Assembly: GCA_044892505.1 (NCBI GenBank) | Contig: CM097883.1 | Span: 172,670,001-172,734,000, forward strand | DNA from: Schmidtea nova | Taxonomy: Eukaryota | Direction of reading: 5' to 3' | Length of the DNA: 64,000 nucleotides | In this document: piece after piece, positions 1 through 64,000 of the stretch | How the letters are laid out: the number at the start of each line of letters is the position of its first letter | Numbering within the stretch: the first letter of the stretch is position 1 | Translations under genes and position numbers: made by a program | The notes under the pieces: generated by a model | Databases searched by the model: none | Told to the model about the DNA's origin: nothing | What the model saw: only the letters and a program-made list of their open reading frames with translations

Positions 1-929
1 CTTTGTTCTATATTATGTCGAAGTAGTCATGTCAAAAATATCGATGAGTCATCATTTTTATAACAAAGAAATTTTCAAAAAATTTTCAAAGTTTTTAGTA
101 CCTCCCATCATAAAATTTTTACAGAAATCAAATTAAAAAGATTCCTTTGTATGAGTCATTTGTCTTTGTTCTAGTAAAACTCATAACTTTTTCAAAATTT
201 TTTTCTAAGTCAAGACTAGGGTGTTCAAACCAGTCTTCCAAAAACTGGTTACCGGTTTCCGTGCCCTATTATAAAAACCGGTATTAAACTGGTTGGCTTA
301 TTTTAAAAGCGGATTTTTAAAAAGTACAGCAACGACAAAGAAACGAAACAAAAAAAGTTGAAATTTTAATAATAATTTTAATTTTCAGTTATAAGTTATT
401 GAACACATAAATAGATTGACAAAGCCAATTTAAAAACGGTGTTACCAGTTATCGATGCATTTCCAAGTCTTGTATAAGCCTTTTTGAGATTAAATATTAT
501 TTGTGTACTTATTTAAAAAAATTTTGATCTATAGTCTTACCATCATGGGAATTAGTGATATAAATATTATTTATTGGTTTTTTAGCTTTTTGAATTGAAT
601 AAAATTTTTATTTACAAGCCTGGATTTCTATTTATCAAATATTAACCAAGTTTAATGACTTAATATTACAGATATATTTCCACTACTATTTCATTGATAA
701 ACCATTAGCAATTATAATAAAACATCAAAAGCAAGATTTTACAATATCTTAATCCATTTAAAGGTTAAATTTAAGCAGAGCAAATGTTATTGTAGTAAAA
801 AAATCTCCGTTTACTTGACAAGGAAAATTATGGAACCTAGATTTAATAAATGAATAAAAGTTAGGTGGCGATCCACAGCTCAATTTTTGCTTAAAAAACA
901 ATTCAGCACAAACAATTTCATTTTTATTC

Positions 930-1722
930 ATGACCTAAACAGTTCACTAGGCGGATAAAGTCACACTGATGCTCATGTTTATTTAATAAAAATATATGTT
1001 TTTAGCTTTATAAATTGGAAAAATCTATTGTTACTCGCAAGAAGTGAACATTATATAAAGGATGTGTTGTATTTCAATTTTACAATTAATTTAATTTATT
1101 AATTTAAAATTTAGGTAAAGAATTTTATAATAGTAAAGTAAAAGAAGTGATCAAAGGAATCAATCATTACTCTGTATCTTCTTAATTCAAAGCTGCACAT
1201 GTAGAAAGATTATCGAACTTTAAGAGATCGATCGAAAAATATTTCGTACATCAAGGTAATAAATCTTGGATAAATGTTTTGCCGAATATTATTTTTAGTT
1301 ATAATCATTCGCCACATAGAGCAATAAACGATTAAAACCTGTAAATTTTACAAAGAATTTTAAAAGAAAAGCTGAAAAAAATTGATTAACCACATTATAA
1401 AGTAGTTGATTATGTGAAAATTAGCAAAATCAGTGTTTGTCCATTCATCAAGAATTTTGATAGTAATTGGAGCGATGAAGTATATCAAATTTCTAAAATG
1501 AATATTAATCAGAATCCTGTCATGTATACCATTACCGATCATGAAAACAATGAAATCAGTGGGTAATTCTTTGAATAAGAGTTAGAAGTTATGCCAGCCC
1601 CATCAGTATTCAGAATTCAAAAGATTTTAAAAACCAGAATAGTTGGCAAATATAAACAATATTATGTTCAATGGCATGGGTATGAAAAACCCATGAAAAA
1701 AAAACTTGGATATCTGAAAACC
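930..1722 (+). pseudogene. Polinton/Maverick-type retroviral-like integrase remnant with C-terminal chromodomain-like segment
   Basis: Hand-translated fragments KSWINVLPNIIFSYNHSPHRAI (integrase core C-terminus) and VFRIQKILKTRIVGKYKQYYVQWHGYEKP (chromo-like). Many stops and frameshifts. Lies directly upstream of Polinton capsid-type genes. Confidence 0.7.
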
Positions 1723-1724
1723 AA

Positions 1725-2744
1725 TTGATTATGAAAGAAAACCAGTTTTATATGATTTTGCCTAGTAATGCATGTCCTCTTATTTATCCTAATAATGAAG
1801 CTAGTAATTTTAATGTAGAATTTCAAAATCCAATTTATTTAAATAATAATGACGATTTGGAAGTTGCTTTGATTGATTTTACTTTTGTGTATAATTTGTT
1901 CACGTATTATAGTAATTCTTTTATTCGAATTGAAACTAAAAGAGAAATTCAAGAAATTAATTATTTAAGAATTAATAATCAAAATAAAACATTTAAAGTT
2001 ATAGTTTCTAAACCTAGTTCAGACACTGATGTATTTATTGAAAAATATGAATATTAAGTGTTTGTTTGCCCACATGTTCCATTTAAAATTACATTTCCAG
2101 ATCTTGTACATGCAAAAAGTTTTGGATTGGAAAATACAACAATTATAAGTGAAAATGATCATTATCATTTAAAATTACCAAAATTCATGAATGACAATAG
2201 TCTTGAACAATTTGGAATATTATTAAATTATGACATTAAAACTGTTAATGATCATTATTTTTAAGAACAATTATTCATTACATCACTACCTGAATTGCAA
2301 GGATATTTAATAAAAATTAATCCATCTCCATTTAAAAAAATGAAACTTGTCAATAATAAATTGGTTAAAATTATTCTTCAGGATAATATTTCTAAAATTA
2401 CTTTTGATTCAAATTTAACCAAAACTCTTGGTCTACAGAAACAAACATATACTGATACAGAAATAATCGGTGTAAAAATCTCCATGATTTTACAACTTCA
2501 TCTACTGCAACATTATCGAACCAGTAACTGTTGAAGATGTACGAGTTCCCCTCCTAAAATCAATTTGGATCAAGAAATATGACCAAGGTGAAGTTGTACA
2601 AATTGAAATAAAGAATCCAATGTATTTTCCGATTTCAACATCAACTATAAACAACATTGAAATCAATATTCGTGATGACAATGGAAAATTAATTACATTT
2701 TCAAAAGATACAAAGACTCATTTGACTACATTTTCGTAAAATAA
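1725..2744 (+). pseudogene. Polinton minor capsid (penton/PX-like) gene, copy 1, fragmented
   Basis: N-terminus FYMILPSN..YPNNEASNFNVEFQNPIYL..EVAL and C-terminus NIEINIRDDNGKLITF..HFRKI resemble the Polinton penton-like family. Split over ORFs 1725, 2058 and 2295. Confidence 0.65.
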
Positions 2745-3690
2745 ATGATTAAAAAAAGATTTTTATGTTAATTTACCAAGTAATTCTTACCCGTTGACAC
2801 ATCCCAATAATGAAGCTGGAAAATTATTGTTGAGTATCAAAACCCAATTTATTTGGATAGTAATTGGGAAGTTGCTCTTATGAATTTCTTTTTTGTATAC
2901 AAAGAATTTCCGTTTTATAATAGTTCAAGTATAAAATTCACTATAAGTGAATTACATTCTAGTTATGAATATTTCAATTTTAACCAACAAAATAATGAAT
3001 ATGATATAAGTCACGATTCTAATTATTATTTAATGTATATTGATGGCAATATTTTAAATGTAAATTGTAAATATTTTCCATTTCAAATAATATTTGATAG
3101 TGTTGAAGAAGCTAAAAAATTAGGATTTCAAGAAATAATGGTGATGAATTAAACAAATTTGAAATTCCTACAAATGAAAATAAAAAACTTGATGATACTA
3201 TTCGATTTACTATAACTTATACTTATCCTGTTGAATATACAGATAATTTCAAAGACGATTTAATAATAAATAATCTTACTGAATTATCTGATCAAATTGA
3301 AAGTTTTTATCCCCATCCCTTTAAATTGATTGATATTAAAGAGTGGAAATTAATTAAACTAATTCTTGAAGATGAAATAACTAGTGTTAGATTTAGTAAA
3401 AATTTGGCCAATTCGTTAGGATTAGTAGATCAAGAATTTACAGACAAAATTATTGATGGTGTATATTATTTACAAGTATTACAACTCCATTAACAAATGT
3501 TCATCTATACGAATATTATTCAACCAATTCTTGTTGGTGACATGTCAGTTCCCTATTGAAATGTATTCAAATTGTTGAGAAAAATCCATTGTATTTACCG
3601 GTCAGTTCCACATATATAAAAAATATTGAAATCAATAAAAATTTGCAAAAGAAAACATGACTTACTTGACATTACATTTCCGTAAAATAA
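2745..3690 (+). pseudogene. Polinton minor capsid (penton/PX-like) gene, copy 2, fragmented
   Basis: Paralogous start (FYVNLPSNSYPLTHPNNEAG..EYQNPIYLDSNWEVAL) and the same terminal sequence acatttycgtaaaataaatga as copy 1. Frameshifted. Confidence 0.6.
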
Positions 3691-4098
3691 ATGAATAATC
3701 CAAATATTATCAGTTTCTATAGCAACAGCCAATCAAGTAGTGAATTACCATATTTTGTAGGTAAACAGTATGGTACTGGTTGTTTGAAAACAATAGGTAG
3801 ATTTGCATTACCAATTCTTAGACATGTAGGTACTTTTGGTATGAAAACTGCAAATGATGTGATAAATAATAATTCAAAGATTTTACTCGCACTAAAATCA
3901 AATGCTATTTCTGAAATTAAAGATCCATTAGCTGATGTGATACATGATTTGCAACAAGTAATTAATAAAGTGACTGATGTGTTTAATGAAAATAAAACTG
4001 AAAAGAAACAAAATGGCGGAATTCTTAAACGTAAAAGAAATATGAAGAAACATATAAACAAAAGAATGAAAGGATATGGAACAATATTTGAAAAATGA
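3691..4098 (+). CDS. Small Polinton protein preceding the major capsid gene (core-protein-like, basic C-terminus)
   Basis: 135-aa ORF with Q.G.G...GRFALPIL motif and basic tail KRKRNMKKHINKRMKG. TAAATG and ATGA stop/start junctions with its neighbours. Confidence 0.5.
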   Translation: MNNPNIISFYSNSQSSSELPYFVGKQYGTGCLKTIGRFALPILRHVGTFGMKTANDVINNNSKILLALKSNAISEIKDPLADVIHDLQQVINKVTDVFNENKTEKKQNGGILKRKRNMKKHINKRMKGYGTIFEK

Positions 4099-5218
4099 TT
4101 AGTGCAAAATCTGAATTATGTCTTTTTGACAGATCATCTCCACAAGCAGTGATTGAACATGGTGTATTTGAAGATATTTACCCAACAAATTCTATTACAG
4201 GTGCTGGAACATCATTTATCCAATTTTACATCAATGGATCTCAAACTGAATATTTAGATTTGAACGATGCTTTACTATCTCTTCAAGTCAAAGTTGTACA
4301 CAAATCAGGTGAAAATCTAGGATTGGATGCTGATGTTACTCCAAATAATTGCTTTTTCCAAACTCTTTTTAAAGAAGCTGAATTAATTTTAATTCTATAA
4401 AAGTTGAAGGGGGAAATGATACATTTACACACAAAGCCATGATTGAAACTATTTTCAACTACAATAATGATACAAAACACACATTTTTAATTCCCATGAG
4501 ATATAATGAACATGATCTTACTAGAAAAACATTGCAAAATCAAAGCCATTCTCAATTTGTTCTCCATTACATGAAACATTAAATTGACGAGATCAAACTC
4601 ATCCAATAGTTTAACATGTACAAAAGTTTAACCTATAATAGAATTATTAGAAGCAAAATTAATGGTAAGAAGAGTTAGAGTTGAACCTTCAGTTTTGGCT
4701 GGGCATCAAATTGGACTTGGTACAATAAATGCAATTTATCCCATAAGAAATAAGGAAGTTGTAAAATTTTCCTTGCTGATGGGTTCTTCGTTTTATAAGG
4801 AAGAAATCTTTGGAGATAGACGATTACCAAACTTTATTCTTGTTGCGTTTCAAGGAAATAAAAGACATAGTGGTTCATTTACTGAAACCTATTCTATTTA
4901 CGATCATATTAATGTAAAATCTTTAACTTTATCAAAAAGAAGTGATTATCGTGAAAAATACTCTCAAGATTTTGAAAATGATAATTGTAGTACTAGTTAT
5001 ATGCAATCTATTGTCCGTAATCTTGGTTATCTTAATAAAAGTATGAATTGTGGTATTTCATTAGTCGATTGGAAAACCAAGTATCCCCTTTATACCTTTG
5101 TTTTAGTAACATTTCCATTATTAATCATAATATAAGACGTTATTTCCAAAATTATATTCTATTTAAAACTGTAATATTTAAACAAATATTAATCTAAATA
5201 TCGTCACTCTCCCCTTCT

Positions 5219-8200
5219 TTAAGAACTGTGATACTCTTTCAGCCATTCAATTCTTCTGCATCTTTTCCCACTTGGATATTCTAGTTCAACTTGGTGTTTC
5301 GTTGGGAAACCAAGAATCTTTACAGGACCTTCGAACAAATTACCATGCTTTGATCTCTTATGGGGATCCATTTTTTCTAGAACTCTCTGACCAATCTCAA
5401 AATGCCGATGAATTTTCTTATCTGCATCTCTTGATCTCATTTTATCTGCCGCTACCTTAATATTATTCTGTGCTGTCAATAATACTTGTTCTCGATTAAG
5501 ATCTATAAATGAATTATTTCCATGTATATTAACCTTTCTTCCAAATAGTATTTCCATTGGCGAAAATCCCGTAGAACTCTGTGTTGTTGAGTTCAAGGAA
5601 TATTCTATTTTTGGCATAATGTCATCCCAACACCCTCCAATTTGCCCATCATTCAGAAATGTCACGATCATATCACGAACCGTTCGTATTACCCGTTCTG
5701 CTAAACCATTAGACTTATGATCATATGGTGAGGTAAATATCCATTCGATGTTAAAATTATCCATTAACCCTTTGATTTGACTTCCTTCGAAAACTTTACC
5801 TCTATCCGAAACAATGTAAGCTGGTTTACCGAATTTGTATATCCAATTGTGTAAAAGTACCCGATATATTGTCTTTTCACCTTGGTTCTGAGTAGACGTT
5901 AAACTAACCATCTTGCTGAACTGATCAATTATTACTACCAAATAACGGTTACGGTTTCTGGTTTCTTTCATATGAGCAATATCGATTACGATTTGTTCCA
6001 TCGAACTCATTATTACCCTAGGAATTAAATACTCAGCTGTCTTACTTGTCAACACTTTCCTTCTCATGCATACATCACATTTTTTTATAATATCTCGTAT
6101 ATCGGTTACCATGTGTATCCAAAAAAAATAATCGTTCATATAATTTGTTGCTTTCTTAACTCCTAAATGACAGAGTTCTTTGTGCATATGCTGTACGACT
6201 TGTGACACCATTTTCTGCGGAATTATTATCTTCTGCTTATCATCATTTACTATTAATAACAGATTGTCTTTTACAAATATCTGATCCAGTCTTTTGGAAT
6301 AAGGTGAATCCCGAATCAAGTGAGGTATCTCGGGACTCGGGTTTAGTACATATTTCTTTATTGTAGACAGCAAATTATCTGTTTCCTGATTCTCAATATA
6401 TACCTGCATATTTAAATTATTTGAAGTAATCACGTTCAAAAATCTTATTCGGCTCTTCTCAAGTTTTCCTTCTTCGTGTTCAGTTTGACATTATGAGCAA
6501 TAACTTAGTAATATCCTCGATAGTCCATCAGCGTTACTATGATTTTCACCCTTCCTATATTTTAAATCAAAATCATAACCTGACAACTCACTCAACCATG
6601 TTTGGAATTGTGGACTTATTGGTTTCGAAGTTGACTTTAAGAACTTTAAAGCCTTGTGATCCGTACGTATATCAAACTTTTTCCCATATAAATAATGCCG
6701 AAAATATAAGACGTACTCGTATATTGCTAATAATTCTTTTCTAGTCACACAGTATCCTTTCTCATGAGCACTTAAAAGTCTTGAACCATATGCTATGACT
6801 TTTTCACAACCATTTTGAACTTGGCTTAGAACAGCACCAATTCCGCTAAAACACGCATCAGTATACAAAATAAAGTAATCGACCTTATTTGGAAACGCCA
6901 ATATTGGTGCACTCGATAGTGCATGCTTAAGTTTTTGGAAACTTTCCTCACACTCGTCATTCCATTTAATATCTTTTTCATGTCCCTTTGTAGCTTCATA
7001 AAACGGTTTGACTATTTCAGCAAAATTTGGAACAAATTTGCGATAATAATTTGCTAATCCCAAAAATGAACGTAGTTGTTTACTGCATTTCGGTATTTTA
7101 ACCTCAATAATTCTTTTTATCATCTTGTTTTTCGTGGATATACCTTCTGCTGAAATTTTATGCCCCAAGAATATCAATTCACTTTTATAAAAACTACATT
7201 TCTTAGGATTGATCCTTAACCCCGCTAATTTAATTCGCTTGAAAACTTCCTCCAAATTTCTATTGTGTTCTTCGATAGTTTTTCCATATATCAGAACATT
7301 ATCTAAATATGCTGCAACACCGTTATACAAAATATCATCAAATAATATGTGCATAAGTCTTTGGAAAGTTGCTGGAGCTGTGGATAATCCAAATAGCATT
7401 CGATTGTAGCAAAACTGTCCCTTCTTTGTAGAAAACGCTGTTTTTAACTGAGACGCCTCATCAACATATACCTGATAATATGCCTGCCCCAAGTCTAGAG
7501 ATGAAAAAACTGAAGATCCCGACAAAGAAACGAATATTGTTTGGAAGTCCGCCATTGGAAAACTGAATTTTTCAGTAACTTCATTGACTTTTCTAAAGTC
7601 TTGACACATTCTGATTGATCCATCTTTTTTACCTACCACGACCGTAGGTGAGTTCCATGGGCTTTGGCATTTCCTGATAATGCCCATTTTTAATAATTTC
7701 ATAATCATATCGTCCACTTTTGATTCCATTTGCATTGCCATGCGCCTGTGATTTTGAATTATTGGATTTCCCGACGTTTTTATAGTATGAGTAACTAAAC
7801 TAGTACAACCTAAATCAAAATCCGATGCCATGAAGATCGAACTATACATGGTTACTAACTCCACCAGTTTTGGATCTGGATTTGGTCCAAAAATATCCAG
7901 CGCTTTTTGACATCGTTCTTTATCACTGTAGCTAACACCAACCGTATCTGAATCGATTAATGCAATTGATGTATCTGGCACCAGTTTTATTTTAAAAGCT
8001 AAAACCAAATTCATTCCACCCACAAAACTTGGACTTATATCTCTAACCACAATTACCTTTACTTTCTGACACAATTCATTCCAAACAATCGAAGTCATAA
8101 AATCACCTAAGCATGATATCGGTTTATTCCCAAACGCACCTCTGAGCGCAATATCCAAAGGTTTTAAAACTGGACTGCCACACTTTCTCCATATGGCCTC

Positions 8201-8382
8201 TGACATTACCATAACCGATGCACCTGTATCCCACAACATCTCAATCACTTTTCCATAGCATTGAACAAAACTCCACCACCTTCCATCCGTATTCTTGAAC
8301 ATCATAACATTTCGGTTTTCTGTGTTTTTCACATTTAATTCAACGACTCCACAGACGAAATGTTTGCCATGGAGCGTATCTC
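5219..8382 (-). pseudogene. pol: Pol (PR-RT-RNaseH-IN) of the compact gypsy element, inactivated
   Basis: DTGAS protease, RT with YLDN in place of YLDD, RNase H TDA..TDHKAL, integrase HHCC and D,D(35)E. The RT/RH ORF (6491-8332) and IN ORF (5219-6439) share one frame separated by a single TAA at 6491-6493 (YCS*CQ). Confidence 0.9.
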
Positions 8383-9597
8383 GTTTAAAGGACGTTCTTT
8401 GTTATTTCTTCTATGACCTTCTGTAGTCGATCCTATTTCATTTACTTCAGATTCTGACGTGCCATCATTCTCAAGGTCTTCATACGAATAAGTCAAATTT
8501 CCTAAATCATTCTCTTCTTGAATACAGTGGATTTTTCTTGTATTATTACTTCTTAATAGAGGGCAATTATTAAAAAAATGATCATTTTTACTACATATTA
8601 AACAACATTTGCTTAAAGGACAATTGTTCCGAATATGACCTGATTCGCCACAACAATAACATTGACCGGGTTGTAAGGGTCGCAATTCTGGTTCCGGAAA
8701 CCCTTTCGCTTTGTTGTAAACTCGTCTTGCAATATGTTTCATAGAAACCATAGGCCTATTGGGTCTCTCATTAACCAATAAACTTTCTGAATTTCGCCTT
8801 CTTTCAGTGAAATGTGGTCTATTGCCATTTTTGTCGTAATTTCTTTTATTACTGACATACCGATTAGTCTCTGGAACTGATGGTCTAAGCACTGGGTGAA
8901 CATTCTGCCTTACTGGGATTTTATTTCTTGTTACAGATGCATATGACGATTGTTTCCTATTATCTGCCAGTGCAAATATCTCTCTGGTGTCTTCTGTATG
9001 TAAATTATTTTCAAAGTTTACATTCATTTTCTCTATTTCTGTGAGAGATACTTCTGGGTTCATTGCAATTGCATCCTTAACTTTTTCTGAATACATACGT
9101 TTTGTAACAATATCCTTGACAATCATGTCTTCCGTTTGATTTGCGGAAAGAACTTCACGGACTAATTTCCTCACTCTGATTATAAAATTTTCAAACCTTT
9201 CGTCCGATCTCTGCTTTATCAGACTCATGTCTTCGATATTTTGTAAAAAACTTTTGGATTTTACATATTTTAAAATAAACCAACCTTTTACCTCTTGATC
9301 TGAAGCCGGAGTCTTAAGTGTCTCCTTAAAGGCCATCCATAATTCTTTTGCATCTCCGTGTAATAATAAATCAAATGCTGCTCCTAAATTGAGCGAATTT
9401 ATCGTCACAAATTCTTCAATAGATTCAAGCCAGTCCTTTGCATTTTCTTCTTTTCCTCCAAAAAACTTCTTTATCACTGGGTAAATCGATTCTTGAATAT
9501 TTTTTGGCAAAGATTCGACAATTTTCTGCCTTTGTTGTGATCTTGTAATATCTGCGATTTCGGCGTGGTCGCCAGTAACATTTCCATTATTAGTCAT
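8335..9597 (-). CDS. gag: Gag of the compact gypsy element (capsid-like region plus two CCHC zinc knuckles)
   Basis: FFGGKEENAKDWL..KQRSDERFENFIIRVRKL; CYCCGESGHIRNNC and CLICSKNDHFFNNC. First ATG is at 9597, inside the 5' LTR. Confidence 0.9.
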   Translation of the reverse strand: MTNNGNVTGDHAEIADITRSQQRQKIVESLPKNIQESIYPVIKKFFGGKEENAKDWLESIEEFVTINSLNLGAAFDLLLHGDAKELWMAFKETLKTPASDQEVKGWFILKYVKSKSFLQNIEDMSLIKQRSDERFENFIIRVRKLVREVLSANQTEDMIVKDIVTKRMYSEKVKDAIAMNPEVSLTEIEKMNVNFENNLHTEDTREIFALADNRKQSSYASVTRNKIPVRQNVHPVLRPSVPETNRYVSNKRNYDKNGNRPHFTERRRNSESLLVNERPNRPMVSMKHIARRVYNKAKGFPEPELRPLQPGQCYCCGESGHIRNNCPLSKCCLICSKNDHFFNNCPLLRSNNTRKIHCIQEENDLGNLTYSYEDLENDGTSESEVNEIGSTTEGHRRNNKERPLNEIRSMANISSVESLN

Positions 9598-9895
9598 AAT
9601 ATAAGACGTTATTTCCAAAATTATATTCTATTTAAAACTGTAATATTTAAACAAATATTAATCTAAATATCGTCACTGTTTTGGCTCCAGATTTTGATCT
9701 TAATCAAAGCCAATTACCTCAACAGGGAAATCTACGACTAGATATTAAATTTGGAACACCATTGACTGAGTCAGTTTCTGTAATTGTATATGGATTTTTT
9801 GAAAAAGAATTGCAAATTACATCTAATCGCACAATATTGATTTGATTAAAAATTACTGGTTTGTTATAAACTAATTTTTAAATAAATAAGAATAA

Positions 9896-10276
9896 ATGAA
9901 GTAAGATTTATTTAGAAACTAAACTTCTTAATGATTCTAGTTCAATTCAGATAGATCATATTACCAGAAAATTAATTGAATCAGAATTTCTTGGAATTTT
10001 TCCATTAGATAAAATTCTTTATATTGATGTGAACAAAGCTTTGATTGTCAACACACAATCATCAAATCTCAATTGTGAACATTGGCTTGCAATTTACGTT
10101 AAACCTGATAAAATATATGTGTTTGATCCAATGGGATTCTATTATCCGTCAATATTAGTCTCAAAACTAGTCAATGATAAAACCAATAGAATATAACAGA
10201 ATTCGTTATCAAAATCCAATGACAAAAACATGTGGTCAGCACTGCTTAGCTTGGTTAATTTCAATGTATATTAAAT
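9896..10276 (+). pseudogene. Polinton adenain-like cysteine protease remnant
   Basis: Hand translation FLGIFPLD..IVNTQSSNLNCEHWLAIYV..VFDPMG and YQNPMTKTCGQHC (His/Asp/Gln/Cys motifs). Frameshifted. Follows the capsid gene. Confidence 0.75.
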
Positions 10277-10554
10277 AAAATTTATTATAAAACAATGTCT
10301 TATTAATTATCTAATAGTTTTATCAGTCAGGATTACCAAATTTGATTTATGTAATAGATTATACGACAAAAATTCGTATTTTAATGATAATCCCTCCATT
10401 TTAGATCAATCAATACCAATCCGTTAATAGTTTATTCTTCTTTAATGGTAATTGGATCCTGACAATCCCCATAGTTTAAGGTAATCCTTTGATATTACAC
10501 AATTAGATTGAATTATGTAATTAGATCGAATAGTTTGTTATTACACACACAAAA

Positions 10555-10558
<4 letters not shown>

Positions 10559-10608
<50 letters not shown>
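10559..10608. repeat. (TA)n microsatellite
   Basis: Pure dinucleotide run. Confidence 0.95.
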
Positions 10609-10611
<3 letters not shown>

Positions 10612-10774
10612 AAATATCGAAAAAATGATGGCCTATTATTAATAAAAACACGAAATCGCCAAACAATAGAAATATATTTCAAGGACATAGTCATCATCAT
10701 CAGTCTGCCATCATAATCTAAATCAAATGTTATATACGGAAACAGTAATGACGTAATGGCTATGATTTAATGAG

Positions 10775-11001
10775 TTAATTAAATAATCTCAATATATTCG
10801 TTGCTGATTGAATACTAATTGTAGGGGATTGTGATTTAATCACCAACGCCTCACATAATATTCTTTCCCATTTATTATTAAAGTTTTTTAATATAATTTT
10901 AAAATCTTTTAAATCAGTTTCTCCTATACACATTTTTCTATGCTCAATAATATTACTCACACCTCTCAATCGGCTATGTTCCTGAACCCGTGTGCGGAGA
11001 T

Positions 11002-11006
<5 letters not shown>
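10775..11006 (-). mobile_element. Penelope-like element GIY-YIG endonuclease C-terminal fragment next to a (TA)n tract
   Basis: RHLRTRVQEH..IIEH..FKIIL..ERILCEALVIKSQSPTISIQ matches the pattern at the end of Penelope GIY-YIG domains. Confidence 0.6.

Positions 11007-11072
<66 letters not shown>
11007..11072. repeat. (TA)n microsatellite
   Basis: Pure dinucleotide run. Confidence 0.95.
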
Positions 11073-11075
<3 letters not shown>

Positions 11076-11890
11076 TATACAATTTCAAAATTATTCATTT
11101 CTAAACAATACCCAACTATAGTAAGTGTTTTCACAAAAATTTATTCATAAAGTTAATTTTAATTTAGAAATGACAAACAAACAAGTTAAAAAACAACAAT
11201 TGAAAAATGAAATATCAATCGATCAAGAAATGCTCAACAATAGGGAAATAATCAACATCTAAGAAACAAAAATCACTGTAAGTATTTCTAAAATTGATAA
11301 TAAAATACATAAAAATAAGCAAGTATGCTGCCGAATTTTTAAATAAAGAAAGTATAGAAATGATAGATTTTATTATAAGACACTTAAAATCTTCCAAATT
11401 GGTCGAATCAAATTATTTCCTGATTTCGTTCGTTGTATTAAAATCTTTATTTCATATTTAGTTTCATCTTTGATTTTGCTGTCTTTATCACAATTCATAA
11501 ACGTAAATTTTTCATTAAAGTTTATTTCATTATTGATCACCCTGAGAATATCACTTAAATTCTTCCGATCTATATCTTGAATATTTCCAATTTGTATGTT
11601 ATATAGACATGATTTCAAATTAACAGGTTCCTAAAGATGTATCTTAAATAGATATTACTTTGAATAAATATTAGCTTGAATGAATAAGTAATAGGAAACT
11701 TCAAATAATCCATTGAATATTGAATGAATCGAACTGTTGGCTTAAACTTCATATCGACAACAGAAATACCGTTTTCTTCTAAAAGCAAACTAGCAATTTT
11801 TGAATTCATCATTATTGATTTTTTCTAAATTAAAATTTCATTTATAGGTCATAATCAAATTTGATTGATTGCATACTTGATATTACTTTA

Positions 11891-12054
11891 NNNNNNNNNN
11901 NNNNNNNNNNNNNNNNNNNNNNNNNNNNNNNNNNNNNNNNNNNNNNNNNNNNNNNNNNNNNNNNNNNNNNNNNNNNNNNNNNNNNNNNNNNNNNNNNNNN
12001 NNNNNNNNNNNNNNNNNNNNNNNNNNNNNNNNNNNNNNNNNNNNNNNNNNNNNN
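11891..12054. other. Assembly gap (164 N) flanked by (TTA)n-like low-complexity sequence
   Basis: Run of N. Confidence 1.
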
Positions 12055-12474
12055 TTATTATTTATATTATTTTTATTATTATTAGTTATATTATTATTAT
12101 TATTACTAATGTAAGCAAATTATACCCAAATAACTATTTTTAAATTGATCACAATGAGCCGTGTCATATTACAATGAACCAATATTTCGGTCATAATTAT
12201 TATAATATTAGATATTTTATGTGTCCTGTATGCATAACTTCTCAACCCATTCATTATCATTTTTTTATGATCAACACAAGGATCACTTAGAACAATATAC
12301 ATCCACTAAAAAAATAAAAAATTTTAAACGTCCTAATCTAAGTAACACAAATTTTTTTCAAAATAAAAAGATTAAATTAAACCCTTCGACAATGGAAAAA
12401 ATTCATTTACCAAAAAATGAACCGCATATTTCTGATGACGATTTGTTGAAAGCGTTGGAAGAAACAATGGAGCG

Positions 12475-28273: not shown

Positions 28274-28411
28274 TGACTCATCGTTAAACAAAGACATATG
28301 ACTCATCGATGACTCATAACAAAGACAATGAGTCACCCTACCCCCAATCCCCAATGACTCATTTTCTTTGTTATGACTCATTTTAAATTTTATGACGTCA
28401 TCGATGACTCA
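28274..28411. promoter_or_regulatory. Cluster of 7 TGA(C/G)TCA (AP-1-type) sites plus one TGACGTCA (CRE-type) site
   Basis: Sites at 28274, 28299, 28310, 28329, 28355, 28374 and 28405; CRE at 28393. Function is inferred only. Confidence 0.5.
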
Positions 28412-28786
28412 TTTCAAATCCAAATTTTAAATTGGAATTTCCAAAGGTCAAATAAGGTCAAACCTTGAAACAAGGGTATCATTCGAAAGGTCTTGGAGAG
28501 GTCTATACAATAGTCATACCCTCGAGGGTTTATGTAGGGTCCTGAACCTTCAAGGGGTCTGAAACCTTCAACCTTTTTCAATTTTTATAATATACATATC
28601 ATTCGAAAGGTCATTGAGAGGTAAGTATGATGGTTATACCCTTGAAGGTGTATGGTGTGTGCTCGACCTTCAAATGGTGTAAAACCTTCAAACCTTACAA
28701 GTTATATATCAAACAAAAGGTAATTGTCAGACGAGTATGGTGTGTGTGTTATGTAATTTTTTCAACGACTATTTCCTACCCCAATT

Positions 28787-28868
28787 CATGTGCAACGAAA
28801 CAAAGACATTGCAATCCATGTGCAACGAAACAAAGACATTGCAATCCATGTACAACAAAACAAAGACT
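28787..28868. repeat. 30-bp tandem repeat, about 2.7 copies (catgtgcaacgaaacaaagacattgcaatc)
   Basis: Direct reading. Confidence 0.9.
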
Positions 28869-29410
28869 AATGAAATTTTATTTATAAATATATTGTTGCG
28901 AAAGTGTACAAAACTTTGATTCTAAATTATTACTAGGAACATTATTTGTAGGCATATTATTCATAGATATATTATTTATAGAAATATTATTTATAGGAAT
29001 TTTATTCTTATTAATATTCTCTAACCTTATATATGTTGATAATATCAAGATCACTATTAATATGAATAAACTTATGTAATGTAAAACTATCGATGTTTTT
29101 TCGTTTTCTATTTCAGCTCTTTGATTTTGACATCTGACACTTTCATATTGTTTTTTATTAAATGTTTTATTTGACAAATTTTGACAAATTTACTCTTCCC
29201 GTAAAGACTGTTATTTAACAATTTATAAAAATCTTTATCTAGCTTCGTGATGGAAGAAGCTCTCAAAGCAGTATTCGTGTCCACGTATTTTTTAAATAGT
29301 TTACTCTGGTGAAATTATAGCCCTATGAATTTTTGTCACTACAACTCCCAATTTCAAGAACATCTGTAAAAGCCGCCAATGAAGCACATAATTTTTCTTA
29401 TTTAAATGTG

Positions 29411-30615
29411 TCAAAAGCAACTTTCCACTTTCGAACCAGGTGCACACATCTTTTCAGCGGCTACTGGTAAATCATCCAGTAAGTCGTGAATTGATGCCGG
29501 TATTTCTAAATCAACTTCTACAGTATAACCATAGTTAAGCTGACATAAATCTACCGTTGTGCATTCCAACAAGATATTTTCAAGTAATTGGTCATCCGTG
29601 ACCCAAACAAAGTCCCGGTCCGGTAAGTTTTGTGAAAGAGCCCAGCCATACAGATTATTAATATCTTTGTACAGCAACTCTGTATCTGAGCTCGTTTGCA
29701 CATGATGTTTATTAACGAAAGTAAGGCCGCCTCTGATTCCACCTTCAAAAAAGTTGTACATCTCCATATCGGTCAAAAGCTCGATAGGAGATTCTAACGT
29801 CATTAAAGCAGAACACCAACTCATACCAGGTATACCTAAAAAATTCAAAGGCTCAAGTTTGTTATGAGCTATACTTTTTGTACGAAATTGTTGAAAATAA
29901 TCAGCCAACAGAAATATGTCAAGTTTCATGTAAACCATCATATAATCAAATAATGAGTTACAAGAATTTTCTCTCCATATTTCTTTTGCCTTTTCATAAT
30001 CAACAATATCGACACCTTCCCAAATTGGTGGCAATTCAAGAGTCGACCTCAATACATCTAAAGAAGTGGCAACGTCGTAAGGAAAAATCCCCTTACTATT
30101 TATCATGTTTCCAGTAAATTCAGAAGAAGTCAGAGGAAAAGATGACAACGTTTTCACTAAAGAATCTAAAGACTGACTAGCAAATTGATAAGAGTCAATG
30201 AACTTAACTGTGAGTGATCCTATTCTCGCAAAAAGACTGAGAAACTTTTCACTGCTGACATGAACACAGCTAATGTTCCAAGACTCATATTTTGAAAGGC
30301 CGAATTTGAGAATATGATGTAAATCATACCCTCTTAAATTGTGAAATACTATAGGCAAAGTGTGTATAATTTGCCGAGATATGTTACATTTTTTGCACGC
30401 TGCTCCAAGATAAGCACCTGTAAAGTGATCGTGATCTTTAACAGGATTTTCTAATACTTTTTCACACAAGTAGCAGTATGTTGCATTTGAAAAGTTTTGC
30501 ATGTCATCATAAGTTAAAATAATACTTTTGTTGGAATTTTTATAATAAAAGGGTGTTACAATTTTGCGACTTATATTTTCGATCTCGTGTAGAAATTGTT
30601 CAACACAATCTAGTC
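29411..30615 (-). pseudogene. Polinton protein-primed PolB, central part (continuous with 62376-63075 before the hAT insertion)
   Basis: DHDHFTG.Y.GAAC..CN, FHNLRGYD.H, KFIDSYQF, KGIFPYD, GIRGG, YKDINNLYGWAL motifs. C-terminus truncated. Confidence 0.92.
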
Positions 30616-32052
30616 CAGGGATGCCCAAAGTACGGCCATCTGGCCGCATGCGGCCAGATTTACTTTTTTATGTGGCCAGTTTTACTTTATTTCGTTACAC
30701 GTTGTTTTGAAAAAGTAGAATCGATTTATGATTTCTATAAATCCATATTTTCTCGATATCCCCTATAAAAAAATTTCATATAAGAAAAGGTTAAAATAAA
30801 AATCGATTTTTAATTTCCCAAAATCAATAATTTCCTATTTTCGCAAATTGAAAATCGATTTGGCTTAATATCTTTGTAAAGGATATGATCCTATAAGAAA
30901 AGTTTTAAAAAAATCGATTTTTAATTTCCGAAAATCAATTATTTCCTATTGTGAATTTGGAACAAATGGAACAAAAAAAAGTATGGTCAATATGGAAATT
31001 GAAATTAAATGGAAAATAAAACTACTTGTTTTAAAAGTTATATAAATTTTTATTGAATAAAAAAATACATATTTGGAATTGTTTATACTTGTACATTTAA
31101 TTAAATCTGGCAATTGTAAGGTTGAATTATTTATTAATATTAAAATTAAATAATAAATAAATTTACGTCTTGTAGATAAAAATGAATGAAAAAAACGTAA
31201 GTTAAAAGATGAAAACTGCTCATTTCAAGAATCTTGGACCACCGACTTTTTTGTTGAACCAAAAGGTGTTGGCGTTATATGCTTGATTTGTGATGCAGTT
31301 ATTATTCTCAAAGGATATAATATTAAAGAACATTTTTCTAATAAACACAAACAAAAATATGACAAACTTTCAACTCAACAACGTGAATGTGAATTAAAAA
31401 AATTGCGTAAACAAAAAAACTTTCAGCAAAACCTTTTTGTACGTTGTAATGATGAATGTGAAGGCATAAAGTTAGCTAGTATTATAGTTTCTCAGCAAAT
31501 TGCAAAAAGATTAAAGCCGCATTCGGATGGTGAATTTATAAAAGATTGTCTGATTTCAGTTGCAGGTGTTCTAGTTCCTGATAAGGTTAAAATTTTTAAG
31601 CAGATTAATTTATCAAGAAATACAGTTTGTCGCAGGATTACAGATATTTCTACAAAAATTGAAGACACTTTGATAAGTATGTTGGGCCAGCCAAATCGAG
31701 CAGCATCTGAAAATAATACACAATCAATAAAATAAATTTACAACAGAATAACAACAAAATAAATTACCAACACCAAAGCGTAACAAAATAGGCGGCAACA
31801 TCTAAAAGAAATAAAATATAAATCAAACAACAAAAATCTTCAAAACTCACTCATGCGAAGCAGAAAAAATTGGAATATGACAGCGCGTGGGCGGATGTCA
31901 CCAAAGACCTAAAACAAAAATAAAATAAAATAAATTGATGACTAAGAAAAACTTACCGCATGATTAACCAAACAAATCGGCAAGTTAAGTTAGGCACCAA
32001 AAAGCCGGCAACACAAAATAATGAATCAAACATACACACATACTCGATGCTG

Positions 32053-32191
32053 ATTGGCTAACCAACAACACCGGTTGAGTATAAATACTGAAGTAAAATC
32101 AGTATTTGACAATGTCATTTTTACTGAGTGTGAGTAACAGTAGCAACTTGTAGACAACTTGTGAAGCAGTAAATTGGAATAAAAGGTAATT
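32053..32191 (+). promoter_or_regulatory. Candidate LTR core promoter and first splice donor
   Basis: ATTGG (reverse CCAAT) at 32053, TATAAATA at 32080-32087, TCAGT Inr-like at 32099, AATAAA at 32178-32183, AAG|GTAATT donor-like site at 32186. Confidence 0.5.
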
Positions 32192-33112
32192 TCGAGTTGC
32201 ATTCTTATTGATTTAAACCCTCATAATTTTCATTGTTAATCATGATAAAATCCATAAGGTTTTCCGGAGGCCTAACAGCCTGACGGATTCTTGGGGCCTC
32301 TCAGCGCAACACAATCTTTCGGTTGTGAGGTGCTGATGCGGCGGGACCATAGGTGTTCTAAATATTTAACAAGCGGAAGGGGGAAGGGCACATCGGATAT
32401 CTCATGCCATCGCAACATCAGTATGGGTAGAAGCGATTGAAGGGCGTATCATCCGTCACGACAACATCGAGTACATGGGTTTACATAAAAGAAGTGTTGA
32501 TAGACAAAAGTGTTCAGCGTTCGTGAAGTCCAGTAGAGTAACGACGGTTTGGTGCAAAGGGTTAGTATGGAGATATACACTACATAGGTCAGGTGAGTTC
32601 GGAGGCTGACAGAGCTAGCGTCGGAGTAAAACCATGAATCCACAGGATGCCCCAACATATATACGCCTCACGAAGGGTACACAGGATAGTCCCACGAAAT
32701 ATAATACGAGCACAATCTGTACCCAATTAACCTGAGTAAGGGGTCGAACAAGTTCCCCGGATGATGTGACCATTGTTAATTGAAAATGAGGTATGGAGAT
32801 AACACCTGAGATGCGAGTGAGTATGATTGCTGTAGATATAAACCAAAATGGTCTCTGAAATGATGATATTCAAACATAATAAATGATCAAGTGATCATCA
32901 TAAATGAATACAGATCGTCATAAACTACACTGAATTTTTGCGTGGCCAAACCAGTTAAGCAACTTGACATAGTGAATACACTCAACCACATGACGATAAC
33001 ATACAACCTACCTACTATCTTGAACATCGAACCGATCTAACACTGAAACACCAACGGCAACCTACAGAGTTTTACTCTTGAGTCGAGTAGGTCGCCGATT
33101 ATAAATAATTGC

Positions 33113-33781
33113 ATGCACCTAACCAATTCATCACAATCACATCTTCTTGTCTTCAGAAAAATGATCAAGACCGAAGAATATCAAAGAAGTCCGAGCACCT
33201 ATCGACAGATGAAAATGGAAGATTATGTCGGCCGGGAACCACGACGCATCCGTTCCGTCGTCCGGCCAAGGAGGTTCCCTACCATCGAGGGAGAAGTGGA
33301 AGCCCCACGCAGAATTAGCGAAACTGCGCGTCGCCACCTACGACGGTGGACAAGACACCATATGAGTGCAGCCGCAGATGTTCCGGCTTGCGCCTTCACG
33401 ATACAATTACGATGGGAAGGAGACCCCGATTGGATGTCCACCATGGACCCTGCCGAACCAAGGACCGATAGATGGTTCTTCCAATTTCTCGACGAGCAGA
33501 GACGACCCCGCTGGGTATTGAGCAATGGAATGATGACCGGAAGGGCTCTTTTCCAATTAGGATACCTGCTGCTAGACAGGCCTCGGTGTCGCTACACTGA
33601 GGAAGTCTTCACTTATTCCAATGCACCAGGAAGTGTTTCCGTAGAACAACACCCCGAGCCCAAGGAGCTTCACCTCTGGGAGGTGTTTATCTACAAAGAT
33701 AAGCTGAGTTGGACCCAGCCCCAGAAATGTATTGGGAGAATGGAATTCGTCGCGACGAGCATCCTGCCGATCAGGAATTGA
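33113..33781 (+). CDS. LTR-encoded ORF-A, unknown function (likely start ATG 33161); second copy at 59184-59852
   Basis: 222-codon ORF, Trp/Arg-rich. ATG 33161 follows TCTTCTTGTCTTCAG|AAAA. Confidence 0.55.
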   Translation: MHLTNSSQSHLLVFRKMIKTEEYQRSPSTYRQMKMEDYVGREPRRIRSVVRPRRFPTIEGEVEAPRRISETARRHLRRWTRHHMSAAADVPACAFTIQLRWEGDPDWMSTMDPAEPRTDRWFFQFLDEQRRPRWVLSNGMMTGRALFQLGYLLLDRPRCRYTEEVFTYSNAPGSVSVEQHPEPKELHLWEVFIYKDKLSWTQPQKCIGRMEFVATSILPIRN

Positions 33782-33941
33782 GGACATTCAGTTGATTGAT
33801 ACCGAGAAAGAATGATTGTCTTAGATATTGAAATATATGTATTGGTGTGTGACGGTCTTGTTTTGTTTTGAGTGCATGAGAACAACCTAAGGATAAGGTA
33901 GAGTTGTTTAATGACGATAGGATGACCGAAAAATCAGACAC

Positions 33942-34541
33942 ATGACATATACTAACATTAATGATATATTTACAGACATGACGGAAACCAAGGGCAGAGA
34001 TTTCAAGCAAGAGGCGCGAGAACACAAGGCGCGCTCACGAGTCCTGGAGAATCGATTAAGGCAGCTGAATGAGGAGCATCAGCGGATTAAGACTACATGG
34101 TTTAACCCAGAGCGGGTTAAGTCCATCCTGCAGGCTAGGTACAGGGCAGAACGAGTAGCTGAGGAACATGCCAGAGAGATTGCAGCCCTGAAATTAGAGT
34201 TGGCGAATTATTTGAAGGTATCGACTCGCGACTTCATTACCGAACAACTACGCCCAGTGATCAGAGCTAGCACCTTTAATCGATGGATAGACACGATAGC
34301 GGTGACCACGAGCACCCAAACAGAGACCGATACCATCGCAACCACGACGATCGAATCAACAATGAAAACTCCAGCCGGTTCGAAACGAACAAAGAGGAGG
34401 AATCGCTTAGGAGCGAAAAAGCGCAGGGAAAGACGCGCATATGCAGATCGCGTAGGAATAGAGGTAGACTTGCTCAGTGGTCTATCTGAGCAAGAACTAC
34501 TAAATGTAATCCGACCCTCTGTATTATTAAACCATAAATAA
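33942..34541 (+). CDS. LTR-encoded ORF-B: coiled coil plus arginine-rich motif (likely start ATG 33978); second copy at 60013-60612
   Basis: 199-codon ORF with KRTKRRNRLGAKKRRERR. AATAAA overlaps the stop and is followed by a GT/T-rich tract. Confidence 0.6.
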   Translation: MTYTNINDIFTDMTETKGRDFKQEAREHKARSRVLENRLRQLNEEHQRIKTTWFNPERVKSILQARYRAERVAEEHAREIAALKLELANYLKVSTRDFITEQLRPVIRASTFNRWIDTIAVTTSTQTETDTIATTTIESTMKTPAGSKRTKRRNRLGAKKRRERRAYADRVGIEVDLLSGLSEQELLNVIRPSVLLNHK

Positions 34542-34932
34542 ATGTATGAAACGAATGACTTGACTTGTTTTGTTTGATTGTGGAATGTTTGAGAATTGAA
34601 TGTAGATAAAACCCGGATTCATTTAAAGCTGCAGATATCTAAAAAGTACATTACCCTAGGACACTAGAAAGGAGCATAAGTGGGACCGAAAGAAAGCCAC
34701 AGACACCTTCTATCGGTAGTGGTGGACCCGTGAATAAACAAGGGAATAGTAGCCGAAAGGTTGCTCACCTGCCTTGTCATTTCACAACGTTGACACAGCA
34801 CCAACATGATGAGTAGTTAGGGATACATCATGGGTGTCAGCGGGGGAATGTTTTTATGTTGGCGAGATCACCCTAACATATAAAATCATAAGGATCTCAG
34901 TTGTCAATCTAACCAACACACCAGCATAAATT

Positions 34933-34950
34933 TGGGGGCTCAGCCGGGAT
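34933..34950 (+). other. Primer-binding site, tRNA-Pro type
   Basis: TGGGGGCTCAGCCGGGAT matches the classical PBS-Pro TGGGGGCTCGTCCGGGAT at 16/18 positions. Starts 6 nt after the LTR end. Confidence 0.85.
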
Positions 34951-35465
34951 TAAATCGATCTTTGTGGGAAAAAGTGAATGCGATATCTGCGGACAGTTTA
35001 GAGCGCCTGAACCGGGATGAATTGAATTTAGCGAGGAAAGGTAAAGTAAATAATAACAGAGGGTTTAAGTGTCCTGAAGCAAGAATGAATCGGGTTGAAA
35101 AATAATAAATAAAAGTATGAGTGTAAAATAATGAGATTGATGAACGTGATGAAAGTATGCATGAGAATGAAAGTATGAGGACGAATGAAGCATGATGACT
35201 AGTATGTGGAATAACAGTATGAAAAGTGATGAAAAGTATGCATGACGTAAGGTAAAAGTATGCTGAAAAATGGGTATGGTATGAGTGCGAGTAACTAACA
35301 ATGATCATGTCGGGGCGACATTCAAGAACACGGGGGGATACGCAAGTAACGACGCAAAACCGAACAACAGAAAGCGAACAGTAGGGCTACCATAGAATAA
35401 GAATGATAAATAATAAAAAAAAAAAAAAAAATCGATAACAAAATTAATGAGAATTCATTCAGGGG

Positions 35466-35924
35466 ATGGAGAACAAAATAAAAGAAATGCAAACGTTTTT
35501 CGAGACAAATAACGAGACAGTGGAGACAATAACGAGAAAGTTAAAACGACTCGAGGTAGGAGGATATCACGAGCCGACAAACAACACAGAAAGAGCTGAA
35601 ATAATGATGAGCATAAGCGAGAATAAGATAACAGTGGATACAGCAACACGATATCAATGGTATAGAGAAAGATTAAACAACCCTGAGATGAATATCGAGT
35701 GCCACAGACTAGAGCAACAGTTAACAACAAAACACGATGAGTGGATAAGAATAACAACAGAACATACGAGACAATATCTGACGTGTTATATCTGTGAAAT
35801 GAACAAAATACAGATAATGTTGTTGCCATGTGGGCATTTTCGATTCTGTAATGACTGTAAAATAAATGAACGATGTCCTATGTGCAACCTTCCCGTATCC
35901 GAAAGAATAACAGTGTACTTGTAA
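35466..35924 (+). CDS. Accessory protein with C-terminal IAP/MDM2-type C3HC4 RING (candidate E3 ligase); no BIR seen
   Basis: CYICEMNKIQIMLLPCGHFRFCNDCKINERCPMCNLPVSERITVYL at the extreme C-terminus. AATAAA at 35929. Confidence 0.8.
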   Translation: MENKIKEMQTFFETNNETVETITRKLKRLEVGGYHEPTNNTERAEIMMSISENKITVDTATRYQWYRERLNNPEMNIECHRLEQQLTTKHDEWIRITTEHTRQYLTCYICEMNKIQIMLLPCGHFRFCNDCKINERCPMCNLPVSERITVYL

Positions 35925-36618
35925 TAGAAATAAAGTTTTGAACAAGTGCAGTTGTTATTGAAATTATGAGGGTTTAATAATGATTTGGTAAAAATGACCT
36001 AAGTAATCATGAGCTACTTATGAGTAGTCCGATAAGCACCCATTGGGGGGAACCAACTGATCAACTTACCCGAGATGTGTAGAAAGGGGCCAATCGCGGA
36101 TATTGGAAAGCTCTTGTGATGTGACTGATCACCACATCGTGCATCAGTGGACCAATGCGATCTTTTTATATATTTTGGTTGGGGTGAAAGGTAGGGACAA
36201 CTCAATGAGGTTTAGGCGCGCGCAGAAAAACTATAAAAATAGGATGTTAAAACTGATCAGTAGAGAAAGAGAGTGAGGAAATGAATAATAAAAGTGGATA
36301 AATGTGGTATATGATGAAAGGCACGTAATCAGCTCGCATAAGGTAAAATCAAGTAGAGAGGTTGACGAATCAATAATAGAATAAAGGGGTGTAATAGATG
36401 AACCGAGTTAATGGAAAACTCGAGGTTAAATGAATTCCTTGAAAGAAAGGAAATGATAAAAGGGGTCCTAAAGAGAAAGGATTTGCCCATAGTTCTTGAA
36501 AGATAGAACTTAACGAAACGCGACAATAGATTCTCCGAAGAAGCATAAGTGACCACTGGGAGGAACATCCCGAAGCAACACATGCAACCACTGAGAGATG
36601 ATATTTCGAGTTTTCGTT

Positions 36619-37180
36619 CGTGAGCATAGGTCTCATAGTGAGCATAGGTCTCGTCATAAAAATAACATCCTAGTGAGCATAGGTCTCGTCATAAAACATA
36701 ACATCCTAGTGAGCATAGTTCTCGTCAGTGAGCATAGTTCTCGTAGTGAGCAGAGTTCTCATTTAATAAACACAAGACCAGCGAACCTAGTCCTCATCAG
36801 TGAGCGTAGTTCTCATCAATAAACATAGCCATCGTAGTGAGCGTAGTTCTCATCAGGAAACATAATTCCTGTAGTCACCATCAGTGAGCGTAGTTCTCAT
36901 CGGGGAACATAGTCCCCAGGGCAAAGAGTTTCCATCAGTAAGCAAAACCCTCATAACAACCATGTTTTGCCAGTGAGCATAGTTCTCGTTAGTGAGCATA
37001 GTTCTCGTCAGTGAGCATAGTTCTCGTCAGTGAGCATAGTTCTCGTCAGTGAGCATAGTTCTCGTCAGTGAGCATAGTTCTCGTCAGTGAGCATAGTTCT
37101 CGTCAGTGAGCATAGTTCTCGTCATTGAGCATAGTTCTCGTTAGTGAGCATAGTTCTCAGCTGTGAGCATAGTTCTCGTT
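36619..37180 (+). repeat. 19-bp repeat family AGTGAGCATAGTTCTCGTC: about 9 dispersed copies, then 11 tandem copies (36972-37180)
   Basis: Direct counting. Confidence 0.95.
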
Positions 37181-37504
37181 CGAAATAAAATATTGAGTAA
37201 AAGCCCACGAGAAAGACGACGAAGTGAGGCAGATGAGGACTAAATTACGTATAAAACTATCCGGATAGTGAAGATCAACAAGCGATAATAGAGATGAATA
37301 AGTGACAATGAGGATAAATGATGAATAGTGAAAATGAATAGCGAATAATGAGGAATAAGGGTTGAAAGAAACCGAGGTAATAATGAGAGAGTTGAAGGTG
37401 CGCACCTGGGTATTGATAAATGCGAGTAAAGCTGATTATGTGGCCTAATGATGTTAAAGTATGCATACAGAGGAGTAATAAAGTAAAGTGAGTAAGTGGA
37501 GGGT

Positions 37505-37966
37505 GCTGACTGGAAAACCCAGCAGACCATGAGATTCGATGGGAATAAAATGAAACCGGTTTGTTAAGACAGGTAAAGTGGTAAAGACGCTAGCTGGAAA
37601 ACCCAGCAGGTCAATGATAACGATCAGGAAAGATCGAGATAACAAAAGTGAGTAATAATAAAGTGGTGAAATTGAGGACGCTGACTGGAAGACCCAGCAG
37701 GTCAAAAGTGATGATCATCGGAGTAAAGAGCAGGTAAAAGTCGACAGTGAAGAGATAAAGGATGGATAATAAGAGCGCTGACTGAAAAAACCCAGCAGGC
37801 TAATGAAACGACAAGTGAGGTCGAGAATAATGAAACAGAAGTAAAAGGTGAAATTAAAAGCGCTGACTGGAAAACCCAGCAGGCTAATGAGATAATGAGT
37901 GAAGTTGAGAGAAATAAAGTCGAGATAAAAGGTGAGATTAAAGGCGCTGATTGGAAAGCCCAACAG
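37505..37966 (+). repeat. Six regularly spaced copies of a 21-nt hairpin motif GCTGACTGGAAAACCCAGCAG
   Basis: Starts at 37505, 37589, 37680, 37777, 37862 and 37946 (period 84-97 nt). Confidence 0.92.
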
Positions 37967-38531
37967 GCCAACGAGAGATGTCAGTTGAATTAAAGGTGGG
38001 TGGAGATGAGAATTGAAATGAAGTAGTAAACGTAGTGTGAATAGGAAATAAAGCGAATAGTCGAGAAACAGAGTAGTCGACAGATAAGGGGAAATTAGAA
38101 CTCAGAGCCAGAGAAGCCTGAGAAAAGTAAAGGGGATAATAAGAGCGCTGAGCGACAAAGTAATTGGGGAACTGGGGAAAAGTAATTGGTGTATTTGATA
38201 AAGAATAGATAATTGATGCGACTGCATAGATAATTTAAATAGACTTAAAATCAAGGGAAATGGGAAAAATGGGGATCTTCATGAATTATGACTACACCCG
38301 TGAGAGGGACGAGAAACACGATAACGGGGACGTATCGTGTAAGTGATTATTTGTTTTAAGGAAACAAATCAATCAAGCAATTCAAAGCAATCTAGCAGTC
38401 AGAGCAATCAAAGGAAACAAATCAAAGAAGAAGCAAAGCAAAAGCGGAGTAGAAAATCAGTTGAGAATATAAGAAATTGAGGAATAGACAAAATTGAGGG
38501 ACGAGAAACAAGATCAGGTATAATACCAATC

Positions 38532-41500
38532 TTGACAGAAGCAGAAAGAAAAGCAGCAAAAAGAACAAGAACAGGTAACAAGCCTAAGCAACAAAAGAAC
38601 AAACAAGTAGAGATCAGCGATAATTCGAGTAATAAAGAGAATCAAGAAGAAACCCCAGAGGATCCAGAAGTACGAAACGAAGTAGAAACGATAGACAGTG
38701 AACTAGTCAGGGAAAACAGAACAAGAAGCGAATCAAGAGATAACGAAACAGAGAGTAGCGAAGAAGAAGAGTCGAATTCAGAAACAAGTGGTGAACTAGA
38801 AGCAAAGAAAACTAGTACAGTATTCCAAGACAGTGGAATCGGGATGAGTGAACACAGAGAGGATCTGAGAGAAAAATTCAAGGGCGAACCATTCAATGGA
38901 GACGCCAGTAGATTGGATACGTTTCTGAAGGAATTTGGCATATTTGTGGATATATGCGGATGGAGTGCAGAAACGTTGGCAAATCGAATCCCGCTATACT
39001 TGAAAGATAGCGCATTGGATCTGTATATCGAAAAGAGATCGGGAAGTAATCCACCCAGAACGTGGGAAGAGATCAAGGAGTTCTTCCAACAGACGTTTGG
39101 GATAAACAAAGTGCTGAATGAAGCATTCGATGAGTTTTCAGCAAGAAAACAAAGGAGAAACGAGTCAAATGCGGTGTACGCAAGCGAATTAAGAAAGTTG
39201 GCGAAACTGGCGTTCAATAGAGGAAGCCCAGTAGACGAAGAATTGATGACAGCGTTATTCGTACGAGGTCTCAGGAGACCTGACATCAGAGCACAAGTGG
39301 GATGCAAAGGATGTAAAACAGTAGATGAAGCGTTGGAAGCAGCCAACCTATTCGAATTGCATATGGCAATGAATGACATGAGAATTACGGCGGTAATGGG
39401 AAAAACGACAGAAGATGAAGAACAAGGAAAAAGAAACATGAATCAAAGTATTCCCCATTCGCAGAGATTGTTCAAAGAACCGCCAGCGAGGAAGAATAAC
39501 GGATATATCACGGTGAACACGAGTGGAGGAAATAGTTATAATGACAGGCAGAATAGGCAATGTCAGACGTGTGGGAAAAACGGACATTGGCAACAAGATT
39601 GTTTTCAGAATGTAGCCTGCAAACTGTGTGGACAAAAAGGTCACTCAGAGAATCGATGTTATGGGAAAACGTGTTACACATGTGGAAAAACCGGACACAT
39701 GTCAAAAGACTGTAATCAACAGAGAAGTTGGGCAAACAGTGGAAATAGACCGAATTACGGGAATCGACCAAGCTATGGGAATCAAGGTCAACAACGGAAC
39801 AACCCAAACAGCAGTGCAAATGAAGCCAGTATGAAAGAAGCTAAGTTGAGACAGGAGGTATCCAGATTACACGAGATAATCGAAAGCATGGCAAAGGGAA
39901 GCCAACAAGCTGCTCAACCAAAGATAAACATGATCCAGTTAATAGAAGCTGAGGCCGAAAGAGAAAACAGAGAAAGCCAACAGAAACATAATCAAGAATG
40001 GGCTAGAATACGACGAGAAGAAGAACAAGTCAGACAGCAACGATTACAACAGTTAAAAAATGGAAATCCAAGGATCAACATGATGCGAGCAATGATGGAA
40101 GAGAAGCAGCAAGATGAGTCAGACGAGTTAGAAGTTAAAGAGAAAAGAAACGAAGAGCAGAAAAAAGAAGAAGTGAATCAGGAAATAGAAACTGCGGAAC
40201 AGAGTAAAAAAGATGAAGAAACAGAAAAAGAAGCGAATCAAGAAGAGGAAGTGAGAATCAAACAAAGAGGAATGATAGTGATCATGCCGAATGATCATTG
40301 GTTTCGATTCAAATACGATGTAAAAGAAGAAGTGGGAAGATTGTTCAAGAAAGTAAATGAGATGATTCCGGGAGTGATGAAACTGCCCAGAGAAGCCTTC
40401 CTACAAACAGAAGACTTACCGGAAGTAAAGTTAAAGATGACTGATATATGGGAAGATATGGGAGTAACGGAGACGAAAATAAACGTGATGATCATCAGAG
40501 AGGTGGAACCGGAGAAAATCCCACCACCTGTGAAACATCAAACTCGGATCAGTCGAATATTCAAAGGGAAAATAAGACGAAGACGGCTGGAAGAAATAGA
40601 CGAGTTAGAAAAGAGAATGGGAAAAGCTGAAATAACGGGAAACGAGAATGAACTAATACAAGAAGTTAGCAAAAACGAAGCGAGACCAACCGCGCATATT
40701 GGGATGCTGAGACACCCAAGACAAGAGTTGTCAGATGAGGAAGACGACAGCGAAGTTAGCAGTCTGGTAGGAGACATGCTAAAGGAACCAGAAAACGAGG
40801 ATAAAAAGATGGAAGTAGTCGAGACGATAGAAACGATGTCAGTAAAGGAAGAGGAAATTCAGAAGCTGATGGATAACGCGTTGGAAGTAATCCATAACGA
40901 GGAGTTTATCGACGGGAAACGATATAGAAAGTTTATACGAGCAGTATGGCAGACGAAGTATAAAGAGTGGTTACAAGAAAGAGAAGTGAGGGTAATACAA
41001 GAATTCATAGAGAAGTTATTGAAAGAGCCACTGAACGAATACGTAATACAAATATGGATAAACGAGTGTTCACCAAGAATCTGGATAAGGAACCCAATGA
41101 CGGATGGAATTTACCGATGGGTTGAGGACAGATTGGGAAGCTCGTACCAAGACAAATTCATATATTCGGAAAACGGATTGGTGAAAAAAGGAACGCATAT
41201 GATAGACACAGGCATCTGGCCAGGAGAAATAACAACGCTATCTATATGCAACACCAAGAAGGAAGAGAACTTACAGGGAATCGTCAAAGAAGCGAATACG
41301 TGTTATGAGATGAGAATAAAACCTCAGTTGATGGAGGCAAAGGAAAGAATCTTGGCGGAGAATTTGAATACGATGATAGAACAGATCATCCAACAAATCA
41401 AGAAACATCGAAAGGAATTGACGAAAAACGAGTATGAGAATTTGAAACAGTGTATCGAGAACATACGAGATACAAGTCAAACGAGACATTCAAATTTCAA

Positions 41501-44500
41501 AACGGATAAGTTAATCGCCAAGATGGGGAAAGAAATGTTTAAAAGAGGAGAAATATCAGATCTGATGATTACCGTGAGATTGCCGAACGAAGAGACAAGA
41601 CAAATTGAGGTAATACCAGATAGTAAAGTGGGAGAAATAGTAGATGTCATCAATGAGACGATATTACAACGAGAACGAGAAGACGAATTCGAAGATGACA
41701 TTGCGATAAAATACAAAGAACATCTACTGAACGAACGTGACGAAAGACGAGCATATAAAATCGGCATATGGGACAATTTCCAGACAATACATGTCATCAG
41801 AATGGATGATGTGCCAAGAGCAACACCAAGAGATGAGGAAAGGAAAAAGAAACGACAAGAGGACGTTATGCGCAAGTTGAGGCAGATAGTAGAAATTTAT
41901 CGGAACTGGCAGATGAAGCCAGAATGGGAGACAATATTAGGAGAATTGGATCTTAACAGACGACGATTGACGCCAGTAGAGAAGCAATGGGATAACAAAG
42001 AGAAATGTTGGAAAGTGAAAAGAGGCGTGTATGAAGAAGATCCGGAAGGAGAAGACAGATATGAACGGAATACGAAACGGATATGTATGGTAACAAGGAG
42101 GTTATTACCAACGGACTTAGACGGACCAGAAACTGCAGTAATATGGGCAGAATTGGAGAAACAGAAAACGAGTGAATTGATCGAGCTGTTGAGAGGAAAT
42201 ACTCGGGGAAAAAGACAAACAATAAAAGGCTTAGCACAATTCATAATCTCAAATGGAGAAGACATAACGAACTTGAGAAAAGTAACTAAAGCGATAGCAG
42301 AATACAAGAGAGTTAACGAGTGGTGTCCAGAGCAACTAGACGATGTAATAAAAAAGTGGAGAAACAAAGAGTTTGCGGAGGAAACGCCACAAAAAATACA
42401 TTTGAGGATAATGTATCCGAATCAGAGAAAAGAAGAGTTTTGGGTGATGCTAACAGAGAAAGTGAAAAGTATCAAAGAGAAACTGATGTATGAACTACCA
42501 TTCCACCTGCAACATCAAGGACGATCGTTGGATAATAAGTTGGAAATCTGGCTGACACCAGTGCAATTGGATCTAATGAATACGTTAACAGTGGCACAGA
42601 TAGTGGGTCAACCACTGAAGTTTAAAGAAGAAAAGAAAGCGAAAGGAAGCATGAGTACACCAAGTCCGATGAAGTCAACAATGACCCCAGGAATAAGTTC
42701 AGGACAAGCAAGGACAACACCAATAAAAACGAGAGAGAGAACACCGCCAGAAGCGTATGACGTCGATGAGATACTAACAGACAGTGACGAAGCGATAGAA
42801 GAATTAACGAAACTGACTCAAAAACCAACGGCGAATATTTTCGACAGAATAATAGAGATGCCAATAACGTCACCAGCAGAAATCGACGATCAAGGAGTGG
42901 AACAGGAGGTAGTCATAGAAATGGTAAACGATTCGGAAGACGAGCAAGAACAACCACAGTTTACTCAAGAAATGGAAAGATGGTTAGAACAACGAGCAAA
43001 CGAAGGAAGAGATGTTACGGAAGAAACGGGAAGAGCAACGAGATTTGTAGAAACCGGAACTGGAATGGAAAAGCGACCAAGAGGAAGACCAAAGATAGAT
43101 CCAGCAACAACAATCCCAAAGACAAGAGAAGAAAGGAGACAAGAGCAATGGGAGATTTGCTTGAGGAAACTGGATAAAATCGCAGAGATCAGAGGCAAAG
43201 AAGAGAATCAAGTTTGTCAAGGAGAAGAATGGCTCACCAAAACGATAATGGATGTGTTAGCGATAATTGATCCAGAATTAAAGAATCTGTGGCGGATAAA
43301 CGAACCCAGTACAAAGGCAAGGATGCTACACAATGCGATAGCACCAATTATGCCAGAATTGATAAAAGCAAAAACAAAATCGAATCATCTAGATTGGCAA
43401 GGAACCACGATGTTAATAAAAAGGCTACTTAACGGAGCAGAGACGGATAGCAAATATCTAGTAGCAATCTCGTATACGATATACAATTTGCTAACGCTAA
43501 GCCGAGGGAGTCCGAAGTCAAGTCCGATGGGAAGACATATTAAAAATACGGCGATGATTATCGAGAAGGAAATTGAACCATATATCCTCAGGAAAGGAGG
43601 ATGGGAAAAGTTCATAAAAGAGAACCAGACAAAAGAGGGTTCTAACGTGATGAGAAAGAAACTCGAAGGAGTATTGAGGGAAATGGAGAATAGACAAACG
43701 ATGCAAGGAAACGGAAGATCGACGTTGAATTTAAACTCGATAATCATGATGATGTTAGTATGGTTGTTAAGCACAGAAAGTGTAACAACGTTCGAAGTAT
43801 TTGATTGCGATCAAATGAAATTGGGAGAAAAGTACTCATTGAGAGGTACGGAGCAATGCAAAGATGCAACTCCAGTAGAATTGAAAGAGATCAAAAAGGA
43901 ACAATGGTACCACGTGTATCAAGAGGCAGAACTCATAAAGACAATGGTGAATGAATGCAAGGTACAGAAGACGAGATTCGCATTCTATTGTGGGAGAGGA
44001 CATTATTCGGCAATTGTCATGCCAGGAACAGAAAGAGAACCAATCGTGTTACAAGGAGAAGACTGCGAAGCATTATTTAAACATGGAGAAGTAACAACAA
44101 GAGATAAAATCAAGATAAGAGGAAAGCCAGGAATGATGTTGCAGCAGACGTATTATGTAGCAGGACGAATTACGGGAGGAGAAGGGTATTGTCAAGGAGA
44201 AACCTACCCAATATTTGGAGTACCTGCAACCAACCTAGTAGTAATGGATACATATATAGTCGAACTGAAAAGCTACGAAGCATTCTTCGAACCGACCACA
44301 GGAGAAATGAAAACGTTATCCATGTGTAAAATTGACAGAAGCATGTGTCAAACGGGAATGTCAACTTTGGTGTACAAACCGAAAGTGAACGAATGTCAAT
44401 TACAACTGCTACAAGGAGCAAAGTTCGACGAAATTCAAGGAAAAACGTTCCAGGAAGAGGACGATGATGACAAAGCTAGAGCAAAGCATCTCAAAGAGGC

Positions 44501-47500
44501 TTTAGAGAATAAAAGACAATTGAGACCAGATCATAAAGAAAAACGAATAGAGATGAGAACCACACCAACAGTGTTGATAACCACAAATCAGGATGTGGGC
44601 ATGAGATTCATAAAAGGGAAAGCAACCCTTAAGTGCAGTACAACAGTATACGAAACAAACTATCCAGGAATATACGTGTCGAAACAAGAAGTGCCGAATG
44701 CGAAACCCAAAATCGACACAATGGATATCAAGCTACACTTGTATGTGAATAATAAAATGGATTTCTTATTCCATAGAGGACAAGCCTCATTGCAAAAAGT
44801 GTACTATGATCTGATAAACAACGATTGTATACTGAACCGGGAAATATTAAAGACAAAGTTGGCCGTAGCGATTACGAATCCAGATAGCGCGATGCCATTA
44901 TTACCACTGAGAGAAGGACATTTCGGAAGAGTAGTCGGAGAAGCAATGTATGTATACATTTGCGAAAAGACACACGCATCGCTAGCAGCAACAACGCAGT
45001 TGAAACCTGGACAATGTACAAATGAATTAGAAATCGATTATAAAGGAAAAGTACGATATGTTCAACCGGTGACGAGAATCATCAATCCACCAGGGTTTGA
45101 ACCAAATCCATTCAACTGTAGTAATGCGTACGGACCGCTTTATCAGAAGCCAGATGGCAAATGGGTCATGTTCCCAGGAAGAACCGAAGTATTAGCACCA
45201 AGAGAATTTGAGCTAATGCAGTTGTCAAAAGATAGACAGTTCAGTGACGTAGATGTCTCAAACAACGGAATCTATAGTCCAAAAGACTTAGAAGCGGCAA
45301 GGCAGAATATACTATTCCCGGCAAGAAGAGAAGCATTACTGTCAAATATCGTAACGATAACGGGAGGAACGAATTATCGAGAAGGACCGAATTACGAACT
45401 GTTGTTGTCACCGGCACATTTCAAGAAGGCCACAGAAAATATGATGAAGGCAATGTGGGGAAGATTCCTGATATTTGGACAAATGATGGCTGGAATACTG
45501 GGAGTGATATTGATAATACAAATCGTCAGAGTGATAATAACGCAAATGTTAGCGTGTTTCGACATCTACAAGAGAGAAAAGAAAGTGAATTGGAAAATGG
45601 TAGTAGGGTTTTTACCATTCCTTGCGAAAACGATGGTGTTACACGGACACTCAAAAGACATACATCGAATAAAGAGGTTGTTGAAGATACTTGCAAAAAT
45701 GAAAGGAACTAACGAAGATGTCGGAAGGAAATTCAAAAAGATAATGCAAGATGAACAAGCAAGGCGACAACTAAAGAAAGAAAGGAAAGGATTATGGGAA
45801 AGAGTGAGAGGATATAGAACACAAGATGATTCAAGTAATGATGACGATGATGATGACGATCGAGGAGGACAAGCGAATATAAACCAGATTCCACAATACA
45901 CCGAAAAGAGTGCAGTTGAGAATTGGAGATACAGCGCTCCACCTCAGTCAATGTATAACGAACCGATATACAAAGCGAAGCCGAATATGATGCAGATGAT
46001 GCCGATGACAAGTATATACCCGATAATTCCCGAAGGATGCAAAGTAAAACGAGGTAAAAGCGTAGACTCGTTGGAAGACACGCACACGATAGCGGTTATG
46101 TCCACAAATATGGGACCAATCTTAACAACAACCGTAGAAATAAACGGAAGAGAAATTGAAGCTATGATCGATACAGGCGCGAATATTTCGGCAATCGACA
46201 TCAATTATATACCAGAGAAAAACCAAGGAGAAATTGAGAAGACGAATGTTCATGTAATCGCGTGCAGTCAGGAGACAGTAGAAGTAGCCGGAAGATGGTT
46301 TGTAAAAATTAAGCATCGAGGTGCAGAAATCAACACGTACATCGCTGTAATACCATCGCTGAGTGTACCATGTATTATTGGAACTGACCTGATGCCAGAC
46401 CTGTTCAAGGAGATTGTAATTGACCTAGGAGCAATGAAACTAAAAGATAGAACAGGAAAAATCTGCAGAATGAAAGTTAAAGTGGCAAGTGCGGAACAAA
46501 TAGTAGTGCCAGCGAGACATGAAATGATGTGTTATGTCAAGATCGATTCAACAATAAAGGGAGATATGGTATTCGAACCAAGTAAGAAGTTCGAAGCAAA
46601 GAAAGAATTACCAATGGCAAGAGAATTGGTTACGATAAACCAAGAAGGTGAGATACCAATTAATCTGGTAAACTTCGACGAAGAGGACAAGATAATATAC
46701 GAGAATGAGAATTTGGGTAAATTGACACCCATGTCCGAAATCGAGATACCAGACAAGAACGAGAAAAGCAAAGACGAATTACCATGGAAAATCGACAGTG
46801 TGTTGTTAGACGAGCGACAAAAAGAACAGCTACAGAAACTGTTGATGGAATATAAAGATATATTCGCAGCATCAGATTTAGATCTGGGAACATGTGACGT
46901 AACATTACACACGATACCGTTGACGGACGAAACGCCAATAGCATTACGACCATACAAATTGGCAGAAGCTCAAAAAGCAGTGGCAGAAGAAGAGGTACAA
47001 AAGATGTTAGAGGCAGAGGTCATCGAACCTAGTTGCTCACCCTGGCAATTCCCAGTGGTGATGGTGAAAAAGAAAGATGGAACTCAAAGATTCTGTATCG
47101 ATTACAGACGATTAAATGCCGTTACGAAAAGAGACACGTACCCACTGCCAGACATAAATGAAATGTTGTTGACGTTACAAGGAGCAGCTTATTTCACGTC
47201 ACTAGATTTAAAGAGCGGATATTGGCAGATCAAAATGAAAGACGAGGATAAAGAAAAGACAGCATTTACAATCGGACGAGATCTGTACCAATTCAAGAAA
47301 ATGCCGTTTGGGTTAACAAACGCGCCAGCATCATTCCAGAGATGCATGAATTTCGTAACACATGGCATAAAACAATGCATGGTGTATATCGACGATCTAT
47401 TGATCTACTCCGCAACATTCGAAGATCACTTGCAAGACATCAGAAATGTGTTTGTGAAATTGAGACAGTGGAAACTGAAATTAAAGCCGTCAAAGTGCGA

Positions 47501-50500
47501 TTGGGCAAAAGAGAAAGTGACATTCTTAGGTCACATCGTATCAGCAAAAGGAAAAGAACCAGATCCAAGGAATATCGAAAAGGTCAAAGAATGTCCACCA
47601 CCAAAGACAGTGACTCAAATACAAGAATTTTTGGGATTGTGTGGATATTATCGAAAGTTTATCAAGGACTATGCAGGAATATCAAAGCCAATGCAAGAAT
47701 TGGTAAGACAAGATGTGTCGTTTGTATGGGGAGGAGAACAGCAAGCAGCATTTGAGACATTGCGAGACAAGCTGATTACAGCACCAATACTGGTCCATCC
47801 AGATTTTAAGAAGCCATTTTTGTTGGCAACAGATGCAAGTGGATACGCAGCAGGAGCAGTACTAGGCCAATTTGACGAAGAAGGCAAGGAAAGAGTAATC
47901 GGATATTACAGTCGAACCTTCAGGAAGCATGAAAAGAATTACTCAGTCACGGAAAGAGAAGCCTATGCAATAATATTGGCAATCAAGCATTTCAAATACC
48001 TATTGTGGGGTCATGAAATATATATCACGACGGATCATCAACCATTGATATGGTTAGGTCAACACAAAGAATCATCAAGTAGATTGATGCGTTGGGCGAT
48101 GCAGTTACAAGAATACTCACCGTTCATAAAGTTTAAAGCAGGAAAAGCAAATGCAAACGCAGATTGTATGTCAAGATTTACATTCCCAGAATTGGTGAAC
48201 CTAAACGCTCTGAAAATATGTGCATTAATAGCGGAAGATTTGGATTTCAGCGAACTAAGGAAAGATCAACTCGAAGACGAGGAGTTGGGATTGATCAGCA
48301 AGTATTTGAAAGAAAGTGAAATAGAAATATTCGGCAAGAACCAAACGTTGCGCGAACATATGCAGAAATATCAGCATCGATACGTGATAGAAAAAGGATG
48401 GTTATTGATACAGGATGGAGAACGGAGATTGATGTGCTTACCTGCGAATAGGCGAAAGGAAATCATGACTCAATATCATGACGGAAAATTAGGCGGACAT
48501 ATGTCAGCGAAAAAGACAATCGGGAGACTGAGACAAAAGTACTTTTGGCCAACCATGGAAGATGATGTGAAAGAATGGATAAAGAACTGCTTAACCTGTG
48601 CAACAAGAAAGAACGTCGGAACAAAGTGGAAAACACCACTAAAACCAATGCCAATACCTGCAGAACCAATGGCAACAATAGCAATGGATGTAGTTGGACC
48701 ATTGCCGGAAAGTTTGAAGGGAAATCAATACATATTAGTAGTCACGGACTATCTAACAAAGTTCCCAGAAGCGTTCGCAATACCGGATCAAAAAGCGAAA
48801 ACAGTCGCGAGAATATTGGTGGAAGAGATATGCTGCAGATACGGAACACCAAAGAAAATCCTAACGGATCAAGGAACGAATTTCATGAGTGAAATATTAG
48901 ACGAAGTTACGAATTACTTCCGAATTGCGAAATTACGAACATCCCCATACCATCCACAAACGAACGGTCAAACGGAAAGATTCAATGGAACATTAATACG
49001 CATGTTGTCGAATTACGTCAGCAAACACCAGACTGACTGGGACGAGTATATAAACTTGTGTTTAATGGCATACAGAATGTCAATACATGCGGCAACAAAG
49101 CTAAGTCCATTCCAACTGATGTACGGAAGAGATTGCAACTTACCGATCGATTTAGAATACCAACCACCATTATCACAGTATATGGAGGTTGACGATTACG
49201 TTACAAAGTTCAAAGAAAGAATGCAAGAGATCTGGAAAACGGCGGAACTGAACATCAAGTTCTATCAAGAAAGTTATAAGGATCTACATGATCAGAAAAG
49301 GAACGTGAAAGCACATGATTTAAAAGTTGGAGATTGGGTGATAATCGAAACACCAGAGATAATACCCGGTACGGTCAAGAAACTCCAACGACCAGGCAAA
49401 GGGCCATACGAAATAACAACAGTAAACGAAAATAATGTGCGAGTACGATTGGTGAACAATCCATTGGTAAGACCAATATACGTGAATGCATGTCGATGCA
49501 GAAAAATACCCAAGACAGCAACTCTATCACCAGAGAAACGGGTGATGACAAGATCACAGACGGCGAGAATTAATATGTTGCGAGTACAACAAAAGCCGCA
49601 ACCAAGTCTAGAAGACAACCGAAGAGAAGCAATAGACATCAAAGAACTGGCAAAGAGGACCAGAGAAATTATACCAGAATGGAGATGGTGGCTCGATTTC
49701 AATATACTGTCAGAAGTGCGGAAGAATGTAATGGAGTATGCAAAAGACAGAACAGCGCATCCAATTACAAGAACGTTACTGGAAGAAATCCCTCAAACAT
49801 TGAATTTACAAGATAAAGACGGTAACACAGCGTTGCACAATGCAATCAAGCACAGTGGGAACGAAAAAGTGAAAGAGATCGTAGAGATGATACTCGAAGG
49901 TGGAGGAGAAATTGACAAAGTAAATTGGGAAGGAATCACTCCACTCATGATGATGACAATTCACGGAAGAAACGATGAAATAATCAAACTATTCGGAAAC
50001 ACCAGATCGAATTGGTTGACAAAAGATAAAGAGGGACGAACATTCTTGAATCATGCAATTGATAGAGCGAATCACCGAATACTGAAGTATATTACGGAAA
50101 ATGCCACGTGGGAAATCGATGAACTAACTAGAGGATCAATCATGAAACAAGCAATCAGGGTAAAGAACAGTAAAACCTGGAGAATATTGCTAAAGTGGAA
50201 ACGACCAGAAGGAGATTCGTGGGTCATGGATTGTAATGAAGTGTTCATAAAGGGAGAAAATGCGCTACTGAAACATTTATTAGAAGTAACATACGATCCA
50301 AAAACACTTGCAGTATTAATAGCAAGAGATACTCTACGGGTCAGCGAGAACCCAAGAGAATACAAGTTGGAAGACAGAAAGAAAGAACTATTCGGATTAA
50401 TCAAGAAATGGTGTGATAAGCAATGGAATCCGGATATGAGCTTCGAACATTTCTATGACATTCAAAAGCAGCACAAAGAAATAAGCAAGAGATATAAAGA

Positions 50501-51977
50501 GCTGGTGGAAGCATTGAAGTATGGACAATTCTTCAGACAAGCAGTGTATCAAGACCAACGAATGAAACAGATGCAAACGCGAATAAGAAGCAAAGTAGTG
50601 TTGTTCAATGCAAAAGCCGAGTACCAAGAGAGATTAGACGCAATCGTAGCAAAAGCACAAGAAAGATTATCGGAATTCAAGGAGAATAAAAACTCGTTGG
50701 AGATACTAGGAGCGATTACAGAAAAAGTGCACAGATATGCACAAGGGGATTATAACGAGAGCGACATAGAAACGATCAAAAATCAAATGCCAGTGGCATT
50801 CCTATTATCAAAGGATGGGAGATTGCCGATACACTGGGCATTACGCCGAAAGAAAGAAAACGAAGTGCTAGAAATAACGAAAGCAATGGTCAAGTGCGAA
50901 GCAGACATGAATACGGTTGACGATAATGGAGACACAATCATGATAATCGCAGCAAGAAAGAAGACGAAATTGAAAGTACTAAACGAGTTATACGAAGTAG
51001 GAGCAAAAATCGAAGGGAAAAATGGAAAGAATAATTCCATCATAGATATCGCAATACAGTGGAACAACTTCGAGATGATCAAGTTCATAAAGTCCATCAA
51101 GAAACAGGGTGACATCGAATATCTGGCGAATAACGTAAAGAATTTCAGTCTAACTGTAATGATACACGACATAGAGAAAACGAGAGCATTACTAACATGG
51201 GTGAATCCGATCACCAAGGAACCAGCGTTCAAGATCAATGACCATATGGAACAGAATCAGAATTGGTGTATCAGAAGCGCGTTACTAAGACACAAAAAGC
51301 CAGGGATAGTAGAAGAATTCCTGAAGAGAAGGGATTTGAAATTTACGAACAATCCAAAAGAACAGGAACGAACGGGAAGATGGAAAGACTTGTTCAGAAA
51401 ATATGTGAATGAGTGGGCAAATGCCAAAGAAAAGATCAAGCAAAGTAGACTAGAGGACATAGAACCATCCAAAGATATGGAAATACGGGAATTCGAGTCT
51501 AGCACACTCGCGGTTCAAGCGTATGAAAGATTGATTAAAGAAATTAATGTCGAGGACGACATTTTCAAAGGACCAGGGGGTGGTTACAGAGACTTCGACA
51601 ACAAAAGTAACAACGAAAAGAACAACGAAGACATTGACAACAAAAGAACAGAGGATAATGAAAAAGAAAGACAAGAAGAACCAAAGCCAACGGAAAAAGA
51701 CAAGAAAGGGGAAGCCGAAGAACGAGAAAACAATGGAACAAAAGACGAACGTACAAACTATGGAAAACGAACAGGAAGTCTACTTTTGAGACCGGAAATG
51801 TTGTGTATTGCGATATTGATAACAATCATCGGACAAGGAGAAGCCAAGAAACAATACGTCACGCTAGAGATAATCAGAGGAAACGAAGTATACGAAAGAA
51901 TATGCTGGAAAGAAAACCTGAAGAAAAACGACACGCTGAAGTGTATATTGTCAGATCTGAAGCGAGACGTCATCTAA
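38532..51977 (+). CDS. 4,481-codon Gag-(accessory)-Env-Pol-ankyrin polyprotein
   Basis: Gag capsid-like about 38886-39357; three CCHC knuckles 39561-39713; AT-hook 43071-43094; signal peptide about 43725-43790; Cys-rich glycoprotein 43791-45460; TM 45464-45550; DTG 46170; RT YIDD 47385; RNase H TDAS about 47830; IN HHCC 48474-48600 and DDE core to about 48985; ankyrin repeats 49800-50100 and 50811-51095. First ATG is at 38844. Confidence 0.95.
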   Translation: MTEAERKAAKRTRTGNKPKQQKNKQVEISDNSSNKENQEETPEDPEVRNEVETIDSELVRENRTRSESRDNETESSEEEESNSETSGELEAKKTSTVFQDSGIGMSEHREDLREKFKGEPFNGDASRLDTFLKEFGIFVDICGWSAETLANRIPLYLKDSALDLYIEKRSGSNPPRTWEEIKEFFQQTFGINKVLNEAFDEFSARKQRRNESNAVYASELRKLAKLAFNRGSPVDEELMTALFVRGLRRPDIRAQVGCKGCKTVDEALEAANLFELHMAMNDMRITAVMGKTTEDEEQGKRNMNQSIPHSQRLFKEPPARKNNGYITVNTSGGNSYNDRQNRQCQTCGKNGHWQQDCFQNVACKLCGQKGHSENRCYGKTCYTCGKTGHMSKDCNQQRSWANSGNRPNYGNRPSYGNQGQQRNNPNSSANEASMKEAKLRQEVSRLHEIIESMAKGSQQAAQPKINMIQLIEAEAERENRESQQKHNQEWARIRREEEQVRQQRLQQLKNGNPRINMMRAMMEEKQQDESDELEVKEKRNEEQKKEEVNQEIETAEQSKKDEETEKEANQEEEVRIKQRGMIVIMPNDHWFRFKYDVKEEVGRLFKKVNEMIPGVMKLPREAFLQTEDLPEVKLKMTDIWEDMGVTETKINVMIIREVEPEKIPPPVKHQTRISRIFKGKIRRRRLEEIDELEKRMGKAEITGNENELIQEVSKNEARPTAHIGMLRHPRQELSDEEDDSEVSSLVGDMLKEPENEDKKMEVVETIETMSVKEEEIQKLMDNALEVIHNEEFIDGKRYRKFIRAVWQTKYKEWLQEREVRVIQEFIEKLLKEPLNEYVIQIWINECSPRIWIRNPMTDGIYRWVEDRLGSSYQDKFIYSENGLVKKGTHMIDTGIWPGEITTLSICNTKKEENLQGIVKEANTCYEMRIKPQLMEAKERILAENLNTMIEQIIQQIKKHRKELTKNEYENLKQCIENIRDTSQTRHSNFKTDKLIAKMGKEMFKRGEISDLMITVRLPNEETRQIEVIPDSKVGEIVDVINETILQREREDEFEDDIAIKYKEHLLNERDERRAYKIGIWDNFQTIHVIRMDDVPRATPRDEERKKKRQEDVMRKLRQIVEIYRNWQMKPEWETILGELDLNRRRLTPVEKQWDNKEKCWKVKRGVYEEDPEGEDRYERNTKRICMVTRRLLPTDLDGPETAVIWAELEKQKTSELIELLRGNTRGKRQTIKGLAQFIISNGEDITNLRKVTKAIAEYKRVNEWCPEQLDDVIKKWRNKEFAEETPQKIHLRIMYPNQRKEEFWVMLTEKVKSIKEKLMYELPFHLQHQGRSLDNKLEIWLTPVQLDLMNTLTVAQIVGQPLKFKEEKKAKGSMSTPSPMKSTMTPGISSGQARTTPIKTRERTPPEAYDVDEILTDSDEAIEELTKLTQKPTANIFDRIIEMPITSPAEIDDQGVEQEVVIEMVNDSEDEQEQPQFTQEMERWLEQRANEGRDVTEETGRATRFVETGTGMEKRPRGRPKIDPATTIPKTREERRQEQWEICLRKLDKIAEIRGKEENQVCQGEEWLTKTIMDVLAIIDPELKNLWRINEPSTKARMLHNAIAPIMPELIKAKTKSNHLDWQGTTMLIKRLLNGAETDSKYLVAISYTIYNLLTLSRGSPKSSPMGRHIKNTAMIIEKEIEPYILRKGGWEKFIKENQTKEGSNVMRKKLEGVLREMENRQTMQGNGRSTLNLNSIIMMMLVWLLSTESVTTFEVFDCDQMKLGEKYSLRGTEQCKDATPVELKEIKKEQWYHVYQEAELIKTMVNECKVQKTRFAFYCGRGHYSAIVMPGTEREPIVLQGEDCEALFKHGEVTTRDKIKIRGKPGMMLQQTYYVAGRITGGEGYCQGETYPIFGVPATNLVVMDTYIVELKSYEAFFEPTTGEMKTLSMCKIDRSMCQTGMSTLVYKPKVNECQLQLLQGAKFDEIQGKTFQEEDDDDKARAKHLKEALENKRQLRPDHKEKRIEMRTTPTVLITTNQDVGMRFIKGKATLKCSTTVYETNYPGIYVSKQEVPNAKPKIDTMDIKLHLYVNNKMDFLFHRGQASLQKVYYDLINNDCILNREILKTKLAVAITNPDSAMPLLPLREGHFGRVVGEAMYVYICEKTHASLAATTQLKPGQCTNELEIDYKGKVRYVQPVTRIINPPGFEPNPFNCSNAYGPLYQKPDGKWVMFPGRTEVLAPREFELMQLSKDRQFSDVDVSNNGIYSPKDLEAARQNILFPARREALLSNIVTITGGTNYREGPNYELLLSPAHFKKATENMMKAMWGRFLIFGQMMAGILGVILIIQIVRVIITQMLACFDIYKREKKVNWKMVVGFLPFLAKTMVLHGHSKDIHRIKRLLKILAKMKGTNEDVGRKFKKIMQDEQARRQLKKERKGLWERVRGYRTQDDSSNDDDDDDDRGGQANINQIPQYTEKSAVENWRYSAPPQSMYNEPIYKAKPNMMQMMPMTSIYPIIPEGCKVKRGKSVDSLEDTHTIAVMSTNMGPILTTTVEINGREIEAMIDTGANISAIDINYIPEKNQGEIEKTNVHVIACSQETVEVAGRWFVKIKHRGAEINTYIAVIPSLSVPCIIGTDLMPDLFKEIVIDLGAMKLKDRTGKICRMKVKVASAEQIVVPARHEMMCYVKIDSTIKGDMVFEPSKKFEAKKELPMARELVTINQEGEIPINLVNFDEEDKIIYENENLGKLTPMSEIEIPDKNEKSKDELPWKIDSVLLDERQKEQLQKLLMEYKDIFAASDLDLGTCDVTLHTIPLTDETPIALRPYKLAEAQKAVAEEEVQKMLEAEVIEPSCSPWQFPVVMVKKKDGTQRFCIDYRRLNAVTKRDTYPLPDINEMLLTLQGAAYFTSLDLKSGYWQIKMKDEDKEKTAFTIGRDLYQFKKMPFGLTNAPASFQRCMNFVTHGIKQCMVYIDDLLIYSATFEDHLQDIRNVFVKLRQWKLKLKPSKCDWAKEKVTFLGHIVSAKGKEPDPRNIEKVKECPPPKTVTQIQEFLGLCGYYRKFIKDYAGISKPMQELVRQDVSFVWGGEQQAAFETLRDKLITAPILVHPDFKKPFLLATDASGYAAGAVLGQFDEEGKERVIGYYSRTFRKHEKNYSVTEREAYAIILAIKHFKYLLWGHEIYITTDHQPLIWLGQHKESSSRLMRWAMQLQEYSPFIKFKAGKANANADCMSRFTFPELVNLNALKICALIAEDLDFSELRKDQLEDEELGLISKYLKESEIEIFGKNQTLREHMQKYQHRYVIEKGWLLIQDGERRLMCLPANRRKEIMTQYHDGKLGGHMSAKKTIGRLRQKYFWPTMEDDVKEWIKNCLTCATRKNVGTKWKTPLKPMPIPAEPMATIAMDVVGPLPESLKGNQYILVVTDYLTKFPEAFAIPDQKAKTVARILVEEICCRYGTPKKILTDQGTNFMSEILDEVTNYFRIAKLRTSPYHPQTNGQTERFNGTLIRMLSNYVSKHQTDWDEYINLCLMAYRMSIHAATKLSPFQLMYGRDCNLPIDLEYQPPLSQYMEVDDYVTKFKERMQEIWKTAELNIKFYQESYKDLHDQKRNVKAHDLKVGDWVIIETPEIIPGTVKKLQRPGKGPYEITTVNENNVRVRLVNNPLVRPIYVNACRCRKIPKTATLSPEKRVMTRSQTARINMLRVQQKPQPSLEDNRREAIDIKELAKRTREIIPEWRWWLDFNILSEVRKNVMEYAKDRTAHPITRTLLEEIPQTLNLQDKDGNTALHNAIKHSGNEKVKEIVEMILEGGGEIDKVNWEGITPLMMMTIHGRNDEIIKLFGNTRSNWLTKDKEGRTFLNHAIDRANHRILKYITENATWEIDELTRGSIMKQAIRVKNSKTWRILLKWKRPEGDSWVMDCNEVFIKGENALLKHLLEVTYDPKTLAVLIARDTLRVSENPREYKLEDRKKELFGLIKKWCDKQWNPDMSFEHFYDIQKQHKEISKRYKELVEALKYGQFFRQAVYQDQRMKQMQTRIRSKVVLFNAKAEYQERLDAIVAKAQERLSEFKENKNSLEILGAITEKVHRYAQGDYNESDIETIKNQMPVAFLLSKDGRLPIHWALRRKKENEVLEITKAMVKCEADMNTVDDNGDTIMIIAARKKTKLKVLNELYEVGAKIEGKNGKNNSIIDIAIQWNNFEMIKFIKSIKKQGDIEYLANNVKNFSLTVMIHDIEKTRALLTWVNPITKEPAFKINDHMEQNQNWCIRSALLRHKKPGIVEEFLKRRDLKFTNNPKEQERTGRWKDLFRKYVNEWANAKEKIKQSRLEDIEPSKDMEIREFESSTLAVQAYERLIKEINVEDDIFKGPGGGYRDFDNKSNNEKNNEDIDNKRTEDNEKERQEEPKPTEKDKKGEAEERENNGTKDERTNYGKRTGSLLLRPEMLCIAILITIIGQGEAKKQYVTLEIIRGNEVYERICWKENLKKNDTLKCILSDLKRDVI

Positions 51978-51986
51978 ATCAAAGGA

Positions 51987-53723
51987 TTGGAGAAAGAAAA
52001 GTCATACATAATATGCGCAATAAAGCAGAGAGGAGAACCAAAAGCACCTCAAGTAACTGCATGTCAATTATATAAAGCAACAGAAGCGCTGAAAATACAG
52101 AAATGGATTGAGAAAAGAAGCGAAGAGACAACGAGAAGAACAGAAGTGGAACCAGAGAAAGGGAAGAATCAAACCGAAGCAGAAGAGGGAATCAGAAACC
52201 GAACAGAGAAAGAAAGAATAACCAAAAATCCAGCGGGCAAATTAACATTCCAACCAGAATTGATATGTGTAGCATTAATATTAATCCTCATTAAGAGAAT
52301 CATGGAGGACATAGATATCAGCGTGATGACGTTAGTAAACATCCAAGATCAACGAACAACGAATGGAAGATGTTGGGGACGAAACAATGAGGTAATTGGA
52401 ATCAGCGAAACAAGAGAAATAGTAGAGGCGGAGACAAATGAGGAAATAGAGATAACTGAAATGGAGGCAGATAGAAAATGTGAACTATGTCTCATGGAAA
52501 AAGCAGCAAACGGAAACAGACCAGGAACAAGCGAGTGTAAAGTGTTCCAAGCAAAGGAGATAATTGAGTTCCCAAAAAGAAAGAAACAAGATCAAGAAAT
52601 GATTGCGAATGAAGTAGTAACAGTAGAGATGAAAAACATTGGTCGGAGAACAATTGGGATGTGTTGGAGAAAATACATCGGAGTATCGACCAACAACATA
52701 ATACCGCAATGTAGAACGAGAGAACGAGGAATCCCGTTTCAACTAAATGGATTCGAAGTCGGACAAGCATATGAAATTTGCGTAATCCGGAGAATAAGAG
52801 AAATAATACAAAGAAGCCTGGAGTGCAAACTGTACAAGACGCCAGAGCAAATTAACGGAACGAGAACGATTGAAATGGGAAGAAGTCGACAGAGGAAAAG
52901 AAAGTCAAGAAGAATCACGACAACCAACAGTCAAGGAACTCAACAGACAACAACAGAAGGGACGACAATAGAAAACGAACCGGAATCAACAACGTTGATA
53001 ATATGGAAGATCCATAAAAAAGTCCTAGAAATCTGTTGGACATTAATGCCAAACAGTATGGGAAAGTCCCCACGAAACTGTCAAAAGACATCAAATGATA
53101 AAGGAGAAATAATTGAAGTGGAAATGAGGAAGTTGAAAACAAACGCAGAATACGAAGTGTGTGCAATCGAAGAAGTAGATGCACAAGGAAATCCACAAGA
53201 AAGGTGCGAAACCTATTACACGCCAAGGAACATAACGATAAAAAGGGGAACCCACAAGTTAGTATTCCGAGAATTGAGTCAGAAAAGAGAACAAACAGAG
53301 ACGGAGGAAATACTACAAAATCAACAAGAAAGATGGGAACCCGAGAAAGTGATCGAAGAAGTCAGACAGAGACAACAACAATATGAACAATGGGAAGCAG
53401 AATGGAAAGGTCAATATGGCGTGATGACAAACCAAAGTGAAACTCCGAAGATGAGCATTGGGAAAACAATAATGGGATTAATCAGCATGGGAGTATTCAT
53501 AGGGTGTATACCACTGATAACGATCATGATAGTATGTTGGAGATATGGCATGAGAAATAAGACCATAGCAGTAAAATGGCCAGACGTAAAGGTCACGAAC
53601 TACAACATAAAACTACCAAAAGCAGTACGAGAAGAGCTGAGAAGACGATCAAAACATGAAGAGATGTGGGTACAGATCGAGGACGAGGAACTGTACGAAG
53701 GAAAACCAGTGGTGATTGTATAA
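51987..53723 (+). CDS. Membrane protein with FN3-like Cys-containing repeats; in frame with the polyprotein across a single TAA
   Basis: Repeated CW...L..L....Y.IC.I....C..Y.T pattern. Hydrophobic segments LICVALILILI and IMGLISMGVFIGCIPLITIMIVCW. 51987-38532 is a multiple of 3. Confidence 0.7.
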   Translation: MEKEKSYIICAIKQRGEPKAPQVTACQLYKATEALKIQKWIEKRSEETTRRTEVEPEKGKNQTEAEEGIRNRTEKERITKNPAGKLTFQPELICVALILILIKRIMEDIDISVMTLVNIQDQRTTNGRCWGRNNEVIGISETREIVEAETNEEIEITEMEADRKCELCLMEKAANGNRPGTSECKVFQAKEIIEFPKRKKQDQEMIANEVVTVEMKNIGRRTIGMCWRKYIGVSTNNIIPQCRTRERGIPFQLNGFEVGQAYEICVIRRIREIIQRSLECKLYKTPEQINGTRTIEMGRSRQRKRKSRRITTTNSQGTQQTTTEGTTIENEPESTTLIIWKIHKKVLEICWTLMPNSMGKSPRNCQKTSNDKGEIIEVEMRKLKTNAEYEVCAIEEVDAQGNPQERCETYYTPRNITIKRGTHKLVFRELSQKREQTETEEILQNQQERWEPEKVIEEVRQRQQQYEQWEAEWKGQYGVMTNQSETPKMSIGKTIMGLISMGVFIGCIPLITIMIVCWRYGMRNKTIAVKWPDVKVTNYNIKLPKAVREELRRRSKHEEMWVQIEDEELYEGKPVVIV

Positions 53724-53847
53724 AGGGTGGAATATGAGTGTAAATAATAGTGTAAAAAACCAATGCATAACCGTATACGTATGGGTATAAATATTATAAA
53801 ACATAAAAACAGAAAAAAGAGAATGATGTATATAATCTAGAAAAACG

Positions 53848-54198
53848 ATGAATCAAGAAACCACAGAGATGTCGATGATGACAAGATGGAAAGTACAATG
53901 TGACCTGCTAGCCAGAACAGTAAATGAATTACAGAGCCAGTTGACGGCAAAAACGCAATTATTAACCGAGAGTTATAACTGTAATTTTGAAGCGATGAAC
54001 AAAATCGAGATCCAACAAATACAGATAAACGAATTACAGAACGAGAATCGAACATTAAATGAAGTAAACAATTGGCAAGCAGAGGAAATTGACCGATTAA
54101 CGAGACATGAAGAAGAAGAGATACCGGATAGTTGGACGAGCTGGATTGTAAATGAGATAGACGTGTATCCAGAGCCAGATTCAACTGAGGATGTATAG
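53848..54198 (+). CDS. Small coiled-coil protein with acidic tail, unknown function
   Basis: 116-aa ATG ORF with heptad-like Q/E/L content, bounded by short intergenic spacers. Confidence 0.55.
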   Translation: MNQETTEMSMMTRWKVQCDLLARTVNELQSQLTAKTQLLTESYNCNFEAMNKIEIQQIQINELQNENRTLNEVNNWQAEEIDRLTRHEEEEIPDSWTSWIVNEIDVYPEPDSTEDV

Positions 54199-54287
54199 TG
54201 AATAAGCGGAAAATTGTGTAAATACGTGTAAATAAAGAACCAGAAAAATCAAAAATATGGGGAAATTGATGTAAATATTGTTGTAGA

Positions 54288-55700
54288 ATGAGAGCAGAAA
54301 GGGAAGCAGATTACCAAACGATCGAGATTCTAAGAAGAGAAAATCGACAATGGGGAGTAAATGTGACGTGTGTAAAGTGTAAAAATCTACTGTTAAAACC
54401 GAGACAAACGGAATGTGGATGCAGGATGTGCACCAAATGTATATTACAAATAATCAGTGAAAGTGAGACAAGAAAGTGTCCAGAGTGTGACGATAAACTA
54501 CTGATCAACGAGACGAAACCAGATAAAGCAATACAAAAGGAGATCTGGAAGATAAAAACAGAATGTATAAACCAACCATGTGAGTGGAAAGGTCAAATAA
54601 TCGAGCTAAGACAACATCTGGAGAAATGTGAAAACAAGAAAGCGATATGTGAAAAGTGTCAACAGACAATAACCATCAAGCAGTCGAAAGGTCACAAGAA
54701 TGAGTGCAAATCAGAGATAATAGAGTGTCAATACTGCGAACAAAGAGAGACGAGAGAAGTAATCGAAACAGAACATCTCAACGTAGCAGAAGAGAAAGTG
54801 TGCGGAAAATTCAGAGGAATTTGTCCAAGTAATTGTGGAACCGGAGAAGAAGTGATGTTGAGAGAACATTGGGAACAATGCGAATCAAGACCAAGAAAGT
54901 GCGTATGGAGTAAACAAGGATGCGTAGTAAAGAAAACAAGCAAAGAAATGAAAGAACATTTAGAAACAGAAACGGTACAACACGCCGAGATGTTAACAGC
55001 AAATTTGAACGGAATGGAACAAACCATACAGAAACTGGGAAAAGAAATTGAATCTCAGAGGATAATGACGGAGTTATTACTGGAAACGAGAGAGCAATTC
55101 GAGCTCACCAGAGAGAAAATGATGGAGAAAATCAAAGTCATAGAGACATTGGTAAAAGAAGTAAACGTGCGACATCAAATGTGGATACGAGATACAGAGG
55201 ATATCGAGAATTTACCTGTTGCACCATATGTATGGAAAATCAAGAACTTCAACGACAAGTTCGCAGCAGCAAAAGCAGGAAGTCAAGTGTCGGTAACAAG
55301 TCCACCATTCTATCTGTGGAAAAATGGATACAAAGTTCGAATGAGAATTTATCCAAATGGAGATGGATCAGGAAAGGAAACGCATGTGTCATTATTCTTT
55401 GCGTTGTGTAAAGGTGGTTACGACGACATATTAGAATGGCCACTAGAAACAAAGGCTATAATGAGAGTGAGAAACTCGAAAGAAACAATAGCGAGAGTAT
55501 TCAAAATTGATGGTAAGCACGAAGCTTACAAAAGACCAACCACAGAATGTTCATTAGCGACTGGAGAACCAAAATTCATACCACACCAAACAATGTGGGA
55601 GATGTTGTACGACGACAACCTATACGTAGAATTGGAAATCGAAAAGAAAGCAAGTACAACAGCGATGAACACGAAGTCAACGAAAGGATGGTTAGAGTAG
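54288..55700 (+). CDS. Full-length intronless TRAF-family protein (RING, TRAF zinc fingers, coiled coil, MATH)
   Basis: CVKCKNLLLKPRQTECGCRMCTKC..CPEC; CEWKG....LRQHLEKC; YVWKIKNF..SPPFY..GYKVRMRIYPNGDG.GKETHVSLFF..KGGYDDILEWP. Most like TRAF2/3/5. Confidence 0.93.
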   Translation: MRAEREADYQTIEILRRENRQWGVNVTCVKCKNLLLKPRQTECGCRMCTKCILQIISESETRKCPECDDKLLINETKPDKAIQKEIWKIKTECINQPCEWKGQIIELRQHLEKCENKKAICEKCQQTITIKQSKGHKNECKSEIIECQYCEQRETREVIETEHLNVAEEKVCGKFRGICPSNCGTGEEVMLREHWEQCESRPRKCVWSKQGCVVKKTSKEMKEHLETETVQHAEMLTANLNGMEQTIQKLGKEIESQRIMTELLLETREQFELTREKMMEKIKVIETLVKEVNVRHQMWIRDTEDIENLPVAPYVWKIKNFNDKFAAAKAGSQVSVTSPPFYLWKNGYKVRMRIYPNGDGSGKETHVSLFFALCKGGYDDILEWPLETKAIMRVRNSKETIARVFKIDGKHEAYKRPTTECSLATGEPKFIPHQTMWEMLYDDNLYVELEIEKKASTTAMNTKSTKGWLE

Positions 55701-55789
55701 TCAGAGTGAACGACCCTGTAAATAAAGTGTAAAAATCGACGACAACCATAAACGTATAGTATAACCAGTGTAAATTTGTAAATTGCAGA

Positions 55790-56950
55790 ATGGAAAACGC
55801 AAATGAATATGTAATCGAAGAGGAAACGAGAAACGAGATGTCAAACGAACAAGAAGCAATCGAAAGAGAAATCGAAAAGAGATGTAAAATGGAAGTGGAA
55901 CAAAGAACCAGAGAATTACACGAAGTGATGACAAACAATTTCTACGAGAAACTAGAATGCGAACGACAAATGGAGTTATATCAACTAGAACTCGAGGAAG
56001 TGAATAAAGAGATAGAAAAACTGACAGCCCAAATGGAGAAGCTAAAAGGAACGAATGTACGAAGTCGACAGAAGATAGAAGAGACCTATCAGCTGATGAG
56101 AAAACAAGCAGAACATTACAAAAACATGATGAAAATGCGAAGAGAAGAGAGGGAGAAACAAGAGGAAAAGATGGAGGTAAAAATACTAGCTATCAAGGCT
56201 CAAGCGAGACATTGGAAGATGGAGTCTAAACGAGTGTATAAAGAAGCCAAAGAGATAATCAGAAAGACAGCATACAGCGAAGATTGGAAACTGTATCAAG
56301 AGATAGACGAATTGAAAGAGGAATTGGAACAGAGAAAGCGACAAGAACAAGCAAACAAAGAATGGAGTCGAAAACGACAGCGATTTATTCGAGAACAAGC
56401 AAAGGAACTAAAGAAAACGCAATGGCAAATACAGATGATAAATGGAGAAATGCGAGGTATCAGACAGAAAGAGGAAGCGGAAAGACAAAAGTTGATCAGG
56501 GAAAAAGAAAGTCTGGAAAGAGATGTAAATGGTTATCAAGGGGTGGTGACCCAAAAGAAAATGGAGTTGAAAGCAGTAAAAGAAAGACATGCGGAATCAA
56601 ACCGAGCTTACGAGGAAAACATAACGAACTTGACGAAAGAAAACGAGGAGCTGAAACAACAAATAATAACCCTGAAAGCAGAGAAAGAAACCATAGAAGT
56701 ACAAACCGAACCTACAGAAGTAGAAGCCCTGAAGAGAAAAGTGGAAGAGATGGAAAGACAAATTGAAACTCTAAGCGAACAATCAGATTACATGGAGTAT
56801 CTGTTAGATGAAGAGATACAAATCTCTCGAACGTATCAAGACGAAATTGCAATGTGGAGAAGTAGAGTGGTGTGGTTACCGTTTATACCACCACCACCAA
56901 TGGAGCTCCAAGATGAAGGGTTCCATGAACCAGAGGAGACGGATGTGTAA
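55790..56950 (+). CDS. 386-aa long coiled-coil protein with a C-terminal PPPP motif
   Basis: Continuous E/K/Q/R-rich heptads; ATG ORF. Confidence 0.7.
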   Translation: MENANEYVIEEETRNEMSNEQEAIEREIEKRCKMEVEQRTRELHEVMTNNFYEKLECERQMELYQLELEEVNKEIEKLTAQMEKLKGTNVRSRQKIEETYQLMRKQAEHYKNMMKMRREEREKQEEKMEVKILAIKAQARHWKMESKRVYKEAKEIIRKTAYSEDWKLYQEIDELKEELEQRKRQEQANKEWSRKRQRFIREQAKELKKTQWQIQMINGEMRGIRQKEEAERQKLIREKESLERDVNGYQGVVTQKKMELKAVKERHAESNRAYEENITNLTKENEELKQQIITLKAEKETIEVQTEPTEVEALKRKVEEMERQIETLSEQSDYMEYLLDEEIQISRTYQDEIAMWRSRVVWLPFIPPPPMELQDEGFHEPEETDV

Positions 56951-57023
56951 AAAGAGGCGAAAAATCCGTGTGTAAAAATGTACAAATCGATGTAACAGGT
57001 ATTAATCAGTAGAATAATCAGAA

Positions 57024-57548
57024 ATGATCTGGCTCAAAACCCTATCAATCCTAACGATTATGTTAGCTACAACAATCATGAACCTTTCGACAACCGAAAT
57101 CCAAAGAACCCTGTCAAACGAGATATCCCAAGAGATTGAAAAACAACTAAACGAAGTCAGAGAAGACTTGAAACAATTAATACGACAAATGCGAATCAGT
57201 CATGATCATCGCAAACCCTTGCAAACCCTATTCAATCAAATTGAGAAGATCCGAGAAATCCATAAAACCTTTCAAGATCACCTAAAGCCAATCAAAGGTC
57301 AAACCCAAATCGAATCCGAAATCCGAAACAGATGGATCATCGTCGGAATAGTCACAATGACAATATTGACAATCATCCTGATCATCGTGATTACCTATAC
57401 CCTATATCGAATCAGAAGCCTCAAACAACAACAAACGATAATGTGTAGATGCGCTAAAAGAGAAGCAAAAACCCAACAAAGGATGAGAAGTCATCTACGA
57501 CAAATTCAAGCCCGATACGAAATGCAGTCAACAAGTGAAAGGACCTGA
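57024..57548 (+). CDS. Small type-I membrane protein (signal peptide, helical ectodomain, TM, basic tail)
   Basis: MIWLKTLSILTIMLATTIM signal-like N-terminus; WIIVGIVTMTILTIILIIVITYTLY TM segment. Confidence 0.7.
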   Translation: MIWLKTLSILTIMLATTIMNLSTTEIQRTLSNEISQEIEKQLNEVREDLKQLIRQMRISHDHRKPLQTLFNQIEKIREIHKTFQDHLKPIKGQTQIESEIRNRWIIVGIVTMTILTIILIIVITYTLYRIRSLKQQQTIMCRCAKREAKTQQRMRSHLRQIQARYEMQSTSERT

Positions 57549-57750
57549 AAATCGACCCCTATGAGCCAGAAACATTGAACTGTGTAACAATAAAAACATG
57601 ACAATGACAATGTGTGACTTTGTATAAATGAGTATGAAAGCTACCACCTTATGTGGTTTTGCATGTAAGTTCTGTCACGAACTTTTTATGTATGTTGATG
57701 TAGGTATATGCATGTAATTGCGGGACGCAATTTTAGGGGACCCCGAGTGA

Positions 57751-60700
57751 TGTTGGGCCAGCCAAATCGAGCAGCATCTGAAAATAATACACAATCAATA
57801 AAATAAATTTACAACAGAATAACAACAAAATAAATTACCAACACCAAAGCGTAACAAAATAGGCGGCAACATCTAAAAGAAATAAAATATAAATCAAACA
57901 ACAAAAATCTTCAAAACTCACTCATGCGAAGCAGAAAAAATTGGAATATGACAGCGCGTGGGCGGATGTCACCAAAGACCTAAAACAAAAATAAAATAAA
58001 ATAAATTGATGACTAAGAAAAACTTACCGCATGATTAACCAAACAAATCGGCAAGTTAAGTTAGGCACCAAAAAGCCGGCAACACAAAATAATGAATCAA
58101 ACATACACACATACTCGATGCTGATTGGCTAACCAACAACACCGGTTGAGTATAAATACTGAAGTAAAATCAGTATTTGACAATGTCATTTTTACTGAGT
58201 GTGAGTAACAGTAGCAACTTGTAGACAACTTGTGAAGCAGTAAATTGGAATAAAAGGTAATTTCGAGTTGCATTCTTATTGATTTAAACCCTCATAATTT
58301 TCATTGTTAATCATGATAAAATCCATAAGGTTTCCCGGAGGCCTAACAGCCTGACGGATTCTTGGGGCCTCTCAGCGCAACACAATCTTTCGGTTGTGAG
58401 GTGCTGATGCGGCGGGACCATAGGTGTTCTAAATATTTAACAAGCGGAAGGGGGAAGGGCACATCGGATATCTCATGCCATCGCAACATCAGTATGGGTA
58501 GAAGCGATTGAAGGGCGTATCATCCGTCACGACAACATCGAGTACATGGGTTTACATAAAAGAAGTGTTGATAGACAAAAGTGTTCAGCGTTCGTGAAGT
58601 CCAGTAGAGTAACGACGGTTTGGTGCAAAGGGTTAGTATGGAGATATACACTACATAGGTCAGGTGAGTTCGGAGGCTGACAGAGCTAGCGTCGGAGTAA
58701 AACCATGAATCCACAGGATGCCCCAACATATATACGCCTCACGAAGGGTACACAGGATAGTCCCACGAAATATAATACGAGCACAATCTGTACCCAATTA
58801 ACCTGAGTAAGGGGTCGAACAAGTTCCCCGGATGATGTGACCATTGTTAATTGAAAATGAGGTATGGAGATAACACCTGAGATGCGAGTGAGTATGATTG
58901 CTGTAGATATAAACCAAAATGGTCTCTGAAATGATGATATTCAAACATAATAAATGATCAAGTGATCATCATAAATGAATACAGATCGTCATAAACTACA
59001 CTGAATTTTTGCGTGGCCAAACCAGTTAAGCAACTTGACATAGTGAATACACTCAACCACATGACGATAACATACAACCTACCTACTATCTTGAACATCG
59101 AACCGATCTAACACTGAAACACCAACGGCAACCTACAGAGTTTTACTCTTGAGTCGAGTAGGTCGCCGATTATAAATAATTGCATGCACCTAACCAATTC
59201 ATCACAATCACATCTTCTTGTCTTCAGAAAAATGATCAAGACCGAAGAATATCAAAGAAGTCCGAGCACCTATCGACAGATGAAAATGGAAGATTATGTC
59301 GGCCGGGAACCACGACGCATCCGTTCCGTCGTCCGGCCAAGGAGGTTCCCTACCATCGAGGGAGAAGTGGAAGCCCCACGCAGAATTAGCGAAACTGCGC
59401 GTCGCCACCTACGACGGTGGACAAGACACCATATGAGTGCAGCCGCAGATGTTCCGGCTTGCGCCTTCACGATACAATTACGATGGGAAGGAGACCCCGA
59501 TTGGATGTCCACCATGGACCCTGCCGAACCAAGGACCGATAGATGGTTCTTCCAATTTCTCGACGAGCAGAGACGACCCCGCTGGGTATTGAGCAATGGA
59601 ATGATGACCGGAAGGGCTCTTTTCCAATTAGGATACCTGCTGCTAGACAGGCCTCGGTGTCGCTACACTGAGGAAGTCTTCACTTATTCCAATGCACCAG
59701 GAAGTGTTTCCGTAGAACAACACCCCGAGCCCAAGGAGCTTCACCTCTGGGAGGTGTTTATCTACAAAGATAAGCTGAGTTGGACCCAGCCCCAGAAATG
59801 TATTGGGAGAATGGAATTCGTCGCGACGAGCATCCTGCCGATCAGGAATTGAGGACATTCAGTTGATTGATACCGAGAAAGAATGATTGTCTTAGATATT
59901 GAAATATATGTATTGGTGTGTGACGGTCTTGTTTTGTTTTGAGTGCATGAGAACAACCTAAGGATAAGGTAGAGTTGTTTAATGACGATAGGATGACCGA
60001 AAAATCAGACACATGACATATACTAACATTAATGATATATTTACAGACATGACGGAAACCAAGGGCAGAGATTTCAAGCAAGAGGCGCGAGAACACAAGG
60101 CGCGCTCACGAGTCCTGGAGAATCGATTAAGGCAGCTGAATGAGGAGCATCAGCGGATTAAGACTACATGGTTTAACCCAGAGCGGGTTAAGTCCATCCT
60201 GCAGGCTAGGTACAGGGCAGAACGAGTAGCTGAGGAACATGCCAGAGAGATTGCAGCCCTGAAATTAGAGTTGGCGAATTATTTGAAGGTATCGACTCGC
60301 GACTTCATTACCGAACAACTACGCCCAGTGATCAGAGCTAGCACCTTTAATCGATGGATAGACACGATAGCGGTGACCACGAGCACCCAAACAGAGACCG
60401 ATACCATCGCAACCACGACGATCGAATCAACAATGAAAACTCCAGCCGGTTCGAAACGAACAAAGAGGAGGAATCGCTTAGGAGCGAAAAAGCGCAGGGA
60501 AAGACGCGCATATGCAGATCGCGTAGGAATAGAGGTAGACTTGCTCAGTGGTCTATCTGAGCAAGAACTACTAAATGTAATCCGACCCTCTGTATTATTA
60601 AACCATAAATAAATGTATGAAACGAATGACTTGACTTGTTTTGTTTGATTGTGGAATGTTTGAGAATTGAATGTAGATAAAACCCGGATTCATTTAAAGC

Positions 60701-60997
60701 TGCAGATATCTAAAAAGTACATTACCCTAGGACACTAGAAAGGAGCATAAGTGGGACCGAAAGAAAGCCACAGACACCTTCTATCGGTAGTGGTGGACCC
60801 GTGAATAAACAAGGGAATAGTAGCCGAAAGGTTGCTCACCTGCCTTGTCATTTCACAACGTTGACACAGCACCAACATGATGAGTAGTTAGGGATACATC
60901 ATGGGTGTCAGCGGGGGAATGTTTTTATGTTGGCGAGATCACCCTAACATATAAAATCATAAGGATCTCAGTTGTCAATCTAACCAACACACCAGCA
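57751..60997 (+). repeat. 3' LTR of the giant element
   Basis: Direct repeat of the 5' LTR, followed by the TSD AGTA. Confidence 0.97.
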
Positions 60998-62375
60998 AGT
61001 AAGATATCTCAGTTCATTTTTTTTTCAATTTGCTTTGACGAAACGACCGACATTTCAGCAACTGCCCAGTTGGTAATATTTATTCGAGGTGTAGATAAAT
61101 ATTTTAACGTTACAGAAGAATTGTTAAATGTGGTGCCAATGAAAGATTCAACGACTGGAACAAATATTTTTGACGTTATTATTACTCAGTTGAATATATT
61201 CAAAGCAGATTTAAAAATATTAGCAGGGAGTAACCACGGATGGTGCACCATCTATGCGCGGTTCTAAATCTGGCGCTGTTACTTTGCTTTTGTCAAAAAT
61301 TCGAGAATTGAACGTAAATTGCGATGTTATCGATATTCATTGTTTAATGCACATTGAAAATGTATGTGGAAACACTCTTGATATGAAAGCTGTAATTAAT
61401 TTTGTCATCAGAACTGTTAATTACATTCGCAAAAGTGCTCTTCGACATCGAAGATTCAAAGAATTTTTTAACTTCAGTTGAAGAAGCAGAAGGTTCCGAT
61501 GTAATTTACTACACAAACGTAAGGTAGCTAAGTCATGGAAATTGTTTAAAAAGATTTTTTTGATCTTCGAGAAGAAATCAAAACTTTCATGGAATGTGAA
61601 GAACAGGATATTGAACAATTATCTGAAGACGAATTTATTCTTAGCCTTGCATTTTATGTTGATATAACGAAATATTTAAATGAGCTCAATGTTAAACTTC
61701 AAGGCAAGGATTCGACCATAGTTGACATGTATAAATTTATCAGATCATTTGTAGATAAGTTGAAATTATTTAAAGATCATTTGTATAAAAACCAATGGGA
61801 CCATTTCGAAGCAATTAAATCAGTACATATTAATGGCAAAAATACAAAAAAATTTGCTACTGATATAGAAAAATTGATAGTTGAATTTAATGAACGGTTT
61901 TTAAAATTGTTTAGTTTAAAGCACGATATCGAACTATTTTCGAATCCATTTTCAGTTGAAATAAATTCAGCAGACGTCAAAATTCAGCTGGAATTGTTAG
62001 AACTGCAAAATGATTTGTCAGCTAAGCAGGCATTTTCAGAAAATAAAAGCAATTTCCTAAAAATTTACTTAACTGAAACTAACTATCCAAATATAAGAAA
62101 TACTTTTTTAAAGATTATTTCTTTATTCGGAATAACGTATAACTGCGAAAGATTTTTTTCGGGATTAAAATATACAAAAAATTCTTATAGAAGCAGATTA
62201 ACTGATAACAATTTAAGAAATGAATTAAGAATTTCAAATACGAGATTAGATTATAATGTAAAAGAATTAATTTAAATAAAAAAATTAAATTAAAAATTGT
62301 GTTTTTTTTTGCGGCCAGTATTTTTATTTTTCGTAAAATTTTGGCCATTCATTCCATGATCTTTGGGCACCCCTA

Positions 62376-63075
62376 ATCTAGACCATAAAAAGATTTATAG
62401 AATTTAGCCCCAGTGAAATTATTAATACATAATAACCCTGCCGAAATGGGTAAGTGCTTTTGATAATATTTGGTGTCTTTAGGTAAAATAGATTCGAAAT
62501 CGGTATAGATGACAAAAGGAGGGGTTACTGTTTTTTTCCAGTCACAAAAATCTAAAAATTTATTTTTAGGTAAGGTATACAACGTCGTACCTATTTGATT
62601 GGCGTCACAAAGACCTTGATGACGATTAAAGGTATCAATATTGCGAAAGCCATGAAGACACCTAGGACACCATTTGTTACGAATTCTCACTGGGGCTATT
62701 GCTTTAGTTTGACAGTTAAGGAACCTATTTAAATTATAATTACCAACATCATGGTAATTATTCTTTTTCTCTAACAATAACAAGTTAATGACATGTTCAG
62801 CGGTATTTTTACTTTTGTAAATGATGTCATTAAAGGGGGTGTTTCATCACTTCGCTGCTATCGCTAATGTCCACTGAAGCGTTTTCGTCATATGCAAAGA
62901 CATTTATAGAGTACTCTGTATTTAACATTTCAAATCGGCTAATGTAACTTAGCTTCATTGGCATGTCATTTATATCATACCGAAGTGAAGAAAGATTATA
63001 CGATGTTATTTCATGTCTTAACTCATTTTCTATTTCATTATAGTGTTTTACCGCTAAAACACTGTATAAAAGCAA
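62376..63075 (-). pseudogene. Polinton PolB, upstream part (C2H2-like finger, exonuclease ExoI start)
   Basis: WCPRCLHGF....FNRHQGLC and PFVIYTDFESIL. Ends FYKSFYGLD, which joins CVEQFLHEIE at 30607 across the hAT TSD. Confidence 0.88.
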
Positions 63076-63382
63076 AGGTTATCGGCGTTCCTAACATTAA
63101 CTATGCAGTCTTTACGTTGAAGAGATCTCGGCGTTTCAAGAAATTTTCTACCACTTAACCTTGCTATTTCTGAATATTTGGTGATAACGAAGCTTATGTA
63201 TTCGATTTTATGGATATTCTAATTTGATCCTTTTTCATTCATGTTAGTAATTTTCTCATTTAGAAGGGCGATACCTTCATCAACAAAAGTATTATTCCAA
63301 ACACGGGCAGAATTTGATATGACAAAAGACTGATATTCATCATCTTTTTCAAATTCTACCCTTATACAGAATTGTATTTTTA

Positions 63383-63835
63383 CTATTTCATTTGTGATAT
63401 TGTGTTTTTTAACTTATCAAGCAAAACAGAAGGCACTGAAAGTGTTTTGAAATTTAAATTTACAACATCCATCTTAACGATGATGTGCGAGTTATTAAGA
63501 TCGGTATCAACAGATAAAAGACCTCTGCCTATTTGGAAACTATTTATAATTTTAGGGGTTATTTCTTCCTCGTCTGTTGAAATAACTACAACATCATCAT
63601 CATTATCATCGTCACTTATTTCAATAATTTCAATTTTACTTATTTTCTTAGGTATTTCGCTAACTAGCTCTGTTTGTTTTCTTTTTATTAAGATGGGAAC
63701 TCTGTCCACATTATTGATTAATTGGTTGGGAACACTGTCCACATTACAAGAGTTTGGGACAGAGTCCACATTATCAATTAATTTTTTGGGAACGCAGTCC
63801 ACATTACGTTTTAATAAATTGGGAACGCAGTCCAC
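63383..63835 (-). CDS. Hypothetical protein fragment upstream of PolB with five VD[C/S/R]VP repeats and an acidic patch
   Basis: ORF track; underlying imperfect repeats tgggaacrcwgtccacatt at about 63695-63840. Confidence 0.35.
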   Translation of the reverse strand: MDCVPNLLKRNVDCVPKKLIDNVDSVPNSCNVDSVPNQLINNVDRVPILIKRKQTELVSEIPKKISKIEIIEISDDDNDDDVVVISTDEEEITPKIINSFQIGRGLLSVDTDLNNSHIIVKMDVVNLNFKTLSVPSVLLDKLKNTISQMK

Positions 63836-64000
63836 ATTAGATTTATTTATTAATGTATTTGAAAAAATGCTATTAAAAAGTGTCTTTTTTGATCCTATAA
63901 ATTGTCCTAAGTGATTGCAGTGTTTACAATAAAAGTTGATATATGTGCATGTTTCTAAAGTTTTGCATGTGGGGCATAAAAAAAAACACAGTTATATTTG

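Follow-up and report, generated by a model that had tools for sequence, protein, structure and literature searches.

Within the window, that is, the 64,000-nt stretch of the Schmidtea nova genome analysed here, lies a 29,318-bp LTR element with an internal region of 22.8 kb. It raises the question of whether this is an infectious, host-modulating retrovirus-like agent, as the first-pass annotation proposed, or a member of a known group of planarian retrotransposons. We consider it probable that the element is a young copy of an amplifying Burro-like Ty3/gypsy family, encoding a giant polyprotein and seven accessory genes that are under selection and likely spliced from an LTR leader.

Element structure and known relatives

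The features of the element are presented in Table 1. The TG...CA LTRs, the 4-bp duplication AGTA on both sides and the tRNA-Pro primer-binding site were all found, as expected of a complete element, and a full alignment of both LTRs yielded a sole mismatch, at 32263/58334. Over its whole length, the primer-binding site is perfectly complementary to the final 15 nt of a host tRNA-Pro(TGG) plus CCA. The GC content is about 40%, compared with 22-34% in the 5' flank. The window copy is structurally complete, yet it is not coding-intact, given a private in-frame stop in the polyprotein and a 1-nt frameshift in LTR ORF1 (near 33713) relative to four of four close copies inspected.

Table 1. Coordinates of the element's features in the window (positions of the whole stretch).
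Feature	Position	Strand	Observations
5' target-site duplication AGTA	31676..31679	.	
5' LTR, 3,247 bp, TG...CA	31680..34926	+	1 mismatch vs 3' LTR
TATA-like box (putative promoter; implies U3 of ~430 bp)	32080..32086	+	in 21/21 aligned LTRs
AATAAA fused to major 5' splice donor (AG/GT, 32185/32186)	32178..32191	+	donor-like in 19/21 LTRs
LTR ORF1, 211 aa in most copies	33161..33781	+	acceptor AG 33155-33156; dN/dS 0.35 (8 rows)
LTR ORF2, coiled coil, Thr-rich part, Arg/Lys-rich motif	33978..34541	+	acceptor AG 33974-33975; dN/dS 0.10 (18 rows)
Primer-binding site, tRNA-Pro(TGG), 18/18 nt	34933..34950	+	6 nt past LTR end
Coiled coil + IAP-type RING, without BIR	35466..35924	+	open in 18/18 covered copies; dN/dS 0.21
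Two tandem-repeat blocks in leader, units 18-19 bp and ~84 bp	36620..37976	+	
121-codon open frame 5' of first polyprotein ATG	38481..38843	+	dN/dS 0.19, vs 2.8 (+1 frame) and 0.44 (+2 frame)
Gag, three CCHC knuckles (aa 240, 259, 277)	38844..39923	+	dN/dS 0.05
Three candidate ubiquitin-like domains (aa ~733, 906, 1184) + helical domain (aa 1094-1182)	41040..42638	+	dN/dS 0.07 and 0.08 (two tested)
Bcl-2-like domain, BH2-like GGW, degenerate BH1	43233..43640	+	dN/dS 0.02
Internal signal-like stretch, Env ectodomain, membrane anchor (aa 2216-2232)	43725..45539	+	dN/dS 0.03
PR, 140-aa spacer, RT, RNase H, IN	46128..49343	+	catalytic motifs present; dN/dS 0.02-0.06
Ankyrin repeats	49761..51113	+	Pfam; dN/dS 0.10
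Polyprotein tail: second signal-like stretch, FN3-like repeats, membrane anchor (53487-53537), short cytosolic end	51780..53723	+	dN/dS 0.17-0.24
Private in-frame stop splitting polyprotein frame	51975..51977	+	frame open in 20/20 other copies
116-aa gene (o116), coiled coil + acidic end	53848..54198	+	open in 20/20 copies; dN/dS 0.06
Full-length intronless TRAF (RING, zinc fingers, coiled coil, MATH)	54288..55700	+	open in 19/20; dN/dS 0.09-0.11
386-aa gene (CC), long coiled coil	55790..56950	+	open in 16/20; dN/dS 0.13
174-aa single-pass membrane protein (TM174), not FN3	57024..57548	+	open in 19/20; dN/dS 0.15
Purine-rich tract ahead of 3' LTR (putative PPT)	57736..57750	+	in 17/17 copies with LTR pair
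3' LTR, 3,247 bp, repeats ORF1 + ORF2	57751..60997	+	
3' target-site duplication AGTA	60998..61001	.	

The LTRs, target-site duplication, tRNA primer site and PR-RT-RH-IN order are Ty3/gypsy (Metaviridae) features, and the RT relatives listed are all Ty3/gypsy-type proteins or unnamed. Judged from its sequence, the element is most probably a Burro-like Ty3/gypsy; this placement draws on its architecture and on env fragments in print, with which its Env was compared visually. Planarian Burro/GYPSM1 elements are already described as giant (about 30 kb in total, with up to 25 kb of internal region), with env in frame and with MATH/TRAF, Bcl-2, ubiquitin-like and ankyrin domains as cargo; a provirus hypothesis and an apoptosis/ubiquitin theme have likewise been published for them (PMC6431247). 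The refuting condition that the first-pass annotation set, an architecture already annotated for a described family, therefore largely applies. In the published descriptions, Burro1-4/GYPSM1 of S. mediterranea and a Burro-like element of Dugesia tigrina share with ours a length of about 30 kb, a single polyprotein of about 4,900-5,100 aa, a Gag with three CCHC knuckles, followed in order by a Ubi/SUMO-like domain (here a candidate one), a Bcl-2-like domain, an in-frame Env with mononegavirus fusion matches and PR-RT-RH-IN, as well as ankyrins, MATH/TRAF, RING, tandem repeats and accessory ORFs. The place of MATH differs, being inside the polyprotein in Burro1 and upstream in D. tigrina, whereas here a full-length TRAF gene lies 3' of pol. 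Burro1/GYPSM1 proper is also described with a BIR, a domain absent among the ten proteins scanned here (Pfam, E 0.05). The FN3-like membrane tail, the two spliced LTR genes and the four-gene 3' array go unmentioned in section 7 of PMC6431247; the primary papers may show them.

The gB-type GAG-ENV-POL errantiviruses of Platyhelminthes, catalogued for Schmidtea as Smed_errantivirus_1-6, likewise have a Ty3/gypsy pol, env before pol and a homologous env (PMC13524379). The window Env has features of this type, namely an ectodomain flanked by a signal/TM stretch on one side and a TM on the other, and multiple intact copies; by hand count, it shares 60 of 140 residues with the env of Smed_5. The window family is not among the six as catalogued, and other families of the same genome are nearer Smed_1/2, 3 and 6. 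The words Burro, TRAF, ankyrin, fibronectin and accessory do not occur in that paper's main text.

Polyprotein domains and accessory genes

The polyprotein frame (38844-53723) comprises 4,959 codons in the order gag-env-pol, Env being read in the same frame as its two neighbours. A separate FN3 membrane gene (ORF 52302-53723) was rejected, as this ORF forms the last part of the polyprotein frame, past the private stop at 51975-51977. The accessory genes number seven, rather than the roughly eight ORFs beyond gag/pol counted previously. Given the frame comparison in Table 1, the 121-codon upstream frame is likely translated.

Pfam matches were obtained for PR, RT, RNase H, IN and the ankyrin repeats, the last thus present as annotated but inside the polyprotein. 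The PR-RT spacer, at the place where Burro has a dUTPase-like domain, is conserved (dN/dS of 0.06) and has no Pfam match at E 0.05. The Env ectodomain matches the mononegavirus/gB-type fusion family (Monjiviricetes_fusion PF24664, E 4e-68).

The Bcl-2, ubiquitin-like and FN3 assignments come from weak profiles and low-confidence models. For the Bcl-2-like domain, searching the window sequence alone gave no Pfam or PDB match, and profile comparison with host Bcl-2s reached 5.9% probability. The family profile, whose alignment took in relatives already matching Pfam Bcl-2, matches Bcl-xL (E 1e-3), and the Bcl-2 family accounts for 21 of 50 fold-search rows (best Z 9.5, rmsd 3.1, 119 aligned), obtained with a low-confidence model (mean pLDDT 45). 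The homologous position in related families, just before Env, passes the PF00452 cut-off. The annotated Bcl-2-like cargo is thus recovered by family profile and fold, not from the window sequence alone, and anti-apoptotic activity is not assured because BH1 is degenerate. The ubiquitin-like claim comes down to three candidate copies and a weak profile match to a designed ubiquitin (E 7e-4), absent from the Pfam matches and fold-search rows. The FN3-like fold is moderately indicated (model pLDDT 40.7, best Z 7.7, rmsd 2.8, 76 aligned, mostly FN3 domains listed), as a polyprotein tail instead of the separate membrane proteins first described. By sequence, the Bcl-2-like, ubiquitin-like and ankyrin segments are polyprotein domains, not genes of their own.

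The TRAF, in turn, appears as a stand-alone whole gene 3' of pol, with the expected RING, zinc fingers and MATH found. The IAP-type RING also stands as annotated: its top PDB match is the cIAP2 RING (E 8e-7), and its PDB matches are RING-only.

These assignments bear on the possibility, which we hold to be improbable, that the cargo acts on behalf of the element itself, in the assembly, trafficking or integration of its particles (as scaffolds or in ubiquitin-linked budding), rather than on host death or immune signalling. The degenerate BH1, the failure of the window Bcl-2-like domain in Pfam and PDB sequence searches alone, the RING without BIR, the four accessory proteins without an assigned family, and the smaller related families D and E (approximately 17 kb), which amplify although no RING, TRAF or ankyrin was detected in them, would all fit. 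However, the TRAF retains its RING-zinc finger-coiled coil-MATH layout under selection, and the Bcl-2, TRAF, IAP-type RING and ankyrin families converge on one pathway, which these domains jointly indicate. Large DNA viruses offer a likeness in analogy only: ASFV A179L, KSHV vBcl-2 and EBV BHRF1 share the Bcl-2 fold, with Z-scores that tie with cellular Bcl-2, and poxvirus ankyrins and baculovirus IAPs share the ankyrins and IAP-type RING.

Copies, selection and sister families

Searching the genome with RT yielded 1,062 candidates, while the TRAF DNA yielded 861 first-look candidates, with 40 of 40 scored matches at 96-100%; at least 299 LTR leaders fit one exact pattern. Both LTRs were in view in 17 of the 20 fetched copies, with LTR pairs 99.5-100% identical, and the fetched copies diverge internally from the window copy by about 4-5%. 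Given that LTR pairs are near-identical, yet copies are this far apart, many lineages appear to have been inserted recently. From these sequences, the family is actively amplifying and the window copy is young, which, with the fusion-protein match of Env, bears out the description of a multi-copy, young, env-bearing element. TRAF was found at 99% or more in 11 of 15 copies picked by RT, and LTR gene cassettes have been exchanged between lineages.

All cargo regions present a dN/dS of 0.02-0.35, against 1.0 and 0.63 in non-coding controls. In each of the 18 coding regions tested (upstream-frame controls excluded), the ratio is lower for variants shared between copies than for singletons. At the sequence level, these values show purifying selection on every cargo region across copies, and not the neutral decay that the first-pass annotation named as a refutation. 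That the cargo is captured host DNA carried along neutrally is therefore refuted, and we give this reading next to no credence: internal deletions remove cargo in some young copies, as it would predict, but the ratio of each cargo gene lies far under the controls, a sister family has the same genes in the same order at 34-57% identity, and element MATH domains cluster together, apart from host TRAFs.

That sister, family B, is 75% identical to the window family (family A) in the core. Family C is laid out like Burro1; its RT-RH identity is 87.5%, and it clusters with A and B at 100. Its MATH domain lies within the polyprotein at about aa 1073-1083, a site that is a clean gap in families A and B and is filled in family C and P0005. 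The sequences thus show the TRAF module in two states within one genome, as a whole gene and as a polyprotein domain.

A truly infectious virus spreading between animals, with the copies as proviruses and the cargo as an immune-evasion kit in the style of large DNA viruses, is in our view unlikely. Env and RT are equally constrained (dN/dS 0.03 vs 0.02), a second surface protein is predicted, the top Bcl-2 folds include the viral A179L, KsBcl-2 and BHRF1, tied with cellular ones, and many diverged lineages were recently inserted and exchanged LTR cassettes. However, cell-to-cell spread within one animal explains the Env conservation equally, a viral-contig scan, from which records close to this genome may be missing, returned no locus, and on visual comparison the related families each resemble a counterpart in S. 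mediterranea, in keeping with long vertical inheritance.

Expression, proposed mechanism and meaning

Two genes, ORF1 and ORF2, sit within the LTR, 3' of the splice donor. The donor GT is present in 296 of 296 leaders having G at that place; in two of the three exceptional leaders, the donor is joined exactly to the ORF1 acceptor, i.e., the intron is precisely lost from two genomic LTRs. These junctions show that the LTR donor has been used with the first acceptor, the only splice evidenced, and that from DNA. AG acceptors also precede the RING, o116, TRAF, CC and TM174 ATGs (distances of 1, 1, 2, 3 and 7 nt in family A, the frame varying), so a retrovirus-like scheme of accessory gene expression by splicing is likely. 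None of the 299 leaders showed a join to ORF2, to the RING gene or to any gene of the 3' array, a result weakened by the fact that joins past the primer-binding site are not expected to be copied.

The 3' array could instead be an operon that the host resolves through spliced-leader trans-splicing together with internal polyadenylation, in place of, or in addition to, cis-splicing that starts at the LTR leader. Its spacers of 73-124 bp are near the mode of about 100 bp in flatworm operons (PMC8629364). Within 375 bp there are 10 occurrences of TGTAAA where 1.7 are expected (none of 2,000 shuffles gave as many), and AATAAA is present in two of four spacers. However, the sole evidenced splice is cis, from the LTR donor, and while the flatworm spliced leader ends in AUG, the acceptor-to-ATG frames vary and do not point to a leader AUG in frame with the genes; hence, we do not find the operon likely.

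Under the favoured reading of a leader-spliced Burro-like element, transcription would start about 430 bp inside the 5' LTR, the unspliced RNA would be the genome, and donor 32186 would be joined to AG acceptors 1-7 nt 5' of the accessory ATGs, so that each message would carry a single gene. The polyprotein would pass through the ER membrane on two occasions. The segment following the Bcl-2-like domain would act as the Env signal peptide, and the Env anchor would bring PR-RT-RH-IN-ankyrin back into the cytosol; export of the FN3-like, membrane-anchored tail would then depend on a second signal, with cleavage by the element protease and host signal peptidase. Env may carry particles from cell to cell inside one animal (e.g., into stem or germ cells). 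The most likely role of the Bcl-2-like domain, TRAF, IAP-type RING and ankyrins would be to dampen the death and innate signalling of the producing cell. Infectivity and TNF/NF-kB modulation, both put forward at first pass, are putative properties. BURRO1 RNAi in S. mediterranea is reported to have left the smedwi-2 phenotype unchanged (PMC8532177), and therefore gives no support for a host-level effect.

Possible, though doubtful, is a bolder reading in which Burro-like elements are living complex invertebrate retroviruses with a 26-kb RNA genome, a spliced seven-gene set and swappable LTR cassettes. It includes two surface proteins cut from a membrane-threading polyprotein, a captured full-length TRAF, and infection of planarian stem or germ cells while blocking death and innate signalling. 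Complex retroviruses such as HIV and foamy viruses place a 5' major donor by the poly(A) signal and splice host-interfering accessory genes. The window element shares a donor near the 5' end beside such a signal, splicing that would reach accessory genes and accessory proteins that may interfere with the host; it differs in its Ty3/gypsy RT, its class III-type Env in frame in the polyprotein, its roughly threefold size and its genes inside the 2.7-kb R/U5 part of the LTR.

Family A falls short of establishing a new class of agent. A 2019 review proposed that Burro meddles with apoptosis and ubiquitination, backed by domain lists only (PMC6431247). Family A adds genetic support to that proposal, as each cargo gene is under purifying selection across copies, and makes the expression scheme concrete, with one splice evidenced from DNA. 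Given this selection and splice evidence, the idea that Burro acts on apoptosis and ubiquitination becomes testable in a tractable animal.

Structure and reading frames of the element

The first-pass annotation took the window copy of family A for a complete element with near-identical LTRs, a target-site duplication and a proline primer site, which is borne out by self-comparison and by a match to the host tRNA. The target duplication AGTA flanks the element, and given that a full alignment of the LTRs yields one mismatch over 3,247 bp, the insertion is very recent. The spacer between LTR end and primer site is identical in the copies inspected and, at 6 bases, longer than the two bases found in many retroelements. 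Genes for the primer tRNA-Pro(TGG) form a tandem array of 308-bp period at G000:C1 ~459.6 Mb (locus L227), and 1,185 pattern matches to this tRNA exist genome-wide. Coordinates, including those of neighbouring features, are presented below.

Features of the element and its surroundings in the window
Feature	Position	Strand	Remarks
LTR pair	31680-34926 and 57751-60997	+	3,247 bp each, TG...CA, self-comparison
LTR middle	32401-34480		variable part
LTR ORF2	33978-34541		accessory gene
Spacer	34927-34932		LTR end to primer site
Primer site	34933-34950	+	18 nt, exact complement of 3' end (+CCA) of a tRNA-Pro(TGG) present in the host genome
Long ORF	38844-51977	+	4,377 aa, Pfam matches
Helical domain	42123-42389		aa 1094-1182
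Small gag-pol LTR element	5105-9677	-	bounded by 104-bp repeat at 99% identity
SLC3-type frames	15281-16143	+	two frames, presumably like exons of a host heavy-chain gene
piggyBac-like frame	23316-24341	-	presumed
hAT-like transposase fragment	61550-62275	+	Pfam E 4e-5
Polinton-like fragments	1686-5132, 29414-30667, 62376-63991		like ORFs of loci L223-L224, by eye

Pfam matches in the long ORF run in the order CCHC knuckles, mononegavirus-type fusion glycoprotein (E 4e-68), protease, RT, RNase H, integrase and ankyrin. The long ORF is preceded by a RING ORF and followed by a TRAF gene that encodes RING, zinc-finger and MATH domains. For comparison, 20 of the 39 other top matches to the TRAF DNA were taken, each as three separate 10-kb stretches, with ~95-96% internal identity to the window. 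The stop at 51975-51977 belongs to the window copy, the same place being open in all 20 others; sixteen have an uninterrupted frame from the beginning of the stretch as far as the site matching 53723, and the remaining four are broken at other places. Hence 52302-53723 was rejected as a separate gene, and the FN3 membrane protein previously listed as its own ORF is the tail (FN3-like C-terminal part) of a 4,959-codon polyprotein frame that is broken in the window copy. LTR ORF1 of this copy has a frameshift near 33713. Since the 121 codons upstream of the first polyprotein ATG are open and selected (dN/dS 0.19), the real start of the polyprotein is probably upstream and non-ATG, or otherwise supplied. 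Accessory genes number seven, instead of the roughly eight ORFs beyond gag/pol counted initially: the LTR holds two, RING is the third, and four follow pol, namely TRAF, o116 (116 aa), a coiled-coil gene (386 aa) and TM174 (a 174-aa membrane protein).

Selection on the cargo across copies

Open frames and dN/dS were obtained from the compared copies. The ratios are all-pairs values with column bootstrap, in which pairs are not independent and intervals are rough, while the contrast with the controls is large.

Open frames among covered copies, and dN/dS, by region
Region	Open	dN/dS
RING	18/18	0.21
o116	20/20	0.06
TRAF	19/20	0.09 and 0.11
Coiled-coil	16/20	0.13
TM174	19/20	0.15
Tail	17/20	0.17-0.24
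env	17/19	0.03
RT-RH	17/19	0.02
Bcl-2-like		0.02
Ubiquitin-like (Ubl)		0.07 and 0.08
Ankyrin		0.10
LTR ORF1	18/20	0.35
LTR ORF2		0.10
Non-coding controls (two)		1.0 and 0.63

The cargo is kept across copies, with dN/dS of 0.02-0.35 against the controls; neutral decay, raised earlier as what might undo the virus-like reading, fails for every cargo region. Because the first set was chosen by TRAF, a further 15 copies were selected on RT similarity: TRAF is present at 99% or above in 11, two are internally deleted and two are interrupted ahead of TRAF. Both LTRs are in view for 17 of the 20 compared copies, and their within-copy identity of 99.5-100% means that many distinct lineages inserted recently. 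Family A is autonomous and amplifying, with selection on env and all cargo.

Splicing and possible exchange of the LTR genes

The LTR has a TATA-like box 400 bp from its start, followed ~100 bp further on by AATAAAAG and GT, and splice acceptors precede the ATGs of the accessory genes. Among leaders matching the exact LTR pattern, 296 have G after AATAAAAG, with G then T in every one, and three match the same pattern without that G. In two of the three, the leader is joined exactly to what stands 3' of the ORF1 acceptor in unspliced copies with that LTR type, and ORF1 is open; the third resembles a point change. At the level of DNA, these two exact joins are evidence that the first LTR intron is spliced in the RNA that is reverse-copied, and that the ORF-bearing LTR part derives from the RNA's 5' end. 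Internal deletion junctions in copies were ruled out as splice products, given their short homologies or lack of a clear GT-AG.

The LTR leader would likewise be spliced to each of the remaining accessory genes. Alternatively, the 3' genes may be resolved by internal polyadenylation and trans-splicing: their spacers (73-124 bp) contain TGTAAA ten times against 1.7 expected, AATAAA occurs in two of the four, and flatworm operons offer a parallel for such an array (PMC8629364, in part).

The LTR middle is much more variable than the remainder, down to ~40% in alignment bins, and ORF1 (210-261 aa) is nonetheless open as tabulated. Several strongly diverged types of this middle are paired with near-identical internal regions (in the window and the 3' LTRs of L013-L070), which suggests exchange of an LTR cassette by recombination; copies 5 and 10 are without it. 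LTR ORF2 and look-alikes at L071:5132-5737 and L074:1079-1618 have an Arg/Lys-rich motif in common and no Pfam match. By analogy with retroviral regulators, this motif is possibly an RNA-binding or nuclear signal. A 34% match to LTR ORF1 lies near a host TRAF gene (L183:9495-9854).

Cargo domains, relatives and proposed biology

The Bcl-2 region of the window copy on its own matched nothing in Pfam or the PDB sequence search and nothing usable in Atlas, and the region of families A, B and C reached 5.9% probability against host Bcl-2s (hhalign). In related families the domain at the equivalent place exceeds the Pfam Bcl-2 cut-off, and a joint family profile matched Bcl-xL (E 1e-3). A fold search with the predicted structure (mean pLDDT 45) gave Bcl-2 proteins in 21 of 50 rows, the best with Z 9.5 and rmsd 3.1 (119 aligned). 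Such scores are reachable by chance for helical bundles, and the alignment behind the model included Pfam-positive relatives. BH1 is degenerate. The basis for the Ubl domains is one profile match (E 7e-4). Between them, the helical domain is modelled confidently (pLDDT ~80), and its fold search returned generic helical bundles alone.

For the tail, the predicted structure is of poor quality (pLDDT 41); its best domain has Z 7.7, with FN3 folds nearly throughout the match list. Atlas matches to FN3 at 0.83 are a lead only, the fn3 match of the family C tail is below the Pfam threshold, and PDB sequence searches with tail ORF and profile matched nothing. A hydropathy scan places the Env anchor at aa 2216-2232, a further stretch at aa 4313-4329 and two more in the tail; one ahead of Env, read by eye, is below the scan's threshold. 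A short motif recurs at aa 360, 410, 545, 618, 1079, 3124 and 3575, at several domain borders including the MATH site of family C, and possibly represents protease sites. Homologs of cargo parts were absent from 3,112 long-protein candidates, and one unnamed protein (P0005) was found among 1.84 billion representatives.

Families B and C are sister families in the host genome. Family B (L071-L090; five copies compared, 728 first-look candidates) has 75% core identity and the gene order of A; its FN3-like tail is duplicated and stays in frame, and four of the five copies carry TRAF. Family C (L171-L173, L225) has the Burro1 layout: a RING ORF, MATH within a 4,706-codon frame ending in an FN3-like tail, and LTRs >3.2 kb. 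The RT-RH of the three is 87-92% identical and grouped at 100 in a quick tree, where a wider RT clade (99) adds the smaller gag-env-pol families D, E and F and unnamed proteins. Families D/E (L121-L140) are ~17-kb gag-env-pol elements with 850-bp LTRs and a downstream ORF of 469-483 codons; family F (L222-L224) combines gag-Bcl-2-env-pol, a membrane tail and, downstream, an ORF of 640 codons. Neither downstream ORF has a Pfam match. By eye, a Polinton-like element is inserted in a family F element. Five unnamed database proteins of this clade (P0029, P0030, P0031, P0033, P0036) have a hydrophobic anchor at the C-terminus, beyond integrase, so a membrane tail in this place may be shared more widely across the clade.

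MATH domains from families A, B and C cluster separately from those of host TRAFs (91/96; 93 in a second tree) and begin with a shared AP(Y/F)xW. This suggests a single ancient capture, which now stands as an entire gene in A/B and as a domain of the polyprotein in C. Given this grouping, element TRAFs are not favoured as source of the host TRAF cluster; topology tests gave p-AU 0.059 (not significant) for the tandem-cluster clade and 0.039 for a long-frame host group, both groups having been named after the first tree had been seen. That large TRAF/MATH cluster (G000:C2 ~405-455 Mb, L141-L170) is distinct from the element-borne genes. Host TRAF expansion has been reported (PMC6109357, in part); the cluster of the present genome is its own.

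Among described elements, Burro/GYPSM1 exceeds 30 kb, with a 4,873-aa polyprotein, an in-frame env with mononegavirus matches, and MATH_TRAF, BIR, ankyrin, BCL2-like and Ubi/SUMO-like domains; a D. tigrina relative has MATH in an upstream accessory ORF, and a provirus hypothesis with an apoptosis/ubiquitin theme is published for Burro/GYPSM1 (PMC6431247, section 7). The present element has no MATH in its polyprotein and no BIR, so it is Burro-like rather than Burro1 itself. In the portions available, gB-type GAG-ENV-POL elements of flatworms are catalogued (PMC13524379), BURRO1 is PIWI-repressed and intestine-enriched when de-repressed (PMC8532177), and Burro is mentioned once (PMC11410931). 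Against S. mediterranea errantivirus env fragments, by eye, families D/E match 1/2, F matches 3 and C matches 6, and errantivirus 5 has 60/140 env residues in common with family A; the host is accordingly probably a related planarian. Selection data, a downstream full-length TRAF, an FN3-like tail and spliced LTR genes were not found described in the literature searched, mostly from outside subscription journals. The headline architecture and the virus-like reading are already in print (PMC6431247); a real, selected, complex retroelement is well supported.

In the proposed mechanism, the polyprotein would cross the ER membrane twice and be cut by the element's protease and signal peptidase. 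A scan of viral contigs found the element at 0 loci. Env would drive movement from cell to cell, and spread between animals is possible. Given what is established for these protein families, the Bcl-2-like, TRAF, RING and ankyrin parts would suppress cell death and innate signalling.

Follow-up and report, generated by a model that had tools for sequence, protein, structure and literature searches.

Sequence signals in a giant gypsy-type retrotransposon of Schmidtea nova suggest that a leader of about 75 nt, encoded in its LTR, is probably cis-spliced to one or another of several acceptors, and that the mRNAs would end at nearby poly(A) sites. The element was found in the window, meaning the whole 64,000-nucleotide stretch that was analysed (contig CM097883.1, positions 172,670,001 to 172,734,000); coordinates below are those of the window and all features lie on the forward (+) strand. 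A single donor-like site near the promoter and an acceptor-like site before each ORF were observed, as a common leader would entail. The earlier note on this DNA had proposed either an adenovirus-late-like programme or spliced-leader (SL) trans-splicing. Its AGs as acceptors and its single LTR donor were supported by conservation and by an eighth site, and of its two mechanisms we favour the cis, adenovirus-late-like reading as the probable one.

Results

A giant Burro-type element

The element spans 31680..60997 (29,318 bp), has TG...CA ends and is flanked by a 4 bp target-site duplication, AGTA; it was assigned to the giant gypsy LTR elements of the Burro type on its Pfam domains. The 5' LTR (31680..34926, 3247 bp) contains two ORFs and is 99.9% identical to the 3' LTR (57751..60997), in which the promoter, the donor-like site and both LTR ORFs are repeated. 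A primer-binding-site-like sequence at 34933..34949 presumably resembles tRNA-Pro, and 571 junctions between LTR end and primer-binding site were counted genome-wide. The polyprotein of 4377 aa (38844..51977) carries zinc knuckles, the fusion glycoprotein PF24664 (residues 1902-2243), a protease (from residue 2429), RT, RNase H, integrase and ankyrins. In this copy it is truncated by one in-frame stop, past which 581 more in-frame codons follow (51978..53723); the frame is continuous in other copies. ORF 52302, considered as an eighth accessory ORF, was ruled out since other copies read through the stop, making it part of the polyprotein tail.

Burro/GYPSM1 elements are described in the Burro section of PMC6431247 as planarian giant gypsy-like LTR retrotransposons of ~30 kb, with an internal region of up to 25 kb and a polyprotein of ~4,900-5,100 aa containing gag, PR, RT, RH and IN. 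At 29.3 kb (internal region 22.8 kb, LTRs 3.25 kb) the present element is slightly below the quoted 30 kb, and its polyprotein amounts to 4377 aa plus the 581 codons behind one stop. It shares with Burro/GYPSM1 multi-kb LTRs, an env between gag and pol (PF24664, in frame between gag and protease), ankyrins (Ank_2 in the polyprotein), TRAF/MATH cargo (MATH_2 in ORF 54288) and accessory ORFs. BIR and BCL2-like motifs gave no match at E <= 0.01 in the Pfam search. Here the TRAF-like protein has an ORF to itself, located 3' of the polyprotein, whereas the same section places it inside ORF1 in S. mediterranea Burro and upstream in D. tigrina (PMC6431247).

Promoter and donor-like site in the LTR

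A TATA box (32080..32087), downstream of GATTGG (CCAAT-like), showed 0 differences in 232 copy-positions, and transcription would by TATA spacing start near 32111. The predicted common leader exon, 32111..32185, is hypervariable among copies and has its sole ATG at 32112; a structured leader or start region was unsupported by folding (z-scores 0.30 and -1.61). The leader ends in AATAAA followed immediately by donor-like AG/GTAATT (32178..32191; the slash marks the predicted exon end). The AAG/GTAATT that had been reported downstream of the candidate TSS was thus confirmed at 32183-32191, 106 nt past TATAAA 32080. AG/GTA (32184-32188) was unchanged in 29/29 copies, that is 0 differences in 145 copy-positions, compared to 34% and 38% in the flanks. 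The preceding AATAAA was nearly as conserved, with 2 differences in 174 copy-positions, so part of this conserved island may serve polyadenylation. Among 11 distant TATA-bearing LTRs, RG/GTA was found 106-234 nt after the TATA box in 8, including families without AATAAA; 2 had only CAA/GTACGG and 1 had no AG/GT in the 230 nt seen.

Acceptor-like sites before the accessory ORFs

The AGs that had been noted 1-7 nt before seven accessory ATGs were all found in their reported contexts, ending at 33156, 33975, 35462, 53840, 54286, 55788 and 57021, and every one is a YAG. Two lie in the LTR: the CAG ending at 33156 precedes LTR ORF1 (206 aa, ATG 33161; 33154..33781) and that at 33975 precedes LTR ORF2 (187 aa, ATG 33978; 33973..34542), neither ORF belonging to a Pfam family. 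The next CAG precedes a RING ORF of 152 aa starting at 35466 (35460..35934). Downstream of the polyprotein, TAGs precede an ORF of 116 aa starting at 53848 (53838..54236) and a TRAF-like ORF of 470 aa starting at 54288 (54284..55726) with RING, zf-TRAF and MATH domains, for which a protein search matched only distant host TRAFs (24-30% identity). They are followed by two ORFs preceded by CAG, namely a charged, probably coiled-coil ORF of 386 aa starting at 55790 (55786..56950) and an ORF of 174 aa with two hydrophobic stretches starting at 57024 (57019..57594), whose acceptor-like site is the weakest of the seven.

The proposed comparison of AG frequency with background divided the signal. Plain AG was not clearly above background, occurring within 1-7 nt of 336/643 other ATGs of the element (P ~0.03-0.11 for 7/9 ORF starts). 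YAG was enriched: it was found before 126/643 other element ATGs and 23/152 spacer ATGs (background 0.15-0.23 per ATG), giving P = 5e-5 to 3e-4 for 7/9 ORF starts and 3e-5 for 7/7 in a 1-7 nt window picked after data inspection. As 33161 and 33978 are the second ATGs of their open frames, using the first ATGs (33113, 33942) lowers the YAG count to 5/7 (P ~0.005, calculated by hand). The copies support the second ATG, 33161, as the start of LTR ORF1: a YAG stands 4-7 nt before the homologous start in 19/19 aligned copies (20 fetched), which span 59-97% protein identity and exchange CAG and TAG. The T fraction at -20..-5 was 0.31-0.50 for all 7 YAGs; with the lowest of these seven values as threshold, 21% of the 778 YAGs in the element qualify.

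The YAG was retained in 25/26 near copies at 33978 and in 29/29 each at 35466, 54288, 55790 and 57024. Position -4 varies at 33978 (13/26 copies) and 55790 (27/29) while the AG is fixed; for the 3' spacers, conservation among near copies is weak evidence as these barely vary (0.8-4%). In two distant families of the same genome, which are not fully independent as they are kin by descent, YAG was found at 6/7 ORFs each (P ~7e-4 and 6e-4 vs own background), with C/T swaps, variable distance to the ATG and accessory proteins mostly 30-53% identical. One family lacks it before the ORF homologous to 57024 and the other within 10 nt of LTR ORF1. These counts come from L144/L154 and L147/L157, because the remaining loci were near duplicates (L150/L160, L151/L163) or internally broken (L133, L138), or else contained LTRs from distant families that were for the most part solo or broken (L069-L080, L114-L132). 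The motif TTNYAG (UUNYAG), reported in the part of PMC12582326 consulted at trans-splice acceptors of parasitic flatworms, is exact at 3/7 acceptors, with T at -5 in 6/7, and does not tell cis from trans.

An eighth acceptor-like site before gag

Beyond the seven sites of the earlier note, we add a putative new one before gag-env-pol at 38350..38360, TTTGTTTTAAG in this element and TTTGTATTTTAG in 5 distant copies; its last three bases are AAG in 29/29 copies of this element's family. From 38361 to 38843 a run of 483 nt leads to the gag ATG with no ATG in any frame (0 observed vs 6.9 expected). The run is kept in 29/29 near copies and 4/5 distant ones, the fifth having one ATG (shuffle P <= 0.0015 each), and it lies in a gap of 556 nt, the element's longest ATG-free gap at a mean ATG spacing of 40. 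A Met-free open frame of 121 codons from 38481 is continuous with gag, within which ATT at 38493 is a candidate near-cognate start for an extended Gag. An ATG start farther upstream of gag in other copies was ruled out (0/29).

Poly(A) signals and 3' spacers

AATAAA had been said to follow most accessory ORFs, and it does so after 5/7, at 34537 (where it overlaps the stop of LTR ORF2), 35929, 54231, 55721 and 57589. None was found within 60 nt of the end of the 33161 ORF, the 55790 ORF or the polyprotein. With the latter included, 5/8 stops have AATAAA within 60 nt (P 0.004 vs shuffles), as do 5/8 in each of the two distant families. The four 3' spacers measure 73-124 nt in this element; in these families the range is 75-126 nt, and in all three families poly(A)-like signals come first and the acceptor after. 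Six TGTAHATA motifs, the Pumilio consensus (PMC12441121), were found at 53739, 53827, 54217, 54227, 54270 and 55717, all within short spacers.

Probable cis-splicing of one leader and its alternatives

Under the favoured cis reading, the single donor at 32186 would be joined to one matching acceptor per protein, defining eight predicted introns of 1.0, 1.8, 3.3, 6.2, 21.7, 22.1, 23.6 and 24.8 kb. Each mRNA would end at its local poly(A) signal, while unspliced RNA would retain the primer-binding site and act as genome. Splicing would excise the 155 ATGs found from the donor up to the start of gag and make each ORF start the first usable AUG. A precedent is found in the cestode case treated in part of PMC4558846, where a site joined in cis to an LTR donor undergoes trans-splicing in the sister species, and the authors invoke donor-first priority. 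On the other hand, the four 3' acceptors require introns of 22-25 kb across several AATAAA and four earlier acceptors.

Five exact-pattern searches, covering some acceptors and subfamilies, found no intron-less DNA copies. One gave 8 matches (3 controls), of which three were distant LTRs with unspliced donor and five were unlike the element; another gave 12, one of them unrelated and the other 11 falling in the upstream portion of a different LTR family; the remaining three gave one unrelated, two unrelated and none. Separately, contigs of four sequencing runs of one study (X1-X4) look like DNA because they cover U3, spacers and flanks. No donor joint was seen among 15 joints at 51200-61200, including the 3' LTR donor, nor among 15 of 81 further joints; coming from DNA-like runs, these have no bearing on splicing.

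The long introns would be unnecessary if the RNA were cleaved at each poly(A) signal and, at least for the 3' group of four ORFs, host SL were added at the same AG, with the LTR donor serving near acceptors only. We consider such operon-like processing unlikely, though not negligibly so. The short 3' spacers, with a poly(A)-like signal and then an acceptor, resemble intercistronic regions, and according to the sections of PMC12582326 consulted S. mediterranea possesses SL RNA, and cis- and trans-splicing often use the same acceptors in flatworms. Against this, the acceptors have a conserved donor upstream of them and so do not follow an outron; that donor would be lost only after upstream poly(A) cleavage. 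Flatworm leaders end in AUG, as shown for parasitic species in the same sections (PMC12582326), but a leader AUG would be in frame at just 7/19 acceptors, the chance level, and the ORFs retain their own ATG (26/26 and 28-29/29 copies).

An internal promoter per ORF, with the YAG belonging to an initiator and AT-rich spacers supplying TATA boxes, is very improbable. TATAAA does occur ~60 nt before ATG 33161 (33100) and ATG 53848 (53786, 53795), and an internal start would account for the ATG-free run before gag; none precedes 35466, 54288, 55790 or 57024, however, and a start at YAG would give a 5' UTR of just 1-9 nt, leave the conserved donor without a partner and sit poorly with an AG that is fixed while C/T, following base and distance vary. 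There is slightly less to recommend AGs that arise by chance or as start-codon context on a polycistronic RNA translated by reinitiation, shunting or internal entry. The strand is purine-rich, plain AG precedes about half of ATGs and some distant-family TAGs double as in-frame stop before the ATG, but YAG enrichment in three families, T-enriched tracts and the invariant donor argue otherwise, and in 6/7 spacers scanning would be hindered by ATGs in the 100 nt preceding the AG. A composite, in which an eight-way, adenovirus-like leader programme with almost one poly(A) site per gene is combined with an SL-handled distal operon, a non-AUG extended Gag and Pumilio-controlled TRAF/RING mRNAs in stem cells, is rather doubtful, ranking below the operon alone and above these last two. 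We retain cis-splicing of one LTR leader as the probable reading.

Discussion

Complex retroviruses express many proteins from one promoter via alternative acceptors, and retroviral mRNAs as a rule end at one common 3' end in the LTR. The present element differs in that most ORFs have their own AATAAA and in its gypsy/Burro-like RT/integrase order and cargo. The adenovirus major late unit joins one tripartite leader to many acceptors and has several poly(A) sites and 3'-coterminal mRNA families. Adenovirus is an unrelated DNA virus, and here a single short leader is predicted, with a poly(A) signal for almost every ORF; the resemblance would be one of logic only. As in foamy virus, treated in part of PMC3694450, the LTR donor adjoins a poly(A) signal, but the foamy virus major donor lies upstream of the signal whereas here AATAAA is just upstream of the donor. 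SL operons of flatworms and nematodes have similar short spacers, in which a poly(A) signal precedes an acceptor set close to the following ATG (sections of PMC12582326); the present element differs in its conserved upstream cis donor and in showing no frame bias for a leader AUG.

The literature search found no published account of such splicing; Grohme 2018, which may describe Burro transcripts, was outside its coverage. The Burro section of PMC6431247 is silent on accessory-ORF expression, the three places with "splic" seen in that paper not being about Burro, and "splic" occurs 0 times in PMC8532177, a paper in which BURRO1 is derepressed under smedwi-2 RNAi. Likewise, the papers searched gave no description of how seven accessory proteins, two of them in the LTR, are expressed from a 25-kb unit.

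Planarian genomes contain many Burro-type elements, and these are active. If true, the proposed programme would mean that a gypsy element regulates its genes in the manner of complex viruses; the eight exact predicted junctions supplied here can be checked in existing RNA data. Because the donor lies within the LTR, solo LTRs could splice into host genes. S. mediterranea has 121 MATH domains, as given in part of PMC6109357; if the programme is true, a portion of the transcripts assigned to host TRAF genes may instead be subgenomic mRNAs made by such elements.

Element identity and gene content

The forward strand carries a giant gypsy LTR element of the Burro type (31680–60997) with TG...CA ends, an AGTA target-site duplication and LTRs of 3247 bp each. 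A 4377-aa ORF encodes, in order, zinc knuckles, a fusion glycoprotein, protease, RT, RNase H, integrase and ankyrins (Pfam). Among the accessory ORFs, named here by the position of their start ATG, Pfam identified 35466 as a RING protein and 54288 as a TRAF-like protein, and no family above cut-off was found for the others. The element type is already known: Burro/GYPSM1 elements occur in planarians, and their published description (PMC6431247) is matched by the element. Together with the AT-richness of the genome, this likeness points to a planarian host. In the genome, 571 LTR-end/primer-site junctions of this kind were counted.

The polyprotein of the window copy is split, although its two LTRs are 99.9% identical, by a single in-frame stop (51975–51977) that cuts off the last 581 codons. 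It is uninterrupted in three other copies (L084, L088, L125), in L154 and L157, the full-length representatives of two distant families, and in L160, a near duplicate outside the family counts. As other copies read through the stop, ORF 52302 was rejected as an accessory ORF, being the polyprotein tail, and the seven accessory ORFs recognized previously (33161 and 33978 within the LTR, 35466, 53848, 54288, 55790 and 57024) make up the complete stand-alone set.

In a near copy at L086–L088 the RING ORF is absent, as is some of the 5' non-coding stretch, but the polyprotein is open and all four 3' ORFs are present. At L123 a same-family element is inserted directly beside a distant-family LTR, of which solo copies with two ORFs each are very numerous (9806 first-look candidates). 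The flanks of the element (31029–31679 and 60998–62275) are repeated and include a putative transposase-like ORF (61589–62275) labelled from its translation; a single 2184-nt contig of sequencing run X2 covers both flanks in the empty-site form. Elsewhere in the window lie a second, small gypsy-like element on the reverse strand (5105–9677; 104-nt direct repeats, gag and pol ORFs) and, also in reverse, a putative piggyBac transposase fragment (23313–24197). ORFs in 1731–5135 and 29411–30649 resemble genes of the capsid region and for DNA polymerase from Polinton/Maverick elements or adintoviruses, and we take 15299–16146 to be host-gene exons resembling an SLC3A/amylase-like heavy chain.

Acceptor-like sites upstream of the accessory ORFs

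An AG 1–7 nt before each accessory ATG, as pointed out in the earlier note, proved uninformative since a plain AG also precedes 336 of the 643 other ATGs of the element. YAG, in contrast, was enriched, preceding 7/7 accessory ATGs against 126/643 other ATGs and 23/152 spacer ATGs (P 3e-5, for a 1–7 nt distance fixed post hoc after viewing the data and with two starts being second ATGs of their frames; use of first ATGs gives 5/7). T content at −20 to −5 was elevated at all seven sites.

Near copies retained YAG in 25/26 cases at 33978 and in 29/29 at each of four sites. LTR ORF1 (33161), with copies 59–97% identical in protein, has a pyrimidine run followed by YAG 4–7 nt upstream of the homologous start in all 19 aligned copies (20 were fetched; 2 of the 19 lack an ATG at the mapped position), and both CAG and TAG occur among them. 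The AG was constant among copies and position −4 variable. Splice acceptors tolerate variation at −4. The flatworm acceptor motif UUNYAG (PMC12582326) likewise has N there. YAG was located 0–7 nt upstream in 6/7 ORFs of each of the two distant full-length families (P 7e-4 and 6e-4); one family lacks it at LTR ORF1, the second at the last ORF. Their accessory proteins are mostly 30–53% identical to those of the window, and their first LTR ORF gave no match to the window's. This conserved splice-site architecture is real, and the sites are very likely acceptors.

The LTR donor

The previously noted donor-like AAG/GTAATT (slash, predicted splice point) was borne out by conservation of its AG/GTA core (32184–32188), which showed 0 differences in 145 copy-positions while the flanks differed by 34% upstream and 38% downstream. 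The intron side reads GTAATT in 26 copies, GTATGG in 2 and GTATGT in 1. Among 11 distant TATA-bearing LTRs, RG/GTA was present 106–234 nt past the TATA in 8, a weaker CAA/GTACGG in 2 and none within the stretch shown in 1. An AATAAA immediately upstream of the donor (2/174 differing in the window's family) is missing from more distant families, making the donor-like part the common element. In foamy viruses, 5' polyadenylation is suppressed by U1 binding (PMC3694450); the element shares a donor adjoining the LTR poly(A) signal, but in reversed order.

The predicted leader and intron start (32111–32215) are hypervariable, with 34–38% differing among otherwise 95% identical copies, and LTR ORF1 diverges among copies whose interiors are near-identical. 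Such a pattern suggests that LTRs are exchanged or that they escape silencing.

A further acceptor-like site upstream of gag

With 155 ATGs separating the donor from the gag start codon (38844), gag is out of reach for simple scanning. In five distant copies TTTGTATTTTAG was located 516–651 nt upstream of the gag ATG. The corresponding position in the window holds TTTGTTTTAAG, ending at 38360, an eighth acceptor-like site that had gone unlisted. From there to the gag ATG no ATG occurs in any frame in the window, 29/29 near copies and 4/5 distant copies, where shuffles predict 7–9. This gap, the longest of its kind in the element, is the pattern to which a scanned 5' leader gives rise; the hypothesis had been framed without it.

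The gag frame extends upstream, open and Met-free, for 121 codons (38481–38843) in 29/29 near copies and for 108–197 in distant ones. Silent changes there (18/43 against 0.25 expected) were in moderate excess, which is weak evidence given 20/61 in an upstream control. AAA-ATT-GA follows the opening stop by 2–4 codons in 5/6 copies compared and in the sixth lies upstream of a later stop, so that the ATT at 38493 is a candidate near-cognate non-AUG start for a longer Gag. The frame contains SSNKENQ in 6/6 aligned copies, which we take to resemble a KEN-box degron. A block of ~55 nt (38478–38533), invariant in 29 copies and not evident in distant families, holds a small hairpin enclosing a donor-like CAG/GTATAA (38518); possible roles are a second leader donor and a signal for packaging or initiation. 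Tandem 18/19-nt and spaced 84–91-nt repeats (36599–37200 and 37469–37970) lie in the long non-coding region that separates the RING ORF from gag.

3' ends and spacer motifs

That most ORFs carry their own AATAAA held in part: 5/8 stops have one within 60 nt (P 0.004), frequently overlapping the stop codon, and the rest do not. Each distant family also has AATAAA at 5/8 stops, the set being partly different. In the four short 3' spacers TGTAHATA occurs 6, 8 and 7 times across the three families against ~0.1 expected, with none in the 14.9-kb polyprotein region. Paired TGTA is likewise strongly enriched in the 3' spacers (53724–57023; L154, L157) and missing from the polyprotein. UGUA pairs also act in 3'-end formation (CFIm). 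TGTAHATA is the Pumilio consensus (PMC12441121), and the spacer motifs may be either Pumilio sites or UGUA pairs for 3'-end formation.

Mode of expression

Separate internal promoters for each ORF fit poorly, as the resulting 5' UTRs would be 1–9 nt and TATAAA lies upstream of only two ORFs. The earlier note had left an adenovirus-late-like programme and SL trans-splicing side by side. Addition of the host spliced leader to the 3' cassette would suit spacers of ~100 nt and avoid the very long introns that cis-splicing would require there; planarians have an SL, and flatworm acceptors are often shared between both modes (PMC12582326). Trans-splicing is nevertheless rather unlikely in view of the conserved LTR donor and of the leader AUG, which would be in frame at 7/19 acceptors and thus shows no frame bias. 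These two observations, together with the priority of a donor-first arrangement that PMC4558846 cites in the case of a cestode LTR, favour cis-splicing; a mixture of both is possible. Exact-pattern genome searches covering part of the acceptors and subfamilies found no intron-less DNA copies. Among the joints listed for contigs of sequencing runs X1–X4, which appear to be DNA, none led from the donor. A printed account of the element's expression strategy was not found in a literature search that covered sources other than the original Burro publication with its supplementary material. As predicted from DNA, the element is probably expressed through a common leader, in which a short LTR leader would be cis-spliced from a single donor onto the acceptor before each ORF.

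Follow-up and report, generated by a model that had tools for sequence, protein, structure and literature searches.

Tandem covarying bulged hairpins upstream of gag in a Burro-like giant Ty3/gypsy element of Schmidtea nova: a possible packaging handle

Introduction

Burro and GYPSM1 are giant Ty3/gypsy elements of planarians (PMC6431247, available to us in part). In retroviruses (PMC12789967), packaging signals lie before gag and are made up of stem-loops, bulges, and unpaired purines; splicing often removes or refolds them.

The window analysed here is a stretch of 64,000 nt from Schmidtea nova (contig CM097883.1). An initial annotation of the window pointed to six bulged-A hairpins between a primer-binding site (PBS) and gag, and proposed that they form a multivalent packaging, dimerisation, or export signal. 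Here, we describe the array, the element that carries it, and its relatives in the genome, and we weigh what it may do.

Results

The array lies in a Burro-like giant element

The hairpins belong to an LTR retroelement with the following main features:

31680-60997, plus strand: LTR retroelement carrying the array, 29,318 bp
31680-34926, plus strand: 5' LTR (TG..CA), 3247 bp
33942-34541, plus strand: LTR ORF-B, 199 aa, with predicted long helices and an arginine-rich helix; second copy at 60013-60612
34933-34950, plus strand: PBS, complementary to host tRNA-Pro(TGG)
35466-35924, plus strand: RING-finger ORF in the interval from PBS to array; it has a separate acceptor-like AG, and an AATAAA follows its stop
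36971-37179, plus strand: 19-bp tandem repeat, 11 copies, with degenerate copies from 36620
38844-51977, plus strand: polyprotein ORF (from the first ATG)
57751-60997, plus strand: 3' LTR

The two LTRs differ by a single mismatch over about 3250 bases, and the element is flanked by a 4-bp target duplication, AGTA. A single ORF runs from gag and an in-frame env through protease (PR), RT, RNase H, and integrase to ankyrin repeats, encoding a Gag with three CCHC knuckles and a fusion glycoprotein; the RING and TRAF ORFs are separate from it. On this layout, together with a size near 30 kb (29,318 bp) and long LTRs (3247 bp), and not on a direct sequence match to Burro1-4, we assign the element as a Burro-like giant Ty3/gypsy. 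Its env relatives are 30-46% identical and none carries the Burro name, homologue searches with Gag found nothing, and a search with env against viral contigs returned no loci. Read depth peaked at 34426-35053 in four sequencing runs (contigs; the kind of run is unrecorded).

Several other features were observed in passing. An 11-nt LTR block at 34763-34773 is invariant across four families; its sequence resembles an E-box when read on the plus strand and a splice donor when read on the minus strand. The tRNA-Pro has about 900 matches in the genome, many of them within a 308-bp tandem array (L051; G000:C1 near 459.6 Mb). Upstream of the element, 29411-30667 (minus strand) holds a DNA polymerase B / endonuclease VII fragment; at 61550-62275 there is a fragment of a hAT transposase, apparently the insertion target of the element. 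Positions 5105-9677 hold a smaller element on the minus strand, which has three ORFs and terminal direct repeats of 104 bp.

Six hairpins with two bulges each fold singly and in context

The array spans 37502-37969, with core motifs starting at 37505, 37589, 37680, 37777, 37862, and 37946, and comprises the following units:

37502-37528, plus strand: hairpin unit 1, basal GGU/ACC, in synteny with the one hairpin that sister families have
37586-37612, plus strand: hairpin unit 2, basal GAC/GUC, bulged A displaced by one base
37677-37703, plus strand: hairpin unit 3, basal GAC/GUC
37774-37801, plus strand: hairpin unit 4, basal AGC/GCU, top pair open in the window copy
37859-37885, plus strand: hairpin unit 5, basal AGC/GCU
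37943-37969, plus strand: hairpin unit 6, basal GGC/GCC, C-G to U-A swap

From the base upward, the general form of the hairpin has a 3-bp basal stem, a bulged G, 3 bp, a bulged A, 4 bp, and a 5-nt loop; the full hairpins thus measure 27-28 nt, with 10 pairs and two single-base bulges (G and A). The basal triplets come in four versions across the units, each with its exact Watson-Crick complement. Folded singly, the units reached z-scores of -2.4 to -4.1 (0-7 of 200 shuffles were equally good). All six hairpins also formed when the 511-nt region was folded whole (z -3.5; none of 100 shuffles as good) and in local folding of 36000-38900. The six bulged-A hairpins of the initial annotation were therefore confirmed at their positions, both singly and in context. 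The 7-bp stem that it described holds for the core but not for the full length, as the stem runs past the bulged G to 10 bp. Similarly, its form of three pairs, A, and four pairs is exact in units 1, 3, 5, and 6, but not in unit 2, where the bulge is shifted, or in unit 4, where the top pair is opened. This top pair is closed in 27 out of 30 loci, and the opening change was found in 2 of the 30. The G-C to A-U swap of unit 2 is present in 3 other loci. The C-G to T-A swap claimed for the sixth copy is present and keeps the stem; swaps of this type occur in 17 hairpins across 66 loci.

The 21-nt cores are 88% alike between units, whereas the spacers between full hairpins, 74% A+G, are 61% alike compared with 54% for shuffles, which points to an old tandem array of 84-97-nt units. 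In agreement with the annotation, the spacers are A/G-rich and more diverged than the motif, although their length, given there as 60-75 nt, measures 57-70 nt between full hairpins. An Rfam scan of 35000-38900 yielded four weak matches (E above 2), none at the gathering score, and palindromes of at least 8 nt in the leader were not above chance (9 versus 8.7 expected).

Inherited variants spare the stems

The exact core has 391 matches in the genome and the relaxed core 668, while reversed controls had none; from these sequences, we estimate the window family at about 140 elements. A pattern demanding pairing gave 289 matches, which were used for copy counting only. Out of 66 loci, 58 carry six units, five carry five, one carries seven, one carries four, and one is cut after a single unit, so that the copy number of intact arrays varies between 4 and 7.

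Covariation was assessed on 20 distinct variants of the 10-bp stem, each seen at least twice (200 cells). Paired cells made up 97.5%, compared with 92.9% for shuffles, and none of 500 shuffles reached the observed share; controls with slid partners paired at most 50.6%. Three of the five unpaired cells are due to the register shift of unit 2. Two-sided changes were found in 5 of the 10 stem pairs, a number reached by 5 of 500 shuffles, and the lower three core pairs had no two-sided swap, only C/U changes. Two-sided changes thus go beyond the controls, as in a conserved RNA structure; kinship may inflate the shuffle comparison, and the slid controls are also far lower.

As related sequences can beat shuffles, a comparison of inherited and private variants carries more weight. 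We used 56 six-unit loci, after dropping two near-duplicates (L002 and L020), and considered private variants as mostly post-insertion and shared variants as having passed through replication. Shared variants were found in 10 of 120 columns in the stems and in 89 of 305 in the spacers (p 1.7e-6 by Fisher's test, and 1.4e-6 when stratified by base), whereas private variants affected 28 of 120 and 82 of 305 columns, respectively (p 0.27). Stem changes as frequent as spacer changes, which the annotation had named as evidence against its reading, were therefore not seen for inherited variants. Loci entered the sample either for their similarity to the window or for an exact match to the core, a choice biased towards intact cores; however, such a bias would deplete private variants too, and the fact that these are not depleted weighs against it as the cause. 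The stems of units 1, 3, 4, and 5 have 0-1 inherited variants per 20 columns.

Among the eight shared pair changes, two are compensatory, three lead to G-U, and three are pair-breaking, affecting an outermost pair (19 loci) and two loop-closing pairs (2 loci each). The 31 private pair changes comprise seven to G-U and 24 that break the pair. The excess of pair-keeping changes among inherited over private variants (5/8 versus 7/31) was not significant (p 0.08). Since inherited one-sided changes are mostly to G-U, the folded form would be plus-strand RNA. Taken together, we have little doubt that the array is a real RNA structure under selection, as judged from its pattern of variation.

Three sister families keep a single hairpin

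The PBS pattern has 2940 matches in the genome. From the first 100 among the matches listed, we took 60 loci outside the window family, of which 47 belong to family A, four to B, three each to C and D, and two to E, with one odd locus. In families C, D, and E, all eight PBS-picked loci contain one hairpin, syntenic with unit 1 and within the same order of leader blocks. In these hairpins U-A is replaced by C-G, G-U pairs occur in C, and loop sequences differ; loops measure 4-7 nt across families, and an A-C mismatch lies in the upper stem of two of the eight loci. In the cross-family core, 96% of 126 cells are paired, with two-sided change in 3 of 7 pairs, a number that 62 of 500 shuffles also reach. 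The basal stem is not kept in the sister families, and Rfam had no matches on three sister loci. These comparisons indicate that the six-unit array expanded from one ancestral hairpin, which was kept single in families C, D, and E.

The most abundant relative among the PBS-picked loci, family A, matched the hairpin pattern at none of its 47 loci. Compared with the window element, it is 88% identical in RT, 81% in integrase, 55% in env, and 36% in Gag, a profile that suggests module exchange between elements. Its leader has one different hairpin candidate of the 3+A+4 form, with G-U pairs in three of four loci scanned (L069:5261, L062:5017, and L092:5440, PBS-oriented). Family B (L057, L060, L066, L070, and L197-L200) is gag-only, short-LTR, non-autonomous, and recently mobile, with LTRs 99.6-100% identical and about 50 copies; at the corresponding place it has a conserved 6-bp lower stem, and the upper stem is lost (-4.2 kcal/mol). 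In family F (8 elements, Gag 24% identical), neither hairpin nor PBS was present in the stretches examined.

A different, covarying hairpin, K, was found in 5-6 copies in family E, in 0-21 copies in C, and mostly singly in D, and was not found in the window family. Example stretches are:

L063:1928-2143: hairpin K
L108:2451-2643: hairpin K
L083:1900-2680: hairpin K

Unstable tandem repeats are present in the leader region of all families. A Gag tree did not settle the order of the window family, B, C, D+E, and A. Look-alike motifs in L218-L224 (seven loci), L225, and L164 were dropped as chance matches; L218-L225 have no gag or PBS.

The array precedes a conserved acceptor-like site

The array starts 2552 nt downstream of the PBS and ends 875 nt upstream of the gag ATG. 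It lies between PBS and gag as annotated, although "5' leader" is a loose term for a place beyond the RING-finger ORF. Two further features separate it from gag:

38316-38340, plus strand: a further bulged-A hairpin, present once, with 8 bp below the bulged A, 2 bp above it, and a 4-nt loop; it immediately precedes the acceptor-like site
38345-38360, plus strand: T-rich tract ending in AG, predicted splice acceptor; among all AGs on the sense strand of the element, it is the richest in T

The acceptor-like site at 38360, 391 nt after the array and 484 nt before the gag ATG, reads AAG in the window copy and TAG in the sister families. A T-rich AG lies 481-653 nt upstream of gag in 14 of 15 loci from six families; in the other, L088, the scan picked a site at -840. 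Acceptor-like AGs are also found just before the ATG of most other ORFs (33156, 33975, 35462, 54287, 55789, and 57022). No splice donor was identified, and trans-splicing is a possible alternative to a cis donor. There were no GT..AG joints among 15 of the 56 joints listed in four sequencing runs (contigs; run kind unrecorded). Given its place upstream of a conserved acceptor-like site, the array is probably confined to unspliced RNA if the acceptors are used. The hairpin at 38316-38340 is identical in at least 40 of 47 family loci and covaries in C, D, and E, and family B has a hairpin of the same shape in other letters. This hairpin could hide the branch region.

Discussion

Possible roles of the array

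We tentatively favour the explanation that the array is a multi-site handle, gripped by the element's own Gag on unspliced genomic RNA for packaging. Like packaging signals, it is structured, lies upstream of gag, and has purine-rich single strands. Splicing to 38360 would remove it from gag-pol and downstream messages, the A/G-rich, weakly paired spacers would display the hairpins, and tandem duplication would raise the number of binding sites. Gag is the default candidate partner, since psi elements resemble the array and the packaging-dependent family B, without LTR ORFs, keeps part of the stem. The retention of the 6-bp lower stem in this gag-only family, which lacks ORF-B, counts for packaging, whereas the loss of its upper stem counts against it, as do the single copies with which C, D, and E manage and the absence of the hairpin from family A, though the Gag of the latter is only 36% identical to that of the window element. 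Typical retroviral packaging signals are closer to the PBS than the 2.5 kb seen here. Out of the roles proposed initially, protein binding, packaging, or export fits the anatomy as a candidate function of the conserved, selected stem, while dimerisation is not supported. The five window-family loops tested do not self-pair, and AAAAC, AAGAC, AAAAAC, and AAAGC give no stable self-duplex, which speaks against kissing loops.

Possibly, though we consider it doubtful, the hairpins instead serve LTR ORF-B as its response element. In the manner of Rev-like proteins, this arginine-rich, helical protein would guide unspliced RNA out of the nucleus or protect it from processing. ORF-B is conserved in four families, the window family plus C, D, and E (20-28% identity, with an invariant G..RR in the basic stretch), and these four are the very ones that carry the full hairpin. 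The LTR and leader stretches examined of A, B, and F did not contain it, except for a fragment in one rearranged locus, and family B, without ORF-B, has lost the upper stem. However, the four families are close kin, so that this co-occurrence amounts to about one event, and the tree is unresolved at this node. A model predicted from the single sequence without alignment (pTM 0.26) has long helices followed by a basic helix at 155-171, but the basic stretch may be a localisation signal, and ORF-B has no relative in Pfam, PDB, or Atlas. The acceptor-like sites before most ORFs imply that the element likely needs export control. Against this, only three of the six ORF-B proteins have a leucine-rich export-signal pattern, C-terminal to the basic motif, and known response elements lie in env or LTR according to the accessible part of PMC5568270, whereas the array lies before gag. 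More broadly, it is conceivable, if doubtful, that giant gypsy elements run their own Rev/RRE-like system. In that case an LTR-encoded arginine-rich protein would read bulged hairpins, and families would retune it by multiplying different modules (the present hairpin, H, in the window family, and K in C and E), which would amount to a modular address code on the RNA of LTR elements that are not retroviruses.

It is rather unlikely that the hairpins tune splicing, each hiding a branch-point-like Y-U-R-A-Y, with the bulged A as branch base, paired to YAG, and acting as a decoy or attenuated acceptor that keeps enough RNA unspliced. The likeness of the 5' arm to a branch point follows the general branch-point consensus. 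The lower three core pairs, with their C/U changes, keep both YURAY and YAG, and the second bulged-A hairpin sits directly before the acceptor-like site. Nevertheless, YAG follows from pairing with CUG and is thus no independent sign of a splicing role, unit 2 breaks the branch-point-like word yet is conserved, and there is no pyrimidine tract at the hairpins. The spacers also contain donor-like GT words, but many copies have these disrupted, one of the words in at least 28 of 56; a mini-intron reading, with one donor word per spacer, was dropped because these words are polymorphic.

Binding by a host RNA-binding protein, such as a transport, translation, or stability factor, appears unlikely. 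Bulged stems with a free loop sequence would suit shape-reading proteins, but the hairpin is restricted to one clade of families, has no Rfam match, and has loops that vary between families. We find it improbable that only one hairpin matters and that the additional units are a side effect of slippage or template switching in a leader prone to repeats. The unstable repeats in all families, the copy number of 4-7, and the single hairpin of sister families are as this reading predicts; however, the four different basal stems each remain complementary, conversion would make units alike rather than differently paired, and the stems of units 1, 3, 4, and 5 are nearly free of inherited variants. Finally, DNA binding sites (insulator or enhancer) are very improbable. 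Position and multiplicity do match the Drosophila gypsy insulator, with 12 Su(Hw) sites in the 5' UTR (PMC3383448, in the part accessible), but an insulator does not explain the covariation, and two-sided changes, G-U tolerance, and 4-7-nt loops are unexpected for a double-stranded DNA site.

Meaning and comparison with known systems

The array thus appears to be a cis-acting signal on retroelement RNA, of inferred function; what sets it apart is that several independent hairpins, each covarying, stand in tandem and go back to one ancestral hairpin. Literature searches, conducted at the level of search results and outside subscription papers, found no report on Burro hairpins. The array would represent a compact, evolution-supported cis-acting RNA element in giant, spliced, env-bearing retroelements that the literature consulted otherwise describes by their proteins, and it bears on how a 26-kb RNA with many acceptor-like sites stays whole and gets chosen for packaging. 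With a hairpin of 27 nt, compensatory variants that occur naturally, and two candidate partners that can be named, the question becomes testable in vitro, and the sister families that multiply a different hairpin offer a natural comparison of RNA signals gaining valency.

The likeness to the MS2 operator put forward in the initial annotation is architectural only. Like the array, MS2 and PP7 operators consist of a small hairpin whose 5' arm carries one bulged A; in the MS2 operator, the bulge is followed by two pairs and a loop of four bases, compared with four pairs and a five-base loop in the array. The array also has a second bulge, other stem and loop lengths, and no start codon in the hairpin, and the element encodes no coat protein of the MS2/PP7 fold. 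The MS2-type shape (bulged A, 2 pairs, 4-nt loop) is found in the separate hairpin at 38316.

With Burro/GYPSM1, as described in the part of PMC6431247 available to us, the window element shares a size of about 29 kb, multi-kb LTRs, and one polyprotein with three CCHC knuckles, as well as a fusion glycoprotein between gag and protease, ankyrin repeats, and TRAF/MATH and RING cargo. That part of the description marks tandem repeats in a figure legend only and contains no hairpin, packaging, or export element. The Su(Hw) insulator of Drosophila gypsy, an element that also bears env, likewise consists of a motif repeated within the 5' untranslated region (PMC3383448, in part), but it is a DNA site, whereas the array covaries as a stem. 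Rev-like systems (PMC5568270, in part) have in common with the element an accessory protein with an arginine-rich motif, predicted to be helical in the case of ORF-B, and a multi-site structured RNA on RNA that, for the element, probably contains introns. They differ in that the array lies before gag and not in env or LTR, the export signal of ORF-B is not conserved, no sequence relation was found, and the element is a Ty3/gypsy and not a retrovirus. With psi, as covered by the accessible part of PMC12789967, the array shares bulged stem-loops amid unpaired purines upstream of gag, and its specificity for unspliced RNA is predicted. In contrast to psi, it lies 2.5 kb from the PBS behind another ORF, has no self-complementary loop, and is built as six near-identical separate hairpins rather than as one branched fold.

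Follow-up and report, generated by a model that had tools for sequence, protein, structure and literature searches.

In planarian Burro elements, env was described in 2019 as lying in frame between gag and pol (PMC6431247). The part of that account devoted to Burro and GYPSM1 gives elements of ~30 kb with multi-kb LTRs and one frame of ~4,900-5,100 aa, in which a three-CCHC Gag is followed by ubiquitin-like, BCL2-like, env and protease regions, with ankyrin, TRAF/MATH and RING cargo, and reports matches of the in-frame env to mononegavirus glycoproteins; it mentions neither a signal peptide nor a topology, and no second membrane protein. GAG-ENV-POL errantiviruses with a gB-type Env have been catalogued for three phyla, the Env being flanked by a signal and a membrane helix or by two helices in the sections of the catalogue consulted (PMC13524379), and the terms 'polyprotein', 'in-frame', 'fused' and 'Burro' do not occur in its main text. 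Gag, Pol and Env of the hookworm Atlas virus also share one stop-free LTR-element polyprotein, but Atlas is, in the portion of its description used here, a belpaovirus with a class II Env at the C-terminus, and its Pol is not on the Env tail (PMC9094657).

The window analyzed here, 64,000 nt of Schmidtea nova DNA, carries on its + strand a 29.3-kb Ty3/gypsy element with the same in-frame order. Novelty of this order, implied by an earlier note on the DNA, does not hold, given Burro and the GAG-ENV-POL errantiviruses. With the gene order already in print, what the window copy contributes is one more example of the published arrangement, young and high in copy number, a Burro-type giant Ty3/gypsy element as judged from its sequence; the addition made here is the inferred topology.

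The element is bounded by two 3,247-bp LTRs (31680-34926, TG...CA, and 57751-60997) that differ by one mismatch, and the target duplication AGTA is present on both flanks, at 31676-31679 and directly after the 3' LTR. A primer-binding site (34933-34950), starting 6 nt past the 5' LTR, is complementary at 18/18 nt to the 3' end plus CCA of the host tRNA-Pro(TGG); a short AGGGGA run lies ~10 nt ahead of the 3' LTR, where no clean polypurine tract was seen. The protease, the reverse transcriptase, RNase H and the integrase follow in the PR-RT-RH-IN order with gypsy-type Pfam domains. A BEL/Pao backbone of the Anakin type, which bears chuvirus G, was considered and ruled out, the Pfam domains being gypsy-type and BEL-specific families being absent from the matches. 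The genome holds ~800 copies of the element, with 790, 782 and 814 first-look candidates for gag, env and RT, respectively.

A stretch free of stop codons extends over 38481-51977 (4,498 codons counted from one stop to the next; such an open frame has a chance of ~1e-140 at the local base composition), and from its first ATG at 38844 the window copy encodes 4,377 aa (38844-51977). The residue numbers in the earlier note start at the upstream stop rather than at this ATG. The terminal stop codon (51975-51977) is private to the window copy: among 20 of the 39 env-selected copies for which the 3' region was taken, the position is open in all 19 that align, and the family version of the frame extends to 53720 (4,959 codons). 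Gag, the Bcl-2-like domain, Env, PR, RT, RH, IN and ankyrin repeats follow one another in this frame, and the Env motifs quoted in the earlier note, which had proposed an in-frame gag-env-pro-pol order, do lie in one frame with Gag upstream and PR, RT, RNase H and IN downstream, an order kept across the genome copies examined. Eighteen slippery heptamers occur between 39700 and 46900, and a frameshift is not needed for the Gag-Env-Pol frame. The polyprotein frame contains no PTAP, PPxY or YPxL late motif.

The arrangement resembles that of the Platyhelminthes elements Smed_errantivirus_1-6 in being GAG-ENV-POL and multi-copy with a gB-type Env; as catalogued, these span 14.5-18 kb, comparable to the 14.9-kb frame of the window family, Smed_errantivirus_5 and 6 have the ectodomains closest to the window Env as judged by eye only, and no primer site is listed for them, whereas the window element has its exact tRNA-Pro site (PMC13524379).

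Gag is represented by a capsid-like Retrotrans_gag domain and three CCHC knuckles (38991-39720; PF03732 E = 2.4e-6, zf-CCHC E = 1.4e-9). Between the flank of these motifs and Env lies a cargo of ~950 residues, comprising ubiquitin-like candidates and then a Bcl-2-like domain, so that Env follows Bcl-2 rather than Gag itself. The two ubiquitin-like candidates (41568-41828 and 42375-42620) are weak, with profile matches to ISG15 and ubiquilin at E = 0.1-1.3 and a best match at E = 0.029, and a Pfam scan of this region found no ubiquitin- or SUMO-like family; the BCL2-like to env to protease succession of Burro is present here, its ubiquitin-like first member being a weak candidate. The Bcl-2-like domain (43191-43620) matches Bcl-xL by profile at E = 3.6e-4. 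Searched on its own, the window segment has no match to Pfam Bcl-2; a homolog, L094, matches that family at E = 4.4e-6, below the cut-off, and a search of the Atlas database with the Bcl-2 region gave no usable match.

Env occupies 43737-45640, where a signal-peptide-like segment is followed by a class III fusogen ectodomain and a single membrane helix; along one frame, SIIMMMLVWLLSTESVT starts at 43737, FEVFDC at 43791, KYSL at 43830, HLYVNNKMDFL at 44736 and EGHFGRVVGEAMYVYIC at 44913. The ectodomain (43791-45455) hits Pfam family PF24664 (Monjiviricetes_fusion) with E = 3.3e-74 and a score of 250 bits, the cut-off being 27. As a single sequence it retrieved nothing from the PDB, and a word-based homolog search found none, whereas a 112-sequence Env profile retrieved herpes gB as its sole PDB target (33/33 matches, best E = 0.003). 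In the AlphaFold model (pLDDT 88), long beta hairpins accompany a central helix of 48 residues, and Foldseek places chuvirus-like G first (E = 4e-38, TM up to 0.72), with herpes gB at E = 3e-14; identity in the structural alignments is 10-21%. The conserved disulfide cysteines of the class III fold, shared by the glycoproteins of chuviruses (Jingchuvirales) and related Monjiviricetes and by herpesvirus gB, are present, and the predicted fusion-loop tips have modest hydrophobicity only. The sequence match and the predicted structure, which the earlier note had named as the comparison to make, agree in finding similarity to both chuvirus G and gB, and identify Env as a class III fusogen of the chuvirus-like fold class.

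Chuvirus G and gB are stand-alone genes with N-terminal signals, whereas the putative signal of the window Env is internal (43737-43790), with a predicted cut between V-T-T and F-E-V-F-D-C. Its h-region is short (~10 residues, approximate dG +1.0); these and all other signal and helix calls use an approximate hydrophobicity scale with our own weighting. In 39/39 copies the h-region is uncharged and residues -1 and -3 are small. A readable h-region precedes the xxxYDC-type start in 86 of 151 proteins, being N-terminal in 66 and internal in 17 (window included), and the internal signals share the register of the 66 stand-alone homologs and the small -1/-3 residues; a protease motif follows in frame in 9 of the 16 internal-signal homologs. 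After the Env membrane helix (~45483-45539) come a basic patch and then a helix of weak hydrophobicity (45585-45641) that scores as non-spanning in the window; in 5 of 14 homologs the equivalent helix has a score of 2.1-3.8, and there a second crossing may occur. Two membrane-like segments alone precede Pol on the approximate scale, in keeping with the earlier proposal that a signal and one membrane helix would return Pol to the cytosol.

Pol comprises an aspartyl protease with DTG (46128-46400; RVP E = 5.1e-9), reverse transcriptase with YIDD and RNase H (47064-48116; RVT_1 E = 5.6e-37, RT_RNaseH E = 3.2e-38) and an integrase zinc finger and core identified by Pfam (48441-48956), followed by two ankyrin-repeat blocks (49791-51092; Ank_2 E = 2.4e-20). 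A 140-aa block between PR and RT shows 25-29% conservation in four sequences and has no dUTPase match.

The aligned gag-to-RNase H range is intact, with 0 stops and 0 frameshifts, in 19 of the 39 env-selected copies, and no lesion is common to two copies of that set. Copies were also selected by RT (39 further copies; 15 of them belonged to the env set as well, and the remaining 24 were used). Env proved conserved across copies, a point on which the earlier note had made its reading depend: more than 95% of env is kept in 22/24 RT-selected copies, and neither a direct gag-protease join nor a clean env loss occurs among the 24. Env is under purifying selection, with constraint equal to that on RT. 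In the env-selected set pN/pS is 0.022 for Env, 0.008 for its membrane part, 0.017 for RT and 0.10 for the linker; the RT-selected set gives 0.026, 0.009 and 0.018 for Env, membrane part and RT. These pairwise values are not independent because the window lineage is common to all pairs; counting unique variants instead yields 0.05 for Env, 0.04 for RT and 0.19-0.21 for the linkers. The same domain order is found in relatives at 29-40% identity.

Host signal peptidase cuts internal signals in flavivirus, hepacivirus and rubella polyproteins, and the signal stays as the anchor of the upstream protein. The likeness of the window element to these viruses is functional only, with no homology. We consider it probable, at roughly 70%, that the Env of this Burro-type element, encoded in one frame between the Gag cargo and protease, is threaded into the ER while being translated and has its N-terminus freed by host signal peptidase. 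Gag and the ubiquitin-like and Bcl-2-like parts would be synthesized first, in the cytosol; the internal signal would then open the translocon and be cut after V-T-T, and the upstream piece would retain it at its C-terminus as a short anchor, in the position that the tail anchor occupies in cellular Bcl-2 proteins. The GGW motif of the Bcl-2-like domain lies 65 residues upstream of the predicted cut in the window and 49-79 residues ahead of it in 4/16 internal-signal homologs and in 3/3 divergent genome copies. Since 12 of the 16 homologs have no GGW ahead of the signal, the Bcl-2 anchor could at most be a lineage feature. Env would fold in the lumen, and as its single helix would halt transfer, PR-RT-RH-IN-ankyrin would remain cytosolic as its tail. 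Retroviruses and LTR elements usually package Pol as Gag-Pol. A signal-peptidase cut before Env would make this impossible by parting Pol from Gag; Pol would need another route into the particle, for which the Env tail is the obvious candidate. Env trimers would cluster the protease, which would then release itself, and an enveloped particle would result that buds into the secretory pathway and can pass between cells.

Alternatively, although the frame is continuous, the bulk of Env (or of Env-Pol) may come from an RNA that is spliced or started internally, so that the signal acts near an N-terminus, with Gag made in excess from another RNA. Methionines do lie shortly upstream of the window signal, some such route is presumably needed for the accessory genes located past the main frame (TRAF and others), and Cer1 is reported to make a spliced RNA although no stop separates its gag from pol (PMC10309623). 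In several internal-signal homologs, however, the 32 residues ahead of the cut contain no methionine when the h-region is left aside, and synonymous variation dips neither at the signal (13/33 sites, mean 0.46) nor at the linker between helix and protease. No pyrimidine-rich acceptor was found near the signal, by a scan that is insensitive and finds none before the accessory genes either, and 0/24 copies, selected by RT, cleanly lack env. We regard this route as unlikely, although it is the strongest competitor to ER threading of the whole chain.

Still less probable is that Env has been retained as a membrane tether for Pol, a budding scaffold or for a host-side role, entry into other cells having been lost. 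With Pol as the predicted Env tail, folding of Env would be needed even for copying within one cell, and low pN/pS implies that Env must fold rather than that it fuses, since Env that misfolds could take its Pol tail with it into degradation. In the ectodomain there is a single N-glycan sequon and no R-x-K/R-R furin site, and Burro1 is said, in a secondary account, to benefit host stem cells (PMC13465017); BURRO1 RNA is reported to rise when the piRNA pathway is knocked down (PMC8532177). Against this tether reading, the ectodomain matches RT in constraint, its cysteines are common to stand-alone Envs at 20-40% identity, and a second surface-type protein is retained in the same chain. A chance chuvirus-gene insertion, assembly artefact or decayed relic, suggested by chuvirus glycoproteins being the top structural matches, is extremely improbable given the hundreds of same-frame copies, the strong purifying selection, the shared order in those distant relatives and a Pfam scan of the window frames that found no chuvirus polymerase or nucleoprotein family.

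Returning to the ER-threaded polyprotein, a second internal signal-like segment (51777-51833, approximate scale) follows integrase and ankyrin, and the remainder of a second membrane protein (51978-53723) contains Cys-containing repeats, a membrane helix (53478-53534) and a basic tail. The second signal would send a second ectodomain into the lumen, to be anchored by the last helix, and this ectodomain may act in attachment. Both elements recur in divergent genome copies (n = 3, 31-36% identical along the main stretch of alignment; second signal in 3/3, final helix in 2/3), and the order signal-helix-Pol-signal-helix is found in P0004, P0006 and P0013; of 11 polyproteins scanned, these 3 alone reach past integrase. 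This repetition, in the family, in 2/3 divergent copies and in 3/3 relatives, points to a polyprotein in which the whole chain likely crosses the ER membrane four times, flavivirus-like, with Pol as the cytoplasmic tail of Env; conservation of the second signal and of the membrane protein that comes with it supports the Env-tail reading and suggests a two-protein entry system. A third hydrophobic segment (52248-52304) breaks the simple alternation of signal and helix in the window family. The four-crossing topology was not found in the literature searched; Grohme 2018, Sacco 2022 and Lee 2026, with their supplements, may describe it.

The repeats of the second protein are FN3-like as a lead only (score 0.85-0.87): one modeled repeat is all beta at a low-confidence pLDDT of 53, profile matches are weak (Tie2, E = 0.075), and a word-based search found no homolog. 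Across lineages, second ectodomains have no significant mutual match except L095 with L096. More speculatively, and with the odds somewhat against it, Burro-type elements might be infectious retroviruses built on a flavivirus plan: a 5,000-residue four-crossing chain whose Pol would be packaged and activated as a fusogen tail rather than as Gag-Pol, whose Env signal would also serve as tail anchor for a captured Bcl-2, and whose fibronectin-type second surface protein would serve attachment.

Outside the polyprotein, a RING-finger frame (35451-35924; zf-C3HC4_3, E = 2.9e-9), which we take to be of IAP type, gave RING alone, and no BIR domain was found among the frames scanned. The BIR and dUTPase-like domains given for Burro were not detected here, and TRAF/MATH, placed inside ORF1 in S. 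mediterranea and upstream in D. tigrina in the Burro sections of that account (PMC6431247), is here a separate downstream gene with RING, zinc fingers and MATH (54270-55700; MATH_2, E = 3.6e-27). It is followed by a coiled-coil-like protein frame (55760-56950) and a small protein with a signal and a membrane helix (57018-57548).

The main frame of the element, stop-free from 38481 to 51977 on the plus strand with an ATG at 38844, encodes in Pfam order Retrotrans_gag, CCHC knuckles, Monjiviricetes_fusion, protease, RT, RNase H, integrase and ankyrin repeats, with the RING and TRAF genes detected by Pfam lying outside it. The earlier note had proposed a chuvirus- or class III-like Env embedded in frame between Gag and protease, and all the motifs it quoted are found in this frame where it had placed them. 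The Env segment matches PF24664 with 250 bits, a search of 1.84 billion representatives retrieves 947 relatives at E ≤0.001, and all 33 PDB matches of a 112-sequence Env profile are herpesvirus gB. The AlphaFold model of the ectodomain (43791-45455; pLDDT 88, pTM 0.73) combines a 48-residue helix with long beta hairpins. In Foldseek comparisons the top viral models are chuvirus-like glycoproteins (E 4e-38, TM up to 0.72), and the top solved structure is gB (E 3e-14, TM about 0.4). Family, profile and fold comparisons bear out the proposed likeness: Env is a class III fusogen by its modelled fold, its fusogenic activity being a prediction, and that it is a class III env of Burro type is almost certain.

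The in-frame Env is real and correctly identified, and belongs to an already published kind. PMC6431247 reports mononegavirus fusion glycoprotein matches in Burro/GYPSM1 of planarians, with a domain order identical to that of the present element, and describes it as the first case of an env lying in frame between gag and pol. PMC13524379 lists gB-type elements of the order GAG-ENV-POL from nematodes, bryozoans and flatworms; six come from Schmidtea mediterranea, and of these elements 5 and 6 look closest to the present Env in a by-eye comparison. PMC9094657 shows a single Gag-Pol-Env polyprotein in Atlas virus, and PMC8532177 and PMC13465017 describe BURRO1 as expressed and reportedly helping stem cells.

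The LTR element (31680-60997, plus strand, 29.3 kb) carries 3,247-bp LTRs that start with TG and end with CA; since they differ at one base and AGTA flanks both sides, the insertion is very young. The primer site 3′ of the 5′ LTR is an exact 18-nt match to host tRNA-Pro(TGG). Tandem tRNA-Pro(TGG) genes with 308-bp spacing run from G000:C1:459609706 onward (locus L070 of the same genome), and the primer-end pattern of this tRNA has 1,106 exact matches across the genome. The LTR itself contains two long frames that match no known family (33047-33781 and 33921-34541, with copies at 59118 and 59992), and in the 3.9-kb leader 5′ of gag a tandem array of a 19-nt unit and a repeat of 84-91 nt lie at 36660-37960.

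First-look candidates in the genome, as rough counts, are equal for gag (790), env (782) and RT (814). Over the aligned range, 19 of 39 env-selected copies are free of stops and frameshifts (for two of the 19 the alignment covers only part of it), and no lesion recurs. A further 24 copies absent from the env set were selected by RT match to avoid selecting on env; 22 retain more than 95% of env, the alignments of the other two end inside or after env, and none joins gag to protease with env skipped, so the in-frame Env is kept across copies. Ten of the 24 are colinear and lesion-free, and lesions recur at two positions, one shared by two neighbouring copies. Against the window copy, in pairs that all share its lineage, the ectodomain has a pN/pS of 0.022 (env-selected) and 0.026 (RT-selected); the membrane part has 0.008-0.009, RT 0.017-0.018 and the linker about 0.10. 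Unique-variant values, in the same order, are 0.05, 0.05, 0.04 and about 0.2. Selection acts on Env as on the enzymes. Within RT, the bin at 47244-47363 varies at 7 of 38 synonymous sites among the 39 copies, the lowest of 78 bins (mean 0.46, s.d. 0.08), and possibly marks an RNA signal.

A hydrophobic stretch precedes an xxxYDC-type mature start in 86 sequences drawn from the 150 best matches and the window, and is N-terminal in 66, internal in 17 and in between in three. Internal signals share the register of N-terminal ones and have small -1/-3 residues; in the window's family (signal at 43737-43790), an uncharged h-region and small -1/-3 residues are present in 39 of 39 copies. An in-frame downstream protease motif accompanies 9 of 16 internal matches, five of these nine also having an upstream CCHC knuckle. 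In each of three divergent genome copies, of which two are related, a single frame spans the knuckles, GGW, signal, Env, helix, protease and RT.

On an approximate insertion scale, from which the topology is inferred, only the signal and the Env helix (45483-45539) score as membrane-like ahead of Pol; the helix that follows scores 5.0 and lies amid basic residues. The stop at 51975 is private to the window copy, the position being open in 19 of 19 aligned copies, and the family frame is therefore 4,959 codons. Its last part encodes a second signal, then an ectodomain and a closing helix, together a C-terminal membrane protein (51777-53723, plus strand) with Cys-containing FN3-like repeats. The FN3 likeness (Atlas 0.85-0.87, weak profile matches, model pLDDT 53) is offered only as a lead. 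A third hydrophobic segment in this protein, at 52248, is signal-like and resembles that at 51777 (25% over 46 aa). The order signal-helix-Pol-signal-helix recurs in the database polyproteins P0004, P0006 and P0013, all three scanned relatives extending beyond integrase, and in two of the three divergent genome copies, all three of which have the second signal. P0004 shows up to three aspartyl-protease matches within one polyprotein.

A single ER-threaded polyprotein best explains this arrangement, with a probability that we put at roughly 70%. Gag and cargo would be cytosolic, Env luminal, Pol and ankyrins cytosolic and the second protein luminal; host signal peptidase would cut ahead of each ectodomain, and the element's own protease would make the cytosolic cuts. 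Such threading and signal cuts would leave Pol attached to Env, not to Gag. The first membrane segment also lies far into the chain in coronavirus nsp3 and ryanodine receptors, so its position is no obstacle in principle. The main rival is expression from spliced or internally started RNA; neither a synonymous-site dip nor a splice acceptor is seen at the signal, the acceptor scan being a weak one. The near-equimolar Gag:Env:Pol output implied by the earlier note is therefore still hypothetical. K/R-I-N-M-like words, a pattern of our own, occur at 39921, 40071, 40476, 40695, 42078, 45978, 48213 and 49566; the one at 45978 falls ahead of the protease (46128-46400), after the Env tail, and the scan of the frame finds none between 42078 and the signal.

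The domain 5′ of the signal is Bcl-2-like, and under ER threading the signal may serve as its anchor. Its five-sequence profile matches Bcl-xL (E 3.6e-4), and a divergent copy matches Pfam Bcl-2 at E 4.4e-6, under the curated cut-off. Because its GGW lies 49-79 residues ahead of the predicted signal cut, the signal would, by the layout of Bcl-2 proteins, occupy the tail-anchor place. The present analysis thus adds three testable proposals: a topology with four membrane crossings, a Pol tethered to Env and a Bcl-2 anchor.

Elsewhere in the window, a small separate Ty3/gypsy element (5105-9677, minus strand) has 104-bp terminal direct repeats and one pol stop. A DDE_Tnp_1_7 transposase frame (23313-24341, minus strand) and a DNA polymerase B fragment (29411-30667, minus strand), which we take to be Polinton-like, adjoin the element's 5′ LTR.

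Follow-up and report, generated by a model that had tools for sequence, protein, structure and literature searches.

What would an LTR retroelement gain from a gene for a complete TRAF protein? The question is raised by a stretch of 64,000 nucleotides of the Schmidtea nova genome (hereafter, the window), in which a TRAF reading frame lies within a giant Ty3/gypsy element. Giant Gypsy-like elements of planarians, known as Burro or GYPSM1, are already described as carrying a MATH_TRAF_C cargo, either in the polyprotein or in an accessory ORF (PMC6431247). The locus asks whether a whole TRAF gene belongs to such elements, where it came from, and what it might do for them.

The element and its TRAF gene

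The TRAF-bearing element occupies positions 31680-60997 of the window (29,318 nt), which confirms the placement of the gene inside an LTR element by an earlier reading of the letters alone (hereafter, the sequence-only reading). Its two LTRs differ at one of 3,247 nucleotides and are flanked by a target-site duplication; the insertion is very recent and has split a hAT transposase (Table 1). According to Pfam, the polyprotein contains Gag CCHC knuckles, a Monjiviricetes-type fusion glycoprotein, protease, reverse transcriptase (RT), RNase H, integrase, and ankyrin repeats. In the window copy this frame is ended by an in-frame stop (51975-51977), and the frames of sibling copies run for 5,076-5,114 codons. 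Repeated FN3-like units in the 581-codon continuation are a lead only, with Atlas scores below 0.9.

Downstream of the polyprotein stands a cassette of four ORFs (116 aa, the TRAF, 386 aa, and 174 aa) with spacings of 73-125 nt. The 386-aa protein matches no known family, and the ESM Atlas likewise gave none; its E-[TS]-x-V tail, which resembles a class I PDZ-binding motif, recurs in all five TRAF-bearing families described below (the window copy and loci L141, L182, L186, and L190). The RING of the upstream accessory ORF presumably resembles those of IAP proteins. Both LTRs carry two ORFs of their own (dN/dS 0.26 and 0.10), whose dS of 0.7-1.0, against about 0.2 in the internal genes, corresponds to divergent LTR types on near-identical interiors. 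Fragments of other mobile elements are also present in the window (Table 1), and no tRNA genes were found within its 64 kb.

Table 1. Features of the window, by position
Feature	Positions	Strand	Description
Small Gypsy element	5105-9677	-	104-nt direct repeats; gag, PR-RT-RH, and IN in three frames
piggyBac-type transposase fragment	23313-24341	-	DDE_Tnp_1_7 (Pfam)
Polinton-type fragment	29411-30667	-	DNA polymerase B / endonuclease VII (Pfam)
hAT transposase, left part	31190-31679	+	Spin-doc zinc finger; the element is inserted into it
Target-site duplication	31676-31679 and 60998-61001		AGTA, 4 bp
5' LTR	31680-34926	+	3,247 nt, TG..CA
ORFs in 5' LTR	33113-33781, 33942-34541		Copies also in 3' LTR
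Upstream accessory ORF	35466-35924	+	152 aa, C-terminal C3HC4 RING (zf-C3HC4_3); also one in family B; dN/dS 0.22
Leader between RING ORF and gag	36600-37180 and 37500-37980		Tandem 19-nt repeats and 84-nt repeats
Polyprotein frame	38481-51977	+	4,498 codons, first ATG 38844
In-frame continuation past the stop	51978-53723	+	581 codons; predicted transmembrane segment; dN/dS 0.22
Cassette ORF 1	53848-54198	+	116 aa, predicted coiled coil, no known family; dN/dS 0.057
Spacer before TRAF	54199-54287	+	89 nt; TGTA words, one AATAAA, acceptor-like TTGTAG 1 nt before ATG
TRAF ORF (cassette ORF 2)	54288-55700	+	ATG 54288 to TAG 55700, 470 aa, single uninterrupted frame; C4C4 RING ~aa 28-67, TRAF zinc fingers ~90-230, coiled coil 229-306, MATH ~312-452
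Cassette ORF 3	55790-56950	+	386 aa, coiled coil, conserved acidic tail ending E-[TS]-x-V; dN/dS 0.116
Cassette ORF 4	57024-57548	+	174 aa, hydrophobic N-terminus, coiled coil, predicted transmembrane segment; dN/dS 0.158
3' LTR	57751-60997	+	3,247 nt; 1 mismatch to 5' LTR
hAT transposase, right part	from 60998		Dimer_Tnp_hAT frame 61550-62275

The sequence-only reading described a complete TRAF with RING, zinc fingers, coiled coil, and MATH domain, and each of these parts was recovered by Pfam, PDB sequence matches, AlphaFold2, and Foldseek. TRAF-mep_MATH (E 2e-25) and MATH_2 (E 4e-27) score above the Pfam cut-off, TRAF3_RING (E 1e-4) and zf-TRAF (E 7e-5) below the curated one. Among solved structures, the C-terminal part matches best the TRAF domains of TRAF5, 3, 1, and 2, and the N-terminal part the RING-zinc-finger fragments of TRAF6, 2, and 5 (E 1e-8 to 1e-12). 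The AlphaFold2 model (mean pLDDT 84.3, pTM 0.39) places a continuous 78-residue helix (229-306; pLDDT 86-93 across most of it) before the MATH sandwich, and Foldseek ranks TRAF3, 1, 2, and 5 first. The features of the TRAF family are thus present: a C-terminal TRAF-C/MATH domain, a coiled coil (TRAF-N) directly before it, and a RING with eight zinc ligands together with TRAF zinc fingers. These ligands are C28-x2-C31...C43-G-C45-x2-C48-x2-C51...C64-x2-C67, with Cys where most TRAFs have His.

The receptor groove is less canonical. In comparison with TRAF3 and TRAF5, the window copy retains hot spot 3 (R353, Y355) and the Phe residues of hot spot 1, its serine triad reads H-E-A, and the Cys of hot spot 1 is replaced by Glu. 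The triad also varies among families (H-E-A in A, A-S-T in B, T-S-T in D, and A-V-T in E). The three hot spots that characterize the receptor-binding class of TRAF1/2/3/5, with the serine triad for Px(Q/E)E, are therefore not all found in the element TRAF; since the triad and the hot-spot-1 Cys are not kept, canonical Px(Q/E)E binding cannot be assumed and the partners may differ. In base composition (A 0.425, T 0.185) the ORF is close to the element polyprotein (A 0.39-0.43), and unlike both the flank (A 0.355, T 0.362) and the host TRAFs (A 0.32-0.40, T 0.26-0.34).

Copies, selection and origin

With the TRAF as query, at least 90 scored matches at 95-100% identity were obtained in this genome, 85 of 90 without a stop (best 90 of 3,291 candidates). 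With the RT as query there were 113 matches at 98-99% (family A, that of the window copy) and 37 at 95% (family B). Every fifth of the first 100 RT matches was taken as a sample of family A (20 of 113), and TRAF sequence lies downstream in 19 of these 20 copies (12 open, 2 with stops, 2 frameshifted, and 3 cut by deletions). Both LTR ends and a matching 4-bp target-site duplication are present in 12 of the 20; the 11 LTR pairs compared are 99.07-99.94% identical. In family B, 10 of 10 copies carry the TRAF at the corresponding position, and its protein shares 53% identity with that of the window. Families D, E, and F, found by searching with other TRAFs, encode proteins 46-52% identical to that of the window and 43-78% to that of B. 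In each of the five families the gene is flanked by homologues of the same neighbours, and none of the eight RING ligands is missing. Full-length copies listed, assigned to families by identity and frame length, number at least 90 in A, 87 in B, at least 92 in D, 92 in E, and 3 in F, at least about 360 altogether. The TRAF is therefore no peculiarity of the window copy.

The gene also persists where the replication enzymes are missing. In family E, RT, RNase H, and integrase are absent from 12 of the 20 sampled copies, in which the protease passes straight into the ankyrins, yet the TRAF is kept; 4 others have RT-RH-IN, 4 are uninformative, and 17 of the 20 show no stop in the projected TRAF frame. 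Such copies form a multi-copy non-autonomous lineage (L181:1493-8464, L183, 12 of the 20 loci L207-L226 in family E, and L185 in family F) which keeps gag, an env-like domain, protease, and the TRAF cassette, with dN/dS values of 0.03 for the protease, 0.13 for the ankyrins, and 0.20 for the TRAF, i.e., purifying selection. A sixth family, C, has a MATH domain only, inside the polyprotein and with no RING before it, and lacks the first three cassette genes; its downstream ORF (L191:5063-5758) terminates in ETLV. This MATH domain may or may not share an origin with the full TRAFs: they group at 89/94 with protein P0002 inside, and the AU p value for the five element rows alone is 0.44. The relatedness of modules is itself in conflict: the ankyrin region of the window copy is 79% identical to that of family F and 44-48% to those of B, D, and E (38481-53723 against L185, L187, L193, and L181), whereas the env module is 79-81% identical to B and E and 65% to F, which suggests recombination between families. 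At one locus (L063:1027-4938) a deletion has joined the MATH domain of the TRAF, in frame, to a polyprotein truncated where RT begins.

Pairwise comparison of the RT-picked copies and the window copy gives a TRAF dN/dS of 0.094 (95% bootstrap 0.068-0.125), against 1.08 and 1.51 in shifted-frame controls. By region, the values are 0.027 for the RING, 0.104 for the zinc fingers, 0.089 for the coiled coil, and 0.112 for MATH, and no amino-acid variant of the RING is common to more than one copy; RT-RH and integrase in the same copies both give 0.020. A tree-based GY codon model yields an omega of 0.122, 300 log-likelihood units above omega = 1. Variants shared between copies comprise 47 non-synonymous and 111 synonymous changes, against 70 and 71 for singletons (site ratio 4.2:1; Fisher p 0.0006), the pattern expected if replicating lineages are selected and copies decay after insertion. 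An earlier value of 0.081, from the top 30 TRAF-ranked copies, was biased by picking on protein similarity and is superseded by the RT-picked set. Values for other families are 0.16 in B (10 copies), 0.11 in D (25), and 0.20 in E (20), those of D and E coming from TRAF searches and being less independent. The TRAF is thus a fixed accessory gene under purifying selection in the element lineage, and neutral evolution does not describe it.

With regard to origin, a MATH profile search of this genome gave 150 rows, of which about 77 are element copies, as assigned by frame length and score and checked in part. Most of the others lie at 405-455 Mb of C2, where a large cluster of host TRAF and short MATH genes was observed (L031-L060, L068-L072, and L077-L078), some in tandem at 4-5 kb. 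The sequence-only reading had singled out two features of the element TRAF, the Cys in its RING and its lack of introns. The Cys is indeed present, but it is not special, since the RING reads C-G-C in 8 of 8 host loci with a readable RING and in the named Dendrocoelum TRAFs as well; a His-to-Cys change specific to the element is ruled out. Of 155 database proteins, 19 have Cys and 84 His at this position, and 52 lack a readable RING. In the same way, full-length host TRAFs are single open frames with balanced A/T, so that the lack of introns is not special either and cannot be taken as a trace of retro-capture. Both are lineage traits, common to host TRAFs, and the A-rich bias is the mark of the element.

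The nearest named full-length relatives are planarian TRAFs, at 31-34% identity, which points to a triclad host. A tree of 35 rows unites the element TRAFs of the five families in a single clade (100/99), which is nested in a planarian-type group (96/92) and has proteins P0006 and P0037 as its sisters (98/98). None of the 9 host rows falls inside the element clade, and several pair with TRAFs of other planarians; in this tree the element rows deviate in amino-acid composition (a warning of the program), and three long or RING-degenerate host rows were left out. Among the 9 or 22 host rows of two trees there is no host-type locus that descends from the element clade, and no one-to-one host sister of the element TRAF was found in this genome; the short MATH proteins of the C2 array form another clade. 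The simplest reading is that all five families likely go back to a single old capture from a planarian TRAF. The long residence proposed by the sequence-only reading agrees well with the A-rich composition and with five families at 43-78% identity in one clade. Its suggestion that mobile copies inflate the apparent host expansion holds in part: element copies would indeed outweigh the host genes in a count made from the genome sequence, but the expansion of TRAF/MATH genes in the host consists of separate clades. An expansion of planarian TRAF/MATH genes is reported from transcriptomes (PMC6109357), and elements do not explain it in this genome.

Expression and possible function

The sequence immediately upstream of the TRAF points to splicing. 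Each of the five families has TTGTAG 1-3 nt before the ATG, and YAG occurs 1-4 nt before it in 123 of 126 locus reads (some copies being fetched twice), against 12% of all internal ATGs. The four family-A spacers contain 14 TGTA words, against 1.9 expected and a maximum of 8 in 5,000 shuffles, and AATAAA is found in 2 of the 4. In flatworms, operons resolved by a spliced leader (SL) are described as same-strand genes less than 300 nt apart, with the leader joined at the downstream acceptor (PMC12582326; PMC8629364); the cassette spacers, which have acceptor-like sites, fall within this distance. The TRAF is likely expressed from a spliced RNA through the conserved acceptor, and either cis-splicing from the leader or SL trans-splicing would fit the spacer; no LTR element with SL trans-splicing was found in the literature. 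Two other candidates were discarded. The best-looking splice donor, at 35041 after the primer-binding site, differs in context from copy to copy and cannot be clearly matched in family B, and the copy at L080, without a spacer before the TRAF, has a junction unfit for GT-AG removal and is read as a deletion. In four sequencing runs of unrecorded kind, coverage was flat and the rows listed had neither joints nor loose ends at the acceptors, which speaks neither for nor against expression.

As to function, the reading given slightly better than even weight is that this is the complete accessory TRAF of a giant envelope-bearing Ty3/gypsy (Burro-like) clade, working as a RING-intact ligase or adaptor of the TRAF2/3 type with a cell-autonomous pro-survival effect. 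The protein, made from the predicted spliced RNA, would trimerise through the coiled coil and MATH domain and be recruited to host stress or immune signalling complexes; its putative pro-survival output would keep the element-expressing cell alive. The benefit would fall to whichever copy is active in that cell, and selection could thus act on a diffusible protein even in copies without RT and integrase. The RING, as the most constrained part, argues for an active ligase or scaffold and against a classical RING-less decoy. RING-less TRAFs behave as dominant negatives. The pro-survival output is proposed because host planarian TRAFs are needed for survival, their RNAi being lethal and raising cleaved caspase-3 (PMC7586133), and because BIR and BCL2-like motifs are reported in Burro elements (PMC6431247). 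In the polyprotein of the window copy, Pfam finds neither BIR nor BCL-2 domains, and a BH2-like word is seen by eye only. Counted against this output are two reports: silencing BURRO1 by RNAi brought no rescue of the smedwi-2 knockdown (PMC8532177), and ISKNV ORF111L, the sole viral TRAF with a tested effect in the literature consulted, is pro-apoptotic (PMC3352826).

A second reading concerns immunity. An antagonist that enters host TRAF complexes, or that ubiquitinates or degrades a sensor or adaptor, would damp a TBK1-centred response to foreign nucleic acid; we consider this possible, if improbable. In planarians, TBK1 restrains the expression of transgenes and induces homologues of TRAF2/3/5 (PMC13563047), the receptor groove departs from that of canonical TRAFs with the coiled coil conserved, and the element encodes ankyrin repeats along with a fusion glycoprotein of viral type. 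However, a purely passive decoy would need no RING, the serine triad is also unconserved in host planarian TRAFs so that its loss is not diagnostic, and, according to the same report, clear NF-kB/IRF3 homologues were not identified in S. mediterranea. A search of this genome for NF-kB (RHD) gave no match, but neither did the control queries, so that this result is uninformative. Moreover, antagonism overlaps the pro-survival reading if TBK1 acts by killing cells. A wider version, in which a spliced signalling cassette (full TRAF ligase, coiled-coil partner ending in a PDZ-type tail, and membrane proteins) would override the host TBK1/TRAF response to foreign nucleic acid, is put forward as a rather improbable speculation. 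The company that the TRAF keeps may instead hint at the element's own cycle, since it is always accompanied by the same three ORFs: it would scaffold or ubiquitinate element proteins (coiled-coil or membrane ORFs, Gag, Env) for assembly or release, or cause death for release as the iridovirus TRAF does through caspase-8 apoptosis (PMC3352826). A QDE word is invariant in the tail of the 386-aa neighbour, this tail fits Px(Q/E)xxD in families A and F, and copies without RT and integrase retain gag, env, protease, and cassette. We hold this unlikely, since the motif Pro is Gln in families B, D, and E, and family C does with a polyprotein MATH alone, without RING and the first three cassette genes.

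The two remaining explanations place selection outside the element or deny it. Host domestication, by which an element-borne TRAF would be kept to supplement host TRAF function, could appeal to the essentiality of host TRAFs (PMC7586133) and to the hundreds of open copies. It is nonetheless very unlikely, because copies decay like other element genes, 7 of 19 TRAF copies are broken, singletons are much richer in amino-acid changes than shared variants, and the host rows of both trees include no locus derived from the element clade. A recent one-off capture carried as a neutral passenger has next to no probability: dN/dS is 0.09-0.20 in four families, the frames are open in proteins that share 43-78% identity, and the gene has fully taken on the base composition of the element.

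Known systems and consequences

The element agrees with Burro/GYPSM1 in its size of about 30 kb, its multi-kb LTRs, a single polyprotein of about 5,000 aa with Gag CCHC knuckles and ankyrin repeats, a mononegavirus-like env in frame between gag and protease, and the order PR-RT-RH-IN (PMC6431247); the assignment as Burro-like follows this published architecture. Burro1 has its MATH inside the polyprotein, as in family C. Section 7 of that paper names only MATH_TRAF_C, in the polyprotein or an "upstream" accessory ORF, and contains no selection analysis, phylogeny, or copy counts; here a complete RING-ZnF-CC-MATH gene belongs to a cassette of four genes that follows the polyprotein (in 10 of 10 copies of family B), and the upstream ORF encodes a RING protein. 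Of the cargo reported for Burro, MATH and ankyrin were found in the window copy; BIR, BCL2-like, ubiquitin-like, and dUTPase-like domains were unmatched by Pfam in the scanned segments (HHpred was used in the paper). In 14 of the 37 sister-family rows there is a frame of 5,140 codons, the ORF1 length of the second published Burro element, which on this match may belong to the clade with a full TRAF.

Host planarian TRAFs (Dendrocoelum lacteum TRAF-2, -4, and -5, Dugesia japonica TRAF2-like A, and Smed-TRAF-1/2 and -2A/B; PMC7586133) share with the element protein a compact architecture, a C-G-C RING, and a single open frame; the element TRAF differs in its separate clade and A-rich composition, and the element TRAFs are about 30% identical to host TRAFs. 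Vertebrate TRAF2, 3, and 5 (PDB 1kzz, 4gjh, and 1ca4; PMC6125299) have in common with it the RING, zinc fingers, coiled coil, TRAF-C fold, hot-spot-3 Arg/Tyr, and hot-spot-1 Phe, but the element RING is C4C4 and not C3HC4, the zinc-finger region is shorter, and the triad and hot-spot-1 Cys are lost. The TRAF homologues of megalocytiviruses offer a viral parallel, as host-derived TRAFs that act on host death signalling; in ISKNV, ORF111L is pro-apoptotic through TRADD and caspase 8 (PMC3352826). Unlike the element gene, they belong to fish DNA viruses, measure 206-296 aa for the named matches in BFVD, show 18-24% identity, and represent an independent capture.

Four points are absent from the published accounts found: a complete TRAF gene with its RING located after pol, the selection that acts on it, the single origin of the gene in the five families, and its persistence in copies that have lost RT. 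The literature search gave nothing on TRAF cargo in Burro elements beyond PMC6431247, and figures or supplements of Jurka 2007 and Grohme 2018 may already show a full TRAF ORF. An annotation remark on TRAF-C in Burro thereby becomes a testable claim, that of a complete TRAF selected in the element lineage. From a practical point of view, genome-based counts of planarian TRAFs need care, as only about twelve full-length host loci were seen against at least about 360 full-length element copies; work on host TRAFs by means of probes, RNAi, or read mapping should likewise be checked against element copies. Selection on the TRAF within the element lineage makes it likely that these elements interfere with the survival or immune signalling of their host, in the manner of large viruses. 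If the cassette does override the TBK1/TRAF response, it would be a retroelement analogue of the immune modulators of large DNA viruses, kept even by RT-less derivatives, and would offer a natural means of probing the barrier to transgenesis in planarians.
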